Below, in pieces: positions 1-64,000 of a stretch of 64,000 bases of DNA. Both the position numbers and the translations under genes were made by a program. The DNA lies in NCBI GenBank assembly GCA_023436205.1, contig JAEZKC010000055.1, positions 9,542-73,541 of the forward strand, given 5' to 3'. Each line of letters starts with the position of its first letter. Positions within the stretch are counted from its first letter, which is position 1. The DNA is from Fibrobacterota bacterium (lineage in GTDB: Bacteria > Fibrobacterota > Chitinivibrionia > Chitinivibrionales > Chitinispirillaceae). Below the pieces are notes generated by a model. That model ran no database searches. It saw only the letters and a program-made list of their open reading frames with translations, and was not told the origin of the DNA.

Positions 1-1
1 A

Positions 2-1192
2 CAGGGGCATCAGGTCATTATTGTAGCTCCCACCTACGGAAGAACCGATGAACGGGAGGAGGGCGTAATTCGTGTACCGGCCATCCAGCATTTCAATGGA
101 ACCGATTTTTCCGTGCAGCTTCCCATTCCGGGGGTGCTTAGTGCGGCTCTGAAAAACTTTCATCCGCACATCATTCATTCTCACCATCCCTATCTTCTGG
201 GGGATTCCGCCCTCAGGCTTGCTGCTCAGCATCAGATCCCCATAGTTTTCACTTTCCATACCTTTTATGAGAAATACACTCACTATGTTCCCGGTAATTC
301 TCCTGCATTGAAGCGGTTTGTGAGTGCACTGGCCACCGGGTATGCCAATCTCTGCGACACGGTGATTGCTCCCAGCAGGGCCGTGGCGGAGGAAATCGTC
401 CGGCGGGGAGTGGATTCTCCAGTGGAGGTGATCCCGACCGGTATAGATACTGCCCGTTTCCAGCATGGGGATCGTCAGGGCATGAGGGCAACCTGCAAAT
501 TGCCCTCCGATGCTTTTGTGGTGGGGTTTGTTTCCAGACTGGCTCCTGAAAAAAATGTGGGTTTTCTTTCGCGGGCTGTATGTGAATTAATGCAAAGGGA
601 ATCGCGTGTTCATTTCCTTCTGGTTGGAAACGGACCTTCTGAAAACGAGATGGCCAGCTATTTTGAGCAGTGCCGATTACTCGATCGGTTTCATCATGTC
701 GGAACGCTGGTTGGTCAGCAGTTGGTTGATGCTTATCACGCCATGGATGTTTTTGCTTTTGCCTCCAATACTGAAACTCAGGGATTGGTTCTCACAGAAG
801 CCCTGGCTTCCGGAGTTCCTGTGGTGGGGCTCGATTTTCCCGTAGTGGAAGAGGTGGTTAAAGACGGCTATAATGGGTTTTTAGTGAGGGGTGGCAGTGA
901 AACGCTTTTTGTAGAGGCGCTTTTGAATGTGATGAAGGGCAGTTTTCGTCTTCGGGGGCTGCTTAGAGAGCACACGGTGGAGAGTGTGCGAAATTTCGAT
1001 CGGGAGAGCTGCGCTTTGCGGGCGCTGGAGATCTACGATTCGCTTCTGAGCAGAAGTTTTGTTTCTCGTAATCATGCAGACAGCGCCTGGAGCAGGGCCA
1101 CGCGGATGATAAAAACGGAATTTGAGTTATTAAGGAACATGACCAAAGCTACAGGAGCTGCGATCAGTGATCAGACCCGTAAAGATGGGTAG
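2..1192 (+). CDS. Glycosyltransferase family 4 (GT-B fold); 5' end lies outside the window
   Basis: The frame stays open from nt 2 (QGHQVIIVAPTYG...) into the listed ORF 113..1192. The C-terminal half carries the GT4-type motif ETQGLVLTEALASGVPVVG. Confidence 0.8.
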   Translation, partial: QGHQVIIVAPTYGRTDEREEGVIRVPAIQHFNGTDFSVQLPIPGVLSAALKNFHPHIIHSHHPYLLGDSALRLAAQHQIPIVFTFHTFYEKYTHYVPGNSPALKRFVSALATGYANLCDTVIAPSRAVAEEIVRRGVDSPVEVIPTGIDTARFQHGDRQGMRATCKLPSDAFVVGFVSRLAPEKNVGFLSRAVCELMQRESRVHFLLVGNGPSENEMASYFEQCRLLDRFHHVGTLVGQQLVDAYHAMDVFAFASNTETQGLVLTEALASGVPVVGLDFPVVEEVVKDGYNGFLVRGGSETLFVEALLNVMKGSFRLRGLLREHTVESVRNFDRESCALRALEIYDSLLSRSFVSRNHADSAWSRATRMIKTEFELLRNMTKATGAAISDQTRKDG

Positions 1193-2318
1193 GGGGGACT
1201 TATTGAGTACACGGGTTTGCATTGCCAGGGTTGGAGGCGGTCAGATAAAGATTGAGGGGTGGATCATTGCTGTTTCGCCAATTCTCATTCTGGTTCTTGT
1301 TTTCAGTATGTTTCCCTATTATTTCCGCAGCCTGAGTACTACACAGTATTGGTTAATGGGTGGGGCAGTTTTCTCCGGACTTGTGGGGACGATGCTTGTG
1401 CGGGCGGCTTTCGTGCTCTTTGCAGCGCATATTCTTGGGCTGGAGGCCCCTGTTTACGAGCTCTATCCTTTTGGGGGCATTCTGTGTCGGAATGAAAAGA
1501 CATTGAACTTCAGGGGGGAGTTGCTGCTTGGTCTGATCGGACCGTTGGTTAGCATGGTTTTTGCAGGCGTTTTCTTTCTGTTGAACGTGGCGGGAAGGGA
1601 GCTTGCATGGTCAGTTCCCACATTGGGAATTTTTGTTTTTCTTTGCTGTTGGAACCTTCTGCTTGCCATATTAAGTCTGATTCCAGTATATCCTTTTGAC
1701 GGGGGGCGGATTTTCGGGGCCGCTCTTGCAGCTCTTACCGGAAGGGCCCGCATCTTCTCGATTCTGGGCAGTATGGCGGGGAATGTTTTTTCGCTCTTTT
1801 TAATATTGGCATCCATTACATTGCTGTTTCGGGGGGTAATCGCCGGAGCTGTCTGGTGGATTCTGGTGGGGATCAGCGTCTTCTGTGTCACTGAAAGAGA
1901 ACTTCTGGGGTACCGTCTGGCCCAAAGGATCAGTGATTTTTCTGTGGGTTCCTTTGCGGTTGGTTGTGGTAGGGTTTCTTCAGGCCTCAACGTTGGGGAA
2001 TTGGTATCTCGTTGGCCTCCCGGTTCAGACCAGTTTTTTATAGTTTCAGACCGGGATAGTAGTCAGATTGCAGTTCTGTCTCTTGCACAGCTCAGGCTCA
2101 TTCCCCGCAAGCACTGGGGCACTGTTAAGGCGGGGCAGCTCGCCAGACCGGTTTGGGAATGGTGCCCCATTCCAGGGTCAAGTGGGCTTGTTGATGCTCT
2201 GCATCTGTTGCAGCGGCAAAATCGCTCAAGCAGTTTAATATCTGATGATAACGGAAATGTATTAGGTATGGTGACCATAAAGGATTTAATTTTGGGTATT
2301 CAGAAGGGTTGCTGTTAA
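1167..2318 (+). CDS. Polytopic membrane protein of the site-2-protease (M50) type with a C-terminal CBS-like region; HExxH motif not intact
   Basis: Several hydrophobic helices. LIPVYPFDGGRIF resembles the second M50 motif (NxxPxxxLDGG). The expected HExxH position reads AAHILGLE. The soluble tail ends ..NGNVLGMVTIKDLILG, which is CBS-like. The start codon is uncertain (26-nt overlap with the upstream gene). Confidence 0.55.
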   Translation: MIRPVKMGRGDLLSTRVCIARVGGGQIKIEGWIIAVSPILILVLVFSMFPYYFRSLSTTQYWLMGGAVFSGLVGTMLVRAAFVLFAAHILGLEAPVYELYPFGGILCRNEKTLNFRGELLLGLIGPLVSMVFAGVFFLLNVAGRELAWSVPTLGIFVFLCCWNLLLAILSLIPVYPFDGGRIFGAALAALTGRARIFSILGSMAGNVFSLFLILASITLLFRGVIAGAVWWILVGISVFCVTERELLGYRLAQRISDFSVGSFAVGCGRVSSGLNVGELVSRWPPGSDQFFIVSDRDSSQIAVLSLAQLRLIPRKHWGTVKAGQLARPVWEWCPIPGSSGLVDALHLLQRQNRSSSLISDDNGNVLGMVTIKDLILGIQKGCC

Positions 2319-2398
2319 GGGTAACCTTTGAGTATCTTCCCTGTCGAGCTGATTGAAAAGCCCTCGGCATGTATTCTCAAATATTTTAATCGTTTAAT

Positions 2399-4021
2399 AT
2401 GACTAGACCTCCAGAACGAACCTTATACGGTATGAGTATTTCCCCGGGATTGGCCTCGGGGCGTGCTTTCATATATACCGACATTCTGCTCAGGGATCAT
2501 GAGCTCTACACTATTCAGCAGAAGGACCTCAAGGAGGAGTTCGGTAGAATTGAGCTCGCGTTCCAGGAGGTGGCAAAGGATCTGCAGACTTCGGCTGATC
2601 GCATTGAGCGGGAGCTCAATTCCACGGTGGCCGGAATTTTCCGTTCACAGCTGGAGATTCTTAAAGATCCTCAGCTGGTGGGGGAGATCCGGGCTGAGCT
2701 GGAGACAGAGCTTATAAATGCCGAACAGATCGTGAAAAGGGTGTTTCGCAAATGGGAACTGCGGTTCAGGCAACTTCAGGATGAGGTGTTCAGTTTCAGA
2801 GCCGATGACATCATAGATCTGGGAAGAAAGATGCTCAGGGCGCTTACCGGAATTCATGCCCATACGTTGGAGCATCTGCCCTCCGGAAGTATTATAGTAG
2901 CCAAACGCCTGCTGCCCTCCGATACCGTCTTTCTATCCCGCAAATCGGCTCGGGGTATTATCACCGAGTTTGGCGGACCTGCAAGCCATGCAGCTTTGCT
3001 CACCAAGGAGATCGGCATACCGGCCATCGGTAAAATCCCCGATGTGCTCAATCTGATCCGTCATCGCGATCATCTCCTGCTCGACGGGGATAAGGGAATG
3101 CTGGTTATTGGGCCCGAAGACAAAAGTCGCCAGAAGTTTGAAAAACGTCTGGAGGAGCGAAAATCCTATATGCTCCTTTCCCGCCAGAACTGTGCAGAAA
3201 CGGCTCTCCGGCCCAACGGGCAGAAAGTGGAAGTGCTGGCCAACGTGAGCTGCCGCAGGGATGTGGAGTATGCGCTTAAAAACGGGGCGGATGGAATAGG
3301 GCTTTTCCGTATCGAGAACATCTACCTTTCCCGCAAGCTCCCGCCCACAACCCAGGAACTCTATGATGACATTGCCCGCACCATAGAACCTGCCAAAGAC
3401 AAACTGCTCACCATCAGACTTCTGGATGTGGGGGGGGATAAGCAGCTTACCTATCTCAATTATTCCTCCGGAGAAGACTCCTTTCTGGGCAGGCGCGGAG
3501 TACGCTTTCTCCTTGAATTTCCTGAACTTCTGTACACTCAGTTCAACGCACTCATCAGGCTCTCTGAGAGCTTTCCCACTATCAGGGTGCTCGTTCCCAT
3601 GGTCACCTTTTCGCAGGAGATGGCCATGATCCGGGAAATTTTTAATGATCTGATATCTGTTTCCGGACGACGCATACCTCTTGGTGCAATGATCGAAACC
3701 CCGGCAGCGGCGCTCTGCATAGAGGAACTGCTGCCCTATGTGGATTTTTTGAGCATCGGTTCAAATGATCTCACGCAGTACACGCTTGCGGTGGGGAGAG
3801 AGAACAGCAGTATTACCCAGTACTTCCTTGAAGATCATCCTGCCATTTTTAAAATGATTAAAATGGTGGCTTCCGGAGCCGGTTCTGTACCGGTTTCCCT
3901 CTGTGGTGAACTGGCAGCCCGGCTTGAATCCATCCCCGCTATCCTCGATTGCGGGATCAATACATTGAGTGTGGCACCATCTCTGATCCCCGAGGTAAAA
4001 AGGACTGTCCGCCAGTATTAA
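2399..4021 (+). CDS. ptsI: Phosphoenolpyruvate-protein phosphotransferase (PTS enzyme I family)
   Basis: Phosphohistidine-region motif GGPASHAALLTKEIGIPA, plus the PEP-utilising TIM-barrel motifs SIGSNDLTQY and SLCGELAA. Length is 540 aa. Confidence 0.85.
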   Translation: MTRPPERTLYGMSISPGLASGRAFIYTDILLRDHELYTIQQKDLKEEFGRIELAFQEVAKDLQTSADRIERELNSTVAGIFRSQLEILKDPQLVGEIRAELETELINAEQIVKRVFRKWELRFRQLQDEVFSFRADDIIDLGRKMLRALTGIHAHTLEHLPSGSIIVAKRLLPSDTVFLSRKSARGIITEFGGPASHAALLTKEIGIPAIGKIPDVLNLIRHRDHLLLDGDKGMLVIGPEDKSRQKFEKRLEERKSYMLLSRQNCAETALRPNGQKVEVLANVSCRRDVEYALKNGADGIGLFRIENIYLSRKLPPTTQELYDDIARTIEPAKDKLLTIRLLDVGGDKQLTYLNYSSGEDSFLGRRGVRFLLEFPELLYTQFNALIRLSESFPTIRVLVPMVTFSQEMAMIREIFNDLISVSGRRIPLGAMIETPAAALCIEELLPYVDFLSIGSNDLTQYTLAVGRENSSITQYFLEDHPAIFKMIKMVASGAGSVPVSLCGELAARLESIPAILDCGINTLSVAPSLIPEVKRTVRQY

Positions 4022-4023
4022 TT

Positions 4024-4050
4024 GGGGAAAAAGGGTGCACTGTGGCACCC
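4024..4050 (-). terminator. Rho-independent terminator downstream of the nadE-like gene
   Basis: Hairpin GGGTGC-actgtg-GCACCC (4033-4050), followed on the minus strand by TTTTTCCCC. It sits between the convergent ptsI and nadE-like genes. Confidence 0.55.
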
Positions 4051-4070
4051 ATGCAATCATCTTTAACTAA

Positions 4071-5087
4071 TCAGATCTCGTATGAAATTTCAGATATGCT
4101 TTCCACCAAGTGAGGCTTGAGGTGCAGGTATTGAGTGGTTTTACGCTTGTTGTCGATATCTGCAAAAACCGCAGAGCATTGTTCATGAGTAAGTCCTGTA
4201 GCTTCGCAGACACTCTCGGGAGAATACCCGTTATTTTTTGCGTACAGACAGAGATCCATCTTCTGATAGGGCAGTGAGAAGTAGAATTCCTCCTGGGATT
4301 GCTCCATGGGGTAAGTATCTGTTGTAGGCGGCCTCTTTCTGATCTCTTCAGGGATGCCCAGATATTCTGCCATCTGGTAGACCTGGGACTTGTAGAGGTG
4401 GGCGATCGGCTTGATATCTGCCGAACCATCACCGTTTTTAACAAAGAAGCCCTGATCGTATTCAAGCCTGTTGGGGCTTCCGGCCACCAGGTAATTAAGT
4501 CTGTCGGCATGGTAGTATTCGAGCATTTTGCGGATACGCTGCTTGAAATTGGTGGCAGCCACCAGCTGCAGATATGCCTGATGACTCATTCGCTCTTTTC
4601 TGGAAGTGCCGTCGGGCATCTGTACGACAAGTGAAAAGACCCTGTAAATGTTGCTGATTTGGGGGAGGACTATTTTGAAGGGAAAACCCTGCCGGTATTC
4701 GGGAATGACTGACTGAATCGCCTGGGTTTGACTGCTGTAACATCCTGCTGCTTCGAGAATTGGGGTGATATTATGCACTGTCACTTCAATGCCCAGGGCA
4801 TCTGCCACTTTCTTTCCCAAAGAGGAAGATTCGGATGCTGAATGGATTTCCGGCATAAGGATTCCAAGCACCTTTTCCTTACCTGCGGCTCTGGCGCACA
4901 GGGCAGCAGTCACGCTGGAATCGATTCCTCCGGAAAGACCGATCACTGCACCGCGACGCTTCACTTTCACCATCATCTGGCGGATTGTCTCGCAGATTCG
5001 CTCCGTCTCTTTTTTTACATCAAGTTGCAGATTCCCCATGGTTACACACTGAACTGTCGTGGACTTCTCCTGTGATCCTACTGGCAT
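4071..5087 (-). CDS. nadE: NAD+ synthetase family ATP-pyrophosphatase (NadE-like)
   Basis: PP-loop GLSGGIDSSV. NadE-type core NFKQRIRKMLEYY...VAGSPNRLEYDQGFFVKNGDGSADIKPIAHLYKSQVYQMAEYLGIP. AAGGAGG lies 8 nt upstream of the ATG at 5087. Confidence 0.75.
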   Translation of the reverse strand: MPVGSQEKSTTVQCVTMGNLQLDVKKETERICETIRQMMVKVKRRGAVIGLSGGIDSSVTAALCARAAGKEKVLGILMPEIHSASESSSLGKKVADALGIEVTVHNITPILEAAGCYSSQTQAIQSVIPEYRQGFPFKIVLPQISNIYRVFSLVVQMPDGTSRKERMSHQAYLQLVAATNFKQRIRKMLEYYHADRLNYLVAGSPNRLEYDQGFFVKNGDGSADIKPIAHLYKSQVYQMAEYLGIPEEIRKRPPTTDTYPMEQSQEEFYFSLPYQKMDLCLYAKNNGYSPESVCEATGLTHEQCSAVFADIDNKRKTTQYLHLKPHLVESISEISYEI

Positions 5088-5126
5088 CTCCCGAGTCCTC
5101 CTTTTTAATAGTGGTTCCCAAACGGG

Positions 5127-5393
5127 TCAGGAACCCACACTTTTTTTACGATTGATGAATGCAGTGATGTTGTTCACCGAATCAAGGTTTTCTGGTATCA
5201 GCTCCGAATCCTCCACTTTCACTCCGAAATTAGCCTGAATGAAATTCACCATTTCCAGAACCCCGGTGGAATCCACGATGCCCTTTTCAAGAAAACTGTC
5301 ACTTTCGGTGAATTTTATGGACCCGGTTCCCATGAGAAAATTCTGATTGATGAATTCAACTATGGCTGCCTTCATATCAGCTGTGTTGTTCAT
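5127..5393 (-). CDS. Stand-alone acyl/peptidyl carrier protein (phosphopantetheine attachment type)
   Basis: 88 aa. GIVDSTGVLEMVNFI matches the carrier-protein DSxxxxE helix-II serine motif. Confidence 0.7.
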   Translation of the reverse strand: MNNTADMKAAIVEFINQNFLMGTGSIKFTESDSFLEKGIVDSTGVLEMVNFIQANFGVKVEDSELIPENLDSVNNITAFINRKKSVGS

Positions 5394-5462
5394 GACCTCT
5401 CTCCTGTGTTCAGTTTTTTGCAGCCCCTATCTGGAAATCTGAACAAAGATTGTGCCATGAGC

Positions 5463-6854
5463 CTATACCGCTTCCAGCTGCTTCATATACGAACTGTTCT
5501 GCCGGACCCAGTCCGAAACTATTCCCTTACCCGCCAGTTTCATCACCGAGGGGAAAAATGCCTGAAAACGCGCCTCCGAGGGATAGTTGCGCAACCGACC
5601 ACTGAAGAGCTTTGCCCCGGCATTCATGAAATCTTTTAAAGCTCCGTTGTAGTTGTAAAAGGAACGGAAACAGGAAACCATGCCTTTCTGAAGCTGCAGC
5701 GCACTCATGTTTTTAGGTTTGAAGACCACATGCAGTCCATCATAAAATTCCCAGTTTTTATGCAGCAGTCGTCCTTCAGCCTCAAATTTACTGAAAACCT
5801 CTGTGCCCGGAAGTGGGGTAAGCACATTACACTGGATGTAGTTTAATCCGCTCTTGCGGGCAAATTCGCTTGTGGCATGGAATATATCGGGGCTGTCAGG
5901 ATCGTTACCGAGCATGAACATTCCGTGAACCTGTATGCCTATGGACTGAATTACTCTGATGGCGGTACTTATGTCCTCCACGGTCTGCTTTTTCTTCAGA
6001 TCGGTAAGGCTCTGAGGGTTGATCGATTCAAGCCCGATGTAGAGGATCAGGCATCCCGCTTTCTTCATCTTAGCCAAAAGCTCGGGGTTTCGAGCGATCT
6101 CGGTGCGTACCTGTGCGCTCCAGGGACGGCGAAACCCGTACTTGAGCATGCCGTCAAGAATCGCGTCGGTGCGTCGCAAATCTGCCGCAAAATTATCATC
6201 AACAAAGAAAATCCAGCCCTTGTCATAACGCATCACCTCTTCAAGTACTCTCTCGGGACTCTGCGTACGGTAATTGCGTCCGAACATCTGGGTCACTGAA
6301 CAGAAATTGCAGGTAAAGGGGCAGCCTCTGGAGGTCATAACTGGCCAGATTTTCACATTCTCCCAATCTTTCACCAGAGAAAAATCGGGAATGGGGATGC
6401 TGTCGAGGTCAATAAGCTGAGGTCCCTTGATAATCTTATCCTTGAATTTCCCCTCCAGAAGATCCCTGAAAATCGGCTCTGCCTCACCGCACACCACCTG
6501 GTCGAAATCTTCGGAAACATCGTGGGGAAGCATACTGGCGTGAATTCCTCCGATTAATGAACGGCAGGGTAGACCATTGTCGCTTCGGAGCTGTCGGTAC
6601 CTGCGGGCGATCTGACGCCCCCGCTCAACCGTGGAGGTCATGCTGGAAACAGCGAGAATATCTGCCTCCAAAAGCTCCTTATCACTCACTTCCCGTTTGA
6701 GGATGTTTTCGTTGAGGATTTGCACCTGCCATCCCCACTGCCTTGCCATGGTACCCAGGTTCACCGGACCAAGCAGAGGGATACTCATGAATTTGGAATA
6801 GACATTGAACTGGGACCCCATGGGTTCCACGAACACAAGGCTTCCTTTGGACAC
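5463..6854 (-). CDS. B12-binding-domain radical SAM protein (class B)
   Basis: CxxxCxxC cluster motif in SRGCPFTCNFCSV. It is preceded by a roughly 150-aa Rossmann-like N-terminal region typical of the cobalamin-binding domain. Confidence 0.8.
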   Translation of the reverse strand: MSKGSLVFVEPMGSQFNVYSKFMSIPLLGPVNLGTMARQWGWQVQILNENILKREVSDKELLEADILAVSSMTSTVERGRQIARRYRQLRSDNGLPCRSLIGGIHASMLPHDVSEDFDQVVCGEAEPIFRDLLEGKFKDKIIKGPQLIDLDSIPIPDFSLVKDWENVKIWPVMTSRGCPFTCNFCSVTQMFGRNYRTQSPERVLEEVMRYDKGWIFFVDDNFAADLRRTDAILDGMLKYGFRRPWSAQVRTEIARNPELLAKMKKAGCLILYIGLESINPQSLTDLKKKQTVEDISTAIRVIQSIGIQVHGMFMLGNDPDSPDIFHATSEFARKSGLNYIQCNVLTPLPGTEVFSKFEAEGRLLHKNWEFYDGLHVVFKPKNMSALQLQKGMVSCFRSFYNYNGALKDFMNAGAKLFSGRLRNYPSEARFQAFFPSVMKLAGKGIVSDWVRQNSSYMKQLEAV

Positions 6855-7150
6855 AGTTATCCTCCTGATGCGTTTTAAGAAAATCGGTATGCAAGAAGGA
6901 CAGCAAAAACCGGTCCCGCTCAGGGGATAAACCGTTCCGAGAGTTCTTTTCTTGAGGCATGCTGTGAAACTCTCTTTGCGATGTCCTTAAAAATCAGAGA
7001 CTTGCCGAATGGCTCCGCCTTTCGTTTTTCAAAGATTGACAATGATCCCCTTTCACACCGGTTCCGCAATTTCAGCCTCGTGGAATGGTTGTTGCTCTTT
7101 TATGAACGGGAAATCCTCATGTCATTTCTGAAAAAACGGGGCCACCTACC

Positions 7151-9133
7151 ATGAAAAGTGATGGAAGAGTCAGAGCTGTTGTGGAAAATCTTAAGCCTTG
7201 CCTCGACGGGGGGCGATTTCCCGTAAAGAGGGTGGAGGGTGAAAGTGTCACCGTGTGGGCCGACTGTTTCGGCGACGGGCACGATATTATAGATGCACGG
7301 GTTATGTACCGCAAGGTTGGCGACTCTCAGTGGAGTTACACATTTATGGAGTTTGTGGATAACGACCGCTGGCGGGGGGGCTTCGAGGTTCCTCTAATAG
7401 GGTCTTATGAATATACCGTGCAGGCCTGGGTCGATCAGTTTCTCACCTGGCGACACGGCCTGGAAAAGAAATTCCATGCAGATCAGGACCAGGAGGCCGA
7501 TTACCTCATCGGGGTTGAAATCCTGGGCAAAGCAAGAAGCCGGGTTGTCCCTCAGGATGCTTCAGCACTGGAACATTTCCTCAACGAAGTGGCTTACGGC
7601 ACCGATCGTCAGGCTCGCTTTGCCGCCGCCTACTCCCATGAACTGCTTGAACTCATGAGAAGAAATCCCGACACGGGGCTGGCCTACACCTGGTCTCCCG
7701 TGCTTAAGGTCACCGTCGATCGGCAAAAGGCATCCTTCAGTTCCTGGTATGAGCTGTTCCCCAGGTCGGCCACCGGCGACCCTCATGTGCACGGAAGTCT
7801 CCGTTCCTGCGAGCAGCTTTTGCCGCATATAGCCGCCATGGGGTTTGATGTGGTTTACCTGCCTCCCATACATCCTATTGGCGAGGTCAACCGCAAAGGC
7901 AAAAACAACAGTGTCACCTCCACTCCTCAAGACCCGGGAAGTCCCTGGGCCATAGGGTCCCGTTTCGGAGGGCACAAGGCGGTTGATCCAAGGCTTGGGG
8001 CTTTGGAGGATTTCGATCATTTCCTGCATCAGGCATCCACTGTGGGCCTCGAAGTGGCTATAGACATCGCTTTTCAGTGCGCGCCCGATCATCCTTACGT
8101 AAAAGAGCATCCGGAGTGGTTCACCATCAGGCCCGACGGCACTATTCAGTTTGCCGAAAATCCTCCCAAAAGGTACGAGGATATTGTCCCTTTTAATTTC
8201 GAGACCGAGGCCTGGCAGTCGCTGTGGAACGAGCTTAAGAGTGTGTTTTTCTTCTGGATTGATCACGGTGTGAGAATTTTTCGGGTCGATAACCCTCACA
8301 CCAAACCTTTCCCGTTCTGGGAATGGGTGATTGGCGAAATTAAAAAGGAGTATCCTGAAGTACTGTTTCTTTCAGAGGCTTTCACCCGTCCCAAGGTAAT
8401 GTACCGTTTAGCTAAACTGGGGTTCAGTCAGTCCTACACCTATTTCACCTGGCGCAACACTAAAGAAGAGATAACCCGTTACATGACTGAGCTTACCCGT
8501 GAAGAGCCCCGGGAGTTTTTCAGGCCTAATTTCTGGCCCAATACTCCCGATATCCTTCCGGAAATGCTTCAGTTCGGGGGTGAAAATGCATTTGTATTCC
8601 GCCTGGTGTTGGCGGCTACTTTATGCTCCAATTTCGGACTGTACGGACCTGCCTATGAGCAGGCTGTAAGCGAGGGGCTTGCGGGTAAAGAGGAGTACGC
8701 CGATTCCGAAAAATACCAGATCTATGCCTGGGAGCGTTCCAAGGGAGAGCGCATCCGCAGAACGATCACGGCTCTTAACAGGGCACGCAAGGAAAACGAG
8801 GCGTTACAGTCCAACCGCTATCTGGAGTTCTACCAAATAGATAACGATTATATGCTCTTCTATGGAAAGCGCACACCCGATCTGTCAAACATCATCCTGG
8901 TGGTGGTCAATCTCGATCCTTTCCACGTTCAGAAGGGGCGACTGAAGGTACCTCTCTTTGAATTGGGTATAGAGCCCTCCCAGACCTACCTGCTGGAGGA
9001 TCTTCTGGGGGGGGACAAATACGTGTGGCACGCTGCGGAAAACGAAATTTCCCTCGACCCCTCGGTTTCCCCGGCATCGCTTTTCCGGGTTCACCGCAAG
9101 CTGCGCAGGGAAGTTGATTTTGACTACTATTGA
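7151..9133 (+). CDS. glgE: Alpha-1,4-glucan:maltose-1-phosphate maltosyltransferase
   Basis: The N-terminal GlgE-specific domain ([20 protein letters not shown]) and the GH13 catalytic motif [11 protein letters not shown]. Confidence 0.9.
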
Positions 9134-9165
9134 TCTTTGGTCCCGAATGCTCGAGAGGTGAACTG

Positions 9166-12100
9166 ATGGAACGATTTATAGATGAAGGACCGCTGTGGTA
9201 CAAGGACGCCGTGATCTACGAAGTGCATGTGCGGGCTTTCGGTGATTCCAACGGTGATGGCATTGGTGATTTCAGGGGACTCACCGAGAAGCTCGATTAT
9301 CTTCAGAGTCTCGGGGTTACCGCCGTATGGCTACTCCCTTTTTATCCCTCTCCGCTAAGAGACGATGGTTACGATATCGCCGATTATTTCGATGTGCATC
9401 CCGATTACGGAACCCTGCGCGATTTCAAGGAGTTTCTCAAGGCTGCGCACCAGAGGGGGATCAGGGTAATTGCGGAGCTGGTACTCAACCATACCTCCGC
9501 CGATCACGCCTGGTTTCAGAAAGCCAGAAGGGCCGATCCCGATTCTTCTGCCCGCAACATGTATGTCTGGAGCAATACCGCCGAGCGCTACCGGGATGCC
9601 CGTATCATATTCAAAGATTTCGAGCATTCGAACTGGACCTGGGATCACACTGCCCAGGCCTATTACTGGCATCGTTTCTATTCTCATCAGCCTGATCTGA
9701 ATTTCGACAACCCGTCAGTACATCGCATGATGCTAAAGGTGATCGATTTCTGGTTTTCGATGGGGGTAGACGGACTGCGTCTCGATGCGGTGCCCTATCT
9801 CTTTGAAAGAGAAGGGACTAACTGCGAAAACCTCAAGGAAACTCACGACTACCTTAAAGCCCTTCGGGCCCACGTCGACAGCAAGTTTCAAAATCGAATG
9901 CTGCTTGCTGAGGCCAATCAGTGGCCTGAAGATTCGGTTGCCTATTTTGGTGAGGGCAACGAGTGTCAGATGGCCTTTCATTTTCCGCTCATGCCCCGCA
10001 TGTTCATGGCCATTCAGATGGAAGACAATTTCCCCATAATAGATATCTTGCGTTCCACCCCCGCTATTCCCTCCAACTGTCAGTGGGCTCTGTTTTTAAG
10101 AAATCACGATGAGCTCACGCTGGAAATGGTTACCGATGAAGAGCGGGACTACATGTACAAGGTGTATGCACAAGACACCCGGGCGAAGATTAATCTGGGG
10201 ATCAGGCGGAGGCTGGCACCGCTGCTCTCAAATGACCGGCGCAAAATCGAGCTCATGAATATTCTGCTTTTTTCCCTGCCCGGCACCCCGATCATCTACT
10301 ACGGAGATGAAATCGGCATGGGGGATAACTACTATCTGGGAGATCGAAACGGGGTTCGTACTCCCATGCAGTGGGGGCCCGATCGCAATGCCGGTTTTTC
10401 TCATACCAACCCTCATAAGTTGTATCTTCCGGTCATTATCGACCCGGAGTATCACTACGAGGCGGTCAATGTGCAGAACCAGGAGTCCAGTTACGCTTCG
10501 CTTCTCTGGTGGATGCGCAGTGTGATTGCCTCCAGAAAGAGGTTCAAGGCGTTCAGCCGTGGAGAGCTGCGGATGATGCCCGGGGATAATTCCAAAGTGC
10601 TCTGCTTTGTGCGGGAACATCAAAACGAGACTGTTCTGGTAGTGGTGAACCTGTCGCGTTTCAGCCAGGTGGTCACTTTTGACCTGGCCGAATACATGGG
10701 AACCATCCCTGAAGAGGTTTTTGGAAGGAACACCTTTCCAATAATCAAAGATACGCCTTATCTGCTTACTCTGGGGCCTTACGATTATTACTGGTTCGAA
10801 CTGAAGAAGAGTGCCGAGACTATCGGTGTGGAGGAACGGGTGAGTCTACTTACGGTAAAGAGAAGCTGGGAGGAGATTTTCCAGGGGGCCAATCGGTCCA
10901 AACTTGAAGAAACGGTGCTCCCCGAATATCTGCGGCGCAGTCGCTGGTTCGGGGCCAAGAGCCGCAAGATTAACAGCGTCACCATCGTTGAAGAGGCCCG
11001 GGTGGTCGATAATGTCTGGACCTGCAGGCTTCTGATTCTCAAGGTCAGTTACAGCCAGGGAGCCCAGGAGCACTACCTGCTGCCGCTTACCTATAATGCC
11101 CGTTCTTTACTTGGCGGGCTCAATGAAGATTTCCCTCAGGCCATTGTGGCCGATCTTAAGGTAGATAAGGAAGATGGCATTCTCTACGATGGCAACTACG
11201 ACGAAAAGCTTCACTGGGTACTTTTCAATACCATTGCTAACCGTAAGAAAATCAAGGGAGTAAACGGGGAGTTCGGAGGTTTGCCTTCAAGGGAACTGAA
11301 GACTATTCTGGCAGATAAACACCTGCCCATTCCATCCCGGCCCCTGAAGGTGGAGCAGAGCAATACTGCTATCCTCTACGATGATGTTTTGTTTCTCAAG
11401 CTGTACCGCAAGCTGGAGGAGGGGGAGAATCCTGAGTTGGATATTCTGCGCTATCTTGGCACCCGCACCAACTTTAAAAACATTCCTCCCTATGCGGGGG
11501 CGCTTGAATACCGCACCGATAAAAAGGAACCGCTCACGGTGGCGCTCATGCAGGGCTACGTTGAAAACAGCGGCAATGCCTGGAGCTATGGTTTGGGAGT
11601 GGTCACCAAGTATTTCGAGCAGATACTTGCCAATCAGGGTAGTTTACCCCCTTTGCCCACTTATTATCCCAATCTGATGGATATACGCGAAGTGCCCGAT
11701 TACATCAGAGATCTTACTGGTGAATTTTTCCTTGAGATGGTTTCTCTTCTGGGCAAACGTACTGCTGAGCTGCATATTGCTTTGTCAGAAGCGGTGGAGG
11801 AGCCTGATTTTGTTCCTGAACCCTTCTCTCAGCTCTATCAGAGGTCGATCTACCAATCCATTCAGGGGCTTATTCAGAAAACGTTCCGCATGGCAGAAAA
11901 AGAACTAAAAAAGATGTCGCCGGAGCTTCGGGCTGAAACCGAATCGGTGCTCAAGCTTGAAAAGCCCATTCTCGATACTGTCAGGCGCATAGTTACCAAA
12001 AAGTTCACCACCGTGAAAACTCGAATCCACGGCGATTATCATCTGGGGCAGGTTCTTTTCACCGGCAAAGATTTTACAATCATGGATTTTGAAGGTGAGC

Positions 12101-12471
12101 CGGCGCGCTCGCTTAGTGAGCGCAAGCTCAAGCGGTCACCATTCAGGGATGTGGCCGGGATGATCCGATCGTTTCACTATGTATGCTACAGTGCCATATT
12201 CCTCGAATCCACATTCCGTACCGAAGATGCGGAGCTGCTCGTGTCCTGGATTGAGCCCTGGTATCACTATATCGGGGGGATTTTTCTCAGTTCCTATCTG
12301 GAGGCGGCCGGTGAGGCGTCCTTTATTCCCGAAGATCGTCAGGAGATCGACATTCTTATGCGCACGTTTCTCCTGGAGAAGGCGGTATACGAGCTTGGTT
12401 ATGAAATAAACAATCGCCCAGACTGGGTGATCATTCCCATTAGAGGTATAAGGAGTCTTCTTGGAGAATAG
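9166..12471 (+). CDS. treS: Trehalose synthase fused to maltokinase (TreS-Mak/Pep2)
   Basis: N-terminal half is GH13 TreS-like ([48 protein letters not shown]). C-terminal half is maltokinase-like ([25 protein letters not shown]). The start is set at the ATG of MERFIDEG rather than the TTG at 9130. Confidence 0.9.
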
Positions 12472-12539
12472 GGGATTACTGTGCTAGTTTCGAATCTATT
12501 TTTCGGGGCTTAATGCCATAACACACGATTGGAGTAGTC

Positions 12540-14354
12540 ATGTATATTGGTTCAAACTATGAGGGTAATCAAACCGCCAGTTTCACAGTCTGGGCGCCGC
12601 TCAAGAAAAATGTTCAGCTTCTGCTCGGTGAAGAGAATCCAAAAGTGATTTCAATGGACAGGGATGATTTCGGTTACTGGCAAGCCTCTCATATACAAAC
12701 TGCTCCCGGAACTTTCTACAGATATCGTCTGGATGGCAGCTCCGATTTCCCCGATCCAGCTTCGCGTTTTCAGCCTCAGGGGGTGCACGGCCCATCCTGT
12801 GTTGTTGATCATGGAGCATTTAATTGGAACGATAGCACCTGGAAGGGTATGGCTCTTCAGGATATGGTCATCTACGAACTGCATACAGGCACCTTTACAC
12901 CTTCGGGAACATTTGAAGGCTGCGCCGAAAGGCTCGATTACCTTAGGAATCTGGGAGTTACAGCAATTGAGATCATGCCTGTTGCTCAGTTCCCGGGAAG
13001 CCGCAACTGGGGATACGACGGGGCATATCCCTTTGCGGTACAAAACAGTTACGGCGGTCCGGAGGGGCTAAAGCGTCTGGTCGATCAGTGTCATGCCAAG
13101 GGAATGGCGGTGGTACTCGATGTGGTGTATAATCACCTCGGGCCCGAAGGCGCGTATCTTCAAGAATATGGGCCTTATTTCACCGATGAGTACGGCACCC
13201 CCTGGGGAGCTGCGGTAAATTACGATGAATCATACAGTTACGGAGTGCGCAACTACTTCGTGCAGAATGCGCTTTCCTGGTTTGCCGATTACCACATCGA
13301 TGCACTTCGACTCGATGCCATCCATGGAATTTATGACTTTGGGGCATTGCACATCTTAAGGGAAATATCAGATGCGGTGAAGGAGCTTTCGGCCAAGGAG
13401 GGGCGGGAGATGATCCTTATCGCTGAAAGTGACCTCAATGATACCCGGGTTATCTCCCCGGTGGAAAAAAACGGTTACGGTATAGATGCCCAGTGGAGCG
13501 ATGATTTCCATCATTCGGTGCACTCCCTACTCACCGGTGAAAACCGCAGCTACTATGGTGATTTCGGCAAAATGGGTGATCTCTGCAAAGCTCTTAACGA
13601 GGGATTTGTCTATTCCTGGAACTATTCCCCCAACCGCAAACGTTATCATGGCAGTTCTTCAAAAGATATACAGCCAGAAAAGCTGGTGATCTGCACGCAG
13701 AATCACGATCAGATCGGTAACCGCATGCTGGGGGAGAGGTTATCGCAGTTGGTATCTTTCGATGGGCTCAAACTGGCGGCGGCCTCCATGATTTTATCGC
13801 CATATACCCCAATGCTTTTCATGGGTGAGGAATTCGCGGCCAGCACCCCGTTTCTCTATTTTATCAGCCATCTCGATGAAAACCTGGTTCAATTGGTCAG
13901 GGAGGGACGGGCCCGGGAATTTGCCGAATTCCGCTGGGAGGGCACTCCACCTGACCCGCAGGACCCGGCTACATTTAATAATTGCAAGCTCGATTGGGAT
14001 ACTGCTTTTGAGGGGAAGCACGGGCAGATGATGGCCTTCTACCGGGAGCTTCTGCGGTTGCGGTCTACAGTTCCATCTTTAAGGAGTCCCAGGCGCAAAG
14101 CCTCTCTTTTAGCTGATCAGAACAGTGGTGTCCTGGTGTTGTCCCGAGGGGATTCGGCAGTTGTTCTGTTGAACTTTTCTGACGAGGATGTGGCGTTCAG
14201 TGCTCAGGAGGCACAAATTGCGGGCGGGCGAAAACTGCTCGATTCACAGGATGAGCGCTGGGGGGGGCAGAATGTGAAAATGCCCGATAGGGTGGAGGCG
14301 CAGAGTCAGTGTGTGCTGGCGCCGCTCAGTGTTGCGATTTATGAGCTAGTTTAG
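12540..14354 (+). CDS. treZ: Malto-oligosyltrehalose trehalohydrolase-like GH13 enzyme
   Basis: TreZ-type N-terminus (FTVWAP...YRYRLDG...PDPASRFQPQGVHGPSCVVD). GH13 regions LDVVYNH, ALRLDAIH, IAESDLND and QNHDQIGNR. Confidence 0.8.
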   Translation: MYIGSNYEGNQTASFTVWAPLKKNVQLLLGEENPKVISMDRDDFGYWQASHIQTAPGTFYRYRLDGSSDFPDPASRFQPQGVHGPSCVVDHGAFNWNDSTWKGMALQDMVIYELHTGTFTPSGTFEGCAERLDYLRNLGVTAIEIMPVAQFPGSRNWGYDGAYPFAVQNSYGGPEGLKRLVDQCHAKGMAVVLDVVYNHLGPEGAYLQEYGPYFTDEYGTPWGAAVNYDESYSYGVRNYFVQNALSWFADYHIDALRLDAIHGIYDFGALHILREISDAVKELSAKEGREMILIAESDLNDTRVISPVEKNGYGIDAQWSDDFHHSVHSLLTGENRSYYGDFGKMGDLCKALNEGFVYSWNYSPNRKRYHGSSSKDIQPEKLVICTQNHDQIGNRMLGERLSQLVSFDGLKLAAASMILSPYTPMLFMGEEFAASTPFLYFISHLDENLVQLVREGRAREFAEFRWEGTPPDPQDPATFNNCKLDWDTAFEGKHGQMMAFYRELLRLRSTVPSLRSPRRKASLLADQNSGVLVLSRGDSAVVLLNFSDEDVAFSAQEAQIAGGRKLLDSQDERWGGQNVKMPDRVEAQSQCVLAPLSVAIYELV

Positions 14355-14410
14355 CTTAGGGGAGGTAAAGTGTTCGCGAATGTGATCGTTGTTGAATACG
14401 AAAAGTTGAA

Positions 14411-14429
14411 GCTGCGGAGAACCCGCAGC
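14411..14429. terminator. Hairpin between the convergent treZ and OMP genes (possible bidirectional terminator)
   Basis: GCTGCGG-agaac-CCGCAGC. Only a weak T-run (TTCAACTTTT) follows on the minus strand. Confidence 0.35.
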
Positions 14430-14438
14430 ACTACCAAT

Positions 14439-14954
14439 TTAGAAGGCAAATCCCATATCGAACAGGATTGACGGGCCTACTCTACTAAAGGTGTAGCCCT
14501 CTATGTTACCTGTCGAGATTACTACACCACCACCTAATCCCATGGAAAAGCTATCCCAAGTCCATCTGTATCCACCAAATGCTCCAGCCGCGAACCCTGC
14601 ACCTGATCCGCTCTGCTTATAACCATAATCATCTACATATGTCACATTGAGAAAACTGATTCCTACGCCCGGTTTAAAAAACCATCCTCTGAAGAGCTCA
14701 TTTGAATATGCGGTATAAGTACCTTCTATTCCGAACCCAGAAACGGAATTAGTTCCATAAGAAATGTTGGTGTAATTTCCACCGAAACCCAGTGCTGCTT
14801 TTCCCGCAGTTCCATGTTCGTAATTAAAATATAGGGTACCAAGCATCAGTCCTAAAGGATTAATCACCAACAGATTCTGCTTGGTCTGTGCTGCAGAAAT
14901 ACCGATAAGAAGTGTCAAACTGATTAAAACAACAGCTTTTACTGCTCTTCCCAT
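14439..14954 (-). CDS. Small outer-membrane beta-barrel protein
   Basis: Signal peptide (MGRAVKAVVLISLTLLIGISAAQ), alternating Gly/aromatic beta-strand pattern, and a C-terminal aromatic residue (..DMGFAF). Confidence 0.65.
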   Translation of the reverse strand: MGRAVKAVVLISLTLLIGISAAQTKQNLLVINPLGLMLGTLYFNYEHGTAGKAALGFGGNYTNISYGTNSVSGFGIEGTYTAYSNELFRGWFFKPGVGISFLNVTYVDDYGYKQSGSGAGFAAGAFGGYRWTWDSFSMGLGGGVVISTGNIEGYTFSRVGPSILFDMGFAF

Positions 14955-15056
14955 GAAGGTTCTCCTTCGAAAATGATTGAATGTTAAGGGTGAATGTGAA
15001 CAAAATGTGTTATGCGGTATCGGTTAACAATTCATTTCTTATCAGGAAAATTTCCA

Positions 15057-15908
15057 TTACTCCAAAGCGTTGCCGAACATCCCATCCACTTTCTGCAGCT
15101 CTTCCGGGATCGCTTCCGCAACTTCCTGCAGGTCTGCCATCTCCAGACCAAGAAGCGCAAGTCGGGGTTTCAACTCTTCATTCTGGTAAGGGGAAGTGGT
15201 CTTGCTCAGGTAATTTGCAAAATAGCACAGAGTTACCGCGTTTTTTGCGCCGGGCGCCATGTCGGGGGTGTGATGGAATTCCAGTGCCAGTTCGATCTCC
15301 TCGGGCAGTGACCAGGTGCTCGTGAGCCATCCTGCCACATCGCAGTGGTTGTACCCCAGCACCTCGTTTTCCGCCTCAAAATGGCTGATCTTTTTTCTGG
15401 TGGCCAGTCGCAGAGCTTTATGGAAGTCCTGGTGAAGGTACTGTTCCATGACAATTTTGCCTACATCGTGCAGAAGCCCGGCGCAGAATGCCTCCTCCGG
15501 GTCAAGCCTGGTAGTCTGTCTGCAGCGCAGTGCCAGCAGCTTGGCTGCTGTGCCGCATTTGAGCGAATGCATCCAGAACTCTTTTCGGTCGAAAAGGCGG
15601 GATTCCTCTTCGCTGTCACCGAACATGTCGAAAACAGTGAGGCCAAGCACCATTGTCTGAATAATCTTGAACCCCAGGATCACTACCGCATTATTAATAT
15701 TGTTGATGCTTCTGGGGACACCATAGAAAGCGCTGTTTGCCAGTCGCAGAATCTTTGCACTCAGGGAGATATCCTGTGCCACCAGAGCGGCCACCGTTTC
15801 CGCGGAGGTGTTGGGCTCGCGCACGATGCGCATCAGCCGCGACGCCACCTGGGGCAGGGTGGGGAGATTGGCAATATGCTTGATTTTATCGCACAGTTCC
15901 TCTTTCAT
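15057..15908 (-). CDS. HDOD-domain signalling protein
   Basis: LPTLPQVASRLMRIV...ILRLANSAFYG...AGLLHDVGKIVM is the HDOD / HD-related pattern. Confidence 0.8.
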   Translation of the reverse strand: MKEELCDKIKHIANLPTLPQVASRLMRIVREPNTSAETVAALVAQDISLSAKILRLANSAFYGVPRSINNINNAVVILGFKIIQTMVLGLTVFDMFGDSEEESRLFDRKEFWMHSLKCGTAAKLLALRCRQTTRLDPEEAFCAGLLHDVGKIVMEQYLHQDFHKALRLATRKKISHFEAENEVLGYNHCDVAGWLTSTWSLPEEIELALEFHHTPDMAPGAKNAVTLCYFANYLSKTTSPYQNEELKPRLALLGLEMADLQEVAEAIPEELQKVDGMFGNALE

Positions 15909-16004
15909 TTTCTAGCCGCTTTCAGGTGGATTTGGGTTGGGTATGTCTTCCATTCATTATATAAAACGGGCAGGCGGATTACAAAGAAAACTTTTTTGGG
16001 AAAA

Positions 16005-16123
16005 GGCCGGAGGCCGGAGATCAGAGGCCGGAGATCAGAGGCCAGAGATCAGAGGCCGGAGATCAGAAGCCGGAGATCTGAAGCCGGAGATCTGAAGCCG
16101 GAGCCGGAGCCGGAGCCGGAGAC
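16005..16123 (+). repeat. Tandem array TR1: six 14-nt units GGCCGGAGATCAGA (variants), then four GCCGGA hexamers
   Basis: Read directly: ggccggagatcaga x6 with point variants (ggccagag.., agccggagatctga), then gccgga x4. Intergenic. Confidence 0.9.
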
Positions 16124-16164
16124 TGGAAGTTCCGGGCAAGAGCGGCAGCGCGTCAGTTTTAGCC

Positions 16165-16253
16165 GTGAACTGACAGACTCTGATGACTATTTTCGCTGAT
16201 TTTACAGTGCGGGAGAAGGTACTGGTGACAGACAAGGCGTCTTCGCCGTTAAC
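16165..16253 (+). repeat. Dispersed ~90-nt element, copy A
   Basis: cgtgaactgacagactctgatgactattttcgctgattttacagtgcgggagaaggtactggtgacagacaaggcgtcttcgccgttaac. It shares the 18-mer AGGCGTCTTCGCCGTTAA with 5 other copies and a 25-mer with copy D. Confidence 0.85.
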
Positions 16254-16323
16254 AGAAAAAATTTTTCCTAAACTTTTCCACATTTCTGCCGATCTTCACT
16301 ATAACGCACTTTCAGGAGGTTTT

Positions 16324-16497
16324 ATGGATCCTGTTTCAATCGCCCGCAGCGCAGCATCAGTCGACCAGATGTTCAAAGTCCTTCAGTCCTCCCAGGCCCA
16401 GGTGACCGAAATGTCTGAAAAGCTTCTCAGGGTTGCCGTGGAGGCCGCCCTCGGAAAGGAAGCCGGTAAAGGCGAGCTGATCGACCTTATCGCCTGA
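16324..16497 (+). CDS. Small hypothetical protein (57 aa)
   Basis: AGGAGG lies 5 nt upstream of the ATG (ctttcaggaggttttATGgat). Helical, Q/S/A-rich sequence MDPVSIARSAASVDQMFKVLQSSQAQ... The longer listed ORF from 16183 starts inside repeat copy A and is not credible. Confidence 0.5.
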   Translation: MDPVSIARSAASVDQMFKVLQSSQAQVTEMSEKLLRVAVEAALGKEAGKGELIDLIA

Positions 16498-16639
16498 TTC
16501 TTCACTGCCGCACAGCAAATACTATTTTAAAGCTTCGCGGCAGCTCCTCCGCAGAGTCTGACTCCTTTTCCAAAGTCCCGCTCACTAACGCCGGTTCTGC
16601 TTCGTATTATGCCGTAGTTTTTGCTTCTATTAAGGATAT

Positions 16640-18049
16640 ATGCACATGAAAACGATCGGGCGGGACCTCACGGAAGGCAGCATTCCCCGTCACCTGCTGT
16701 CTCTTGCGATCCCCATGCTTATAGGAAACCTGCTCAATACCGGCTACAGCATCATCGATGCCATGTGGATCGGGCGAATGGTGGGCAGGGAGGCTATCGG
16801 AGCCATTGCGGTGAGCTTTCCGGTAGTGTTTCTTTTCGTGGGGGTGGCAAACGGGGCGACATTGGCCACCACTATTCTGGTTTCTCAGTTTTTCGGTGCC
16901 AAAAATCACACCATGGTCCGCCGTACCGTGGGTACCTCCTTCAGTCTGGCGCTTATCCTGGGGGTGGTGTCTGCCGCCGCCGGGATTATGCTTTCGGGGT
17001 CTATCCTTAAGTGGCTGGGTACGCCCGAATCGATCATGCCGCTGGCCTCCTCTTATCTGAAGATTGCATTTCTGGGATTCCCGGTCATGTATCTGAGTTT
17101 TCTGGTGACCTCGATTCTGCGCGGTGTGGGGGATACCCGTACCCCTCTTTATTTCATGGCCGCGGGGGTAGTGATCAACGCGGTGCTGGATCCCCTCTTT
17201 ATTATTGGCATAGGCCCTCTTCCCCGCATGGGGCTGGATGGAGCCGCCTGGGCATCCATTATCTCCGCCTTCGCCGCGGTTCTTCTGGGCACCCTATATC
17301 TCAACAGCAAGGGAAGTGATTTTGCCTTCAATCCGGCCAAACTATCCGCCGATAAAAAGGTTGCCAGGCTTATATTTTCCATCGGGTTGCCATCCATGAT
17401 CCAGCAGTCGGCCGTGTCGCTGGGGATGGTGTTCATTGCTTCATTTGTAAATAAGTTCGGAGCCGTGGCCGCTGCAGCCTACGGAGCCGCAGGGCGGATC
17501 GATTCGGTGGCGTTTCTCCCGGCCATGTCCATTGGTCTTTCGGTTTCCGCCATTACCGGGCAGAACCTTGGGGCAGGCAAGGTGGATCGGGTGCACAGCA
17601 TTTTCAAATGGGGCCTGCTCATGACCGCCTCGATTTCCCTTTTCCTTTCCATTTTCTTTCTTTCCATTCCCGATCTTCTGCTTTCCATCTTCACCACCGA
17701 TCAGGAAGTGATCGCCATCGGCAGAAACTACCTGCGGATCGTGGGGCCATCCACTCTCTTTTTCGCCATCATGTACGTTTCTAACGGTGTTATCAACGGG
17801 GCCGGTCACACGCTCACCACACTGGCCTTCACTATCTGCGTCCTGTGGGGGGTGCGTATTCCCATGGCTGCGTTTCTATCCCGCACCTTTTTGGGTATCG
17901 AAGGGATCTGGATCGCTTTTGCGGTAGGGTTTTTCACTATCATGTGCGTGAGTCTCAGCTGGTATTTTTCCGGGCGATGGAAAAAGCCGGTGGTCAGGGC
18001 CGGGCTTAAAAACGCAATAGCCGCCGAACCTGCATCCGCGGAAGCCTGA
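16640..18049 (+). CDS. MATE-family multidrug/toxin efflux transporter
   Basis: 469 aa and about 12 TM helices. MATE-type N-terminus (LTEGSIPRHLLSLAIPMLIGNLLNTGYSIIDAMWIGR) with an internal duplication. Confidence 0.85.
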   Translation: MHMKTIGRDLTEGSIPRHLLSLAIPMLIGNLLNTGYSIIDAMWIGRMVGREAIGAIAVSFPVVFLFVGVANGATLATTILVSQFFGAKNHTMVRRTVGTSFSLALILGVVSAAAGIMLSGSILKWLGTPESIMPLASSYLKIAFLGFPVMYLSFLVTSILRGVGDTRTPLYFMAAGVVINAVLDPLFIIGIGPLPRMGLDGAAWASIISAFAAVLLGTLYLNSKGSDFAFNPAKLSADKKVARLIFSIGLPSMIQQSAVSLGMVFIASFVNKFGAVAAAAYGAAGRIDSVAFLPAMSIGLSVSAITGQNLGAGKVDRVHSIFKWGLLMTASISLFLSIFFLSIPDLLLSIFTTDQEVIAIGRNYLRIVGPSTLFFAIMYVSNGVINGAGHTLTTLAFTICVLWGVRIPMAAFLSRTFLGIEGIWIAFAVGFFTIMCVSLSWYFSGRWKKPVVRAGLKNAIAAEPASAEA

Positions 18050-18078
18050 ACCGACAAGGTTTGAAGAAAGCTGTTCTG

Positions 18079-18168
18079 GTTAACGGCGAAGACGCCTCGA
18101 CTGTCACCTGGCGTATCTCCCGCATGGAAGCATTAGCAATCTTAGCGAAATGAGCTCGTGCTTCACGA
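18079..18168 (-). repeat. Dispersed ~90-nt element, copy B (left half diverged)
   Basis: The plus strand reads gttaacggcgaagacgcctcgactgtcacctggcgtatctcccgcatgg...cacg. The reverse complement aligns to the family consensus. Confidence 0.8.
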
Positions 18169-18257
18169 TTTTTGGATCGGAAAGAGGGCCGATTTCGCTA
18201 TCCAGAGTTAAAATTGCCCCCTTTTTTTCGCGCTTTTTCGTTCCCCTCTTCCACTTC

Positions 18258-18292
18258 GATATTCAGGATTCGTTATTCGATATTCGATATTC
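18258..18292 (+). repeat. Heptamer array GATATTC AGGATTC GTTATTC GATATTC GATATTC upstream of an OMP gene
   Basis: Read directly. It lies about 112 nt upstream of the ATG at 18404 and is followed by an A-run. Confidence 0.85.
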
Positions 18293-18403
18293 AAAAAATC
18301 TCTTCCCTCCCTGCTCTGCTCATCCCCGTTTTCCGGCATGCAAATCGCTAGTTTCTTCTCTCATGAGTGCTGAACCGTTTCACGTTTCTACGAGGAGGAG
18401 CTT

Positions 18404-18856
18404 ATGACGGCACTGAAGAGAAGTTTCCTGGCGGCGGCGATTTCGGTGATTTCCCTATGGTCTGTGGCCGGGGCTATTGGTGTTGGAATTCCTTTTGGTT
18501 TGCAGGGGGGGCCTGAAGTTGGAGTCCGACTCCATTTTACCGATTTATACGCGCTGAATGCTTTTGTTTCTTTCAGCGCAGCCGGAAGTCAGTCAGATTT
18601 TGTGGTCAATCTAGATAATATTTTCTACATTGCAGAAGAGGGTAACCTTAAGCAGTATTTAGCCGCCAATATCAGTTCCGATTTTGACCGGTTGCTTGGT
18701 ACAGCCGGGTTATATGGGCTTCAGTACCGGTTTAATGACTACCTCGACGTTTATGGCCAGTTGGGGTTGGGACTTTTATTTCAGGAGGGTGCCGACACCC
18801 AGGTCAGCACCACCAGAAGCGGCCTGGGGGTCATTTTCTACTTGGTGAGAGAATAG
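18404..18856 (+). CDS. Small outer-membrane beta-barrel protein (150 aa)
   Basis: GAGGAGG SD, signal peptide (..AAISVISLWSVAGA), and an alternating beta-strand pattern rich in G/Y/F. Confidence 0.6.
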   Translation: MTALKRSFLAAAISVISLWSVAGAIGVGIPFGLQGGPEVGVRLHFTDLYALNAFVSFSAAGSQSDFVVNLDNIFYIAEEGNLKQYLAANISSDFDRLLGTAGLYGLQYRFNDYLDVYGQLGLGLLFQEGADTQVSTTRSGLGVIFYLVRE

Positions 18857-18884
18857 CGCCAACAGTTACAGTCTTCCGTTCTGA

Positions 18885-18911
18885 AAGCCCGGCCTCCGCC
18901 GGGCTTTTTTT
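18885..18911 (+). terminator. Rho-independent terminator
   Basis: AGCCCGGC-ctcc-GCCGGGCT followed by TTTTTTT. Confidence 0.85.
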
Positions 18912-19073
18912 ATCAAGCGGGGGCGGGCCTCGGTTAAGTCCGCCTAATCAGGCGCTTAGCTCTTGTGAGGTGTGCGATTCTAATCGGTTATATTCGGATG
19001 CGGGGACCCTTAACGTGCTTATCGGGTACTCTTAGCGCAGGACACAAGATGCTGGCTTTCTCAGGTCCTCGCT

Positions 19074-19162
19074 CGTGATTGATAAACTCCGATGACTATC
19101 TTCGATAAGGATCCATAGCGGGAGAGAAATCTGGTGACCTGAGAGGCGTCTTCGCCGTTAAC
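19074..19162 (+). repeat. Dispersed ~90-nt element, copy C
   Basis: cgtgattgataaactccgatgactatcttcgataaggatccatagcgggagagaaatctggtgacctgagaggcgtcttcgccgttaac. Confidence 0.85.
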
Positions 19163-19267
19163 AGAAAAAAATGTCTTCAGAACCACCTGACCAGTGAGGA
19201 TTACATTTTGACTCCGGTTGACCTATTGTGTGCGGGTCTAGTGGATCGCCCGCTTCGCGCCGGTCCA

Positions 19268-19296
19268 TAAAAAAGGGGCGGATTCCTCCACCCCTT
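19268..19296 (-). terminator. Rho-independent terminator of the 254-aa OMP gene
   Basis: The minus strand reads AAGGGGTGGA-ggaa-TCCGCCCC followed by TTTTTTAT. Confidence 0.8.
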
Positions 19297-19322
19297 AATG
19301 TGAATCATAATGCCCATATCGT

Positions 19323-20087
19323 TTAAAACAGCCACAGCTTAAGTCCGGCTCTAATACCCCAGTTGTTCCCCGGAATATTGGGAGGAGGATCGCGGTCCTG
19401 TACATCTTCCTCGTAATAGGTGTCACCAGGGGCGTAGAGGTCACTAGTGTTGCTTTCCATTCTGGTTTCCTTGAGCTTGAAATTCATGCTTTCAAAACGC
19501 ACTTCTCCAAAAGCGGAGAGCAGATCAGACATTGGTAATGTGAATCCTGCCACGCCGATAAAACCCAGTGATGCGGGTGTAACATTCTTAAAAACCGCTT
19601 CATACGTTGTGGTGGTCTGAGCCTGAGTGGATACCAGGGTATTGGTGAAGCTTGAAGTGGCGAAATTAAGTCCCAAGCCTACCCCCACATAGACATCGAG
19701 AAGTTCCAGTGCTTCGAAGTGAGGTGCGATCAGGGTCTTTATCCCCCAAGAAAAATAGCTGTAATCACTGGTAAGATCATTTTGTGTGACACCCGAACTG
19801 CTGCGGGTTTTGATCTCCGGTGATGGCCATCCGAAAGACATGTCCACCGAAACCCGGGTCTCAAGGTTCTCTGCGGCCATGTACCCCACACCCAGTTCCA
19901 GCTTGGCACCGTGCCCCAGATTGAGAAAATGGTCGTTGGTTTCCTGGTTCTCATTTGAGGTCCCCAGGTAATAGCTTCCCATTCCGAAGCCGTAGCCGAT
20001 GTCTCCAAACAGATTGAGGGTGTTCTGGGCTGATGCCCCCAGTGCTACAACGAGCACCGCTAAACAAAGACGGGTGACACTTTTCAT
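19323..20087 (-). CDS. Outer-membrane beta-barrel protein (254 aa)
   Basis: GGAGGAG SD, signal peptide (..LVVALGASAQN), beta-strand periodicity, and a C-terminal ..GLKLWLF. Confidence 0.7.
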   Translation of the reverse strand: MKSVTRLCLAVLVVALGASAQNTLNLFGDIGYGFGMGSYYLGTSNENQETNDHFLNLGHGAKLELGVGYMAAENLETRVSVDMSFGWPSPEIKTRSSSGVTQNDLTSDYSYFSWGIKTLIAPHFEALELLDVYVGVGLGLNFATSSFTNTLVSTQAQTTTTYEAVFKNVTPASLGFIGVAGFTLPMSDLLSAFGEVRFESMNFKLKETRMESNTSDLYAPGDTYYEEDVQDRDPPPNIPGNNWGIRAGLKLWLF

Positions 20088-20186
20088 GACTCCTCCTTCA
20101 CAGGGAAAGTATGTAATATTAATTTTCGATTTCCTATTTTCATATATAATATGGGCCCGCTATTTTTCTACCCCATACCAATTTTT

Positions 20187-20214
20187 GATTTGGGATTGGC
20201 GATTTCGGATTGTC
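20187..20214 (-). repeat. Heptamer array (gene sense: GACAATC CGAAATC GCCAATC CCAAATC) upstream of the 254-aa OMP gene
   Basis: Read directly. It lies 100-127 nt upstream of the start at 20087 and is followed (in gene sense) by an A-run, mirroring the array at 18258-18292. Confidence 0.75.
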
Positions 20215-20254
20215 TCCTATCCGCACTAATGCCTACCTCTATCACCAGTCTCAG

Positions 20255-20384
20255 TCTCCGGCCTCTGACCTCTGACCTCCGACCTCTGACCTCTGACCTC
20301 TGACCTCCGGCCTCTGACCTCCGGCCTCTGACCTCCGGCCTCTGGCCTCCGGCCTCTGGCCTCTGACCTCCGGCCTCCGGCCTC
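20255..20384 (-). repeat. Tandem array TR2: 17-18 heptamers CCTCTGA/CCTCCGG. The reverse complement gives the 14-mer GGCCGGAGGTCAGA.
   Basis: Read directly. It is the same unit as TR1 with one substitution, in the opposite orientation. It overlaps the stop codon of the GH57 gene (20383-20385). Confidence 0.9.
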
Positions 20385-21999
20385 ACTCTTCCCCATACAC
20401 CCCGTAATCAATCTCCGGAAACAAATTATCATGCTCCTCAAGAAGCCTCAGAAACTCCTCATCCACATTTCCTCGCTTCACCTCTTCATAAAGACGCAGA
20501 AAATTGGAAATGTGCTCTTTTGTGCGACGTTCGGCATACTGCACCGTGGTGCCGGTTTTCATTATAAACGCCCAGTCGCTCGATTGGGCCAGAAGGAGTT
20601 CTCGGGCCATCTGGTTGAGTGCTCTGCGAAGAATCCCCTGGGCATTTCTGAACTCTCTGGCGCATTCCACCATGCGGTCTTCCATCCGGTGAAGATGCCG
20701 ATAGATCCAGTCATTGGTTTCATTGAGCCAGACTTGAGAATAACCGCCCTCTCCCCAGCTTGAGAACGAGGGGGCGGCGGTCTGGTTTTCCGGGTAGAGT
20801 GCAAGATAGTCGGACGGGGTGATCAATTTATATGTATTCTGCTCGAGGGCACTTTTTCTGATCAGGTAGTTCAGCCAGTCCGGACCCTCAAACCACCAGT
20901 GTCCGTAAAGTTCAGCATCGTAGGGCGCCACGATACACGGTTGTCTGTCCATGAACTGTTTTGCGTTTGTAATCTGGCCCTGTCGGTTGAACATGAAATT
21001 CGCAGCGTGCTCCGCCGCCACTCTGAGCGCTTCCTGGCGGTTGTAGGGGAGTTTGTCGGGACTGCTTTTGTCAGTTATGCGGCTGTATTTGATTCCGGTA
21101 TTGATCCGAATACCCGCCGGGTCGATATAGGGTTTTATATATTCCATGTCAAGATCAAACCCGATATCCTTGTGAAACTCCCTGTAGGAGGGGTGACCTG
21201 GGTAGCCCACCTCGGCACTCCAAACCGAGCGTGACGATTCCACATCGCGGCCGAAGGCCGCCACAGGTGCCTCTTTACAGAAAAGAGGGGCGAATACTCC
21301 GTATTGCGGTCGGGGATCGGCATAGAGTATCCCGTGAGTTTCCATAAAGAAGAAACGGATTCCTGCATTGTAAAGCATCTTTTCCAGCCCGGGATAGTAG
21401 CCGCATTCCGGAAGCCATATTCCCCTGGGCTTTTTACCGAAAAAACGTTCATAGGACTGAACCGCCACCTCTATTTGAGCCCGCACTGCATTGGGATTTT
21501 CCTGCATAATGGGCAGAAAACCATGGGTTGCCCCGCAGGTGATTATCTCAAGAACCCCCGCATCCTGAAGTGAGCGGAAACCATTTAGAATATTACGATC
21601 ATAATTCTCTTCGAAAATGTATTTACACTGTAGAAACCTTTCCAGATACATCCGGGCGTTCCTGCTCGTTTGTTCATCATACCTGGTGCGCTTGATTTCT
21701 TTTTGGGCAAGTTCGATTAATCTGTCAATGTAACGGACGTATCTTTCCTGTAAAAGCTGGTCGCTGAGCATCGAGCAGAGCGGGGGAGTGAGCGACATGG
21801 TGATTCTGAAAGGGACCTTGTCACTGAGCAGATTGTTGAAAATTGCAAGAAGCGGTATATATGTTTCAGTGATCGCCTCAAAGAGCCAGTTCTCCTCCAT
21901 CATGTAATCTGTTTCCGGGTGGCGGACGTAGGGGAGATGGGCATGAAGCACGATGCAGAGGAAACCGTTCGGTGGCATCTGTGCGGTGCTGTTGGTCAT
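20383..21999 (-). CDS. GH57-family 1,4-alpha-glucan branching enzyme
   Basis: GH57 N-terminal motif FLCIVLHAHLPYVRHPE..EENWLFEAITETYIPLL, plus WLPECGY and the helical C-terminal domain (LAQSSDWAFIM). Confidence 0.85.
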   Translation of the reverse strand: MTNSTAQMPPNGFLCIVLHAHLPYVRHPETDYMMEENWLFEAITETYIPLLAIFNNLLSDKVPFRITMSLTPPLCSMLSDQLLQERYVRYIDRLIELAQKEIKRTRYDEQTSRNARMYLERFLQCKYIFEENYDRNILNGFRSLQDAGVLEIITCGATHGFLPIMQENPNAVRAQIEVAVQSYERFFGKKPRGIWLPECGYYPGLEKMLYNAGIRFFFMETHGILYADPRPQYGVFAPLFCKEAPVAAFGRDVESSRSVWSAEVGYPGHPSYREFHKDIGFDLDMEYIKPYIDPAGIRINTGIKYSRITDKSSPDKLPYNRQEALRVAAEHAANFMFNRQGQITNAKQFMDRQPCIVAPYDAELYGHWWFEGPDWLNYLIRKSALEQNTYKLITPSDYLALYPENQTAAPSFSSWGEGGYSQVWLNETNDWIYRHLHRMEDRMVECAREFRNAQGILRRALNQMARELLLAQSSDWAFIMKTGTTVQYAERRTKEHISNFLRLYEEVKRGNVDEEFLRLLEEHDNLFPEIDYGVYGEE

Positions 22000-22712
22000 T
22001 TCCGTTTCTCAGGGCGCTCGCTTGATGAGACTGTGGAACTTGAAAAATAAGCGGAAAGTTGAGTTGACAAAATTTCCGGATCTATGGCGGAAACACCGGG
22101 AATACCGGGTAACATTTGAGCAACTGATGAATCTCTGCCGGCTGAGAGCACCGTGAGAGCATCGGTATTAACCTTTGGCTTTTTCTCCGAAGCTTTCTCA
22201 GAGGCGGGCTTGAGCGCAGGTTCGGGAATTTCCACCTTTTTCGATGTCAGGAAAGGGAAAAAACCGTAACGGTCATTTTGAAGTCCGTACTGTGCATGGT
22301 ACAGTTTTCCGCTCTCTGGAACTTTCATATACACTCTGCTTGCGGGGCCGACGTGCTGAGCAACAGCTTCTTGAACCTGCTGTCGTTCCCGCTCAAAATT
22401 ACTTGTAAAGGTTTCCTGTATTCGTAAAGCATCCTGTCCATACATGTATCTGCCGCTGGTCTGTTCAGCCATCACCTTCTGCGGTGCTTCCCAGTACACG
22501 TACATCCATTGAGGGTCCCGGGGGATGGCTCTAATGAAAGAATCATCGTACTTCTCGGGAATCGAGGTGCTGAACGAGTATTTAGGTCCGGTGTTCTGCT
22601 GCTCAGGTTCCCTTTTTGTCTCTTCTCTCGCCTGTTTCCGGCCATGGCGCTTGCGTCGGAGTTTTTTCTGCAGATGCAGTTGCGCTCGGCTTTTCGGTTG
22701 AGAGACTGACAT
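21996..22712 (-). CDS. DUF4912-like protein translationally coupled to the GH57 enzyme
   Basis: IRAIPRDPQWMYVYWE matches my recollection of the DUF4912 core. 4-nt overlap with the GH57 start. Basic N-terminus. Confidence 0.55.
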   Translation of the reverse strand: MSVSQPKSRAQLHLQKKLRRKRHGRKQAREETKREPEQQNTGPKYSFSTSIPEKYDDSFIRAIPRDPQWMYVYWEAPQKVMAEQTSGRYMYGQDALRIQETFTSNFERERQQVQEAVAQHVGPASRVYMKVPESGKLYHAQYGLQNDRYGFFPFLTSKKVEIPEPALKPASEKASEKKPKVNTDALTVLSAGRDSSVAQMLPGIPGVSAIDPEILSTQLSAYFSSSTVSSSERPEKRK

Positions 22713-22796
22713 TGTTTAAACCCGCTAATTAAGAAAACAACTGATTTCGCTAACTTTTTTCGACCCGCACTGAACTACTCAAAATGATAAATGGGC

Positions 22797-24002
22797 TCAG
22801 TAGCTGGGGCCTTTTTTCTGAAACCAGTTGCGTCCTCCGTTTATCCCCAGCTGTACGCTGAAAAGGTTTTCGGAATAACCGGAGTAGCGGGAATCTGTTC
22901 TCCTGCCTGCTTCAAAGACTATATCGATCAAACCGCCGTCTTCAGAAATTGGCAGTCCGGCCCCCAGGGAAAGCGAGTATTCCTGAGTTCCATCCACGGG
23001 CAGCTGATTGTATCGTAACCCGGCTCTGTAGTGCACTGTTTCCACATAGGGGGCTGTAAGCTGATCGGGTGAAGGAATATAGCGAGTACCGGCAGAAATC
23101 TGATAGGTTCGTCTCAGAGGACGGAAAAGGTCAATGTCGGATTTGAATCTTTCCCATAAAGTCGCCTGAATATCTGCCGCAAACAGCCACTCGGGACTGT
23201 AGTGGTATCCCACACCCGCTCTGATTGAAGGTGGCAGATGAAGAAAAAGCTTCTGGTCACTTCTTTCGGTGGTGTCTGCTTTAAGGTATTCCGTCTGATA
23301 TTTTCCGTTATCATCATAAAATGAATATTCCCCGGCAACACCAACTGAAAACTTGCCGATGGGCATCAGCACACCCATTTTGATACCGTTGGTTGCAGAT
23401 TCCATGACAGAGTTTTTGGAAATCGAGCTTTCAATATTTACTGAATCAACTTCGATGACTGATCTTCTGGTTTCGCTGGAGGTGATATCCGAATAGATGC
23501 GTTCGTAAAGAATGCCTATGCTGGGACCTTTCCCAATTTTATAGCCCCATCCACCCTGCCAGGCTGTTGACCCGCCGCTTCTCTGGATTTCGGTATAGAT
23601 GGCTCCCAATCCGCTTTGATCTTTGAGCTGAAATCTGAGTGCAGCCTCGCCTCTCTTCTCAATTGCAAAGCCGAAATTTCCCGCAAGACCAGCGGGGATA
23701 ATAAGAGAAAGAAGCTTGGGGCTGTAATCGTTAAGCAGGCTCTTTGAACTGCCCTGCTTTATCTGCAAATAGTCCAGGGATACCACTCCCGAAAATGCGG
23801 AACGGTTTTGAATAGCCATATTTGCCGGATTGAGGGTTAATCCGAAGTTCTCATCGCTTATGCCTGTACCCGCTCCACCCATGGAACTCGAGGGGCCGGT
23901 GGTTGACTGAACCGGAAGACCGGTGGGCAATCCTAATCCGATAGGGCTTTGGGCCTGGGTGGTGGCAAAGATGATCAGTGCTAATGAAACAACCTTTTTC
24001 AT
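22797..24002 (-). CDS. Outer-membrane beta-barrel protein (401 aa), family not recognised
   Basis: Signal peptide MKKVVSLALIIFATTQAQS, with a long series of amphipathic beta-strands rich in G/Y/S. Confidence 0.6.
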   Translation of the reverse strand: MKKVVSLALIIFATTQAQSPIGLGLPTGLPVQSTTGPSSSMGGAGTGISDENFGLTLNPANMAIQNRSAFSGVVSLDYLQIKQGSSKSLLNDYSPKLLSLIIPAGLAGNFGFAIEKRGEAALRFQLKDQSGLGAIYTEIQRSGGSTAWQGGWGYKIGKGPSIGILYERIYSDITSSETRRSVIEVDSVNIESSISKNSVMESATNGIKMGVLMPIGKFSVGVAGEYSFYDDNGKYQTEYLKADTTERSDQKLFLHLPPSIRAGVGYHYSPEWLFAADIQATLWERFKSDIDLFRPLRRTYQISAGTRYIPSPDQLTAPYVETVHYRAGLRYNQLPVDGTQEYSLSLGAGLPISEDGGLIDIVFEAGRRTDSRYSGYSENLFSVQLGINGGRNWFQKKGPSY

Positions 24003-24016
24003 ATATTCTTGACTCT

Positions 24017-25186
24017 CTATCTCGAAGTGGTGAAGACTGCTTTAAGTTCAGGTTTTAACCAGAGGGCATCTCTTCTGAGACTGTTTGCTGAATAAATTCT
24101 ATGATAAATGTATATAGGTTTCTGTACATCCCTCATGATTTTCTGGAGCTGCGTGCGCTCTCGACTTGTAATAGTGCCGGCTCCCTCTTTCACACTCAGA
24201 TCGCGCAGGGGGAGATTATTAAACATCTGTGCAAGCTTAAAGGGATCTGTTTCAAGCTCATTTGATATCAGTATTTTGCAGCTGGTGGAGTATGAAATGT
24301 CCACTGCATGCCCATTGATAAAATCACCGGTGTAAACAGCATTGAGCACCTCACTGAATGCATCTTCCGCATAGGCGTGCATGGCCAGATACAGCTTGCG
24401 AGGGTCAACCTTGTACACCGCCGTGCGCTTTGACAGTTGAGATGATATCGGCAATTTTGAAAGAGATTCTACTGCAGCTTCCTTCTCATACACCGTAAAG
24501 CGGGTTTTGGCGATGATTGTGTCTTTCAGGGTATCGCCGGTGCTGTCCTTTGCCATCATGATAATATAGGGGATGAACAATCTTTTCAATGAAACCGCTG
24601 AATCTACTATGCTGAAGTTAACAGAATTTTCGAACAGACTGTCGGTTCTCATTCTGAAAATCGTACCCGTCGTCGCACTGTCAAGCTTGATGGAATCTAT
24701 CAGACCAGCTCTGAGATTGGAAGTTCCGGCAATTACCTCATCGTTCAGGGGGACCGCAACGGAATCACCCAGATAAGCGCTTTTCATCACATTCATAGAA
24801 AAAGTATCTGCCTCGTCGGCTTCTTGAAAGTACATGAATGCGCTGATAACAGAGTCTTTGCCTTTTAATCGTTTTGAAATAGCTTCCGGTTTGAAACTCA
24901 GGTGGCTGGCCACAAACTGTGTTGAATCTGACCCGATCAGTATAACAGTAGTGTTGTGATGGGTGCTGAATACCGGATCGGGACTGGTCGGAAGACTGAA
25001 AGCTGAATCGATGTCCAGACTGTCCAGCACTGCAGAGCGGAAAACGTCCATGTCGGTTAATGTGGAATCATAATCCGAGATTACCCCGGTTCCTGCCCCG
25101 GTAACCACATCGGACTTGCTGCAGAGTAGAACCAGCGGTAACAGTAACAGAGTACAGCCGAAAAACAGTCGATTAATTCGTGTCAT
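24017..25186 (-). CDS. Lipoprotein of unknown function (389 aa)
   Basis: Lipobox-like signal (LLLLPLVLLCSKSD). No recognisable catalytic motifs. 14-nt gap to the downstream OMP gene suggests an operon. Confidence 0.55.
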   Translation of the reverse strand: MTRINRLFFGCTLLLLPLVLLCSKSDVVTGAGTGVISDYDSTLTDMDVFRSAVLDSLDIDSAFSLPTSPDPVFSTHHNTTVILIGSDSTQFVASHLSFKPEAISKRLKGKDSVISAFMYFQEADEADTFSMNVMKSAYLGDSVAVPLNDEVIAGTSNLRAGLIDSIKLDSATTGTIFRMRTDSLFENSVNFSIVDSAVSLKRLFIPYIIMMAKDSTGDTLKDTIIAKTRFTVYEKEAAVESLSKLPISSQLSKRTAVYKVDPRKLYLAMHAYAEDAFSEVLNAVYTGDFINGHAVDISYSTSCKILISNELETDPFKLAQMFNNLPLRDLSVKEGAGTITSRERTQLQKIMRDVQKPIYIYHRIYSANSLRRDALWLKPELKAVFTTSR

Positions 25187-25443
25187 GCCGCCTGCCGTGT
25201 AAAGATGAAACTTCCCAGAGCTTTCAAATTCAGCTCATTGCACTGAAAAAATAGGTTCACTCTGATATTGATGTCAAACTTTGGTACTCATCAGACTCAA
25301 AAATGCAAACTTAATTTAAAAATAGCCAAGAACTCTATTTTGAGCTATAATGTATATATTGTATTTTATGCATCTTTAGGTAGCTTGTCGTTTTCAGCGG
25401 CTCTGGTCACAACTCATGCGGACAGGGCCAGCATCCGGGAGTT

Positions 25444-26901
25444 ATGAGTCTAACAAAGCGCCCCGCCGAGTGTTCTGTTCTGGTTGTCGATGATGAAGAA
25501 GCAATTCTCCAGGTGCTTAATAACGCGCTTTCATCCCGCTACAAGGTCACCCTGTGCACAAACGGCAGAGAGGCGCTTACTTTAATTGAAAAGCAGGATT
25601 TTGATCTGGTCGTGACCGATCTCATGTTACCGGATGTGTCCGGTATCGAGGTGCTCACCTATGCCAAAAGTCGCGATGAATTCACCGAAGTGCTCATGAT
25701 CACCGGCTATGCTTCCTTGGATACCATTACCGCAGCTATTAACCTTGGTGCAGGTTCCTACCTCTCCAAACCGTTTTCCATCGCCGATTTCCTCATTCGA
25801 ACCGAAAAGATGATCGCCTCCAGACTTTTTCACCTGAAAAGTCTTCAGCTGATGAAACAGTCCGATTTCATGGACCCGGCCGATAAGGGGCACCTCAACG
25901 ATATCACCTCTTTATACTATTTTACCCGCAAGTTGATGCTCTCACTGGAAATATCCGAGGTGATGAGAATCATTCTGGAGGAGTCCAATCAGAAAATCGG
26001 CGCTGATTTCTGCAGTATCGGCGTGGATCTTCTGGATTACAAGGAAGTTTATGCAATGCCCCTGACCGGGGAACTCAATTCCGACTTGCTCAGAAGTGTG
26101 CTTTCCGAGCATTGGTCTGATGCCTTTTCCATGCTCGATAAGAACAGCTTTCTGCAAGGTGATATTCCCCTCTACATCTATAAAGGGCGTCAGGGGGAGT
26201 TCGGCTCTCCCGAAAAATTCAACTGTGTGAGCTTTCCTCTGATTGTGACTGGAAAATCGATCGGATCACTCTCTGTATTCATCGAACAGAAAAAGGATAT
26301 TCAGCCGGACCTGAATCAGTTCCTGCATGTGCTCACCTCCATCATTTCACCAGTGATTGAACATGCCTACATGGATATGCTCGCCCGGCTGCAGGCCAAA
26401 ACCGACAGCCTTACCGGCATCGCCAATCATCGCCAGTTCCATGAGGCTCTGGAGAGGGAAATTGCTCGTGCTAATCGCAAAAAGAGCACTTTTACACTCA
26501 TTCTTGTGGATATAGACAATTTTAAATCGATAAATGATACCTATGGGCATCAGGTTGGTGATGCCGTCATTATAGATCTTACTCGGCGCATTACCGCAAA
26601 TATACGCACCGGAGATGTCGCGGCCCGGTACGGCGGAGAGGAATTCTGTCTGATTCTGCCTGAAACTGATGAGGCTGGAGGAATGGTGCTGGCCAACAGA
26701 ATCTGTCAGGCGGTAGCAAATACCCCCTTCGCCAATGCGAAATATCAATTCACTTATACCGCCAGTTTCGGACTTGCGGTTTATAATGGTGCTGACCCGA
26801 TCGGAAAAGATGTGCTTATTTTCAGAGCTGATGAAGCCATGTACGAATCAAAGCGCGCGGGCAAGAATCGGGTTACAAACAGCACCAGTAAGGAAAAATG
26901 A
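25444..26901 (+). CDS. Response regulator with central sensory (GAF-like) region and GGDEF diguanylate cyclase domain
   Basis: REC features (VLVVDDEE..DLVVTDLMLPDVSG..KPF) and a GGDEF domain with an intact GGEEF motif and DIDNFKSINDTYGH. Confidence 0.85.
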   Translation: MSLTKRPAECSVLVVDDEEAILQVLNNALSSRYKVTLCTNGREALTLIEKQDFDLVVTDLMLPDVSGIEVLTYAKSRDEFTEVLMITGYASLDTITAAINLGAGSYLSKPFSIADFLIRTEKMIASRLFHLKSLQLMKQSDFMDPADKGHLNDITSLYYFTRKLMLSLEISEVMRIILEESNQKIGADFCSIGVDLLDYKEVYAMPLTGELNSDLLRSVLSEHWSDAFSMLDKNSFLQGDIPLYIYKGRQGEFGSPEKFNCVSFPLIVTGKSIGSLSVFIEQKKDIQPDLNQFLHVLTSIISPVIEHAYMDMLARLQAKTDSLTGIANHRQFHEALEREIARANRKKSTFTLILVDIDNFKSINDTYGHQVGDAVIIDLTRRITANIRTGDVAARYGGEEFCLILPETDEAGGMVLANRICQAVANTPFANAKYQFTYTASFGLAVYNGADPIGKDVLIFRADEAMYESKRAGKNRVTNSTSKEK

Positions 26902-28160
26902 AAAAAGTCGGTTTCAATCTCCTGTTTTCAATATACAGTTCAATATTCGAAATTCTGCGGTTCTCAGTCAATCTGCTGTCTCGAATTTTCATATTCAGCA
27001 AGTGGAATCTCAGGGAACGTCAAAATCCCCCTCGGCTGGTGAGAGATATTCGCAATCGAACTGTAGTATGGGTTCATGCTGCCTCACTGGGAGAGGCCAA
27101 GGTCCTGCTCAAGTTTCTTGAGCTGCTTGTCTCGCGACATCCTGAAGACCTGTATCTGCTGACGGCTGCTTCTCCCACCGGGGTTAAATTCCTAGAGGAG
27201 AACCGTAGGGCAGAAGTGTGTGCAGTGGGCTTTTTACCTCTGGACACGATTCCGCTCATGAATAAAATGCTGGACAGGTTCAAGGTGAGTCGTATCTGGC
27301 TGGTTGAGACTGAATTGTGGCCCTCGATGCTCTGGTGCTGCCGTGAGAAACGCATTCCTGTGGGTATTGTAAATGGTCGCCTTGAAGAGCGATCCTATAA
27401 AAATATGAAACGACTGGACTTCCTTTTCAGGCCTCTTTTCAATCAACTTGATATAGTGCTTGTTCAGGATGAAATCTATTCCGCCAGATTTCAGGAGCTT
27501 GGTGTAAATCCTGATTGTGTGCATGTTATAGGAAATCTGAAAAGCCATGTCACTGTTCGCAGGCCGGATACCCGTCACTGGATCTCCATCCGTAAAAAGC
27601 TGAACATTGACGAGTCGGTGCTGCTGCTCACCGCCGGATGTATTCATCCCGGGGAAGCGTCTGTCATACGGGAAAGTTTTGAAAAGTTACGGGAGCTGGG
27701 CCTGCCATGTAGATGTATTGTGGTTCCCCGGCATCTGGAGGCGGTGCCTGCTTTAATTCAGGAGCTGGGAGACAGTGCTTTGCTGCTTAAGGATATCGAA
27801 ACCGACCAGCCGTGGGATCTGTGCGTGATTGAAAAAATGGGTATTCTTGACGATATGTACAGAATCGCCGATGCCGCCATTGTGGGGGGGAGTTTTGTGA
27901 AAGTGGGAGGTCACAATGTGTGGGACCCTGCCCGTTTTGGAATACCGGTCTTTTTTGGACCTGAAACTCATGCTCAAAAAGAAAGCTGCGAGAGACTGGT
28001 CACCTCGGGAGTGGGATTCAGAGTACAGGATGGCTCTGAACTGGGCAGAACAATATACAAGGTGATGAAAACTGAAGCTTCGCGCTTTGTCAATGCACAA
28101 ATTCTCTTTGCTGAAACCGTTAACAAAAGTCAATCAATACTGGAACCCCTGATTCCATGA
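26898..28160 (+). CDS. waaA: 3-deoxy-D-manno-octulosonic acid (Kdo) transferase
   Basis: VVWVHAASLGEAKV signature plus GGSFVKVGGHN. ATGA overlap with the upstream gene. Confidence 0.8.
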   Translation: MKKVGFNLLFSIYSSIFEILRFSVNLLSRIFIFSKWNLRERQNPPRLVRDIRNRTVVWVHAASLGEAKVLLKFLELLVSRHPEDLYLLTAASPTGVKFLEENRRAEVCAVGFLPLDTIPLMNKMLDRFKVSRIWLVETELWPSMLWCCREKRIPVGIVNGRLEERSYKNMKRLDFLFRPLFNQLDIVLVQDEIYSARFQELGVNPDCVHVIGNLKSHVTVRRPDTRHWISIRKKLNIDESVLLLTAGCIHPGEASVIRESFEKLRELGLPCRCIVVPRHLEAVPALIQELGDSALLLKDIETDQPWDLCVIEKMGILDDMYRIADAAIVGGSFVKVGGHNVWDPARFGIPVFFGPETHAQKESCERLVTSGVGFRVQDGSELGRTIYKVMKTEASRFVNAQILFAETVNKSQSILEPLIP

Positions 28161-29284
28161 AAATAGACAACGATATCACCAGCCCCTCAAAAATCCTGAT
28201 CCTTCAAGGCGATGATTCCATCGGAAAGGAACGTGCCAGGGTGCGTTTCATCGAGCAGGTCCAGGCTTTTCACGGCCAGTGCGCTCTTGAACGCTACGAT
28301 TCATCGGCAGAGAAATTGACCGATTTTCTTCAGCGCATGATCACCCCGTCTCTCTTTCAGGATATCCGTGTTTTCAGCATCGGCCATGTGCAGTCTCTCT
28401 CCGATGGTGAACTCAAAGAGCTCAAGGGCATGCTCGATCACGATATTCCCGATGTCTATCTGCTCCTTGAGGCTGAACCGGAAAAGAAAGGTTCTGCCGA
28501 GTCCAGAGTTTCCAAACTGCTGGGGCTCAAAAAACTTGCCGGCAAGTCCTCCATCGCTGTTCAGGACTATACCCGTCCACCTGATTATAAACTGGCTCAA
28601 TGGCTCATCTCTCAGGTTCCCGTGCTCTTCAACCGTACCATTGGTAAAGATGAGGCTGAACTGCTCATTGACATGGTAGGGCATGATCTGGATTCTCTCT
28701 ATTCGGAGCTTCAGAAAATCGATATCAATCTGGCTCCCAGGGTACCGATTGATAAAGAGATCATTGAGGAGATCTGCGGTGCCGTGCGTACTATGACCGT
28801 CTATGAGCTGGCCACTGCTCTTGGAGAGAAGAATTTCGTGCGTGCCCTTCAGGTGCTTGATTCTCTTTACAATTCCGGTTTTTACGCGCCCACAGTGGTA
28901 TCAGCCCTCTTTCGACACTTCTGGGCGCTTTTCAGGATTAAGAAATTCCTGCAGAAGAATCCTAACGTGCTTAAACAGTTTAACACCAAAGGGTATGGAC
29001 CCGATTCTCCTCAGAGCGAAGCCGCATTCGCTATCGGTAAAGCAGGGGGCCTCCTGGGTGAGAACGACAAACGCAAGGTGTTTCCGGTCATTATTCAGTC
29101 TAACATTGTAAAACATGCTTCGCACTTCAGTGAAACTGACCTCAAACGTGTTCTGAAAATGATTCAGGAATTCGATGTGGGTGTAAAGACCGGCAAGGTG
29201 GATCCCGTTCAGCAGGTGCTCCAGATGTTCTGTTATAAAATTATCAGGGTGTCTCAATGTGTGCAGACCGGAGTTGCCGCATGA
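28157..29284 (+). CDS. holA: DNA polymerase III delta subunit (probable)
   Basis: About 375 aa, helical. N-terminal clamp-loader-like region (ILILQGDDSIGKE..) and a typical length and position. I see no strong diagnostic motif. Confidence 0.55.
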   Translation: MKIDNDITSPSKILILQGDDSIGKERARVRFIEQVQAFHGQCALERYDSSAEKLTDFLQRMITPSLFQDIRVFSIGHVQSLSDGELKELKGMLDHDIPDVYLLLEAEPEKKGSAESRVSKLLGLKKLAGKSSIAVQDYTRPPDYKLAQWLISQVPVLFNRTIGKDEAELLIDMVGHDLDSLYSELQKIDINLAPRVPIDKEIIEEICGAVRTMTVYELATALGEKNFVRALQVLDSLYNSGFYAPTVVSALFRHFWALFRIKKFLQKNPNVLKQFNTKGYGPDSPQSEAAFAIGKAGGLLGENDKRKVFPVIIQSNIVKHASHFSETDLKRVLKMIQEFDVGVKTGKVDPVQQVLQMFCYKIIRVSQCVQTGVAA

Positions 29285-30021
29285 GATATTTCTGCCGAGT
29301 TGAATATGAAGGCACCCGGTATGGCGGGTGGCAGTATCAGCCGAATTGTGTAAGTGTTCAGCAGGTGCTTGAGGAAGTGTTGTCTGTCGTATTGCGAAGC
29401 CCTACCAGCATCACTGGTGCAGGAAGAACCGATGCCGGAGTTCATGCAAGGGGTCAGGGAATGCACTTCGATGCTCCAGTGGGGATCGACATTCGCAAGA
29501 CGATACTCTCGGTCAACTCACTGCTTCCTTCAGATATCGCTGTTTATGATCTTCAGCCCGTTAGTGATGAATTCCATGCTCGTTACTGGGCACTCAGTCG
29601 CAAGTATACCTATTACTTTTCCGATCGCAAAAACCCTCTTAATCATAAACGGGTGTGGATGCTTTATTATAATGTTGATTGGGATAAAGTATCACAGGAA
29701 GCTCTCTCCTTACGCGGCACTCATGACTTTGCCGCGTTTTGCGCTTCGGGCAGCGATTCGTCAAATACGCTCTGCTCAGTTACTGATGTCCAGCTTTCCT
29801 GCAGAAACGGAATTAGAATGTTTTCAATAGAAGCAAACAGGTTTATCTACAAGATGGTTCGTTCTCTCGTGGGCACTTTGGTGGACATTGGCAGAGGCCG
29901 CCTGAGTGATTCGTTAGAGGCCATTGTTGCCTCTAAGGACAGAAACAGGGTGGGGGAGACTGCTCCCGCTTCAGGACTGGTTCTTGAATGGGTCAGTTAT
30001 TCCCCGGAGGCGTGCTCATGA
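29281..30021 (+). CDS. truA: tRNA pseudouridine(38-40) synthase
   Basis: MRYFCRVEYEGTRYGGWQYQPN and the catalytic GAGRTDAGVHA motif. The start is set at the ATG at 29281. Confidence 0.9.
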   Translation: MRYFCRVEYEGTRYGGWQYQPNCVSVQQVLEEVLSVVLRSPTSITGAGRTDAGVHARGQGMHFDAPVGIDIRKTILSVNSLLPSDIAVYDLQPVSDEFHARYWALSRKYTYYFSDRKNPLNHKRVWMLYYNVDWDKVSQEALSLRGTHDFAAFCASGSDSSNTLCSVTDVQLSCRNGIRMFSIEANRFIYKMVRSLVGTLVDIGRGRLSDSLEAIVASKDRNRVGETAPASGLVLEWVSYSPEACS

Positions 30022-31256
30022 AAAACAGTGCTGCAAAGATAAGCTTCGGGCTGGTGTTTCTGGTCTTGGGGATGGCTGCTGGCTTTTTTCTGGGCGGGGA
30101 GATTATCAGACGCATTTACACGGATACACTCCTGCAGGATGAAACTGCACTTCAGAATCCACTCTCCACTGAAACTTCCTCAGCCGTGCAGAATCAACCG
30201 GTTTTGGGTCAGAATACGAATGATGATATCTCTCAGTCAAGAGGAAATGCAATCGTTAGGGCAACTCGTCATGTCGCTCCAAGCGTTGTGGGAATAGTTG
30301 TTACTCAGATTCAGGTTGTGCGCAGCCCCTACTACAATGATGATTTCTTTGATTTCTTTTTCAGTGGCCCTGAGCTTATGCCTCGCTATCGCCAGGTGGA
30401 AAGCATGGGCTCCGGCTTTGTCATCCGTGACGATGGAATAATTCTCACTAACTTCCATGTGGTGCAGAACGCAGCCAAACTGTATGTGAACTTCCCTGAT
30501 GGTCGTAGAATCGAAGGTAAAGTGATCGGTACAGATGAAAAGTCGGATCTGGCGGTTATCTCTGTAAGCGGAAGAAATTTCAGAACTGTCAAATTCGGGA
30601 ACTCCGATCAGTGTCTCATTGGTGAATGGGGGATCGCCATTGGTAACCCGTTCCTTAATTTCATCAACGATGCTCATCCCACGGTTACTGTTGGAGTGGT
30701 AAGTGCCCTCAACAGGAATTTCGCACCCTCCGAAGGGGTATATTATCAGGGAATGATCCAGACTGACGCGGCAATCAACCCCGGAAATTCAGGTGGTCCG
30801 CTGGTAAATGCAAATGGAGAAGTGATTGGTATTAATACCTTTATCTACACCGGTGGCTCAAACAACAAGGGATCCATCGGAATCGGTTTCGCCATTCCCA
30901 TTAACAGGGCAAGGCGTGTGGCAGAGGAGCTTATCACTCATGGAAAAAGGCGTCAGGTCTGGACCGGTATCTCCGTTCAGAACATGAACCGTTCCGTCGC
31001 TCAGGCGCTTGGGTACGACAGCGTGGATGGTGTTGTGGTTGTAAGTGTACAGCCTAACAGCCCGGGAGCCGCTGCAGATCTCAAACCCGGTGATGTCATT
31101 AAGAAAATGGGTAATCGGGTGATTCACACCCATGCCGATATCGATGGGTTTTTTCTGGATTACTTTGTCGATGACAAAGTGGAAATGCATATCATCAGAA
31201 GTGGTAAGCCGCTCATGGCAGATCTGGTTCTGAAGGAATTTCCCGGTCCAAAATAG
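30018..31256 (+). CDS. htrA: HtrA/DegP-family serine protease with PDZ domain
   Basis: Trypsin-like triad context (TNFHVV.., DLAVI, GNSGGPLVN) plus a C-terminal PDZ domain (GVVVVSVQPNSPGAAADLKPGDVI). N-terminal membrane anchor. Confidence 0.9.
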   Translation: MKNSAAKISFGLVFLVLGMAAGFFLGGEIIRRIYTDTLLQDETALQNPLSTETSSAVQNQPVLGQNTNDDISQSRGNAIVRATRHVAPSVVGIVVTQIQVVRSPYYNDDFFDFFFSGPELMPRYRQVESMGSGFVIRDDGIILTNFHVVQNAAKLYVNFPDGRRIEGKVIGTDEKSDLAVISVSGRNFRTVKFGNSDQCLIGEWGIAIGNPFLNFINDAHPTVTVGVVSALNRNFAPSEGVYYQGMIQTDAAINPGNSGGPLVNANGEVIGINTFIYTGGSNNKGSIGIGFAIPINRARRVAEELITHGKRRQVWTGISVQNMNRSVAQALGYDSVDGVVVVSVQPNSPGAAADLKPGDVIKKMGNRVIHTHADIDGFFLDYFVDDKVEMHIIRSGKPLMADLVLKEFPGPK

Positions 31257-31311
31257 ACGGGGCATTTCGCAAATGTTATTTTTATTCTGCCGTCATTGAT
31301 TTGCGGCAGAT

Positions 31312-31638
31312 ATGTTCACAATGAAAGGAAATCAGGTTGCAATGGCTATCCCTCTTAAAGAAAAACGCGTGTCGACTTTGATTCTGGTTGTCCTTGTCGG
31401 AATATTGATTGGCTCATATCTCAATGCGGTAATCCAGATGCTGCCCGGTGGCGAAAACGTGGTGCGCACCTTCTTTACCTACACAGTGCCTTTCGGGATA
31501 GGCGATTTCGAGCATAACACTCCGGTGCTTATCGATCTTAATGCGATCCGCTTTCAACTGGGTTTCCAGATTCGTTTCAGCCTCCTTTCAATTCTGGGAA
31601 TTGTGCTGAGCCTATACTTTTTCCGTTGGTACAAATAA
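31312..31638 (+). CDS. Small membrane protein (DUF4321-like)
   Basis: Two hydrophobic helices flank a short beta-rich loop, ending ..LYFFRWYK. The start may be the internal ATG at 31342. Confidence 0.45.
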   Translation: MFTMKGNQVAMAIPLKEKRVSTLILVVLVGILIGSYLNAVIQMLPGGENVVRTFFTYTVPFGIGDFEHNTPVLIDLNAIRFQLGFQIRFSLLSILGIVLSLYFFRWYK

Positions 31639-31662
31639 GACTTTTACTGAAAGGTTTGCCTG

Positions 31663-33099
31663 ATGGCTTTCTTTGAACAACCTGTTTCCGATATAGTAAA
31701 GCGCATAATAAAGAGGGAAGTTTCCTGCAGTAACCTCGTGCAATCGGCTCTCGATACCATTTCGCAAAAAGACAAAAACCTGCATTCCTTCATCTCCATG
31801 CAGAATGAAGAGGCACTCAAACGAGCTGATGAGCTTGACAGCCTTCCCCAGGAACAAAAAGAGAAAATGCCGCTTCTGGGGATTCCGGTTGCTGTAAAAG
31901 ACAATATCTGCACCAAGGGTGTGGCTACCACATGCGCTTCCAAAATGCTTCAGAATTTTGTCCCCCCCTACGATGCTTCTGTTGTGGAAATGCTCAGGGA
32001 TGCCGGTGCCGTTATTATCGGCAAAACCAATCTTGATGAGTTTGCAATGGGTTCCAGCACCGAAAACTCCTTTTTCGGGCCCACACTTAACCCCCACGAT
32101 GAAAGCAGAATCCCGGGGGGGTCCAGTGGAGGCAGCGCTGCGGCAGTCGGCGCCGGCCTGGTGCCTGTCGCTCTGGGTTCAGACACCGGCGGTTCCATCC
32201 GCCAGCCTTGCAGCCACTGTGGCGCAGTCGGCCTGAAACCCACTTATGGGCGGGTGTCCCGCTACGGACTCGTCGCATTCGCATCCTCCCTTGACCAGAT
32301 CGGCCCCATGGCTAGCGATGTGCGTGATATCGGCCTTTTGCTCTCGGTTATTTCACAGGCAGACAAAAGAGATTCAACCTGCGCCGGTAAACCCTATATC
32401 GATTCACCTGAACTCTATACTACCGATGTTAAGGGAATGCGTATTGGAATGCCCGCTGAATATTTCGGAGATGGTTTATCATCCGAAGTGCGGGGGAAAA
32501 TCGAAGAACTCCTTAAGAGATTCAAAGACGGCGGTGCGGAGATCGTTAATATCTCTTTGCCTAATCTTCAGTACGCCATTGCAACCTATTATATCGTATG
32601 TACCGCTGAGGCATCTTCGAACCTGGCCCGCTATGACGGAGTGAAGTATGGTTTCAGGGCTCCGGATGCTAAATCACTTTCGGATATGTACATGGAAACC
32701 CGCGAGCAGGGCTTCGGATCCGAAGTCAAGCGCCGTGTCATGCTTGGAACTTATGTGCTGTCTTCAGGTTATTACGATGCCTATTACCTCAAGGCCGCCA
32801 GGGTTCGCACGTTGATAAGCAAGGATTTCAGAAACGCATTTGGTTCCTGCGATTTCATCGTTTCGCCGGTCACTCCCACTCCTGCATTTAAAATAGGGGA
32901 GAAGACTGAAGATCCTCTGCAGATGTATTTGACAGATATCTATACTGTATCTGCCAATCTTGCCGGTATACCGGGGATTAGTGTTCCCTGCGGAACTGTC
33001 GATTCGCTTCCGGTCGGTGTGCAGTTCATGGCTCCTGAATGGCGGGAGGATGTTCTGCTCAAGGCTGCTTTCGCTGCACAGGAACTCTCATCCAGATAG
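31663..33099 (+). CDS. gatA: Asp-tRNA(Asn)/Glu-tRNA(Gln) amidotransferase subunit A
   Basis: Amidase signature [25 protein letters not shown]. GatA-type termini. Confidence 0.9.
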
Positions 33100-33107
33100 G
33101 GGAGTGC

Positions 33108-33635
33108 ATGCATTCACGTTTCCGGAACTATGCCGCTGTGCTGTTGGGCATTCTGGCTTATGTTCTGTTTTCCGGAAACGGCTGCGCACCTTCGGTCCGC
33201 TACGCACGGGATAATCCCCCCGAAATGGAATGGTTCCCTTCCGAAAAGAACAGTTCATCCCCAGTTGCATCCGCTAAACTTCAAAAAGCAGTTTCTTCCT
33301 ATCTGGGGGTAAGATACAAATATGGCGGCATGAGCCGGGAGGGGCTTGACTGTTCAGGTTTTGTCAGCCTCGTTTACAAAGAAGTCTATGGAATGTCGCT
33401 TCCCCGCTCATCGGGTAAACAGTGGAAAGAGGGGCGTATTGTACCGCCCGCCACCGCAGTTCCCGGTGACCTCATTTTTTTCAGAGGCGGAATGTTCAAT
33501 GGGATAAATCATGTGGGAATTTACATGGGCGGGAACAGATTCGTTCACGCCAGCAGCTCTAACGGGGTAATCTACAGCACCATGACAGATCCCTACTATT
33601 CCCGTCGTTTCGCAGCCATAAGGAGAATGTTTTGA
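33108..33635 (+). CDS. NlpC/P60 (C40) cell-wall peptidase lipoprotein
   Basis: Lipobox (LFSGNGC), catalytic GLDCSGFV and HVGIYMG motifs. The start is set at MHSRFRNY. Confidence 0.8.
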   Translation: MHSRFRNYAAVLLGILAYVLFSGNGCAPSVRYARDNPPEMEWFPSEKNSSSPVASAKLQKAVSSYLGVRYKYGGMSREGLDCSGFVSLVYKEVYGMSLPRSSGKQWKEGRIVPPATAVPGDLIFFRGGMFNGINHVGIYMGGNRFVHASSSNGVIYSTMTDPYYSRRFAAIRRMF

Positions 33636-34504
33636 ATACGGTTACGTTTGCCGGAGAAAAAGGATCATACAGTGAGCTCGCAGCACTTGAGTATTTTGGA
33701 CCATCTGTTGACCTTCGCAGTGTTTCCGAGTTCGAGGACGTTTTTAAAAGCGTAAAGCAGGGAAAAACCACCTTCGGCATTGTTCCCATCGAAAACTCTC
33801 TGGCCGGAAGCATTCATCAGAATTATGATCAGCTTCTTGAAAGCAAACTGCACATAGTGGGAGAAATCTACTTGCGTATTAACCACTATCTGATTGCCAA
33901 TAAGGGAGCAACGCTTAAATCAGTAAATAAGGTGTACTCCCATCCGCAGGCCCTTGCTCAATGTAAACAGTATCTGAAGAAATTCCATCGCGGCTCTTTA
34001 GTGCCGGTTTCAAACACCGCTCTGGCAGTGAAAAAAATCCGTGATGAAAAGCTTGTAGATGCCGCAGCCATCGCATCCATGCAGGCTGCCATCGATTTTG
34101 ACATGGATGTGCTCGATTCAAATATCGAAGACAACCCGTACAACACCACCCGTTTTCTCATTATAAGCAGAAAACCGGTCAAGCCGGCATCGGGGGAAAT
34201 AAAAACCTCGGTGGTGTTCTCCGTAAAAAACATGCCCGGTGCGCTGTTCAAGGCTCTGAGCGTGTTTGCGCTCCGGGACGTCGACCTCTTTAAAATCGAA
34301 TCAAGGCCAGTTCATGGTGTCGGTTTCGAGTATCTCTTTTATTTGGACTGCAAAGGGGATATCAGAGACATCGCTTTAATGAATGCCGTTTCTCACCTCA
34401 AGGAGATCACCACGTTTTACCGGCTGCTTGGGTCGTATAATGTGGGCAAAGAGGTGCAGCCCAGATACAAAGGGAAAAGCAGAAAAAACAAAAAGCCCCG
34501 ATAA
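33632..34504 (+). CDS. pheA: Prephenate dehydratase with ACT domain
   Basis: VTFAGEKGSYSELAA.., SHPQALAQC and TTRF motifs, with a C-terminal ACT region (ALSVFALRDVDLFKIESRP). Confidence 0.85.
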   Translation: MNTVTFAGEKGSYSELAALEYFGPSVDLRSVSEFEDVFKSVKQGKTTFGIVPIENSLAGSIHQNYDQLLESKLHIVGEIYLRINHYLIANKGATLKSVNKVYSHPQALAQCKQYLKKFHRGSLVPVSNTALAVKKIRDEKLVDAAAIASMQAAIDFDMDVLDSNIEDNPYNTTRFLIISRKPVKPASGEIKTSVVFSVKNMPGALFKALSVFALRDVDLFKIESRPVHGVGFEYLFYLDCKGDIRDIALMNAVSHLKEITTFYRLLGSYNVGKEVQPRYKGKSRKNKKPR

Positions 34505-34517
34505 TGCTACCGGGGCT
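34478..34517 (-). terminator. Rho-independent terminator of rpmB (overlaps the pheA stop)
   Basis: The minus strand reads AGCCCCG-gtagcattat-CGGGGCT followed by TTTTGTTTTTTCT. Confidence 0.7.
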
Positions 34518-34541
34518 ACAATTCCAATTCACTGTCAGGGC

Positions 34542-34724
34542 TTAGGACTTGGCCATAGCCTTGAGGCACTTCATGCAGATTTTGATCCGCTTGGATGTAC
34601 CATTGACAACCTGCTTGATTGTGCGAAGGTTGGGATAGAATATTCTTTTGCTTACGTTGTGGGCATGGGAAATCGTGTTGCCCGACTGCGGGTGCTTGCC
34701 GCAAACTTCACATGTTTTGGACAT
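34542..34724 (-). CDS. rpmB: 50S ribosomal protein L28
   Basis: MSKTCEVCGKHPQSGNTISHAHNVSKRIFYPNL is the canonical L28 N-terminus. 60 aa. Confidence 0.9.
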   Translation of the reverse strand: MSKTCEVCGKHPQSGNTISHAHNVSKRIFYPNLRTIKQVVNGTSKRIKICMKCLKAMAKS

Positions 34725-34892
34725 ATATCCTCCAGATAGCTATTTTAGTTTCCCGAACAAACCGCTAATATAGCTAATGCATCGCTGCAAGTCAAAGCTA
34801 AACTAATGAATTAGATAAATGTTTGGTCCAGTCAAATTATCGGTTTGACATCATTTATATTTTTTCTAACAACTTAAAAAAGGTATAAGCAA

Positions 34893-35552
34893 ATGCTGGA
34901 GAATTTAAAACCTGCTTTTAATAATGTATTACGACCGATAATGAAAGTCTTCGCCTGGGCGGGAGTACATCCCAATCATCTTACCATTGCGGGGGTGGCG
35001 CTGTTTGGTGCTGCCGGGTATCTGGCCTCCACCGGGAAATGGCACTGGGCCTTGGGAATGCTGATCGCCGGTGCTCTCATGGATGGGCTGGATGGTCAGC
35101 TCGCGCGGGAATGCGGCAAAAAGTCCGTTTTTGGAGCAATCCTCGATTCAAGCTGCGATAGAATCACTGAAATGCTGCTTTTATTGGGTTTACTGGTATT
35201 CTACACACATCATTCCCTGTATAGCGGATGGGGTGTTTACCTCTGTTTTACCGCCATCTCCGGCTCTGTTCTGGTGAGTTATGTAAAGGCTCGCTGTGAA
35301 GGGGCTGGCGTGAGCTGCTCTCGAGGGCTGCTCCAGCGCCCCGAGCGTCTGATCCTTCTTGGTCTCGGCCTGCTTCTGGGCCCCAAGTCCATGGTCTGGA
35401 TTCTGGTTCTGGTGTCTGTTCTGGCCCTGGTCACCGTGATGGAGCGCCTCTTCATGGCCTCAGTCCAGTGCCGCTTCATTGATCAATCTAAAAATGCCGG
35501 CTCTTCAGGTTCGGGTGAGGCTCAAGCGAAGCAGTCCTCCGCCGAGGCATAA
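34893..35552 (+). CDS. CDP-alcohol phosphatidyltransferase family protein
   Basis: Motif DGLDGQLAR(x8)G(x3)D(x3)D (DGLDGQLARECGKKSVFGAILDSSCD) and multiple TM helices. The last ~9 codons lie in tandem array TR3. Confidence 0.8.
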   Translation: MLENLKPAFNNVLRPIMKVFAWAGVHPNHLTIAGVALFGAAGYLASTGKWHWALGMLIAGALMDGLDGQLARECGKKSVFGAILDSSCDRITEMLLLLGLLVFYTHHSLYSGWGVYLCFTAISGSVLVSYVKARCEGAGVSCSRGLLQRPERLILLGLGLLLGPKSMVWILVLVSVLALVTVMERLFMASVQCRFIDQSKNAGSSGSGEAQAKQSSAEA

Positions 35553-35659
35553 GGACTTTGTCCGATCTCGTGCATGCTGAGCAGTCCTCGGTCGAAGCAT
35601 GATCTGCCCGTTCCGTTCGTGCTGAGCAGTCCTCGGTCGAAGCATGATCTTATAATTTA
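35526..35659 (+). repeat. Tandem array TR3: about 2.8 copies of a 45-50-nt unit
   Basis: The exact 30-mer gctgagcagtcctcggtcgaagcatgatct occurs at 35576 and 35621. A diverged first unit (gcgaagcagtcctccgccgaggcataagga) starts at 35526. The array abuts repeat copy D. Confidence 0.85.
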
Positions 35660-35748
35660 TTAACGGCGAAGACGCCTCGTAGGTCACCAGTACCTTCTCC
35701 CGCACTGCAGCCTTATCAAAGATAGTCATCAGAGTTTATCAAACACGA
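35660..35748 (-). repeat. Dispersed ~90-nt element, copy D
   Basis: The plus strand reads ttaacggcgaagacgcctcgtaggtcaccagtaccttctcccgcactgcagccttatcaaagatagtcatcagagtttatcaaacacg. Confidence 0.85.
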
Positions 35749-35797
35749 GGTTTCGGAAATTTTGTCGGCAATTAATCCAGCTTTTGGGAATAAAAAG

Positions 35798-36694
35798 TTA
35801 AGTTGCGATTCTCCTCCGTAACTCATTAATGGCTTCCTTCGATAATCCTGTATACAGTGCTATATTTTCATCGCTTTCACCATTTTTGATCATCACTATT
35901 GCGATCTCGGTAGTTCTTTTATCTCTACCCTCGACTTTACCTTCGAGTTTACCCTCAAGCCTACCCTCATTTCTACCCTCTTCCTTCGCGGTATCCAATG
36001 AATTTTTAAGATCGCGATAGACCTTGAGGCTATCTTCATAGGCATCGATTTCTACTGGACTGAATTTGGCGATCTCGGCAATACTGAAAAGCTTCTCAAA
36101 CACCCGTTCCTGCAGTTTTGCCGGGCGGCTTTGAAGCTTCGGCAGATTCTTGAAAATATAGAGCCACTTATCGAAACGGGTTTCCAGCTCATCTTCACTT
36201 TTGTTGAAATTGGGCATTTGCAGATAAATAAAGGTGAGCTTATCGTAAAAAACATTTTTCTTATCTGTATCCATCAACTGTACATGGCTGACTATGGTTT
36301 TATCCCTGTTTTCATCTTCAAAGGTGAAATCCAGAATCGCAATCGTGTACACTGCTTTCAATTCATAGTCCCAGTCTCCCTGTTCAGCTTGTTCGGCTAT
36401 GGGAAACGTGGAATAATACACCGTTCTGTCCTTGAAAAAGCGTTGCTTTGTTTTCTGTATCTCAACAATAAATTTCTCGCCGCGGTCATTCTCACAGTAA
36501 AGATCGAATATCGCTTTCCGATCGATCGCAGTAGTACCGAGATATTCGGTTTTCTTATAGTTGAGATCTTTTATATGCTGCTCGCCTTTAAGCAGCTCGT
36601 TGAGAAAATCCATGAGCAGATCTTTATTGATCTCCTCTCCGAAAATCTTCTTGAATCCGAAATCGGTGAAAGGGTTTATGTACTTTTCTTTCAT
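35798..36694 (-). CDS. Rpn-family recombination-promoting nuclease / putative transposase (PD-(D/E)XK, PDDEXK_2-like)
   Basis: N-terminus MKEKYINPFTDFGFKKIFGEE..., then D..E.K-type core (IFDLYCENDRGEKFIVEIQK). C-terminal (L/V)EG(K/R) tetrapeptide repeats. Confidence 0.75.
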   Translation of the reverse strand: MKEKYINPFTDFGFKKIFGEEINKDLLMDFLNELLKGEQHIKDLNYKKTEYLGTTAIDRKAIFDLYCENDRGEKFIVEIQKTKQRFFKDRTVYYSTFPIAEQAEQGDWDYELKAVYTIAILDFTFEDENRDKTIVSHVQLMDTDKKNVFYDKLTFIYLQMPNFNKSEDELETRFDKWLYIFKNLPKLQSRPAKLQERVFEKLFSIAEIAKFSPVEIDAYEDSLKVYRDLKNSLDTAKEEGRNEGRLEGKLEGKVEGRDKRTTEIAIVMIKNGESDENIALYTGLSKEAINELRRRIAT

Positions 36695-36906
36695 GCTTAT
36701 ATCCAGGTATTTAGGCGATCTGGTTTGAAAAACACTGTTTTTCGGAGCGTAGTACTAAATTACGATAATGGGGGGAGAAGTGGTAAGGTTATTTAGGATA
36801 TTGCCTTCGTTTTGCTGGTTTCAGCCATTGTTTTTTTAAACTTATCTTGGTAGTCGAAAATTCCTGAAGAAAACAGAAAAAGTTAGTCCGTCCCCATCCT
36901 CAATCC

Positions 36907-37021
36907 CGTGGTCGATAGACTCCGGTCATAACATAGCAGGGAGACCCAAAGCCTGTCCTGTGCAAAGTTGAAGGGTCCGGAGATGCCTCCCCGCACCGGA
37001 CAGAGGCATCTTCACCGTTAA
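36907..37021 (+). repeat. Dispersed element, copy G (degenerate, with internal insertion)
   Basis: cgtggtcgatagactccggtcataacatagcagggagaccc...caccggacagaggcatcttcaccgttaa. The core 18-mer has 2 mismatches. Confidence 0.65.
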
Positions 37022-37026
37022 AGAAA

Positions 37027-37401
37027 ATGGTTTCGTTTTTTGAAAGCGAAACATGCCTTTCATTCAAACTCGCGGCTTATTTTGGAGAGATCATCAAAGC
37101 GGAAAAATGCGGTCACTGTTCCGTGTGCCTCTCGGGGAAACGAATGATGGAACCTGCGGCGGCACTTATTCCTGTAACTTCCCTGGATCTGCGGGACCTT
37201 ACTGAGCAATTTACCGCTTTGGCAAAAGACAAGGCCACCCCGATTGCCCTGACACGTTTCCTGTGCGGAATTACTTCGCCCATATTCACGCAACTTAAAG
37301 CCTCAAAGATGCGCGGGTTCGGATCGCTCGAGGAGTACCCGTTTAGCGATGTTATGTCGGCTGTTATGAAAGAGTTTGCCGAGCCTGTTTTGTGCAGATG
37401 A
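37027..37401 (+). pseudogene. 3' remnant of a RecQ-family helicase gene (Zn-binding/C-terminal region only)
   Basis: CLSFKLAAYFGEIIKAEKCGHCSVCLSG resembles the RecQ Zn-finger region (..YFGE..CG.CD.C). No helicase core precedes it, and the ORF begins 6 nt after repeat copy G. Confidence 0.5.
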
Positions 37402-37495
37402 TTATCAGGGTATCTTATTGACTTGATTCAGAATGGCGGCAAAGAGTTATCTGTTGCCGCCTGGTTTTGTCGAGGAGGGGAGTTTGATTTCACAC

Positions 37496-38476
37496 TCATT
37501 TGTTTACCGAAAACAGTTTCTTATTCGGTGGATACTTAGGGTAAGGTAGGGTTGAATTGAGTTTTTCCCCATTTAAAACTCTAAAATAAAGATTTACATA
37601 ATCCGCAGCCATCTTTTTCGCACTGAAGCACTCGGAAGCGTACTCATGGCAAATCTTGCCGTCATAGCCGGCGGCTTCCTTCACGGCTCTCACCAGTTCA
37701 TTCATGCTGTTCGAAACGAATCCAACCTCATTTGATATAAGTTCCGGCAGTGCTCCAAAACCTGTTCCGAATACAGGGCATCCGAAGTAAAGACTTTCGA
37801 TTATCGCCAGTCCAAACGGCTCGGGCCATAACACCGGAAAGATGAGTCCCTTGGATGTATTCAGCACTTTGTCTTTTTCTTCTCCTCCGATCATTCCCTT
37901 GAAGGTAACTTGAGGCGAAACGGTAAACCTGAAACCCATTTTGAAATTAAGACGTGTGCCACCTACCACGACCAGCTTCTCTCCCGCCTTCCGGGCAATT
38001 TTGATAGCCCCTTTTACGTTTTTCTTCCTCCATGCAGCATTACCTAAAAAGTGGAAATGTGTTCGTTTATTTTCAAGATCAGGTGTTGAATATTCACTCC
38101 AATCCAGCCCGTTATGTACAAAAACATCGGAGCTAAATCTGGATGCATGATCTTTGGATACGAAAACGGAATTTATGTGGAACTGAGCCGGGGCTTTATT
38201 GACATGAACAGTGACAATGGATGGCTTGCTAATATCTTCTCTGGGTGTGAAGTGGAAGTGAACAACGTCGCATTCCTCGGGGATCTGGTCGTTTATCGGC
38301 AAACTGCTGTTATATGGAACTATGGTCGCATGAGAGCATTTTGACCCGGGATCGGTCAGATAACAAACGTTATGGCCTAACTGAGAAAGCCCCTTCCCCA
38401 AACCCCATACAACTCTTTCGATTCCACCATAGGCCATAACCGGCATTTTTGATAATTCAACAATGCAGATGTTCAA
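37496..38476 (-). CDS. Glycosyltransferase family 4
   Basis: GGIERVVWGLGKGL.. at the N-terminus and EPFGLAIIESLYFGCPVFGT (E-x7-E region). Confidence 0.75.
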   Translation of the reverse strand: MNICIVELSKMPVMAYGGIERVVWGLGKGLSQLGHNVCYLTDPGSKCSHATIVPYNSSLPINDQIPEECDVVHFHFTPREDISKPSIVTVHVNKAPAQFHINSVFVSKDHASRFSSDVFVHNGLDWSEYSTPDLENKRTHFHFLGNAAWRKKNVKGAIKIARKAGEKLVVVGGTRLNFKMGFRFTVSPQVTFKGMIGGEEKDKVLNTSKGLIFPVLWPEPFGLAIIESLYFGCPVFGTGFGALPELISNEVGFVSNSMNELVRAVKEAAGYDGKICHEYASECFSAKKMAADYVNLYFRVLNGEKLNSTLPYPKYPPNKKLFSVNK

Positions 38477-38541
38477 ATCTTCCTCATTTCACATCATTAG
38501 GATTTATATGCGCAAAAGGTAAAATGCACAACCCGACTGGT

Positions 38542-38577
38542 AAAAATAAAAAAGGGCAGACCTTTCAGTCCGCCCTT
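38542..38577 (-). terminator. Rho-independent terminator
   Basis: The minus strand reads GGGCGGAC-tgaaag-GTCTGCCC followed by TTTTTTATTTTT. Confidence 0.8.
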
Positions 38578-38600
38578 TAAATCTCTTTTAATACTAACTC

Positions 38601-39050
38601 TTAGCGAGCCAGTCTCTCCATGGTTTCCTTGTCCACGTTCTCCTTGAGCGCATCTTTGAAAGAGCGGTCGAGAGTGATAGGGTCGGCATTAGGATCGTCC
38701 ATGTCGATAATGTACACCGGAGTGGGGTTATCGAGGTAACCGACAACTTCTGCGCTCTCGAACACAAATGATCGGCTCTTGGCATCGTTCTTCACCTTGG
38801 TGACCAGATCCTTCTCAATCCAGCCTTCCTGACCCGATGATGCTCTTACTTTAAGATGGTTTTTCTTGGTTTCGATAATAGTGAGATAATCGCTTGGGCC
38901 TACAGAAAAAATCGGACGCTCATACGCCTCTCTGATCTCGTTCTGGTAGATTCCCACATCATTCTTCGTCGGCTGAACCACCTTATCCTTCTGAGCGAAC
39001 ACGGTGACAGCTGCAAACGCAAGGATCAGTGACCACTTGCTTAAACGCAT
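38601..39050 (-). CDS. Secreted protein with SH3b-like region (149 aa)
   Basis: Signal peptide (..AAVTVFAQ). DYLTIIETKKNHLKVRASSGQEGWIEKDLV resembles bacterial SH3 domains. Confidence 0.45.
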   Translation of the reverse strand: MRLSKWSLILAFAAVTVFAQKDKVVQPTKNDVGIYQNEIREAYERPIFSVGPSDYLTIIETKKNHLKVRASSGQEGWIEKDLVTKVKNDAKSRSFVFESAEVVGYLDNPTPVYIIDMDDPNADPITLDRSFKDALKENVDKETMERLAR

Positions 39051-39273
39051 AATTAGCTCCTTTTGATGTTTTTCCAGTCGTTCGAAACCTTACTGTTTAG
39101 TATAATATTTTCTATTTTTAAAAGCAACAGCATCAAAATAAAAAACTTACAACTCTACCTACTTAGTGGCTACAGTATCCATAACTGTTCGTTTTATTGG
39201 ATTTCTTTTTAGCCATTATTAAGCTGCTTTTCATGCTCCTGTCCTTCGAAAAAAAGGTGAACTGGATTCCTTT

Positions 39274-39363
39274 GTTAACGGCGAAGACGCCTTGTCTGAC
39301 ACCGGGTATCTACCTCACTGGGAAGCCTCCGGTGTACATAGTCATCAGAGTTCATCAACCATG
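39274..39363 (-). repeat. Dispersed ~90-nt element, copy E
   Basis: The plus strand reads gttaacggcgaagacgccttgtctgacaccgggtatctacctcactgggaagcctccggtgtacatagtcatcagagttcatcaaccatg. Confidence 0.8.
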
Positions 39364-39418
39364 ACTGTCCAGAACGGAACTTTGGCCCCCGTAGTCGTAA
39401 ACCGGTCTGATCCGAATT

Positions 39419-39506
39419 CGTGATGATACACTCCGATCACTATTTTTGAAAATCCTTCAGTGCGGGAATTGGTGCCGGTGACCTGTAAGGCGTCTTCGCC
39501 GTTAAC
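39419..39506 (+). repeat. Dispersed ~90-nt element, copy F
   Basis: cgtgatgatacactccgatcactatttttgaaaatccttcagtgcgggaattggtgccggtgacctgtaaggcgtcttcgccgttaac. Confidence 0.85.
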
Positions 39507-39577
39507 CAGAAGTCCTTACTCTTTTTAGAGCAGGAGTAGCCAGGTTTGCCTTACACCCTGACTACTCTCACGCTCCA

Positions 39578-41032
39578 TCAATCGCAGGGATACGCCACGT
39601 CCATATCCTTTGCCGCCTTAGTCTCGTTAAGCCTGCTCACCGGTGCGCAGACTGGAGCGTTGTGCAGCGCATCCGGGTTTTCCTCTGCCTCCTTGGCAAT
39701 TTGAATCATGGCTTCCACAAAGGCATCCAGAGTCTCCCGGCTTTCAGTCTCCGTGGGCTCGATCATCATGGCTTCCTTGATGATAAGCGGAAAATAGATT
39801 GTGGGTGGATGAAATCCCTTGTCAATGAGGGCTTTGGCGATGTCAAGCGCATGAACATCGTTTTCCAGCTGCTTTTTGGCGCTCAGGACACACTCGTGCA
39901 TGCAGGTCTTGAGATATGGAACATCGTAATGATCCTTGAGAGAATGCATGATGTAGTTGGCGTTGAGTACCGCCTGTTCGCTCACCTGGCGCAAACCTCC
40001 CGCACCCTGAAGCAGGATATAGGCGTAAGCCTTGAGGCACACCAGGAAATTACCGTAAAATGGTGCGATATAACCAATAGATTTGGGATAATCATAATCG
40101 AGCGCATAGGTGCCGTCTGAGCGCTTGGTGACCCGCGAGATGGGCATAAATGGTGTGAGGTGCTTTTTCACCCCCACCGGGCCGGCTCCGGGACCGCCTC
40201 CACCGTGCGGTGTGGCGAATGTCTTGTGTAAATTGACATGCATCACATCGAAATCGCTGTCGCCCGGTCTGAATTGCCCCAGAATGGCGTTGAGGTTGGC
40301 GCCATCATAATAAAGCAGCGCATCATAGGAGTGCACCAGATCGGCAATTTCCTTGATCTGCGAATTGAACAGCCCCAGGGTGTTGGGATTGGTCAGCATC
40401 ACCGCAGCGGTGTTTTCGTTGAGCGCTTCCTTGAGTTTGGCGATATCCAGTGTGCCGGTAGCGGGATCGGTCGGGATGGATCTGATTTTATACCCGGCTA
40501 TAGCCGCGCTCGAGGGGTTGGTCCCGTGTGCTTCATCGGGAATGAGCACTTCGGTTTTTTTGTTGCCCTTGTCGCGGTGATAAGCTGCGATGAGCATCAT
40601 GCCGGTAAGCTCTCCGTGAGCTCCGGCCATAGGCTGCAGGGTAAAGGAGTCCATGCCGGTTATTTCGCACAGGAGGCTTTCCAGATCGTAAAGCACTGCC
40701 AAAGCACCCTGCGTGAGCATACCTCCCCGTCTTAGCTGTGGAAGAAGCGGGTGGAGGTTCGAAAAGCCATCCAGAGCCGCGATTTTCTCGCACACCTTGG
40801 GGTTGTATTTCATGGTGCAGGAACCGAGCGGGTAGAAGTTTGTGTCTACGCCGTAGTTCTTCCGTGAAAGAGCAGTGAAATGACGAACCACGTCCAGTTC
40901 GGAGAGTTCACAGAGCTGCGGTTCCTTTTCTCGTCTGTATTTTTCGGGAATGACAGCTTCCACAGGAACATCATTTTTAGGAAGGAGGACGCCTCTGCGC
41001 CCCTTTACTGATTTTTCGAATATCACTGACAT
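39578..41032 (-). CDS. gcvPB: Glycine dehydrogenase (decarboxylating) subunit 2
   Basis: PLP-lysine context NLHKTFATPHGGGGPG. Position downstream of gcvPA. Confidence 0.9.
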   Translation of the reverse strand: MSVIFEKSVKGRRGVLLPKNDVPVEAVIPEKYRREKEPQLCELSELDVVRHFTALSRKNYGVDTNFYPLGSCTMKYNPKVCEKIAALDGFSNLHPLLPQLRRGGMLTQGALAVLYDLESLLCEITGMDSFTLQPMAGAHGELTGMMLIAAYHRDKGNKKTEVLIPDEAHGTNPSSAAIAGYKIRSIPTDPATGTLDIAKLKEALNENTAAVMLTNPNTLGLFNSQIKEIADLVHSYDALLYYDGANLNAILGQFRPGDSDFDVMHVNLHKTFATPHGGGGPGAGPVGVKKHLTPFMPISRVTKRSDGTYALDYDYPKSIGYIAPFYGNFLVCLKAYAYILLQGAGGLRQVSEQAVLNANYIMHSLKDHYDVPYLKTCMHECVLSAKKQLENDVHALDIAKALIDKGFHPPTIYFPLIIKEAMMIEPTETESRETLDAFVEAMIQIAKEAEENPDALHNAPVCAPVSRLNETKAAKDMDVAYPCD

Positions 41033-42360
41033 AATACCGCCTCCAGAGTCTCAGCGAAAAGCCCGATCTCCTGCTTGGTGCGCTTTTCGGTGACTGCCAC
41101 CAGCAGATAGTTTTCCATGCTCTTATAGTACCGTCCCAGGGGGAACCCTGCGGCAAATCCCCGTTCAATCATTCGTCCCACGCATTCCGCGGCATCCATC
41201 GGCAGCTTGACCGTGAATTCGTTGAAGGTGGGGGATGATTCCATCACCTTTACACCAGGGATAGCTTTGATTCTTTCTTTGGCGTAATAGGCTTTGTTAA
41301 GGCACAGTGTGGCCACTTTCTTGAGGCCCTCTTTACCCATGAGACTCAGGTAGATGTGGGCTTTTAGAGCGCAGAGTGCTTCATTGGAGCAGATGTTGGA
41401 GGTCGCCTTTTCCCGGCGGATATGCTGTTCTCTGGCCTGTAAAGAGAGCACGAAGCCCTCTTTTCCCTGGGTGTCCACTGTTCTGGCCACGATGCGGCCG
41501 GGCATTTTACGCACCAGTTCCTTGCGGGCGCCAATGAATCCAAGGTATGGCCCTCCGAAGGAGAGCGGGATTCCAAGCGACTGGCCCTCGCCGGTGGCGA
41601 TATCAATTCCCTGTTCGCTTGGACTTTTGAGAAGCGGCAAGGCGATGGGGTAAACAGATTGAATGGTGAGAATGCCCAGTGATTTGCATTTCTTCGCTAC
41701 ATCGGAGTGGTCATCGATCACTCCGAAAAAGTTCGGGTTCTGAAGGACCACGGCGGCAGTTCTGTCATCGAGGGCTGAAAAGAGTTTCTCCCGGTCGCTC
41801 TGTCCGTGGGAAACATCGATTTCCACCAGTTCGATGGACAAGCTGGCGGTGTATGAATAAAGTATCTTGCGGTAGATGGGGTTGACTCCGCCGTCGATCA
41901 CTACTTTAGGTCTTCCGGTGGCACTGAGCGCCATCTGGCAGGCTTCGTAGAGAGCGGTTCCGCCATCGTAGAGCGATGCGTTGGATACATCCATACCCGT
42001 GAGCCGGCAGATATGGGACTGGTATTCGTAAATAGCCTGCAGTGTTCCCTGTGAGAGTTCCGGCTGGTAGGGAGTGTAGGCGGTGTAGAATTCGCTTCTG
42101 CCGCTAAGGGCATCTACAGCTGCAGGTATGAAATGATCGTAGAACCCGCCGCCCAGAAATGATATGAGATGAGAGTAGTTCTGGGATGCAAGCTTTTCGC
42201 ACAAAGAAAGCACTTCCAGTTCCGATTTCCCCTCGGGGAGGGAAAAGCTTTTAGGAGCAAGATTCTTGGGAATGTCGGCGAAGAGCTGATCCATGGATGA
42301 CAGCCCGCATCGCTCAAGCATCTCTTTCTGCTGGTCCGGGGTAACGGGTATATAGCTCAT
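41023..42360 (-). CDS. gcvPA: Glycine dehydrogenase (decarboxylating) subunit 1
   Basis: MSYIPVTPDQQKEML.., FYTAYTPYQPELSQGTLQ and ATSNICSNEAL motifs. Confidence 0.9.
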   Translation of the reverse strand: MSYIPVTPDQQKEMLERCGLSSMDQLFADIPKNLAPKSFSLPEGKSELEVLSLCEKLASQNYSHLISFLGGGFYDHFIPAAVDALSGRSEFYTAYTPYQPELSQGTLQAIYEYQSHICRLTGMDVSNASLYDGGTALYEACQMALSATGRPKVVIDGGVNPIYRKILYSYTASLSIELVEIDVSHGQSDREKLFSALDDRTAAVVLQNPNFFGVIDDHSDVAKKCKSLGILTIQSVYPIALPLLKSPSEQGIDIATGEGQSLGIPLSFGGPYLGFIGARKELVRKMPGRIVARTVDTQGKEGFVLSLQAREQHIRREKATSNICSNEALCALKAHIYLSLMGKEGLKKVATLCLNKAYYAKERIKAIPGVKVMESSPTFNEFTVKLPMDAAECVGRMIERGFAAGFPLGRYYKSMENYLLVAVTEKRTKQEIGLFAETLEAVLCQ

Positions 42361-42741
42361 TTAGATGGTCTCCAGATATTTTTCGTAGGATTCGGCATCC
42401 ATGAGATCGTCGATTTCTGATTTGTCGATATTCTTGACTGTGAACAGCCAGCCGCTGTTGTAGGGATCCTGGTTGATCGCTTCCGGTGCGGATTCCAGTG
42501 TGTCGTTGGCCGATTCCACTGCTCCGGAGATGGGGGAGAAGATGTCGCTTGCTGCCTTAACAGATTCGATTACGCCGGCCTCAAGCCCCTTTTTCACTGC
42601 TTTGCCGATTGCGGGAAGCTCAATGAAGGTGATATCACCGAGGCTGTCCTGAGCATGATCGCTTATGCCTACCCGGGCGATGTCGCCTTCGATTTTTACC
42701 CATTCGTGTGTTCTGGTGTATTTGCGGTCATTGGGGGTCAT
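42361..42741 (-). CDS. gcvH: Glycine cleavage system H protein
   Basis: YTRTHEWVKIEGD.. and the lipoyl-lysine context VIESVKAASDIFSPISG. Confidence 0.9.
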   Translation of the reverse strand: MTPNDRKYTRTHEWVKIEGDIARVGISDHAQDSLGDITFIELPAIGKAVKKGLEAGVIESVKAASDIFSPISGAVESANDTLESAPEAINQDPYNSGWLFTVKNIDKSEIDDLMDAESYEKYLETI

Positions 42742-42783
42742 GCATGGCTCCTTTGTAAGTCGTCTATGAACTGATGGTTGTTT

Positions 42784-43884
42784 TCATTTGGTCAGGAATA
42801 CGCTCAGGTCTGCCCGAGCAGTGGCCTGTTTGTAAAAAGGAAGCTCGGAAACAGTACCGGGGATCAGGGCTTTGCCCGACTGGATCTGCACTGCGGAACC
42901 CATGGCTGCCTCTTTCTTATTAATATAGGCCAGGGAAACTGCTGATCCCAGAGATGGGGAGAAGCTGCCGCTGGTCACAATGCCGATGGTGTCGCCCTCT
43001 TTGTTCAGGACCAGATCTCCATGCCGGGCGGCTCTTCTGCCTTCGAGGCTTACTCCTCTGAGGATCTGCGCAGTGTTGGACTGATCGCTGACCCGGGCTG
43101 ATCCGATAAACTGCTTTTTGGTGGATATGGCTCTGCTGAAACCCGATTCGGCCGCGTTTCGTTCCGAATCAAGCTCATGACCATAAAGTGGAAATCCCAT
43201 TTCAAGCCTCAGGGTATCTCTGCAGCCTAAACCAGCCGGAACGGCTCCGCGGCTGATGCAGTCATTCCAGAGGGAGACTGCCAGATCGTTGCTCAAGTAG
43301 ATTTCAAATCCGATTTCGCCGGTGTACCCGGTGCGGCTGACGATCACCTTTTCATTATTATAGTAGTTGTAAGCAAAGGTGTAGTATTTGAGATCAGTGA
43401 TGGAATCTTTCAGGAGGCTCTGGACGATGCGGGGGGCATTTGGTCCCTGAATATCAAGCTTTGCTGTCCTGGAGGAGATGTTTTCAATTTTTGTGCTTTC
43501 CGAAAGATGGGAGCTGACCCACTGGAAATCATTTTCTTCGGTGGATGCGTTCACCACCATCATAAATTCTGTTTCGCCGATTCGGTAGAGGATCTGGTCG
43601 TCGATGACTCCACCCTGTTCGTTGCAGATGAATCCATAGCGGCAGGAGCCGATTTTAAGCGATGCCACATCGCAGGAGAGAAGCTTTTCCAGATCGGGCA
43701 CTGCTGTTTGCCCGCCGATTATGAATTCACCCATGTGGCAAGTATCGAAAATTACCGCCTCGCAGCGGCAGGCCTGGTGCTCTTTAATAATTCCCGTATA
43801 CTGGATGGGCATATCGTAGCCGCCGAAAGGTGCCATTTTGGCTCCCAGGGCCACGTGAGTATCGTAAAGAACAGTTTTTTTCAT
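42784..43884 (-). CDS. gcvT: Glycine cleavage system aminomethyltransferase T
   Basis: MKKTVLYDTHVALGAKMAPFGGYDMPIQY is the canonical GcvT N-terminus. The 23 codons upstream in the listed ORF are not GcvT-like. Confidence 0.9.
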   Translation of the reverse strand: MKKTVLYDTHVALGAKMAPFGGYDMPIQYTGIIKEHQACRCEAVIFDTCHMGEFIIGGQTAVPDLEKLLSCDVASLKIGSCRYGFICNEQGGVIDDQILYRIGETEFMMVVNASTEENDFQWVSSHLSESTKIENISSRTAKLDIQGPNAPRIVQSLLKDSITDLKYYTFAYNYYNNEKVIVSRTGYTGEIGFEIYLSNDLAVSLWNDCISRGAVPAGLGCRDTLRLEMGFPLYGHELDSERNAAESGFSRAISTKKQFIGSARVSDQSNTAQILRGVSLEGRRAARHGDLVLNKEGDTIGIVTSGSFSPSLGSAVSLAYINKKEAAMGSAVQIQSGKALIPGTVSELPFYKQATARADLSVFLTK

Positions 43885-44354
43885 TTTCCGGACCGGTTGT
43901 GTGTGAGAGAATCTGTGAAGCAGGAAAATAAATCTCAACGGGGTAATGCTCAATACATTGTGGGGACGGACTATGATGTCTGCACCTAAATTGTTGAATT
44001 GTAACTGAAACCGCTCTAAAAAAGTGTCAAAATATCAACATTCAAGCCAATATTTCCGGCCCCCAACAGTCCTCTGCGGCCGTTTTGCGCTATTCGTTAA
44101 CGCATCATGGCTTCATAATGATCTGAACTTTGTACCGATGAAAGGCACAAGAGGAGAAGACAAATTGTGACTTGAATCTATTTGGGATGGGTACTTAAAA
44201 ATCTCTATTCTGTGTTCCTGAGTTTTGATGTGAGGCTATCAAGAAAGTTGTAAATCAAAAATAACTAAAAGAAAGGTCGCGACCTCGATGTTTACATGGG
44301 ATAATTGACATTTCCCCGCTAATACTTTTATTCTTATTTGGCACTTTTTTCATT

Positions 44355-44693
44355 GTGCTTAAAATATCCAGGGCGAGTTCGATAAACAAGAAATTGAAAT
44401 TGGCAAAAGACTGGCCTGCAACTGAAGCTGAAATAATTTCATCAGGATATTCCGACAGGATTGCATATACGAAATACGGCCCAAGGAAAACAGGTGCTTC
44501 CATACCTGATGTTAAGTATAGGTATACAGTGAATGATAAAGTTTACACGAATGATCAGTTGTCAATTACACCTGTTGATTATTTGAACGAATCACGGGTT
44601 GTTTCTTTACTGAATCATCTTGAGGACGAAAAAACTGTTGATATCTATTACAATCCAGAGAACCCTTCTGAGTCGGTAATTTTCAGGGTGTAA
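44355..44693 (+). CDS. DUF3592-like membrane protein; annotated start probably wrong or the gene is frameshifted
   Basis: WPATEAEII...VKYRYTVNDKVYTNDQ...VDIYYNPENPSESVI fits the DUF3592 pattern. The expected N-terminal TM helix (ISPLILLFLFGTFFIV) is encoded in-frame upstream of the first usable start (GTG 44355). Confidence 0.5.
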   Translation: MLKISRASSINKKLKLAKDWPATEAEIISSGYSDRIAYTKYGPRKTGASIPDVKYRYTVNDKVYTNDQLSITPVDYLNESRVVSLLNHLEDEKTVDIYYNPENPSESVIFRV

Positions 44694-44906
44694 CAGCTTA
44701 CGTTTTCTGTTCGGATTTCAAGGTGTTTTGGTCTGTATAGTAGCTGGAATAGCTTCATTTTTCCCGTTCCAAAGAATTCCCCAAACGGGGGAAATGGTGG
44801 TGATTCGGATCAATTATGATGCAGGTTACTAAACTACCGTCAAAGAATCCGCACTACTACCTAAGGTCAATTTCTTCTCAAACTTGATCGCCGAATATTT
44901 CAGTTT

Positions 44907-46049
44907 TTATAAATCTTCTTTATTCCTCAAACCATCAATTATGTCACACTCAAGACCTGTAACTTTTCTGATCGTCTCGTTATCCATTCCCAGTGAAATC
45001 ATATTTCGAGTTATATTCTGTTCATACTGAACAGCTTTCAGTTCGAGCTGATAAACTTTCTTCTCAAGCTGCTGAATCTTTTGCTCGTATTCTCGAGATC
45101 TCTGTTCACACTGCTGAATTTTTAACTCGTATTCGCGAGATCTCAGTTCATATTCCTGAATTTTCAACTCGTACTCTCGAGATCTCTGTTCATATTCCTG
45201 AATTTTTAACTCGTACTCTCGGAATTTCTGTTCATATAACTGAATTTTCCGTTCGTTTTCACTCTGAGCATTATCAAGTTCCTCCTTGAAAAACTCCCTT
45301 AGTACTTCATCAAGTATCTGTTTGGTTTCTTCATCATATTCCATCACCACACCTCTGATCGTATTTATGATCTCGGGAACCAGTTTTCTGGGCGCGGCGG
45401 TCATAATATAGAGCAAAAAGGCTTTTAAATAGCCTTTTGCTTCTGGCGCACCATCAAACTCTCTAAATATTACGGCTATCTCGCCCAGTTTCTTTGGCAG
45501 CTGAGGGTGGTGAATATGTTTGAGAGCTAAAAACAGAATTCTCAAGTAAGGTACGCCGGTTATGCATTGATCGGGCATTCTGGACAGGTCTAAAACTACA
45601 AAAGTCAGATCGGGGAAATTGGGCTGCAAAGAGAATGGTCTCGTACTCAGCATGAAATCTTCTCCCATTGCCCAGCCAGAGTGTGTCTGGTTAATTACGA
45701 TAGAGAGCACCTTGGGGTTTTTGGCATTTCTTCCGTATTGACGTCTGTGATACTGAAGAATCATGGCAATATTTTCAACTAATTGAGACCCTGTACCGTG
45801 GTCTGCATAACTCTTATGCTCGAAAAGTATATAGGTGCGCTTTGTGCGATCATGATTCAGCGCTGAATAAACAACATCGGAGAAGAACTCGAGCAGATCG
45901 GTAGTGATATGGCTATCTTTGACCGATTCCAAGGTGTCTAGATCAATTTCCGCCTTGTCTTTATCGCTCACGTAATTCCGGATGAAACTACGGACAACCG
46001 GTTTTCGGCTGAATGCTTCCTTGAAAAGCAGATCGTGAGGATGATTCAA
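44907..46049 (-). CDS. Rpn-family recombination-promoting nuclease / putative transposase paralog with coiled-coil repeat tail
   Basis: N-terminus MNHPHDLLFKEAFS.., D..E.K core (DVVYSAL..RTYILFEHKS), then about four 14-aa repeats REYELKIQEYEQRS. No copy of the ~90-nt element flanks it. Confidence 0.7.
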   Translation of the reverse strand: MNHPHDLLFKEAFSRKPVVRSFIRNYVSDKDKAEIDLDTLESVKDSHITTDLLEFFSDVVYSALNHDRTKRTYILFEHKSYADHGTGSQLVENIAMILQYHRRQYGRNAKNPKVLSIVINQTHSGWAMGEDFMLSTRPFSLQPNFPDLTFVVLDLSRMPDQCITGVPYLRILFLALKHIHHPQLPKKLGEIAVIFREFDGAPEAKGYLKAFLLYIMTAAPRKLVPEIINTIRGVVMEYDEETKQILDEVLREFFKEELDNAQSENERKIQLYEQKFREYELKIQEYEQRSREYELKIQEYELRSREYELKIQQCEQRSREYEQKIQQLEKKVYQLELKAVQYEQNITRNMISLGMDNETIRKVTGLECDIIDGLRNKEDL

Positions 46050-46164
46050 AGGTAACCTCCTTACGGGTTCTAATAAGATAAATCGCAGAAGGATGTGGTC
46101 TGCAGAAAAATGTCAGGGTTGTGAGCAGGAAAAGGCAAAAGAACTTTGTGGAGGGTATGCCTTT

Positions 46165-46389
46165 ATGGCTGTTGATTATTTAAAGAAGACTATTGATACA
46201 CTTATGACACTGCCCATTGAAATACAGGTTGAAGTGCATGATTTCACTCTATTCCAGAAGTCATCGTTATCTCAAGGTAATATGAAAACAGAACAAAAGG
46301 CAGGCTCCGTACTGAATATAGTGGGTATCGGTAAGAGCGGACTTGGCGATTTATCCATTAATCATGGCAAATATCTTTATGACAAATAA
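46165..46389 (+). CDS. Antitoxin-like small protein (DUF2281-like)
   Basis: GGAGGG lies 10 nt upstream of the ATG. TLMTLPIEIQVEVHDFTLF resembles the DUF2281 antitoxin motif. Its stop overlaps the ATG of the PIN remnant. Confidence 0.45.
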   Translation: MAVDYLKKTIDTLMTLPIEIQVEVHDFTLFQKSSLSQGNMKTEQKAGSVLNIVGIGKSGLGDLSINHGKYLYDK

Positions 46390-46562
46390 AGAACGCAGCT
46401 TGGTTGACACCGGGGCATAGCTTGCCATTTCCGATACAAGTGACCAGCATCACCTGAAGGCTGCCAACTATTTACGACAGCTTATCAGTGAAGGTCGTGA
46501 ATGTCACAACTAATCTGGTTATTTACGAACGTGGCTTTACCCTGAGAGAAGAAAAATTCTAA
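46379..46562 (+). pseudogene. Decayed PIN-domain (VapC-like) toxin gene
   Basis: MTNKERSLVDTGA*LAISDTSDQHHLKAANYL... has an in-frame TAG at codon 14 and a +1 shift near 46500, after which VTTNLVIYERGF continues the PIN pattern. The remnant is also 3'-truncated (about 60 codons in total). Confidence 0.55.
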
Positions 46563-46607
46563 CATCTGTGAAATTTGTGCCCTCCGTGAGAACTAATTTT
46601 TCACTTG

Positions 46608-47801
46608 CTACCTGCTTTCCGTTCCAGCCTGCTTCCGGCACTGCTGCCCTTCCCAGCTTGCTTTCTGACTGTCCAGCCAAATCTTGAGCTCCTCCGGAAT
46701 ACCGCAGAGCCTGTTCTTACTCAGCTCCAGCCTGCTTTCTCCCTGACCGAAAGTCAGCTCGGTGATGGTAATAGGGAGCGTTTTGATGTTGTTTCCTCCA
46801 AGAAGCAGAATTTTAATATTCTTCAGCCGGGAAATGCTGTCGGGAAGGGTTGTCAGAGCATTTTCTGAAGCATTCAGAACCGACAATTCAGAAAGATCGG
46901 TAAGAGACTCAGGAAGTGAAGAAAGACCGTTGCTTTCGAGAGAGAGCAGTTGGAGTTTATTGAGCTTGCCTATTTCGCTGGGGAGCTGGCTTATCCTGTT
47001 TTTATCCGCTTTAATCCAGGTAAGATTCTTAAGTCCACTGACCGAAACAGGCAGAGCAGAAATACGATTGTTGTCTATGTAAAGATCGGTAAGGGAGGAG
47101 AGTTTTCCCAAATCTGCCGGGAGAGTGGTAATATGGTTTCCGCTAATGTCGAGTTTTCTGAGTTTTGAGAGCTCAACGATTGATGGTGGGAGTGCCCCGA
47201 GATCGTTATTGCTTAACCTCAGGATCTCAAGCTTTTTCAATTGACCGATAGTTTGAGGCAGTACGGTGATCTGGTTGTTATCTGCATAGAGGAATTTCAG
47301 CTCTTTGAGAGAATGTAAACTGTCGGGAAGCTTTTTTAGCTTGTTATTGGAGATAGATATCTCCCGAAGGCTTGATAAACTGGTTATCTCAAACGGGAGT
47401 GTGGAAAAACCGTTGTTGTCGAGGTGAAGGTAAATAAGATTTTTTAATTGTGCAATCGAATCAGAAATATTTGTCAAGCGATTTCCCGTAAGCCTCAGCT
47501 TCCGCAGTTCCACCAGCCTTCCGATTTCACCGGGAAGTGAGGTCAGGGACGTATTGCAGATACTGAGCATGCGCAATGATGTCAGATTTCCGATAGATGC
47601 GGGGAGGAACCTGATGTCTAGGGAATCCAGTCGCAAACTGATGACTCTATCGCCGGAAATGTCAATCAGCTTTTCTGTTTGCTGACTAAATAGCCCATTA
47701 CTGTCAAGAATTGCTCTCACAGAAAGAGTGTCTTCCTGAAGTGTTTGAGAATGGACGGTATAACAAAGCAACAGTCCAACGAATAGTATTTTACCCTTCA
47801 T
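46608..47801 (-). CDS. Secreted leucine-rich-repeat (LRR) protein
   Basis: Signal peptide, then about 14 tandem 23-aa LxxLxxLxLxxNxLxxLPxxI units. Confidence 0.85.
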   Translation of the reverse strand: MKGKILFVGLLLCYTVHSQTLQEDTLSVRAILDSNGLFSQQTEKLIDISGDRVISLRLDSLDIRFLPASIGNLTSLRMLSICNTSLTSLPGEIGRLVELRKLRLTGNRLTNISDSIAQLKNLIYLHLDNNGFSTLPFEITSLSSLREISISNNKLKKLPDSLHSLKELKFLYADNNQITVLPQTIGQLKKLEILRLSNNDLGALPPSIVELSKLRKLDISGNHITTLPADLGKLSSLTDLYIDNNRISALPVSVSGLKNLTWIKADKNRISQLPSEIGKLNKLQLLSLESNGLSSLPESLTDLSELSVLNASENALTTLPDSISRLKNIKILLLGGNNIKTLPITITELTFGQGESRLELSKNRLCGIPEELKIWLDSQKASWEGQQCRKQAGTESR

Positions 47802-47827
47802 GTATTCTCCCGATCGATTGAATTCAT

Positions 47828-48370
47828 TTAGTTAGTGTAAAGAATTGCTCGCCCTACGGTTTTTGCTGTGTCCTGACCTTTTAGTGTGCTTATAAGTTGC
47901 AAGGCAAAGGGGATGGCGGTACCAACACCGCGACTGGTGATGACCGTTCCGTCGACGGTGACCGGTTCATCAACGGAAATCCCGCCCATGAGACGATCTT
48001 CCGTTCCCGGGTAGCAGGAAACTTTTTTACCCGCCAGAATTCCGGCCCTTGCAAGCACTGTGGGAGCCGCGCAAATCGCAGCGCAGATCTTTCTGTCTTC
48101 ATAGGCTTTTTTCACAAGAGAAATTACCTTTTCTGATGTGGCCAGATTTGTTGTGCCCGGTCCGCCCGGGAGCACTACCGCGTGAAACGGCTCGGAAAAA
48201 TCATCAAGCAGCATATCTGCCACCACTCTTATGTTATGTGAACCGAGCACTTCCAGCTTTTCAAGTCCTAAAACGGTGACCTCTATATGGGCTCTTCTAA
48301 GGAGATCTATAAAGGTTATTGCCTCGACTTCCTCAAACCCGTCGGCCAATATCGTAATCACTGAAGCCAT
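47828..48370 (-). CDS. DJ-1/PfpI (ThiJ/YajL-type) family protein
   Basis: ILADGFEEVEA.. and the nucleophile-elbow AAICAAPTVLA. Confidence 0.85.
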   Translation of the reverse strand: MASVITILADGFEEVEAITFIDLLRRAHIEVTVLGLEKLEVLGSHNIRVVADMLLDDFSEPFHAVVLPGGPGTTNLATSEKVISLVKKAYEDRKICAAICAAPTVLARAGILAGKKVSCYPGTEDRLMGGISVDEPVTVDGTVITSRGVGTAIPFALQLISTLKGQDTAKTVGRAILYTN

Positions 48371-48373
48371 TAA

Positions 48374-49543
48374 CTACCTCCTGAACTGAACTGAGTACAC
48401 GGAACTGTTCTGCAGCAGATTCAATCTGAAAAAATGGTAGTTGGATAAAATCTTTTTGCTGAAACTGAATTCTGATGCTTTCTGCGAATCTTGTGCCATC
48501 ATGCTTAAACCGGAGTCAGCAATCAACTGAACTGAATTCAGGTTCTCTGCACTGATGTGCAGTTCTGTTCCTGATACGACGACCTTTAATTTCGCCGGTT
48601 GATTGCTGTTCTGTTTCTCAAAATCCACAATTTCCTCTGGAGCATTGGGAAGACCATCTATCAGTTCCCAGTTAAAGCTTTGCTCCTCGGGCTTTGACCA
48701 GGACCGAATTCTTTCCACTAGCGCAGGCACCTCTTTTTCCCGGTAATCAAATCCATGCTGTTCTTCAGGATAAATCTTTCTTTCCAGAGGTATACCCGAT
48801 TGAACCAGGTAGTCAAGGAATCTTTCCACAATGGGTAATGAGTAGAGTCTGTCGTTCCCTGCATTAATATTGTAAATGGGACGCCGCTTCATGTTTTCCA
48901 GAGAGATCCGGATCCCCAGATTGGGAAGCATTCCTCCGTAACCGGAGATGGCAAAAAAGCCTGCAAAGGGACCATTGATGGAATTGGCTGCAGCATAGCA
49001 TCCTGTTGCTCCATCACTGACTCCGGAAAGAAAAATTTTGTTTTTATCAATAGGGTATTGAAGGGTCATGTATCGAATTGTCTGCAGAATCCTCTTTTGT
49101 CCTCGAGCTGTCCACCAGGGTGCAAATCGGTTCGCCGAAGGGCTGGCCAGAAAAAGATCGAGGCTGTCTCTGAGGCCTGAAAGCATCTCATAGGCGCGCT
49201 CACCTTTATTATCGACAGTCGTTCCCACTCCACCATGAAGATAGATCACCAAAGGGTACTCCTTGTCGGATTTACTTCTGAATGGAGTACCGATTCCAAG
49301 GGAGTATTGTGTACCGTCGGAATCTGAGAGCCTAACGGAATAATCCTTTGATGGGGTGACTATCCGACGGATGGAATCCAGAAGACTCGGAAATCTGTCC
49401 GTCAATTTGCACTGGGAATCAATCACCTTGTATGCGCTTCCTTGAGACCAGCTTTTAATCAGTTCCTCCTCCTGAATAAAATTATTGGAGGAACACCCTA
49501 TTACTGCAAGTAAAGTGATTATCGGAAGGTTGGCGAATTTCAT
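48374..49543 (-). CDS. Alpha/beta-hydrolase lipoprotein (esterase/peptidase S9-like)
   Basis: Lipobox LLAVIGCSS, nucleophile elbow GVSDGATG, and a downstream EEQHGF histidine context. Confidence 0.7.
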   Translation of the reverse strand: MKFANLPIITLLAVIGCSSNNFIQEEELIKSWSQGSAYKVIDSQCKLTDRFPSLLDSIRRIVTPSKDYSVRLSDSDGTQYSLGIGTPFRSKSDKEYPLVIYLHGGVGTTVDNKGERAYEMLSGLRDSLDLFLASPSANRFAPWWTARGQKRILQTIRYMTLQYPIDKNKIFLSGVSDGATGCYAAANSINGPFAGFFAISGYGGMLPNLGIRISLENMKRRPIYNINAGNDRLYSLPIVERFLDYLVQSGIPLERKIYPEEQHGFDYREKEVPALVERIRSWSKPEEQSFNWELIDGLPNAPEEIVDFEKQNSNQPAKLKVVVSGTELHISAENLNSVQLIADSGLSMMAQDSQKASEFSFSKKILSNYHFFRLNLLQNSSVYSVQFRR

Positions 49544-49556
49544 TAATATGTTGCTC

Positions 49557-49904
49557 TTAACTTTCTGTTACCGAGCGTTCAAAGTCCTGGTGAGTGGGGA
49601 AGATGGGAATGAGTTTATCGAATCCAACAATGGAAAGTATATCTGTGATGTCTTCGTTGGGACCGATCAGTACAAAATTGCCGTTTTTTTCTCCAAGCCG
49701 CTTCTGAAGATTAAGCATGGCAGTGATTGCGCTGGAGTCGATATAGCTGGTTTTGCTCAGATCGAATGCAATCTTTGGGCTTTTTTCTCTATTTTCGATT
49801 TCATTCAAGACTACCCTGATATTCATGAGCTGCTTTACAACAAATTTCCCGTCCAGAACTAGAAGATCCCAGTCTTTAGACTTTTTGGTGGTTATGTTCA
49901 TCAA
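49557..49904 (-). CDS. STAS-domain anti-sigma-factor antagonist
   Basis: FDLSKTSYIDSSAITAML is the SpoIIAA/RsbV phospho-serine region. 115 aa. Confidence 0.8.
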   Translation of the reverse strand: MMNITTKKSKDWDLLVLDGKFVVKQLMNIRVVLNEIENREKSPKIAFDLSKTSYIDSSAITAMLNLQKRLGEKNGNFVLIGPNEDITDILSIVGFDKLIPIFPTHQDFERSVTES

Positions 49905-50013
49905 ATAATCTCGATTATGGCAGCTGGTTCATTGCCCTTAACGTTTATATAAATATAAAAAGGGCGGCTATTTTTTGCCTCATTTTATTACCCGCAGATA
50001 TCGTGACCATGCA

Positions 50014-52047
50014 TCAAGGGTTTTTATCACCCTTCATTAACACCTTTTTAGACGTTTTACCCGTTTTCAGCAGAAATTCAGACTGATAGAGTTGCAGAGT
50101 GCACCCTTCTGCTTTCAGGGTTAAAAGGGTTACTGTTTTTGCGGCGATCTGCCTTTCAGGTGGCTGTACCCAACAGGCGACTTTTGCAAGCTTGCTAGAA
50201 CAGTTTTCAAGTTCTGCTCGGCCATCCTCAGAGGTTATTACCAGATCAACGGATTTGCCCTGCCTATGGTGAAGAAGCGGTTTGAGGCCCTGTTCGCAGA
50301 TTTGATGATATTTTTTCGTATCTGATAATCCAATAAGCCAAATAGCTCTGTTTTTAAGAATAACCGCACTGATGCTTGAATCGTCAAGAGACATTTGTAC
50401 CAGTTCCGTCTTTCCAAAGTATAATGAACTCAAGTGAAGAACTGCGAAAAGCAATAGAGTTAATCCGCCGCCGATTTTTAAGTAGACCGCGCGGGAAGTT
50501 TTGTGTACTGCGCAAAGTCCCATCACAAAAACTGCTGCTGTAATAATTTGCAAAGCTGTTGGGGCGCTGAAATGCAGTTCGCTGAAGGGGATCAGATAGC
50601 AGATTTTGGCCGTGTAAATCAATAATGAAAGAAGAGCGTCGGCCACTCCTATGAGAAGTGTACTCAGTGGTGGGATAACTGTCGCGATCATGCCGAAAAA
50701 GAATACCCACATTGCCATGGACATCAGTGGAATCGCCAGTACATTGAAAAGTATACCGAATAGAGACACTGCCCCGAAGTGATAGAGCAGAACCGGTGCA
50801 GTGAAAAGGAAGCCGGAGAGGGATATCCAAATTGAGGAGAGGAGCCACTTCAGAAGAAATGATCCGATTCTGCTGTGGAGTTCCGGCGTCAGGGAATTGA
50901 GTACTGGGTAGAGCAGGACTATTCCTGCGGTGGCAGCGAAGGAAAGTTGGAATCCGGGGGTAAAGAGACTGTGGGGGGAAAGGAGAAGCCAGATCACTCC
51001 TGCCATGCCCAGGGAGTGTACAACATGGTTTTTCCTCTGGATCAGAATGGAGCCGCAAACGAATGTAACCATAATTGTGGCTCTGAAAAGGGAGGGGATG
51101 AGGCCGATGAAAAACAAATAGCCCCAGAGACCGGCAAGGGCTGTGGTGATACAGGTGTTTGTCGGGAGTCTGGTAAGTTTCATGGTGGTCAGAAACGCCA
51201 TAAAAAGCAGGCCCGCGTGGAATCCTGAAATTGCAAGCAGATGGAAAATACCCGCTTTTCTGAAGAGATCCTTGATTGTAGCGGAGAGCAGTTCGCGTTC
51301 TCCCAGAAAGGCTGCATGGAAGATACTGCGGACATCTTCACTTCTCGCTCTGGCAATTACCTTGTGAACGTTTGATCTAAGTGTTACTGCAACAGACGCC
51401 ATGCAGTCACTGTGTCCTTCAGATGAAGAAACTTCTGCTATTCTCAATTTCCCCCATAGATTCTGGGTCAGGAAGTACACTTTCTGGTTGAAGCCGTACG
51501 GACCTATTGGTTCATCTGGCAGACTGAAGAAACCCTTGGTCTTGATGAAACCGCTTGAAGGAGGAGCTTTTTTTGAAGTACACTGGAACAGTTTGTTTTT
51601 AAACAGCTTGTGGATATTGGGGTTTGGGGATGAAATGACTCGCATTTTAAACTGAAAGCGTCCGTTCTGCAGTGCTACCGGTCCGCAAATCTTGCCTTCG
51701 AGGATAAGAAACTGGCCATCAATGCAGAGGGCTTCAACAGAATGGTAAAAGGTAGCTGTTTTTATTTCAGTATAGGTGAATAGAGCATATCCGCAGATTA
51801 GGAAAAGGAGCAGCCTGTAAAGTGATTTTCTGCTCAGTATTGCACTAGTCAATGTTAAAACGCTTGTCAGAATGAGGATTTTGCTGTAAAATGAGGCTTG
51901 GGGAAGGGCTGGGGAATTGAAAAAACTGCCAAACATGATTCCGCAGGATAGACCCGTGAAGGCTTGTATTCCAGGTAATGAGAACCAGTACGCAAAACCG
52001 GGAAAATGTTTGTGAACCATAATTCTCCAGGCTGCAGTCAGGCACAT
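50014..52047 (-). CDS. comEC: ComEC/Rec2-family competence membrane protein (no recognisable C-terminal metallo-beta-lactamase domain)
   Basis: Core motif FHLLAISGFHAGLL and more than 10 TM helices. The C-terminal ~130 aa lack HxHxDH. The true start may be the internal MVHKHFPG. Confidence 0.75.
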   Translation of the reverse strand: MCLTAAWRIMVHKHFPGFAYWFSLPGIQAFTGLSCGIMFGSFFNSPALPQASFYSKILILTSVLTLTSAILSRKSLYRLLLFLICGYALFTYTEIKTATFYHSVEALCIDGQFLILEGKICGPVALQNGRFQFKMRVISSPNPNIHKLFKNKLFQCTSKKAPPSSGFIKTKGFFSLPDEPIGPYGFNQKVYFLTQNLWGKLRIAEVSSSEGHSDCMASVAVTLRSNVHKVIARARSEDVRSIFHAAFLGERELLSATIKDLFRKAGIFHLLAISGFHAGLLFMAFLTTMKLTRLPTNTCITTALAGLWGYLFFIGLIPSLFRATIMVTFVCGSILIQRKNHVVHSLGMAGVIWLLLSPHSLFTPGFQLSFAATAGIVLLYPVLNSLTPELHSRIGSFLLKWLLSSIWISLSGFLFTAPVLLYHFGAVSLFGILFNVLAIPLMSMAMWVFFFGMIATVIPPLSTLLIGVADALLSLLIYTAKICYLIPFSELHFSAPTALQIITAAVFVMGLCAVHKTSRAVYLKIGGGLTLLLFAVLHLSSLYFGKTELVQMSLDDSSISAVILKNRAIWLIGLSDTKKYHQICEQGLKPLLHHRQGKSVDLVITSEDGRAELENCSSKLAKVACWVQPPERQIAAKTVTLLTLKAEGCTLQLYQSEFLLKTGKTSKKVLMKGDKNP

Positions 52048-52132
52048 TGAATTTTCAGGGTGATTATGAGAAAATAGTTGATACTCCCGGTTGTGTCAGT
52101 TTTTTTTGTATGCCCTTTTGAATGGAAGAGAG

Positions 52133-53056
52133 ATGGATCAGAAATACAGTATTCTTTTAGTTGACGACGAACCTGAGATCAGGGAATTGATATCTGACTA
52201 CCTGATTGAGGATGAGGGGTATGAGGTACTCACGGCAGAGGATGGGCTGCATGCTCTGGAAATCCTCAGAAATAACAGGGTGGATCTGGTTCTTTCTGAC
52301 ATAAACATGCCGGGGATGAAGGGCTTTGATCTTTTAAAGGAAGTCAAGCATCTATATCCGGAAACGAAAAGAGTGCTTATTACTGCTTACAATGTCGAAG
52401 ATTATCTCGACCTGGCCTTGCACCACGATATCGGAAATATTTTTGTAAAATCCACTCCCTTTAATTTTCTGGAGCTCTCGACGGTGTTGCACAATCTTCT
52501 TGACGGAAACATTTTTGGTCTGGACCGGTATTTTTCGCCGGATGTGCAGTTTAGCCGGTTTTCAGTCCTGCGTTCAAACCATCTTGATCAGGATGCCAAA
52601 AAGATTATTTCGGTCATTAACGATCCCGATCGGGTGAAACGGTTGGAGCTGGTGCTTGTTGAGCTGCTCACCAACGCCATCTTTTATGGAATACGTAATG
52701 AGTCACCTGAACGCAAGGAGCTGTGGAATCATGATTTTGAGCTCACCGATGATACTGCCGTTGAGGTAACTGTCGCTTCCGACTGCCAGAAATACGCCGT
52801 TTCTGTAAAGGATAAAGGTGGCAGATTGAAAAAAGTCGATGTGCTCTATTGGCTTCACCGCCAGATCGCGCAGGATGAAAACGGGATGCCTCTGGGGCTT
52901 TTTGATTCGCATGGCCGGGGTCTTTTCATCGCAAGACGCTATATCGATAGACTAGTGATTAATATAGACCGACGCAAACAGACAGAAGTAATTATATTTA
53001 ACTATCACAGCAATACTTTTTCAGGCTCAAAACCACTGTACATAAATGAAATATGA
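52133..53056 (+). CDS. Response-regulator receiver fused to a GHKL (SpoIIAB/RsbW-like) serine kinase / anti-sigma domain
   Basis: REC (ILLVDDEPE.., LVLSDINMPGM, ..TAY). C-terminal N-box ELLTNAIFYG, G1 VKDKGGRL and G2 GRGLFIARRY. Confidence 0.7.
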   Translation: MDQKYSILLVDDEPEIRELISDYLIEDEGYEVLTAEDGLHALEILRNNRVDLVLSDINMPGMKGFDLLKEVKHLYPETKRVLITAYNVEDYLDLALHHDIGNIFVKSTPFNFLELSTVLHNLLDGNIFGLDRYFSPDVQFSRFSVLRSNHLDQDAKKIISVINDPDRVKRLELVLVELLTNAIFYGIRNESPERKELWNHDFELTDDTAVEVTVASDCQKYAVSVKDKGGRLKKVDVLYWLHRQIAQDENGMPLGLFDSHGRGLFIARRYIDRLVINIDRRKQTEVIIFNYHSNTFSGSKPLYINEI

Positions 53057-53994
53057 TATTCTCCTCAAAGGTACCCTGCAACTGTAAAAAAGTCAATTTG
53101 CTTGACTATCTCTGCAATCGATTTACCTATTTTAGTTCTGAACAGTGGCGCCAGCGAATCGCTGAAGAGAAAGTGCTTCTCAACGGCTCCATCAGCTCTG
53201 TGAGTGATGAAGTCAATGGTGGAGATTCGATTCAGTATGATGCAGGAGATTTCGATGAGCCCCCGGCAGATCTGGCATTTGCTGTAGTTTACGAAGACGA
53301 TTATCTTCTAGGTATTAATAAACCTGGAAATCTTCTGGTGCACAGAGCTGGCAGAAGCTTTCGAAATAATCTGATTTATCAGCTCAGATATGCTCACAGT
53401 CCTCTTTATCCCAACTGTCACTCCGTTCACCGGCTCGACCGGGAAACTTCAGGAGTGGTACTGGTGGTTAAGAGTCCCGATTGGATTGCACCATTTGGCA
53501 CTCTCTTCAATGAAGGCAGGATAGAAAAGCACTATAAGACGATTGTGAAAGGAAAATTTTCAGAACAGCTGCCCATGCACATCGATAATCCGATCTCTCA
53601 GGATAAGGCTTCAGGCATTTCCTACCGGCAGTGGGTGAATGAATCCGGTAAGCAGGCTTTGACAAGGATTGACCATGCGCTCCCGCTTGGGGATCATTAT
53701 ACTCTTCTGTCAGTAACTCCCCTTAGTGGTCGCACTCATCAGATTCGTGTTCACCTTGCATCTATGGGGTATCCCATAGCAGGGGACAGACTTTACAATT
53801 TGGATCCGGTTCAGTATTTGTCAATGCAGAAGGAATTCTGGAGTCATTCTCTGTCTGAGGATATTTCGAGGCATGCTCTTCACTGCGAATCACTCTCCTT
53901 TGTGCATCCATTTACTCAAAGGCCACTGACGATTTCTGCCGACTTGCCTGATGATATGGTTAGATGCATAACGAAGCTTGTGAACAGCAAATAA
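53053..53994 (+). CDS. RluA-family pseudouridine synthase
   Basis: S4-like N-terminus, catalytic HRLDRETSGVVLV, and GRTHQIRVHLA. Confidence 0.85.
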   Translation: MIFSSKVPCNCKKVNLLDYLCNRFTYFSSEQWRQRIAEEKVLLNGSISSVSDEVNGGDSIQYDAGDFDEPPADLAFAVVYEDDYLLGINKPGNLLVHRAGRSFRNNLIYQLRYAHSPLYPNCHSVHRLDRETSGVVLVVKSPDWIAPFGTLFNEGRIEKHYKTIVKGKFSEQLPMHIDNPISQDKASGISYRQWVNESGKQALTRIDHALPLGDHYTLLSVTPLSGRTHQIRVHLASMGYPIAGDRLYNLDPVQYLSMQKEFWSHSLSEDISRHALHCESLSFVHPFTQRPLTISADLPDDMVRCITKLVNSK

Positions 53995-54048
53995 AAAAGG
54001 CAGAATTCATTACTGAATTCCGCTCTCAATATCAGTTCAAAAAAGAAA

Positions 54049-54414
54049 TTACTTCTTCTTTGCAACCTTTTTAACGGTCTTCTTCGCTGCAGTTTTCTTT
54101 GCGGCTGCCTTGGGAGCGGCCTTTGCAGGAGCGCCAAGGATAGAATCTTTGGCAGCCTTGGAAACCTTGAACTTTACAGCCTTCTTTGCAGGAATCTTTA
54201 TGGTTTCACCTGTGGCGGGGTTTCTGCCCATTCTGGCCTTGCGCTGTACAAGTACCAGTTTTCCCAGACCGGGGACGACAAAACCGTTTTTGGCTTCTTT
54301 GTAGGCCAGAGCGGAGAGATTGTCCAGGAGGGATTTGACCTGCTTCTTGGGAAGCTGTTCCATCTCAGAAAGCATCTGAATCACTTGGGACTGGGTCAGG
54401 CTTTTTCCTGCCAT
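54049..54414 (-). CDS. HU/IHF-family DNA-binding protein with lysine/alanine-rich C-terminal tail
   Basis: HU fold motifs (..GFVVPGLGKLVLVQRKARMGRNPATGETIKIPAKK) followed by APAKAAPKAAAKKTAAKKTVKKVAKKK. Confidence 0.85.
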   Translation of the reverse strand: MAGKSLTQSQVIQMLSEMEQLPKKQVKSLLDNLSALAYKEAKNGFVVPGLGKLVLVQRKARMGRNPATGETIKIPAKKAVKFKVSKAAKDSILGAPAKAAPKAAAKKTAAKKTVKKVAKKK

Positions 54415-54570
54415 GAAAGGACTCCTTTTTGATACATTGAGAATGAGAATATGTACTACTGGCGTTAGTATAATATTTTTAATGTTATTTGTACAATAGA
54501 AATTTGCTGAAAAGTAATAATAATAGCACTTTTCCTCTTCAGACTGTTAAAAAAAACCTTGGCTGAATTA

Positions 54571-56295
54571 TTAAAACTGCCAGTCGCTGCTCTGAGGAGA
54601 GCTGATGCTTTTGGCTGTTTCGAAAAGAAATTCATCTTTTCCGCACTTCACCCGCGCCCTTTTCTGGTCTGTCTCAAGCAGTGCCTCCTCCTCGGGATTT
54701 CTGCTTTTACAGATGTTCAGCATGCATATCGCTTTCTCCAGTCCATCGCCTCTTCTGTAGTTCCAGACCTCATCGGGTTGGGCAAGACGAAACGGTTCGG
54801 TGTAAATTGAACTGTTTTCAAATGCATTCAGCGTTTCGAAAACACGATTCATGCTTTCCTTTGCTGTATCAGTAATTGATACAGGGTTTCTCTCCATTGC
54901 AGCCTTGAGAAAAGGTTTCCAGGGCGATGAAGACAAATCTCGAAAGGCGGTGAAAGCGAGATCGACCGTTTCGTTATCTCTCATCTGTTCCAGTGCCTCC
55001 CGGGCTTCCTGGGCGCTTTTCACTCCCCTGAGATCGATAGCTTTGGAGCGTTCCCAGGTTTTACTTGCATCATCGGGAAGTCTGGGAACGGTGCGGCAGA
55101 ACTTGATCAGGTCACGCAGCACCTCTTCTGCGTTGATGCAGCAATGGGGGAGCTGTTGCTTCAAATTGTCAAGACTCTGGTGCTCCTTGACAGAAACTTT
55201 GTTGTCCCGGAAAAACTGTTCCAGTTCACTGAGCATAAGTCTGTTCGGGTGGGGCTCTGTATAGTATTCATCCTCCTCAATCTCATGAAGCAGGTTTGTC
55301 TGAGTCGCGTCACCCACCCGGAATTTACTGGAATGCTCATAGCTGTATACTTTTTCCGCTTCGATATAACGGGGCTTTCCACAACAAGAATGGGAAATCT
55401 GGAAACAGCACTGCAGCTTGCTGTTCTGGCGCAAAAAGTTAGTCATAACTTCATAGGTAATATCCGTGGCCAGATAACGACTCAAGCGGGTTTTAAATTT
55501 ATTATAATGTTCAGGGTCAATTGTCGCTCTGGGATAAAGCGTATGAATATGTCCCGAATTGTGGGCCACGATAGTTACCCGCTCGTTTTCAAGTGCCCTT
55601 CGTGCTTTGGCTGAAAGCTCGGTTCCGTTAAACCACATGTTCTTTGTCACTATGCGGCGGTTGTTGGTTATAATGCCGTCTCCTATGTCCAGGTAGTTCT
55701 GCGAATGAAGCGGCGTGGCGAGCATGTAAATGTTTTCCAGAGGAATTCCCGCTACGGCAAATGAGGCAGAGGCATACAGCGCAGCCAGGGAAACACATTC
55801 ACCTGCGCCTTCCGGATACCCTTTACGATACTTGAATGCTTCCATTGCCTCCAGAGTTTCGGTTTTCCAGTAGGGGATGACACTTGAGGAGTATTTGTCC
55901 AGACCGAAATGTCTTCGGATGTCTATGTCGAAGTAATATTTGTCACCCTCATACCCGAAGAGCGCGTTGCTTTCACCAAGAATCTTTTCATTGATGAACT
56001 CCGAAAACCGGGCTAGTTCCCGTTCCTTGGTGGTCAGTCCCCAAGTGTCCAGGTCCAGGTTGAAGGCGAAGTGATCCATTATATATTGTTTTAGGCGCTG
56101 AATCCGCTTCTGGTTATTCATTTTATCCATTTTGGCAAACCAGGGATCATCTTTCCACTGCCAGAGTCTTGGAGACATTATATTGGCAAGTATCAAGGAA
56201 TACATCAGCTCCGGAAAAATGAAGACTTCCATGTCCGACAGTGTTACCGCTGATGAGTATTTTTCCACTGATTTCTTATCCTGACCGTTGTACAT
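54571..56295 (-). CDS. Hypothetical 574-aa protein with a transglutaminase-like Cys-His core
   Basis: GAGECVSLAALYASASFAVAGIPLENIYMLATPLHSQNYLD parallels the G-x-C...GIP...H...D arrangement of transglutaminase-like cysteine peptidases. The rest is helical with no motif I recognise. Confidence 0.4.
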   Translation of the reverse strand: MYNGQDKKSVEKYSSAVTLSDMEVFIFPELMYSLILANIMSPRLWQWKDDPWFAKMDKMNNQKRIQRLKQYIMDHFAFNLDLDTWGLTTKERELARFSEFINEKILGESNALFGYEGDKYYFDIDIRRHFGLDKYSSSVIPYWKTETLEAMEAFKYRKGYPEGAGECVSLAALYASASFAVAGIPLENIYMLATPLHSQNYLDIGDGIITNNRRIVTKNMWFNGTELSAKARRALENERVTIVAHNSGHIHTLYPRATIDPEHYNKFKTRLSRYLATDITYEVMTNFLRQNSKLQCCFQISHSCCGKPRYIEAEKVYSYEHSSKFRVGDATQTNLLHEIEEDEYYTEPHPNRLMLSELEQFFRDNKVSVKEHQSLDNLKQQLPHCCINAEEVLRDLIKFCRTVPRLPDDASKTWERSKAIDLRGVKSAQEAREALEQMRDNETVDLAFTAFRDLSSSPWKPFLKAAMERNPVSITDTAKESMNRVFETLNAFENSSIYTEPFRLAQPDEVWNYRRGDGLEKAICMLNICKSRNPEEEALLETDQKRARVKCGKDEFLFETAKSISSPQSSDWQF

Positions 56296-56643
56296 GCCGT
56301 TTTCCTCACTTCTGTTGCATCAAAAACATGGACTTTATATATTGTTATACAGTTATCTTGCATTGAAGATAATTTTTGCCAGCTTTATTACTAAAACCAC
56401 CGAAGGCAGTATGGCGGTGTTCTAATGGCTTAATGATAAAAAAAGGGTCTTTCTGTCGGTGCAGCATATATTTTGCTGTTCACACAAACTATTCACTGCA
56501 GGTTCTGACATTTTACTGCGCGGATGAATCTCTCTGCTCACTTGTATTTTTTAGAAGTTTCATAACCACTCGATGAGCGGCATGTCAGTTCCCAAGGGCT
56601 GTTAGGGCCAGATTGACCTTTCAGTTTACGAAATGGAGCAGCT

Positions 56644-59600
56644 ATGAAGACGTTGGGCGTTTGTTTTGGTGCTACTACAATTCAGTATGTCAAGTTGAAC
56701 GCGGATGGCAATTCTGTGGCGGTGGAGCACACAGGCCGTGTGGCGCATGAGGGCGATCCCAAAAAGGTAATCCTTGCTCTTCTTAATGAAGGTGTCTGTT
56801 CAGATGTGGACAGAATTGCTGTTACGGGCAGAGCGTTTCGCTCCAGCATTGACTTGTCAAATATCTCCGAACCGGAAGCGGTGGAGTGCGCCCTGAGGGC
56901 TGAATATGAAGGTAAAGAGTTTCCTGAACTGGTCATTAGCTCCGGGGGAGAGACCCAGCTTGTTTATGTGATCAATTCCAAAGGCGGCATTAGTTCCGTT
57001 CACTCGGGAAATAAGTGTGCTTCTGGAACCGGAGAATTCTTCCTCCAGCAGATCCGGCGTATGGGGATGACTCTTGAGGAGGCCGTGGAGCTGGCCAATA
57101 AGGGAACCCCTCATAAAATTGCCGGCCGCTGCAGTGTGTTCTGCAAAAGCGACTGCACACATGCATTGAATAAAGGTGAACCCCGCGAAAACATCGCCGC
57201 AGGTTTGTGCCTGATGATGGCCGACAAGATTTCAGAGCTGGTGAAGGACATGGATTGCGATCGGGCCGTCCTTATCGGCGGGGGATCACTCAACACTGCA
57301 ATGGTCAAGATCCTGCAGGAACGTTTCAATAACCTTGACGTGCTTTCTTCGGCTGCTGTATTTGAAGCCTATGGTGCCGCGCTTTGGGCTACCGAGCATG
57401 AATGTGTTCCATTGCCTTCCGATCATGCATCTGTCATTCACGACGCCCCCTCATCATTTGGCAGACATGCTCCTTTGAAGGATGCTCTCGGCCTTGTTTC
57501 CTTTAAATCAATGAAAAAGGGGGAAGCCGATGACGGTGATGAATGTATCATGGGTCTTGATGTGGGTTCCACCACTACTAAGGCTGTGCTCCTGCGCACA
57601 AATGACAGGGCTGTTGTCGCATCCATTTACCTGCGCACCAATGGTGACCCCATACAGGCTTCCCGCAACTGCTATAAAGAAATAAAGAAGCAAATCGGAG
57701 ATAAAAAACTCAGCATCACCGGTCTGGGCGTAACCGGTTCTGGAAGACAGATCGCAGCTCTGCATGCGCTTACAGATAATGTTATCAACGAAATTATTGC
57801 TCACGCCACTGCTGCTGCATACTTCGACAAGGATGTGGATACCATTTTTGAGATTGGTGGTCAGGATGCCAAATACACGTATCTGACCGGCGGTGTACCT
57901 TCAGATTACGCCATGAATGAGGCATGCAGCGCGGGAACTGGTTCTTTCCTTGAAGAATCTGCTCGTGAATCTCTCAATGTGCTTACCGAAGAGATAGGCG
58001 ACAGGGCACTTATGGGGAAATGCCCCCCTAACTTTACCGATCAGTGCTCCGCCTTCATTTCAAGCGACATCAAAATGGCCGGGCAGGAAGGCATCGGCAA
58101 GGATGATATCCTGGCTGGTCTGGTGTACTCGGTCTGTCTTAATTACCTCAACAGAGTCAAGGGTTCACGCCCGATCGGTAAAAAGATATTCATGCAGGGC
58201 GGAGTCTGCTACAATAAGGCTGTGCCGGTGGCCATGGCTTCACTTATGCAGCATGAGATCATCGTGCCTCCCGAACCGGGTTTGATGGGAGCTTTTGGTG
58301 TTGCACTTGAAACTGCCAATCGCATCGATTTGAAAATTTCTGAAACTGCAGAATTCAATCTCGATGAACTTATCGAGCGTGAAGCCAAGCGTGAAGGAAG
58401 CTTTGTATGTGCGGGAGGCAAGGAAAAGTGCGATCGCAAATGCGAAATATCCCGTATCAGAGTGAATGACAAACTCTATCCGTTTGGTGGTGTGTGTAAT
58501 AAATACTATAACATGCGCCTTAACAAGGAAGTTGATGTCGAGGAGCTTGATCTGGTGGCGGTTCGCAATCATCTGCTCTTTAATGAATTCGGCATAAAAG
58601 ATGAGCAGCCCCCTGTGGAACAGGACAAGCCTACTCGCACCGTGGGCATTATGAGGACATTCCTTTCGCATACCTTTTATCCGCTGTACTCAAACTATTT
58701 TCATGAGATGGGTTTTAAGGTGGTTCTTTCCGACAAGATAGAACCGGAAGGTATTGCTCGTATCGAAGCTGCTTTCTGTTTGCCCGCTGAATTGACTCAC
58801 GGAAGCTTTCTGAATCTGCTCAATCAGAAACCTGACTATATTTTCCTGCCCCAGGTTTCTCAGATTCCAGTGCCTAATGTACCAACATACAGTAAGGTCT
58901 GTGTATTTGTGCAGGGAGAGCCCTATTATCTTAAAACAACTTTCCGAAGAGAAATAGAGCAGTCCCAAACAGTGGTGCTTTCACCAGTGTTGCGTATGGA
59001 TGGACGTTTCGAGAGAGCTGAAAACGCCCTCATCGAGATGGCCATCGCCATGGGAGTTGATGAGAAGAAAGCTAAAGATTCATTCAGAAAAGCCTGTTCA
59101 AAACAGCGTGCCTTTGAAAGGGAACTTCAGAACCGCGGACGTCAGGCTCTTGAGCATCTCGACAAAAACCCCGATACTTTCGGTCTGGTTGTGTTCGGTC
59201 GTCCGTATAATTCCTTTGCATCCGATGCCAACATGGGAATTCCACACAAAGCGGCTTCCCGGGGATTTTTAGTAATCCCTTATGATATGCTTCCAGCCGC
59301 TGAGTATGAAGTAAACAAAAAGATGTATTGGGGTATGGGGCAGAAGATCATGAAGGCTGCTCAGTTTGTCAAGGAAAGGGATAACCTTTTCGGGATTTAT
59401 ATAACTAACTTCTCCTGCGGGCCGGACTCTTTTGTGCTCGGCTATTTCCGCAATCTCATGAAGAGCAAGCCATCATTGACACTTGAACTTGACCAGCACA
59501 CTGCCGATGCCGGAATTGATACACGAATAGAAGCTGCAGTTGACATTATGCAGAGTTATCGCCGGATTCAGAAGACCCTGCCTCCGGAGGATACCTCCTT

Positions 59601-61044
59601 TGTCCCCTGTCGGGTGGTGGACGGAAAAGAAGCAGTGGTTATCGATTCAAAAGGCAACAGCTACTCTCTTACTGATCCCAGAGTGGAGCTTTTGCTTCCC
59701 TCTATGGGACGTTACGGTACCGAAGCCACAGCTGCGGTGCTCAGAAGTATCGGTATCGATGCCCGGGCATTGCCTGTGGCTGATAAGGAAGTGTTGAATC
59801 TTGGTCGCAAAAACACCAGCTGTAAAGAGTGTGTTCCCTACATCGTGACAACCGGATCTTTTCTCACCTACCTTAAGCAGCGTAAAGACCCCAATAAGAT
59901 CAGTCTCTTCTTTATGGCTACCGGTGGAGGTCCCTGCAGATTGGGCCAGTACGGAACCGCAGTAACTCAGCTTATTGAAAAACAGAAAATCCCCAACGCA
60001 GCCATGTTCATGATGACTGATGAAAACGGTTATGCCGGGCTGGGCGCTCGTAATCTGCTCAAGGCCTGGCAGGGTATCGTCGTTTCAGATGTCTTCGGGG
60101 ATATTAGGAGCATGGTTTCCGTAGCCGCAAAGGATCGCGATGAGGCGCTGGAGATTGTGGAAGACTGCTGGCAGCAGCTCATAAGGTACTTTGAAGGCAA
60201 GCTCTCAACACGCTTTTCCACACTGCTTACCATAGTGGCAAAACGTCTCTCCGAGATTCCTCTCAAGGTAAAACCCTCGGAGGTGCCGGTGATCTCCCTT
60301 ATCGGGGAAATATTTGTGAGAAGGGATGAGTTCTGTCGCAAAAATATCGTCGATTACCTCGAAAAGAACGGATTCATGGTGAAAGTGGCACCGGTGCATG
60401 AGTACCTCTGCTACAGTAACTATGTGCTTAACGCCAAGCTCGGCGAAAGAGAATTCGAATTCAAGGACATGTTTAAAATTCGCCTCACCTCCCAGATTCA
60501 GGAATGGTGGGAGCGCAGAATAAAATCGATTCTGTCGGAAAGTGGAGTTTATCACTTTGAAATGGTGGAAATCGAAAAGACTATAGAATCGGCATTGCAT
60601 CTTATGAACATCCATTTCAGAGGTGAGGCCATTCTTACCGTTGGTCTGGCGCTCAGGGAAATTCTTAACGATTCCTGTGGTATCATCTCTATCGGACCGT
60701 TTGGCTGTATGCCCTCCAGGGTTGCCGAATCAGTCCTGAAGAAGGAGATGAATGTGATTGGCAAGTCCAGAATTCCAGGCTGGAAGGAAAAGGCTCATGA
60801 TTACGCCGATATTGGTGAATTCCCCTTCCTGGCGATAGAAACCGATGGCAGCCCGTTCCCTCAGCTTATCGAGGCTAACATGGAGGCGTTCGTACTGCAG
60901 GCTCGTCGTCTCGATGAGTTCCATCGTCAGTATAAGAAAAACAACAAATCAAATCAGGGTTTTTCTATGAAGGGATTTTCTTCAAAGATCTATGATCTGG
61001 TAAGTGCCAATTCTTTCGGTCTTTTATCAAAAAGAAGAGCATAA
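56644..61044 (+). CDS. Giant fusion protein: two BcrA/BadF/HgdC-type ATPase (activase) domains plus a Cys-rich 2-hydroxyacyl-CoA-dehydratase-related (DUF2229-like) C-terminal half
   Basis: Two actin-fold ATPase modules, each with a cluster-ligand pair (NKCASGTGEF/CSVFCKSD and EACSAGTGSF/QCSAFISSD). The C-terminal half has conserved Cys contexts (NFSCGPDSF, GGGPCRLGQY, GPFGCMPS). Confidence 0.8.
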   Translation: MKTLGVCFGATTIQYVKLNADGNSVAVEHTGRVAHEGDPKKVILALLNEGVCSDVDRIAVTGRAFRSSIDLSNISEPEAVECALRAEYEGKEFPELVISSGGETQLVYVINSKGGISSVHSGNKCASGTGEFFLQQIRRMGMTLEEAVELANKGTPHKIAGRCSVFCKSDCTHALNKGEPRENIAAGLCLMMADKISELVKDMDCDRAVLIGGGSLNTAMVKILQERFNNLDVLSSAAVFEAYGAALWATEHECVPLPSDHASVIHDAPSSFGRHAPLKDALGLVSFKSMKKGEADDGDECIMGLDVGSTTTKAVLLRTNDRAVVASIYLRTNGDPIQASRNCYKEIKKQIGDKKLSITGLGVTGSGRQIAALHALTDNVINEIIAHATAAAYFDKDVDTIFEIGGQDAKYTYLTGGVPSDYAMNEACSAGTGSFLEESARESLNVLTEEIGDRALMGKCPPNFTDQCSAFISSDIKMAGQEGIGKDDILAGLVYSVCLNYLNRVKGSRPIGKKIFMQGGVCYNKAVPVAMASLMQHEIIVPPEPGLMGAFGVALETANRIDLKISETAEFNLDELIEREAKREGSFVCAGGKEKCDRKCEISRIRVNDKLYPFGGVCNKYYNMRLNKEVDVEELDLVAVRNHLLFNEFGIKDEQPPVEQDKPTRTVGIMRTFLSHTFYPLYSNYFHEMGFKVVLSDKIEPEGIARIEAAFCLPAELTHGSFLNLLNQKPDYIFLPQVSQIPVPNVPTYSKVCVFVQGEPYYLKTTFRREIEQSQTVVLSPVLRMDGRFERAENALIEMAIAMGVDEKKAKDSFRKACSKQRAFERELQNRGRQALEHLDKNPDTFGLVVFGRPYNSFASDANMGIPHKAASRGFLVIPYDMLPAAEYEVNKKMYWGMGQKIMKAAQFVKERDNLFGIYITNFSCGPDSFVLGYFRNLMKSKPSLTLELDQHTADAGIDTRIEAAVDIMQSYRRIQKTLPPEDTSFVPCRVVDGKEAVVIDSKGNSYSLTDPRVELLLPSMGRYGTEATAAVLRSIGIDARALPVADKEVLNLGRKNTSCKECVPYIVTTGSFLTYLKQRKDPNKISLFFMATGGGPCRLGQYGTAVTQLIEKQKIPNAAMFMMTDENGYAGLGARNLLKAWQGIVVSDVFGDIRSMVSVAAKDRDEALEIVEDCWQQLIRYFEGKLSTRFSTLLTIVAKRLSEIPLKVKPSEVPVISLIGEIFVRRDEFCRKNIVDYLEKNGFMVKVAPVHEYLCYSNYVLNAKLGEREFEFKDMFKIRLTSQIQEWWERRIKSILSESGVYHFEMVEIEKTIESALHLMNIHFRGEAILTVGLALREILNDSCGIISIGPFGCMPSRVAESVLKKEMNVIGKSRIPGWKEKAHDYADIGEFPFLAIETDGSPFPQLIEANMEAFVLQARRLDEFHRQYKKNNKSNQGFSMKGFSSKIYDLVSANSFGLLSKRRA

Positions 61045-61065
61045 CACCTCTTTTAAAATTCAGCG

Positions 61066-61104
61066 GGGGAAGGGCTTCTCGGAAGCTCTTCCCCTTGCTG
61101 TTTT
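61066..61104 (+). terminator. Rho-independent terminator
   Basis: GGGGAAGGGCTTC-tcg-GAAGCTCTTCCCC followed by TTGCTGTTTT. Confidence 0.75.
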
Positions 61105-61187
61105 CTACGCAGTTCTCCTTTCATTTGCCCGCTTACACCCAGAAATAAAGTGGTCTGATCTTTGATGCATTTCTATAGGGGCAAAAT

Positions 61188-61604
61188 TTGTTGTTGCAGA
61201 GATCAAAGGAGAGGCATGTGTCCTATTATTTTGCGAAAACAGTTGAAGAAAACTTCGAAAATTCAGAAATAAAGGTTAAAGAGCTCCTTAAGCAGCAGGG
61301 GTTTGGTGTTCTTACCGAAATAGATGTGCAGGCCACTTTAAAAATGAAACTTAATGCTGATTTTCGTAAATACAATATATTGGGTGCCTGTAATCCCCCT
61401 TTTGCGTACAAGGCGCTCCTTTCGGAAGGGAAAATAGGATTGATGCTTCCCTGTAACGTGGTCATACAGGAAACCGGTAATGGTTTTACTGAGGTGGCTG
61501 TAATTGATCCTCTGGCCAGCATGTCTGCCGTTCAGAATGAAAGCTTGAGTGATGTGGCTGTACAGATTCAGCACAAGCTCAAGGCTGTCATCGATATGCT
61601 CTGA
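61188..61604 (+). CDS. DUF302-family protein
   Basis: VKELLKQQGFGVLTEIDVQATLK...YNILGACNPPFAYKAL...LMLPCNVVIQE fits the DUF302 pattern. The real start is probably the GTG at 61218 (VSYYFAKTV). Confidence 0.7.
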   Translation: MLLQRSKERHVSYYFAKTVEENFENSEIKVKELLKQQGFGVLTEIDVQATLKMKLNADFRKYNILGACNPPFAYKALLSEGKIGLMLPCNVVIQETGNGFTEVAVIDPLASMSAVQNESLSDVAVQIQHKLKAVIDML

Positions 61605-61642
61605 ACAGCTTTTTATAGCTAATCCAGAACCCTTATTGAAAA

Positions 61643-63076
61643 ATGCTGCACTACGGGAGGGAAGGTATGCAGGCCAAACTCAGGAATGCCAATTACCTGT
61701 CTCATGAAGAGTTCTACTCTTTCAGCCTCAGTCTATTGAATATTACAACATTTAATACAGGTACCGAAAAACAGATAGAGGACTTTCGGTCTTTGTTTAT
61801 GAAGTACTATGATCTTCTTAAAGCTTGTTCAAGCAATGCAATCTGGCCTATTCTCGATGAATATGAGAAAAGAAGGTATGTTTTATGGGAGCATATCAGC
61901 GAAACTATCGGGGATAATCTTGATATCAGTTTCAGTAGCGAGGATCTGGCGTTGCTCGAGCAGTTCGATGTCGACCCGCTAGAAGCACTGATGAAAATCC
62001 CCACCTTCAAAGCATCATGGGATCTTGTTGAATCTGATGGCAGTTACCATGTGGCTTTCGACAGGCGTACAGAAGGGTATTACTGGTTGCCTGATGAAAT
62101 GGAGGTGCTTATAAGCAATTTCCTTGATGAAAAGAATCAGTCTGTATGTGAAACAGCCGGAATTATCTCTTTTGTCGATGAAATGAGAGAAGTCGAGAAG
62201 TACATAGAAATGCTCTCGTTCCGATTGGAAAACAATGACATTCTCAATGAACTGCGCCTTACCCGTTTTTTCATGATGCATAGAATTGAACATTCGGGGA
62301 TTGCGAGCCGGTTTAGTGCCAAAAGACCGCGCGATTTCAAATTTGTTAATGCGAGAGTGCTTCTTGCCGATCAACTCAGAGAAAAATTCGAAATAGACAG
62401 AATGCAGACATTCTCTTATGATCAGTTGATGCTTTCCGAATACCCGCGCTTCGCAAAGTTGTGGCAAGAAAAGCTCAATGAATTATCCTTGTATCCATCG
62501 TTCGAGAAATCACTAAAGAGGAGACTTGCAGAATTTATCAGAATCATGAATAAATTCCGCAATCATGAATTGTGGGAACAGTTTGAGGCTGCTGAAAACG
62601 AGTTTTGTCGGGAATGCTATTTACTGCTGGACAAGGTGAGCAGTTTTTGCTTCAGTATCGATATGGGTGATACTGAGTGTACCGAATTACTTGGTGAATC
62701 CGATCAGGCCTTGGCGGTCTCGGAGCTTTTACAGTTTCTCGACAAGAAGGCTGAAAAACTGTTTTATCGCTGGTCTCCTGATTGCCCTATCGATTATTCC
62801 CTGTTTCAATCTGTTGTGCAAAAATGGAATAATGTGGAATGTTCGGCAAATCTTCTCACCATAGATGCTCTTGATCTGTTTGGCAGTGTCCAGATTCTTA
62901 ATTGTAAGGTGAATATGATTGCCACTCAGATTGAACATCTGGATAGCCGTGCAGATTTGGCTGCTCTCCGGCATAAACGATTCCGTTTATCAGAAATGAT
63001 GGGCGCGCTGCAGTTTATTGCCGATCACGGTACCCACGATATGAAAATTAAAAGAACTGGTTCCAAAGCTAAATGA
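61643..63076 (+). CDS. Hypothetical helical protein (477 aa), no recognisable family
   Basis: A long uninterrupted ORF with coding-like composition and no motif I can name. Its stop abuts the stop of the convergent MBL gene. Confidence 0.5.
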   Translation: MLHYGREGMQAKLRNANYLSHEEFYSFSLSLLNITTFNTGTEKQIEDFRSLFMKYYDLLKACSSNAIWPILDEYEKRRYVLWEHISETIGDNLDISFSSEDLALLEQFDVDPLEALMKIPTFKASWDLVESDGSYHVAFDRRTEGYYWLPDEMEVLISNFLDEKNQSVCETAGIISFVDEMREVEKYIEMLSFRLENNDILNELRLTRFFMMHRIEHSGIASRFSAKRPRDFKFVNARVLLADQLREKFEIDRMQTFSYDQLMLSEYPRFAKLWQEKLNELSLYPSFEKSLKRRLAEFIRIMNKFRNHELWEQFEAAENEFCRECYLLLDKVSSFCFSIDMGDTECTELLGESDQALAVSELLQFLDKKAEKLFYRWSPDCPIDYSLFQSVVQKWNNVECSANLLTIDALDLFGSVQILNCKVNMIATQIEHLDSRADLAALRHKRFRLSEMMGALQFIADHGTHDMKIKRTGSKAK

Positions 63077-63796
63077 TTAGTTAAACTGCAGTTCCTTATA
63101 ATCACAACTCCCGTAGTGTGCGGTAAATACCTTATTTAATGAAGGGATGTTTTTCAATTTCAGTATAGATCTTTTCTGCAGTTCGCCATCCATGTTGAAT
63201 CTGGCATTGAAAAGTTCAGCTCTATTGCCATCAAGTTTAATGCAATCACCGGTAAAGAGATACCTGTCATTTACAACGTAGCATATGCTTCCCGGCGTGT
63301 GGCCCGGTGTGGAAACCCCTTTAACAATGCAATTGCCCAGCGTGATAGGCTCTTCTGATAACAATGTGTAAGGAACAGAAAGCTTGTTGCGCATTCCGGG
63401 ACCGCGCGCGACGTTTCCGTTTACCATCTGCTCTTCTTGTTTTGACAGGTATACTATTGCATCATCGAAAATGGAGAGCCCGGCTGTATGGTCGAAATCA
63501 GAATGGGTTAGAAAAACAGCCTTGACTTGAGCTGGACTGATTCCCAGCTTTTCCATTTCTGACAAAGCCTTTTTATTGCTGGTTCCGGCATCAATGGCAA
63601 AGTATTCTTCATCACTGCAGGCCACCAAATATAAATTCACGAAATCAGTTTTGATTGCATAGAGGTCATCGGTAATCTTTCCCGACGGCAAAGGGCGCAT
63701 TGCATTGAGTTCTGCTCTATACTGAAAAAGGAAGAAACCTGCTGCGGCTATAAACAGAACCAATACTGCAGAAACAACTATCAGTACTTTCTTCAT
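63077..63796 (-). CDS. Membrane-anchored metallo-beta-lactamase-fold hydrolase
   Basis: N-terminal TM helix. MBL motif variant LTHSDFDHTAG (HxDxDH in place of HxHxDH), then TPGHTPGS. Confidence 0.7.
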   Translation of the reverse strand: MKKVLIVVSAVLVLFIAAAGFFLFQYRAELNAMRPLPSGKITDDLYAIKTDFVNLYLVACSDEEYFAIDAGTSNKKALSEMEKLGISPAQVKAVFLTHSDFDHTAGLSIFDDAIVYLSKQEEQMVNGNVARGPGMRNKLSVPYTLLSEEPITLGNCIVKGVSTPGHTPGSICYVVNDRYLFTGDCIKLDGNRAELFNARFNMDGELQKRSILKLKNIPSLNKVFTAHYGSCDYKELQFN

Positions 63797-64000
63797 AAGT
63801 ATCTCCTGAATGTGTGAATGACTCAGATAATATAGTTTTCCTGAGACGGGGATAGGTTTTTTACAGTTGAATTACATTTTTCTTTTATATTTCAGCCCTG
63901 GAATATCTCCTACACTGACCTGAAATCAGAGTAGAATCATTCATTTTAAAAAAAAAGTGACACTTTTCCTCTCCTGTGGTGTTTAAAGGTTACAATGGGA

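Follow-up and report, generated by a model that had tools for sequence, protein, structure and literature searches.

Why does an uncultured Chitinispirillaceae-like bacterium carry, between ordinary genes, seven copies of a non-coding repeat of ~105 bases in one 64-kb stretch of DNA (the whole stretch analysed here, hereafter the window)? The first-pass annotation had already placed seven copies, and their positions and strands were recovered by an 18-mer scan, by alignments and by nhmmer. The core 18-mer AGGCGTCTTCGCCGTTAA is present exactly in six of them, as had been claimed, and copy G, the seventh, differs at two positions. Chance matches to the core were expected at 0.01 in the shuffled window, and none of 100 shuffles gave at least seven. 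An nhmmer profile built from the seven copies recovered exactly those seven in the 64 kb (E 6e-29 to 2e-14) and no eighth (next-best match E=0.63), in agreement with the earlier impression that there were none outside 16–40 kb of the window. The ~90-nt unit first proposed was too short. Homology among the copies spans ~90–110 nt in the alignments, and the refined unit of ~105–110 nt is longer at each end: B, D and F, as well as L012 (a homologue from another species, see below), have a left edge resembling TTTCCGA, and on the right side GTTAAC is followed by a (C)AGAA tail. The copies are as follows.

Copy A, 16160–16258, + strand: core 16235–16252; solo copy.
Copy B, 18073–18184, − strand: core 18080–18097; left member of the inverted pair B–C.
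Copy C, 19064–19167, + strand: core 19144–19161; right member of the pair B–C.
Copy D, 35655–35760, − strand: core 35660–35677; left member of the pair D–G; best conserved of the seven.
Copy G, 36893–37026, + strand: core 37004–37021; right member of the pair D–G; degenerate.
Copy E, 39268–39375, − strand: core 39275–39292; left arm of the E–F foldback.
Copy F, 39408–39512, + strand: core 39488–39505; right arm of the E–F foldback.

Whereas the core is unchanged in seven copies from two species (six in the window plus L012, from the MAG of a related member of the Chitinispirillaceae), identity between the copies outside it averages ~55% (range 44–75%), and only 14.6% of the columns there are invariant. 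Conservation is block-wise with variable spacers between the blocks, and the semi-conserved subterminal blocks are CTCGTGA, CTCYGATGACTAT, TGCGGGAGA and GGTGAC. The left half drifts more than the right, as had been observed before, and copy G is the most decayed, with a 27-nt insertion in addition to its two core mismatches. The only dyad of the unit, GGCG-N4-CGCC (4 bp + 4 bp), lies inside the invariant 18–19 bp core. Similarity is mosaic, with a 31-mer common to A and E, the exact 25-mer of A and D that the annotation had pointed out, and a left half that C has in common with D. The seven copies cluster within 23 kb of the 64 kb (p about 0.011). No mutual similarity was found among their flanks, nor any larger repeat unit beyond ~110 nt. 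A local segmental duplication, raised earlier as the competing outcome, was thus excluded by these unrelated flanks and by the occurrence of L012 in another species' MAG. Decaying mobile DNA does not usually combine an invariant end with ~55% identity elsewhere, and this contrast alone might conceal something of greater interest; the invariant 19-mer also offers a ready probe for the enzyme that would recognise it.

Outside the window, L012 was the one clear homologue (E 7e-10); it lies ~200 nt from a contig end and is contained in the related MAGs GCA_046546375.1 and GCA_046540735.1. The ~596 Gb of genomes, together with JGI metagenomes, held 24 exact matches to the 18-mer, 23 of which matched in the core only; by a rough estimate, about 17 are expected by chance for an 18-mer in 596 Gb. 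Exact-core scans of GTDB genomes, JGI metagenomes and IMG/VR yielded one true relative only, blastn gave no match in plasmid and phage sequences, and a literature search for the core sequence gave none. Public sequence data contain hardly any members of the family. It is missing from the loci examined in other relatives, including the orthologous sites of C. alkaliphilum, and its phyletic distribution is patchy.

The strand order of the seven copies along the window is + − + − + − +, a perfect alternation (p=0.016), and six of them form three inverted pairs (B–C, D–G and E–F) with the invariant core facing outward. The first-pass annotation had seen no consistent orientation relative to neighbouring genes; there is indeed no fixed gene-relative orientation, but the copies are not placed haphazardly. 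The closest pair, E–F, measures 231 bp from core to core and is a foldback (fold z = −5.1), in which termini of 32 nt are 84% complementary and the arms enclose 55 bp. Past these 32-nt tips the similarity of the arms, ~100 nt each, is only ~56%. Within the sequence available, neither A nor L012 has a partner. Strict alternation, together with the three core-outward pairs, provides the main structural clue, which points to the behaviour of transposon ends or recombination sites.

We then considered the copies against their gene neighbourhoods, for which four further features are needed.

18404–18856: 150-aa gene, bracketed by B–C; ancestral, syntenic with C. alkaliphilum.
35798–36694, − strand: Rpn-family PD-(D/E)XK 'putative transposase' gene (Pfam PDDEXK_2, E 9e-76), bracketed by D–G.
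37027–37401, + strand: recQ remnant, retaining only the part from RecQ residue ~367 on, which starts with the second half of the Zn-binding domain.
39146–39577, no strand: block of extra DNA (432 bp) in the gcvPB–SH3 spacer, with E–F in its middle.

All seven copies are intergenic relative to credible genes, as first described. One gene caller starts a 104-codon ORF (16183–16497) at an ATG inside A, in a frame that is not conserved across the copies. The outer (right) side of A faces a 57-codon ORF with an AGGAGG Shine–Dalgarno sequence, followed by MatE, and its inner side adjoins a 14-mer tandem array; copy B lies 30 nt past the MatE stop codon. The gene inside B–C encodes an OMP-like protein. 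As this gene is ancestral at the locus, B and C did not come in as the two ends of a single insertion, and B–C as a cargo transposon was rejected on the same synteny. At the outer end of G, recQ homology begins within ~3 nt: the ORF there matches only positions 31–66 of the RecQ_Zn_bind profile, corresponding to RecQ residues ~367–412. The gcvPB–SH3 spacer is 527 bp here compared with 92–95 bp in four relatives (~70–76% identical in protein), and the SH3 promoter, which is conserved in the relatives, sits beyond the insertion, downstream of E. No flanking target-site duplication could be separated from the repeat itself, every end of which carries TTAA (or GTTAAC). Scanning of the window ORFs detected no transposase or recombinase in the 64 kb besides two Rpn-family genes. 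Two independent assemblies of the region have the same arrangement as the window and differ only in the copy number of the tandem array.

RNA, protein and regulatory identities were examined in turn. Folding energies of single units were no better than those of shuffles (z −0.75 to +1.0) except for copy G, and the small reading frames are broken; both results support the original view that this is a genuine non-coding repeat family and not a classical REP hairpin. With no Y1 transposase among the scanned window ORFs, a REP/REPIN identity was set aside. A structured RNA was rejected because the RNAalifold consensus pairs on either strand comprised the invariant 4-bp GGCG/CGCC hairpin only, and a hand-built helix (the hexamer before GGTGAC with the core GGCGTC) was 61% paired compared with 56–58% in slid controls. 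The statement that no recognised ncRNA family is involved held in an Rfam search, which was negative at gathering thresholds and at E≤5; no tRNA or tmRNA genes were detected. As for a small ORF, the reverse-strand 'VNGEDAS' and forward-strand 'MTIF..ASSPL' frames fail across the copies, with stops or frameshifts in C, D and E or the start missing in B, F and G, and the variable columns, distributed 8/8/10 over the codon positions, lack 3-periodicity. A promoter was discarded, there being no consistent sigma-70 match and, by eye, no fit of either strand to sigma-54; whichever direction the repeat is read, only three of the seven copies have a downstream gene on the same strand, and SH3 has a conserved promoter of its own. 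The earlier judgement that a simple terminator or leader does not account for the repeat held; as a terminator the stem, 4 bp without a T-run, fails. Integron attC sites are imperfect palindromes with R''/R' core sites (RYYYAAC ... GTTRRRY), arranged in one orientation with an integrase nearby; here the sites alternate, by eye the unit is not palindromic and GTTAACM mismatches GTTRRRY, and no integrase was found among the scanned window ORFs.

The explanation that we favour, tentatively and at slightly less than an even chance, is that the copies are leftover ends of a non-autonomous mobile element, mobilised in trans and restricted to this lineage (Chitinispirillaceae, Fibrobacterota). Such an element would be small and previously undescribed. 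We infer the transposition itself, the enzyme and the role of the core as its cleavage or recognition site. The terminus ...AGGCGTCTTCGCCGTTAA(C) would be recognised and cut by a trans-acting enzyme encoded outside the window, and the subterminal blocks may be extra protein-binding sites. Insertions would go into intergenic DNA, either as single elements or as inverted pairs, of which the 231-bp E–F foldback is an example, and a deletion or rearrangement next to an inserted element could afterwards have given rise to the recQ stump beside G and to the additional DNA of the gcvPB–SH3 spacer. Where neighbouring copies were directly oriented, the essential genes between them would be lost, which would leave the alternating pattern.

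This explanation draws on the alternation, the three outward-facing pairs and the foldback, the gene breakpoint in recQ at the terminus of G, and the location of E–F within 432 bp missing from the spacer of four relatives. The strictly intergenic, locally clustered copies with unrelated flanks, the patchy distribution and the failure of RNA- and protein-level alternatives point the same way. Against it stands the invariance of the 18-mer beside 44–75% identity elsewhere: the core is spared where neutral decay of old insertions would hit it, which looks like site-by-site selection or else calls for many diverged master lineages. Nor is there a transposase or recombinase in the 64 kb except the two Rpn-family genes, a target-site duplication distinguishable from the conserved TTAA/GTTAAC, or a near-identical copy among those found to indicate recent movement; B–C surrounds an ancestral gene, and the extra spacer DNA exceeds the E–F pair in size. 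Should the mobile-element explanation be correct, the copies represent a new family of interspersed repeats in the class Chitinispirillia (Fibrobacterota), which has hardly been studied, and the truncation of recQ, the enlargement of the spacer and the bracketing of genes by inverted copies would be the marks of this family on local genome structure. In these MAGs the repeats indicate where assemblies break and which sites are prone to rearrangement.

Bacterial MITEs and foldback elements, such as Correia/NEMIS (Neisseria), RUP (Streptococcus pneumoniae) and ERIC/IRU (enterobacteria), are short, non-coding and intergenic, lie in either orientation to genes, have inverted termini as their best conserved part and are mobilised in trans. 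The repeat resembles them in its size, coding status, location, orientation and conserved termini, and E–F has the overall MITE architecture. However, the E–F arms of ~100 nt are poorly matched beyond their tips, most copies stand alone and do not form compact inverted-repeat units, neither a parent IS nor a target-site duplication was identified, and the copies are far more diverged than a typical MITE family, yet with an invariant terminus. Mobile insertion cassettes consist of IS ends around non-transposase genes, and B–C and D–G similarly place inverted ends around one gene each (OMP-like and Rpn nuclease respectively), but the inner gene of B–C is ancestral at its locus, so B–C is not a cassette that arrived as a unit. 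REP/BIME/REPIN elements, which are mobilised by RAYT transposases, are likewise intergenic and mosaic, with alternating successive units and a short motif maintained within the lineage. The present unit, in contrast, is not palindromic, with a single dyad of 4 bp + 4 bp, alternates at the kilobase scale and not over tens of bases, has no RAYT or IS200-like gene in the window and is apparently of low copy number.

An unlikely alternative is that each copy is maintained by host selection as an orientation-independent cis-element, either a DNA site for a sequence-specific protein or an RNA motif that, through its 19-nt core, base-pairs with another RNA or binds a protein. It would accommodate the block-wise conservation with variable spacers and an 18-mer invariant in seven copies of two species against a 55% average elsewhere, and some copies do lie upstream of genes in the sense orientation, namely A (57-codon ORF, MatE), E (SH3) and G (recQ stump). 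In either reading direction, however, only three of the seven copies are sense to a downstream gene, and SH3 retains a conserved promoter of its own on the downstream side of E. As an RNA motif the repeat lacks an Rfam match even at E≤5 and a conserved fold on either strand (energies equal those of shuffles except for G, and the candidate helix equals the slid controls), and it provides no terminator and no consistent promoter. Moreover, recQ is cut exactly at the element end, which is unexpected for a regulatory site, and the orthologous loci of relatives are without the element.

We consider it quite unlikely that the copies are inversion sites. In this model a site-specific recombinase, with its gene elsewhere, would cross over at the core, segments between inverted neighbours would be able to flip, and direct neighbours would have been purged because they delete essential genes. 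Known systems of this kind include the invertible promoters of Bacteroides with one common inverted-repeat consensus (invertons) and the R64 shufflon with its seven 19-bp sfx sites; the repeat is similar in having several inverted sites with one conserved core of ~19 bp and flanking segments of very different lengths. The perfect alternation of the seven copies, the dyad within the invariant core, the mosaic similarity (A–E, A–D and C–D), which fits exchange between copies, and the 55 bp within E–F, a length within the range of invertible switches, are all consistent with recombination. No tyrosine or serine recombinase gene is present in the window, however, and one arrangement is found in all available assemblies, the two independent ones included, apart from the tandem-array copy number. 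The flanked segments contain whole housekeeping genes, the flipping of which has no obvious pay-off, conservation reaches ~90 nt beyond the core, and conservative recombination alone cannot make a recQ stump at a site.

A long shot is that the invariant 19-mer is the target of a dedicated enzyme, with the Rpn nuclease as the most interesting candidate, or that the seven sites form a shufflon-like multi-inversion network spanning housekeeping genes. If the Rpn nuclease did target the 19-mer, D–Rpn–G would be the first case of an Rpn-family gene whose ends or sites are defined, and the spread of that family would be explained. Whether Rpn proteins are transposases is unsettled (PMC5350276), and the bracketing is for this reason worth a look, but the present results speak against such a link. 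It is very improbable that D–Rpn–G is an autonomous 1.36-kb insertion sequence, with the Rpn nuclease as transposase and the other copies as MITE-like derivatives, despite its IS-like layout (repeat, 48 nt from the Rpn stop codon to copy D, 897-nt ORF, ~200 nt, repeat, with cores outward), the long-standing annotation of the family as 'putative transposase' and the many close Rpn homologues on roughly 1.1-kb contigs. The homologue loci L038, L026, L027 and L028 (86%, 85%, 75% and 70% identity respectively) gave no match to the repeat profile and have no flanking inverted repeats, similarity between them and the window stops at the ORF ends, the second Rpn gene of the window has no flanking inverted repeats either, and G is the most decayed copy. 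Since such close homologues are without the repeat, and B–C brackets an unrelated ancestral gene equally tightly, the Rpn gene at 35798–36694 is probably not the enzyme of the element. The sequencing run behind L038 also yields a gcvPB–SH3 locus matching that of the L012 MAG.

The 18-mer core AGGCGTCTTCGCCGTTAA, which lies at one end of the repeat, had six exact matches in the window and one more with two mismatches (the degenerate copy G), compared with 0.01 matches expected by chance from shuffled sequence. This search, together with alignments that were homologous across the entire stretch described, confirmed the positions and strands assigned to seven copies in the first-pass annotation. 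A profile HMM built from them picked out the same seven across the 64 kb (E 6e-29 to 2e-14) and no eighth (next match E=0.63), in agreement with the earlier statement that no copies lie outside 16–40 kb. The ~90-nt unit proposed at that stage was homologous throughout but too short. Upon adding L012, a locus from a related Chitinispirillaceae MAG carrying the one outside relative, and inspecting the flanks, we redrew the unit at about 105–110 nt, with a TTTCCGA-like left edge in B, D, F and L012, and GTTAAC then a (C)AGAA tail at the other edge; G was 134 nt owing to a 27-nt insertion. Past these limits no similarity was found between the flanks of the copies, showing that this is a repeat family and not a local segmental duplication, the alternative raised at first pass. 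Seven copies have an intact core, L012 and six of those in the window. Outside the core their pairwise identity averaged 0.55 (range 0.44–0.75) and 14.6% of columns were invariant, compared with 18/18 inside it, suggesting selection on the individual sites or, alternatively, recent insertions whose sources were many and diverged. Similarity between copies was mosaic, with a 31-mer common to A and E, a 25-mer to A and D, and the left half to C and D.

What the first-pass annotation had overlooked was the arrangement. The strands in map order (A+, B−, C+, D−, G+, E−, F+) alternate perfectly (p=0.016 for seven elements), producing three inverted pairs with the invariant cores outward:

18080 to 19161, B (−) and C (+), inverted pair, cores outward
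35660 to 37021, D (−) and G (+), inverted pair, cores outward
39275 to 39505, E (−) and F (+), inverted pair, cores outward, 231-bp foldback

The tips of E–F were 84% complementary over 32 nt and the pair folded as a single strand with z=−5.1, and A was a solo copy outside any pair. The seven copies were also clustered, lying together in a 23-kb part of the 64 kb (p about 0.011).

Two junctions link the element to the breakage and joining of DNA. The first is a recQ remnant next to G:

37027-37401, ORF with the second half only of a RecQ zinc-binding domain (profile positions 31–66 of 66)

This ORF aligned to RecQ residues about 367–412, and in-frame translation placed the start of RecQ homology no more than about 3 nt from the outer end of the G core. 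The recQ gene is cut exactly at the terminus of the element. About 365 codons are gone; the missing part was not on the far side of D, nor was the helicase core found in the window. The second junction is the spacer between gcvPB and an SH3-like gene, which was 92–95 bp in four relatives (the L029-31 species, L039 and L040, with SH3-like proteins 72–76% identical to that of the window) but 527 bp in the window. The ancestral TTTTTGATG...TTGCTTTT segment was intact beside the SH3-like gene, and the 432 bp of extra DNA (39146–39577) started directly after the gcvPB stop codon, with E–F in its middle.

Searches for the exact core in GTDB genomes (one per species, 596 Gb), JGI metagenome contigs and IMG/VR gave 12, 12 and 0 matches respectively. 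In 23 of the 24 the similarity was limited to the core, mostly within apparent coding sequence, and these were taken as chance matches; by a rough estimate, about 17 matches to an 18-mer would arise by chance in 596 Gb. The L012 copy (MAG C1M08_1) matched profile positions 24–106 (E 7e-10) and lay about 150 nt past a polysaccharide-export gene, about 200 nt from the contig end. No repeat was found in plasmid and phage collections, and the literature was likewise silent. This is a genuine repeat family with no earlier description, to be placed broadly among the interspersed intergenic repeats, or MITE-like elements, of bacteria.

The repeat is neither a known nor a detectable structured RNA. 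It matched no Rfam family at gathering thresholds, nor at E<=5 around the copies, and no tRNA or tmRNA genes were found. The compensatory changes suggested for testing at first pass were not seen: RNAalifold gave, on both strands, an invariant GGCG-N4-CGCC hairpin as the sole structure, with no covariation on either, and single-copy folding energies could not be told from those of shuffles, with the exception of the degenerate G. A candidate helix pairing the core with sequence upstream of GGTGAC had seemed plausible from four minimum-energy folds but was rejected, as 61% was paired compared with 56–58% in slid controls (fixed alignment columns). A coding element was ruled out as well, because the two partly open frames ('VNGEDAS' on the reverse strand and 'MTIF...ASSPL' on the forward strand) were either interrupted by stops or a frameshift (C, D and E) or had no start codon (B, F and G), and variable columns were spread evenly over codon positions (8/8/10). 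Against a consistent promoter or terminator, only three of the seven copies were aimed at a same-strand gene whichever strand was read, the 4-bp stem had no T-run, and the SH3-like gene downstream of E had its own TTGCTT-N17-TATTAT promoter, conserved in relatives.

Our preferred but tentative reading is that the repeats are ends of a non-autonomous mobile element, which an enzyme encoded elsewhere would cut at the invariant terminus. It gives the best fit to the core-end junctions and inverted pairs, to a location strictly between genes, to the clustering of the copies and to their patchy distribution. Direct-orientation neighbours would be selected against, since essential genes would be deleted, which would go some way towards explaining the alternation. 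The chief obstacle is the pattern of conservation, as aged insertions should lose the core as fast as the rest; moreover, no target duplication could be told apart from the conserved TTAA/GTTAAC, and the 432-bp block is larger than the E–F pair. The invariant core would be expected of a cis-element maintained by the host, but such an element is unlikely given the recQ junction at its terminus, its lack of both structure and orientation logic, and its absence from orthologous loci. That the copies are inversion sites of a site-specific recombinase, as the strand alternation and mosaic similarity might indicate, is more doubtful still, for no recombinase is present in the window and the second orientation was not seen among the assemblies compared. 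The invariant terminus and strict alternation are of moderate interest, and no new mechanism is required so far.

Apart from the two Rpn-type genes listed here, no transposase or recombinase genes were found in the window:

35798-36694, Rpn-family PD-(D/E)XK 'putative transposase' gene (Pfam PDDEXK_2, E 9e-76), the sole gene between D and G
44907-46049, second Rpn-type gene (Pfam Transposase_31, E 3e-27), with no inverted repeats on its flanks

The D–Rpn–G unit resembles an insertion sequence (1.36 kb), but an element encoded by Rpn is very improbable, since the four loci with the closest homologs (L038, L026, L027 and L028; 86%, 85%, 75% and 70% identity) had no repeat-profile match and no flanking inverted repeat, and their DNA homology with the window stopped exactly at the ORF ends. 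The L038 sequencing run also yielded a gcvPB–SH3 locus matching that of the L012 MAG. B and C bracket a 150-aa gene (18404–18856) as tightly as D and G bracket Rpn. A full-length homolog of this gene (31% identity, E 4e-25) follows MatE at a distance of about 1 kb, in the same orientation, in Chitinispirillum alkaliphilum, where the repeat is absent, indicating that the gene is ancestral at the locus. B–C as the two ends of an inserted cassette was thereby ruled out; B and C are separate elements flanking the gene. Thus bracketing of a single gene is a property of the repeat family and not evidence for an Rpn enzyme.

The window matched LEMO22-1 scaffold_38 (118 kb) of ENA metagenome assembly ERZ28604730. 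Its top protein matches were to Chitinispirillaceae and Chitinispirillum (Fibrobacterota), with those housekeeping proteins that were checked reaching no more than about 76% identity, and the neighbouring genes were of the usual chromosomal kind (glycogen and trehalose enzymes, MatE, the glycine cleavage operon, a gatA-like amidase, truA, holA and others). A gene caller placed a 104-codon ORF at 16183–16497 with its ATG within copy A; a 57-codon ORF (16324–16497) with an AGGAGG Shine–Dalgarno sequence is the more credible gene, although it had no Pfam match.

Other repeats were present nearby. A second family consisted of mutually inverted tandem arrays of the 14-mer GAGGCCGGAGATCA or its near-identical reverse complement CCTCTGACCTCCGG:

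16004-16109, 14-mer tandem array
20250-20384, 14-mer tandem array

These were about 81% complementary across 100 nt and bracketed a 4.1-kb segment containing A, MatE, B, the 150-aa gene, C and a 254-aa OMP gene; the ENA assembly had one 14-nt unit more at 20297. Directly outside D, a ~45-bp tandem repeat (TGCTGAGCAGTCCTCGGTCGAAGCATGATCT...) ran for two and a half copies (35519–35650), its diverged first copy overlapping the 3′ end of a CDP-alcohol phosphatidyltransferase gene. Five-unit 7-mer arrays lay on the inner side of B (TTCGATA, 18255–18292) and of the L012 copy (GCGAATA-like, about 6185–6225), and a Logan contig of the region ended within the former at 18290.

Many close Rpn homologs lay on ~1.1-kb contigs, suggesting that Rpn genes are multi-copy in such genomes, and L026, from a related Chitinispirillaceae MAG, carried two (PDDEXK_2) in tandem (1–221 and 286–1146). 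Between gcvT and a DJ-1 gene, a low-GC stretch (about 0.40–0.45) of about 3.9 kb (43954–47827) carries the second Rpn gene together with genes for a DUF3592 and a leucine-rich-repeat protein. DJ-1 directly adjoins gcvT in the relative L029, so this stretch has the look of an inserted island. The C-terminal part of the second Rpn gene was a 42-bp (14-aa) tandem repeat (45072–45248), apparently longer in the ENA assembly by about three units as estimated from alignment offsets, which recalls the repeat-number variation published for Rpn proteins (PMC10400941).

Follow-up and report, generated by a model that had tools for sequence, protein, structure and literature searches.

The two inverted arms that bracket the rpn gene in the window, the whole 64-kb stretch of DNA analysed here, are in our reading copies of a REPIN/MITE-like repeat, and we hold this reading with slightly more confidence than doubt. 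The core of the repeat would be the likely site of an enzyme acting in trans, and the rpn gene (35798..36694, minus strand) would be a passenger, or would lie there by coincidence, rather than encode the transposase of the arms. The repeat most likely represents an independent, lineage-specific and previously undescribed palindromic family of uncultured Chitinispirillaceae, Fibrobacterota. The original prediction had described copies D (-) and G (+) as inverted arms around an Rpn gene, and these arms are real. Its central proposal, that in these arms Rpn has its own terminal repeats, was not borne out, because the same kind of pair encloses an OMP-like gene or nothing at all and the related Rpn loci are armless.

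Seven copies of the repeat, each of about 95-125 nt, were found in the 64-kb window, all of them intergenic and every one between 16 and 40 kb. A 17-mer of the core occurred seven times in the window, as compared to 0.08 occurrences expected by chance. Profile search placed copies at 16155..16292 (+), which is without a minus-strand partner to its left, at 18044..18177 (-) and at 19064..19196 (+). Arm D at 35656..35762 (-) and arm G at 36902..37022 (+) flank rpn, and the two arms of an empty doublet lie at 39271..39383 (-, nhmmer E=1.4e-23) and 39411..39541 (+, nhmmer E=1.5e-25 and, with an extended model, 9.6e-33). Along the window the copies are ordered + - + - + - +. A random orientation of the arms relative to their neighbours had been named beforehand as an observation that would speak against a mobile unit; this is not what was seen, since the alternation is strict and has a chance of 2/128.

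The 26-nt core of the repeat ends in ...GAGGCGTCTTCGCCGTTAAC, which comprises a 4-bp GGCG/CGCC hairpin and then the palindrome GTTAAC. This core is 100% conserved in six copies of the window and in one copy of another species, and only arm G deviates. Outside the core the window copies share only 51-78% identity, from which the copies are judged to be old, and the two arms of one pair are not mutual closest relatives. The short blocks TCGTGA, GCGGGAGA and GGTGAC are also conserved across the two species, while the remaining sequence drifts. The copy of the second species is the single one in L011, a Chitinispirillaceae metagenome-assembled genome (nhmmer 4e-9), and it was the one true homologue in a scan for the exact core that covered 185,579 species genomes, JGI metagenomes and viral contigs; the remaining matches were 19-mers only, at chance frequency. 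No further copies were present in the 9 kb of contig to the right of the window. The position of the copies relative to neighbouring genes is inconsistent, being upstream, downstream, convergent or divergent.

The basic form of the repeat is a head-to-head palindromic doublet, as in 39275-39506, where 232 bp enclose nothing and fold into a long hairpin of DNA (z=-5.1). By this form the repeat falls into one broad class with REPINs, ERIC elements and MITEs. This is the 'empty' unit that had been noticed near rpn, and it is genuine; its left arm is a direct repeat of arm D at a distance of 3615 nt. The inverted pair 18080-19163 encloses an OMP-like gene of 150 aa (18404-18856). In three head-to-head pairs, then, the core lies near the outer ends, and these pairs contain rpn, the OMP-like gene and nothing, respectively. 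The copies 16171(+) and 18080(-) are arranged the opposite way, with their cores inward, and have a small ORF and a MATE efflux gene between them. Given the alternating orientation of the copies, any segment between two of them is bracketed by inverted arms, and the bracketing of rpn is therefore unspecific. The repeat has the properties by which MITE/REPIN-like sequences are recognised: it is short, non-coding, multi-copy and intergenic, with inverted arms capable of forming a hairpin. Two observations stand against our reading here. A gene is present in two of the three head-to-head pairs, which simple MITEs or REPINs do not usually show and which coincidence alone does not explain, and the clustering of all copies within 23 kb is unexpected for a repeat dispersed genome-wide.

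Arm D is well preserved (nhmmer E=1.5e-28), carries the core TTAACGGCGAAGACGCC at 35660-35676 and extends inward to 35762 in a local alignment with unit C. Arm G had been described as degenerate, and it is indeed decayed. Its core GGCATCTTCACCGTTAA at 37005-37021 differs from that of arm D by two mismatches, both G>A, about 26 extra bases are carried internally, and the arm is recognisable by profile search only (nhmmer E=0.01 over 36905-37022, model positions 4-94; E=7e-4 for the terminal part alone). The outermost sequences, 35660-35678 and 37003-37021, form an inverted repeat of 19 nt that is 89% complementary (17/19 matching), with TTAA at the ends. 'Perfect or near-perfect' terminal inverted repeats, as first proposed, are therefore an adequate description of these 19 nt, but not of the sequence further inward, where arm G has decayed. 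The decay of arm G while rpn stays intact was also counted against the arms as rpn's own ends.

The outer edges of the unit had been predicted to be TTAA, either as part of the repeat or as a target-site duplication. TTAA is present on both sides, but all seven copies have it within their core, as GTTAA, and similarity runs about 22 nt past TTAAC in the copies 16171(+), 18080(-), 19080(+), 39424(+) and that of L011. In the 39275 copy and in arm D the similarity ends at TTAA; arm D has no conserved tail beyond it, and the extended-model alignment stops at 35657. The apparent tail of arm G is ambiguous, as the profile alignment reaches 37038 and overlaps helicase coding sequence. No direct repeats other than TTAA flank the unit formed by arm D, rpn and arm G. 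Since TTAA is internal to every core and similarity continues past it in four to five copies, the sequence does not demonstrate that it is an edge of the element or a duplicated target site. A palindrome of the 'empty target' kind, with two tails around TTAA, was searched for and none was found, so the tail is more readily taken to belong to the repeat. At the place where other copies have the tail, 9 nt outside arm D, there is a local triplication of a 45-50-nt unit (35519..35650, +), which is unique to the arm D site and has no significant fold. It should be noted, against our preferred reading, that the loss of similarity at TTAA in arm D, and possibly in arm G, fits a TTAA-bounded unit that was excised or inserted.

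The outer end of arm G is a true rearrangement breakpoint. A RecQ-like helicase gene is cut there, leaving a 3' remnant (37018..37401, +) that comprises the last ~120 of ~650 codons, and tblastn homology to helicases starts at 37018, inside the TTAA of arm G. Residues 1-35 of the remnant match positions 31-66 of the RecQ_Zn_bind profile, and the remnant aligns at about residues 515-650 of full-length relatives of 637-664 aa. The missing 5' part (~530 codons) was absent from the window and from L027 in searches by motifs and tblastn. In a search for an orthologous empty site, only three word-sharing relatives of the fragment were found, and in both of the informative ones the contig stops within the region. 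This truncation at the end of arm G makes it plausible that the repeat is mobile or recombinogenic. The rpn gene, the helicase remnant and a glycosyltransferase gene make up a low-GC islet of 3.6 kb (35.66-39.3 kb), which is bounded by arm D and the 39275 copy in direct orientation. The glycosyltransferase has its best matches at 54-58% identity, with none above 58%, and the few that are named are mostly from Bacteroidota.

In the mechanism that we propose, a transposase or recombinase encoded outside the window would act in trans and recognise or cleave the core, and breakage and joining would take place at or near the TTAA of the core. This would explain why similarity is lost exactly there in some copies, and also why the end of arm G abuts the truncated helicase gene. 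Neighbouring copies would survive in inverted orientation only, because directly repeated sites would delete the intervening DNA. The rpn gene would have come to lie between two copies as a passenger or by coincidence. On the other hand, an invariant core in old copies could reflect a host function, for example a regulatory site bound by a protein.

As a member of the Rpn family the rpn gene is ordinary and intact. Its product of 298 aa was correctly predicted to be an Rpn-family PD-(D/E)XK nuclease, matching PF12784 with 255 bits over profile positions 1-229 of 229 and TIGR01784 with 98.1 bits (cutoff 52.1) over positions 2-273 of 273; both scores exceed the curated thresholds. The GC content of the gene is 0.41, as compared to 0.48 for the window. 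The product retains every residue that is invariant in the family, among them D11, D64, E78, Q80 and K81, which do not vary across ten homologues, and by analogy with D63/E82/Q84 of RpnA these acidic and Q/K residues are probably catalytic (PMC5350276). Tandem repeats of 12 nt at 35925..35980 (minus strand) encode five EGxx units, EGRN EGRL EGKL EGKV EGRD, whereas homologues of 87-88% identity have two to three; these match the hypervariable four-amino-acid repeats of RpnL/RpnS (PMC10400941). Searches of PADLOC and PDB sequences with the rpn product gave no matches. In E. coli the Rpn proteins act as toxic nucleases in phage defence, and their antitoxin is encoded within the same gene (PMC5350276, PMC10400941).

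If the arms belonged to Rpn, they would be expected at other Rpn genes. The closest Rpn homologues are at L025, L024, L031 and L026, with 88, 87, 76 and 72% amino acid identity, respectively, and DNA similarity at these four loci is detectable across the ORF only. No arms or other terminal repeats were found in their available flanks, which amount to very little sequence at L025 and on the upstream side of L031. The original prediction had itself named the lack of arms at other Rpn genes as evidence against it, and the four closest loci provide that evidence. The second Rpn paralog of the window, which belongs to PF04754, has no arms or terminal repeats either; profile search agreed with the first observation on this point. 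A published analysis likewise found rpn genes to be flanked by neither terminal repeats nor target duplications (PMC10400941).

Four further explanations of the locus, and one in which Rpn itself would act on the repeat, were considered. The first is that an unlinked transposase moves arm pairs in trans together with their contents, so that rpn and the OMP-like gene are passengers, comparable to the mobile insertion cassettes of the Bacillus cereus group. We regard this as unlikely. Head-to-head pairs carrying rpn, the OMP-like gene and nothing are what it would produce, the core is invariant as for a transposase-binding end, and rpn genes are thought probably to hitchhike (PMC10400941). However, each cassette is known from one copy only, the rpn and OMP-like proteins each being known from a single genomic context, a target duplication is not demonstrable, and the arms are old and diverged. 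The tails past TTAAC indicate that most copies do not physically end at the core. No cognate transposase was seen, and ~73 kb of contig contained no transposase or recombinase domains.

Site-specific recombination of the shufflon or inverton type is a still less probable explanation. The cores would be sites of a recombinase encoded elsewhere, and alternation would result as inverted segments flip and directly repeated ones are deleted. The perfect alternation over seven copies and the invariant, partly palindromic core agree with this, and so do the OMP-like surface-protein genes and the 232-bp unit, which lies upstream of a gene whose possibly secreted product has a weak SH3-like match. In addition, the short-read unitig L021 ends exactly past the TTAAC of the right doublet arm, at 39506; had there been a crossover in the core of the 39424 copy, alternative tails would diverge from this point. 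But this break could equally arise from a near-identical copy elsewhere in the genome, and all three assemblies of the locus agree on the same arrangement. There is no recombinase gene within the ~73 kb, and several of the segments are housekeeping operons whose inversion would be without obvious use.

We give similarly little credence to the view that the repeat is a host cis-element, such as an operator, another protein-binding site or a small RNA, which was duplicated into intergenic regions and has no role in mobility. The conservation of the core and short blocks in two species, with drift of the rest, does resemble purifying selection at each site. Consensus folding of both strands, with and without the tail, revealed no covarying RNA structure but only the invariant hairpin of 4 bp, and an RNA role of the repeat was dropped. 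Scans of the arms against Rfam and for tRNAs, at gathering and E-value thresholds, returned nothing. Promoter and terminator scans gave no signal common to the copies. The inconsistent orientation and position relative to neighbouring genes and the gene truncation at one copy also speak against a host element.

Very improbable, in our judgement, is the autonomous cut-and-paste element of the original prediction, in which Rpn would be the transposase, the arms its terminal inverted repeats, TTAA the target duplication and the 232-bp unit a deletion derivative. It has in its favour the 17/19 match of the outer 19 nt of arms D and G with TTAA at both ends, the halt of similarity to the family at TTAA in D and possibly in G, the gene interrupted by the end of arm G, and the 'empty' doublet. 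Yet a simple insertion does not fit, as there is no 5' part of the helicase beyond arm D. The arms also bracket the OMP-like gene and, in the opposite sense, the MATE operon, the second paralog and the four closest Rpn loci have none, and similarity goes past TTAA in four to five copies. The decay of arm G and the 51-78% identity of the arms indicate that the element has not been recently active. The sole ORF of the unit encodes a PD-(D/E)XK Rpn protein, which is not a known class of autonomous transposase, and no autonomous transposase of Rpn fold is known (PMC10400941). Equally slight is the chance that Rpn is the trans-acting enzyme of the repeat, recognising the GGCGTCTTCGCC hairpin and cutting the adjacent GTTAAC as a PD-(D/E)XK analogue of RAYT-REPIN; the position of rpn between two inverted copies would then correspond to that of RAYT genes between REPs.

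The reading of the arms as a REPIN/MITE-like repeat can also be set against known systems. REPIN/RAYT of Pseudomonas and Enterobacteria (PMC3116915, PMC3337134) likewise consists of short intergenic repeats with a hairpin-forming head-to-head doublet as the propagation unit and a single-copy gene of nuclease or transposase type between inverted copies, and its sequences, likewise old, are passed on vertically and retain a conserved recognition motif. The differences are that the gene flanked here encodes a PF12784 PD-(D/E)XK Rpn and not an IS200-like tyrosine (Y1) transposase, that the arms are ~100 nt long as compared to 20-40 nt for REPs and lack the REP GTAG motif, and that the flanking is not specific to rpn. 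Bacterial MITEs and mobile insertion cassettes, such as the IS231-derived MICs of the Bacillus cereus group (PMC6542083, PMC5444012), resemble the repeat in having inverted arms around nothing or around passenger genes, with no transposase inside, and in the end-proximal sequence as their best conserved part. Unlike in these, there is no demonstrable target-site duplication and no known parent insertion sequence with these ends, and the arms here are long and strongly diverged, with similarity ~22 nt past the supposed end in most copies. As compared to RpnA-E and the RpnL/RpnS toxin-antitoxin systems of E. coli (PMC5350276, PMC10400941), the rpn of the window belongs to the same superfamily and NCBI naming family, TIGR01784, and shares the conserved acidic and Q/K residues and C-terminal four-residue repeats of variable number; its low GC and islet context fit horizontal acquisition, as for the E. 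coli genes. It falls, however, in the PF12784 branch, whereas those of E. coli fall in PF04754, and unlike in the published generalisation on Rpn genes this copy does sit between inverted repeats.

The ERIC or IRU sequences of enterobacteria are also intergenic imperfect palindromes, of at least 100 nt, and are also enlarged by internal insertions, but those insertions are tens of bases long and not whole genes. No sequence similarity exists between ERIC/IRU and the repeat of the window.

Rpn proteins are widespread and often annotated as transposases, and we know of no DNA target for them. To find Rpn genuinely paired with terminal repeats would have been a considerable step forward; the evidence argues against such a pairing. 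As it stands, the repeat is one more REP/MITE-like family and not a new mechanism. If it were true that Rpn acts on the core, this would be the first defined DNA substrate for Rpn proteins. The invariant core, the alternation of the copies and the gene-truncating breakpoint make the repeat a reasonable candidate for a recombination or transposition site.

The outer ends of copies D (-) and G (+), two inverted copies of a repeat on either side of the nuclease gene rpn, pair as an inverted repeat of 19 nt in which 17 positions are complementary; on the plus strand they read TTAACGGCGAAGACGCC at 35660-35676 and GGCATCTTCACCGTTAA at 37005-37021. When up to three mismatches are allowed, the window contains seven occurrences of the 17-mer GGCGTCTTCGCCGTTAA, where 0.08 would be expected. 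A repeat profile was made from the six good copies and searched against the window; these copies were matched with E values of 1e-23 or better, namely copy 16171 (16167-16257, +), copy 18080 (18075-18171, -), copy 19080 (19071-19166, +), copy D (35656-35751, -), copy 39275 (39271-39366, -) and copy 39424 (39416-39510, +), and copy G (36905-37022, +) was matched with E=0.01. Copy G is degenerate, as the original prediction had noted: its core (the 26-nt invariant block) differs by two G>A substitutions, and the copy has about 26 extra bases. It is nevertheless genuine, though decayed. Beyond these seven, no match was better than E=1.2 in the window-wide profile search, and a further 9 kb of the contig, beyond the right-hand end of the window, contained no additional copy. 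All seven copies are intergenic, and the orientation of neighbouring copies strictly alternates (+ - + - + - +; chance probability 2/128).

Because the copies alternate, a gene will lie between inverted copies, and the bracketing is not specific to rpn. Three (-,+) pairs with the core outward were found in the window, each with different content: the pair at 18080-19163 encloses an OMP-like gene (150 aa) that has a terminator of its own, the pair at 35660-37021 encloses rpn, and the pair at 39275-39506 is a 232-bp unit with almost no content, the two arms of which nearly abut, as described for an "empty" derivative. The opposite-sense segments are occupied by a small ORF together with a MATE pump, by housekeeping genes over 16.5 kb, and by a glycosyltransferase, a protein of 149 aa and the remnant of a helicase gene. 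The inverted arms around rpn are real at their 19-nt ends, but such arm pairs also surround an OMP-like gene or almost nothing.

The only ORF between D and G (35798-36694, -) encodes 298 aa, matches Pfam PDDEXK_2 over the whole profile (255 bits) and NCBIfam TIGR01784, [quoted passage not shown] (98 bits, cutoff 52), and retains all residues invariant among 10 homologues. Its GC content is 0.41 versus 0.48 for the window. In its C-terminal part, 12-nt tandem repeats give rise to five EGxx repeats (two or three in homologues of 87-88% identity), which correspond to the hypervariable four-amino-acid repeat known from RpnL/RpnS toxin-antitoxin pairs (PMC10400941). The four closest-homologue loci, L024, L025, L026 and L031, were compared (72-88% amino acid identity; two are from named Chitinispirillaceae MAGs). 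Neither profile detected arms at these loci, where the flanks of L025 and the upstream flank of L031 are very short, no other flanking terminal repeats were present at L024-L026, the three loci checked for inverted repeats, and DNA similarity to the window was detectable in the ORF only. The second Rpn paralog in the window (44907-46049, PF04754) has no flanking repeats, in agreement with the caveat raised at the outset. This paralog has a TTG start, a GC content of 0.41 and four to five tandem 42-nt repeats encoding a 14-residue coiled-coil-like repeat (YELKIQEYEQRSRE); public annotation calls no more of it than a C-terminal piece of 86 aa, and the gene may therefore be disrupted, or its start misassigned. 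A published survey reported rpn genes without terminal repeats or target duplications, knew of no autonomous transposase of this fold and considered that rpn genes probably hitchhike (PMC10400941), and Kingston et al. described only non-specific nuclease activity of Rpn (PMC5350276). That the arms are the own terminal repeats of Rpn is therefore unsupported; the observation is real, but narrower than first stated, and it is very improbable that Rpn itself acts on the core.

The TTAA proposed as the edge of the element is present in the core of every copy, but a target duplication is not established, because TTAA falls within the block invariant across all copies and similarity runs on for about 22 nt past TTAAC in copies 16171, 18080, 19080 and 39424, and likewise in L011, the one copy detected in a MAG of another species. 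The tail consensus is roughly C(C)AGAAAAAATnTCTTCAAAC. A palindromic "empty target" built from two tails was searched for and none was found, which makes the tail more likely a part of the repeat than a preferred target. In D and copy 39275, similarity to the family is lost within 3-4 nt of TTAA, and at G homology to a RecQ-like helicase begins at 37018, within TTAA; TTAA, or the palindrome GTTAAC, may accordingly be read as a candidate preferred breakpoint.

The copies are 51-78% identical outside the core, and the arms within a pair are not most similar to each other: D, for instance, has its closest relatives in 19080 and 16171. Six copies and L011 share an identical 26-nt core, a comparison biased by the fact that copies were detected by the core itself. 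Even with this bias, neutral decay at the divergence of the flanks cannot account for six perfect 20-mers, which argues for a core that is functionally constrained or that would be the part an enzyme must recognise. No covarying RNA structure was found on either strand of the repeat, no Rfam match, and no promoter or terminator signal common to the copies, and their placement bears no fixed relation to gene direction, which together points to a role at the DNA level. The genes of the window and its right-hand extension encode no transposase or recombinase domains.

The match of the ORF at 37027-37401 to the RecQ zinc-binding domain is confined to the end of that domain. The stretch 37018-37401 is what remains, as a pseudogene, of a RecQ-like helicase of about 650 aa (its last ~120 codons), and is still annotated publicly as a 124-aa gene. 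An exhaustive profile search gave full-length relatives of 637-664 aa, the fragment aligns with their last ~115 residues, and its conserved start methionine is an internal residue in the helicase family; the two short database relatives are simply cut by contig ends. As no helicase core was found anywhere in the window or in sequence L027, about 1.6 kb of the gene is missing. The break coincides with the outer end of G. A single clean insertion of D-rpn-G into the helicase gene was rejected, since the missing part does not lie beyond D; that side is occupied by a gene for a CDP-alcohol phosphatidyltransferase and by a local triplication of 45 nt. This triplication (35519-35650; 45-50-nt unit, GCTGAGCAGTCCTCGGTCGAAGCATGA core), which separates D from the 3' terminus of the phosphatidyltransferase gene, is the single instance in the window, has no significant fold, and a short-read contig breaks within it. 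D and copy 39275, in direct orientation and 3615 nt apart, bound a stretch (35660-39290) with a GC content of 0.40-0.49 versus 0.51-0.57 in its neighbours, which holds rpn, the helicase remnant and the glycosyltransferase. The best matches of the latter are no more than 54-58% identical, and the few named ones are mostly from Bacteroidota. The stretch looks like a small decaying islet, and it may have been acquired.

The window is contained in a 118-kb metagenomic scaffold (ENA ERZ28604730, LEMO22-1 scaffold_38), the nearest relatives of several of its proteins are from Chitinispirillaceae (Fibrobacterota) MAGs, and the locus arrangement is identical across three assemblies. The unitig L021, from an independent short-read assembly, equals window 36682-39506 and is unbroken through G and copy 39275. 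It terminates exactly 3' of TTAAC in copy 39424, an end that may be due to a rearrangement at the core or to a further, near-identical copy elsewhere. Its other terminus lies 13 nt into the rpn ORF, and the exact Rpn protein is not present in its assembly, suggesting that the assembly graph branches in rpn because of paralogs or variants in repeat number.

Other repeats were observed nearby. Two arrays, at 15996-16121 and 20242-20409, are built from a 14-nt unit that has a sub-period of 7 nt (GAGGCCGGAGATCA; complement CCTCTGACCTCCGG); they are mutually inverted (~81% complementary over 100 nt) and bracket a 4.1-kb block containing three repeat copies, two OMP-like genes and the MATE pump. Together with adjacent OMP-like and HDOD genes (~14.4-20.4 kb in all), the block interrupts an alpha-glucan gene cluster, with GlgE, TreS-Mak and a TreZ-like gene on one side and a GH57 branching enzyme on the other. 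Heptanucleotide tandem repeats occupy 18255-18292 (TTCGATA, five times), near a repeat copy, and 6180-6225 in the Chitinispirillaceae MAG of L011 (GCGAATA-like), likewise near the copy there; short arrays of 7-nt period seem to be frequent between the genes of this lineage. A chromosomal metallo-beta-lactamase-fold protein, with Pfam Anti-Pycsar_Apyc1 among its precomputed matches, is encoded at 63077-63796, adjoining an ECF-type sigma factor gene.

The most parsimonious interpretation is that rpn is an ordinary Rpn defence-type gene between two copies of a repeat, and that the repeat is a new lineage-specific REPIN/MITE-like palindromic family, with a conserved core that probably serves a trans-acting DNA enzyme as its site.
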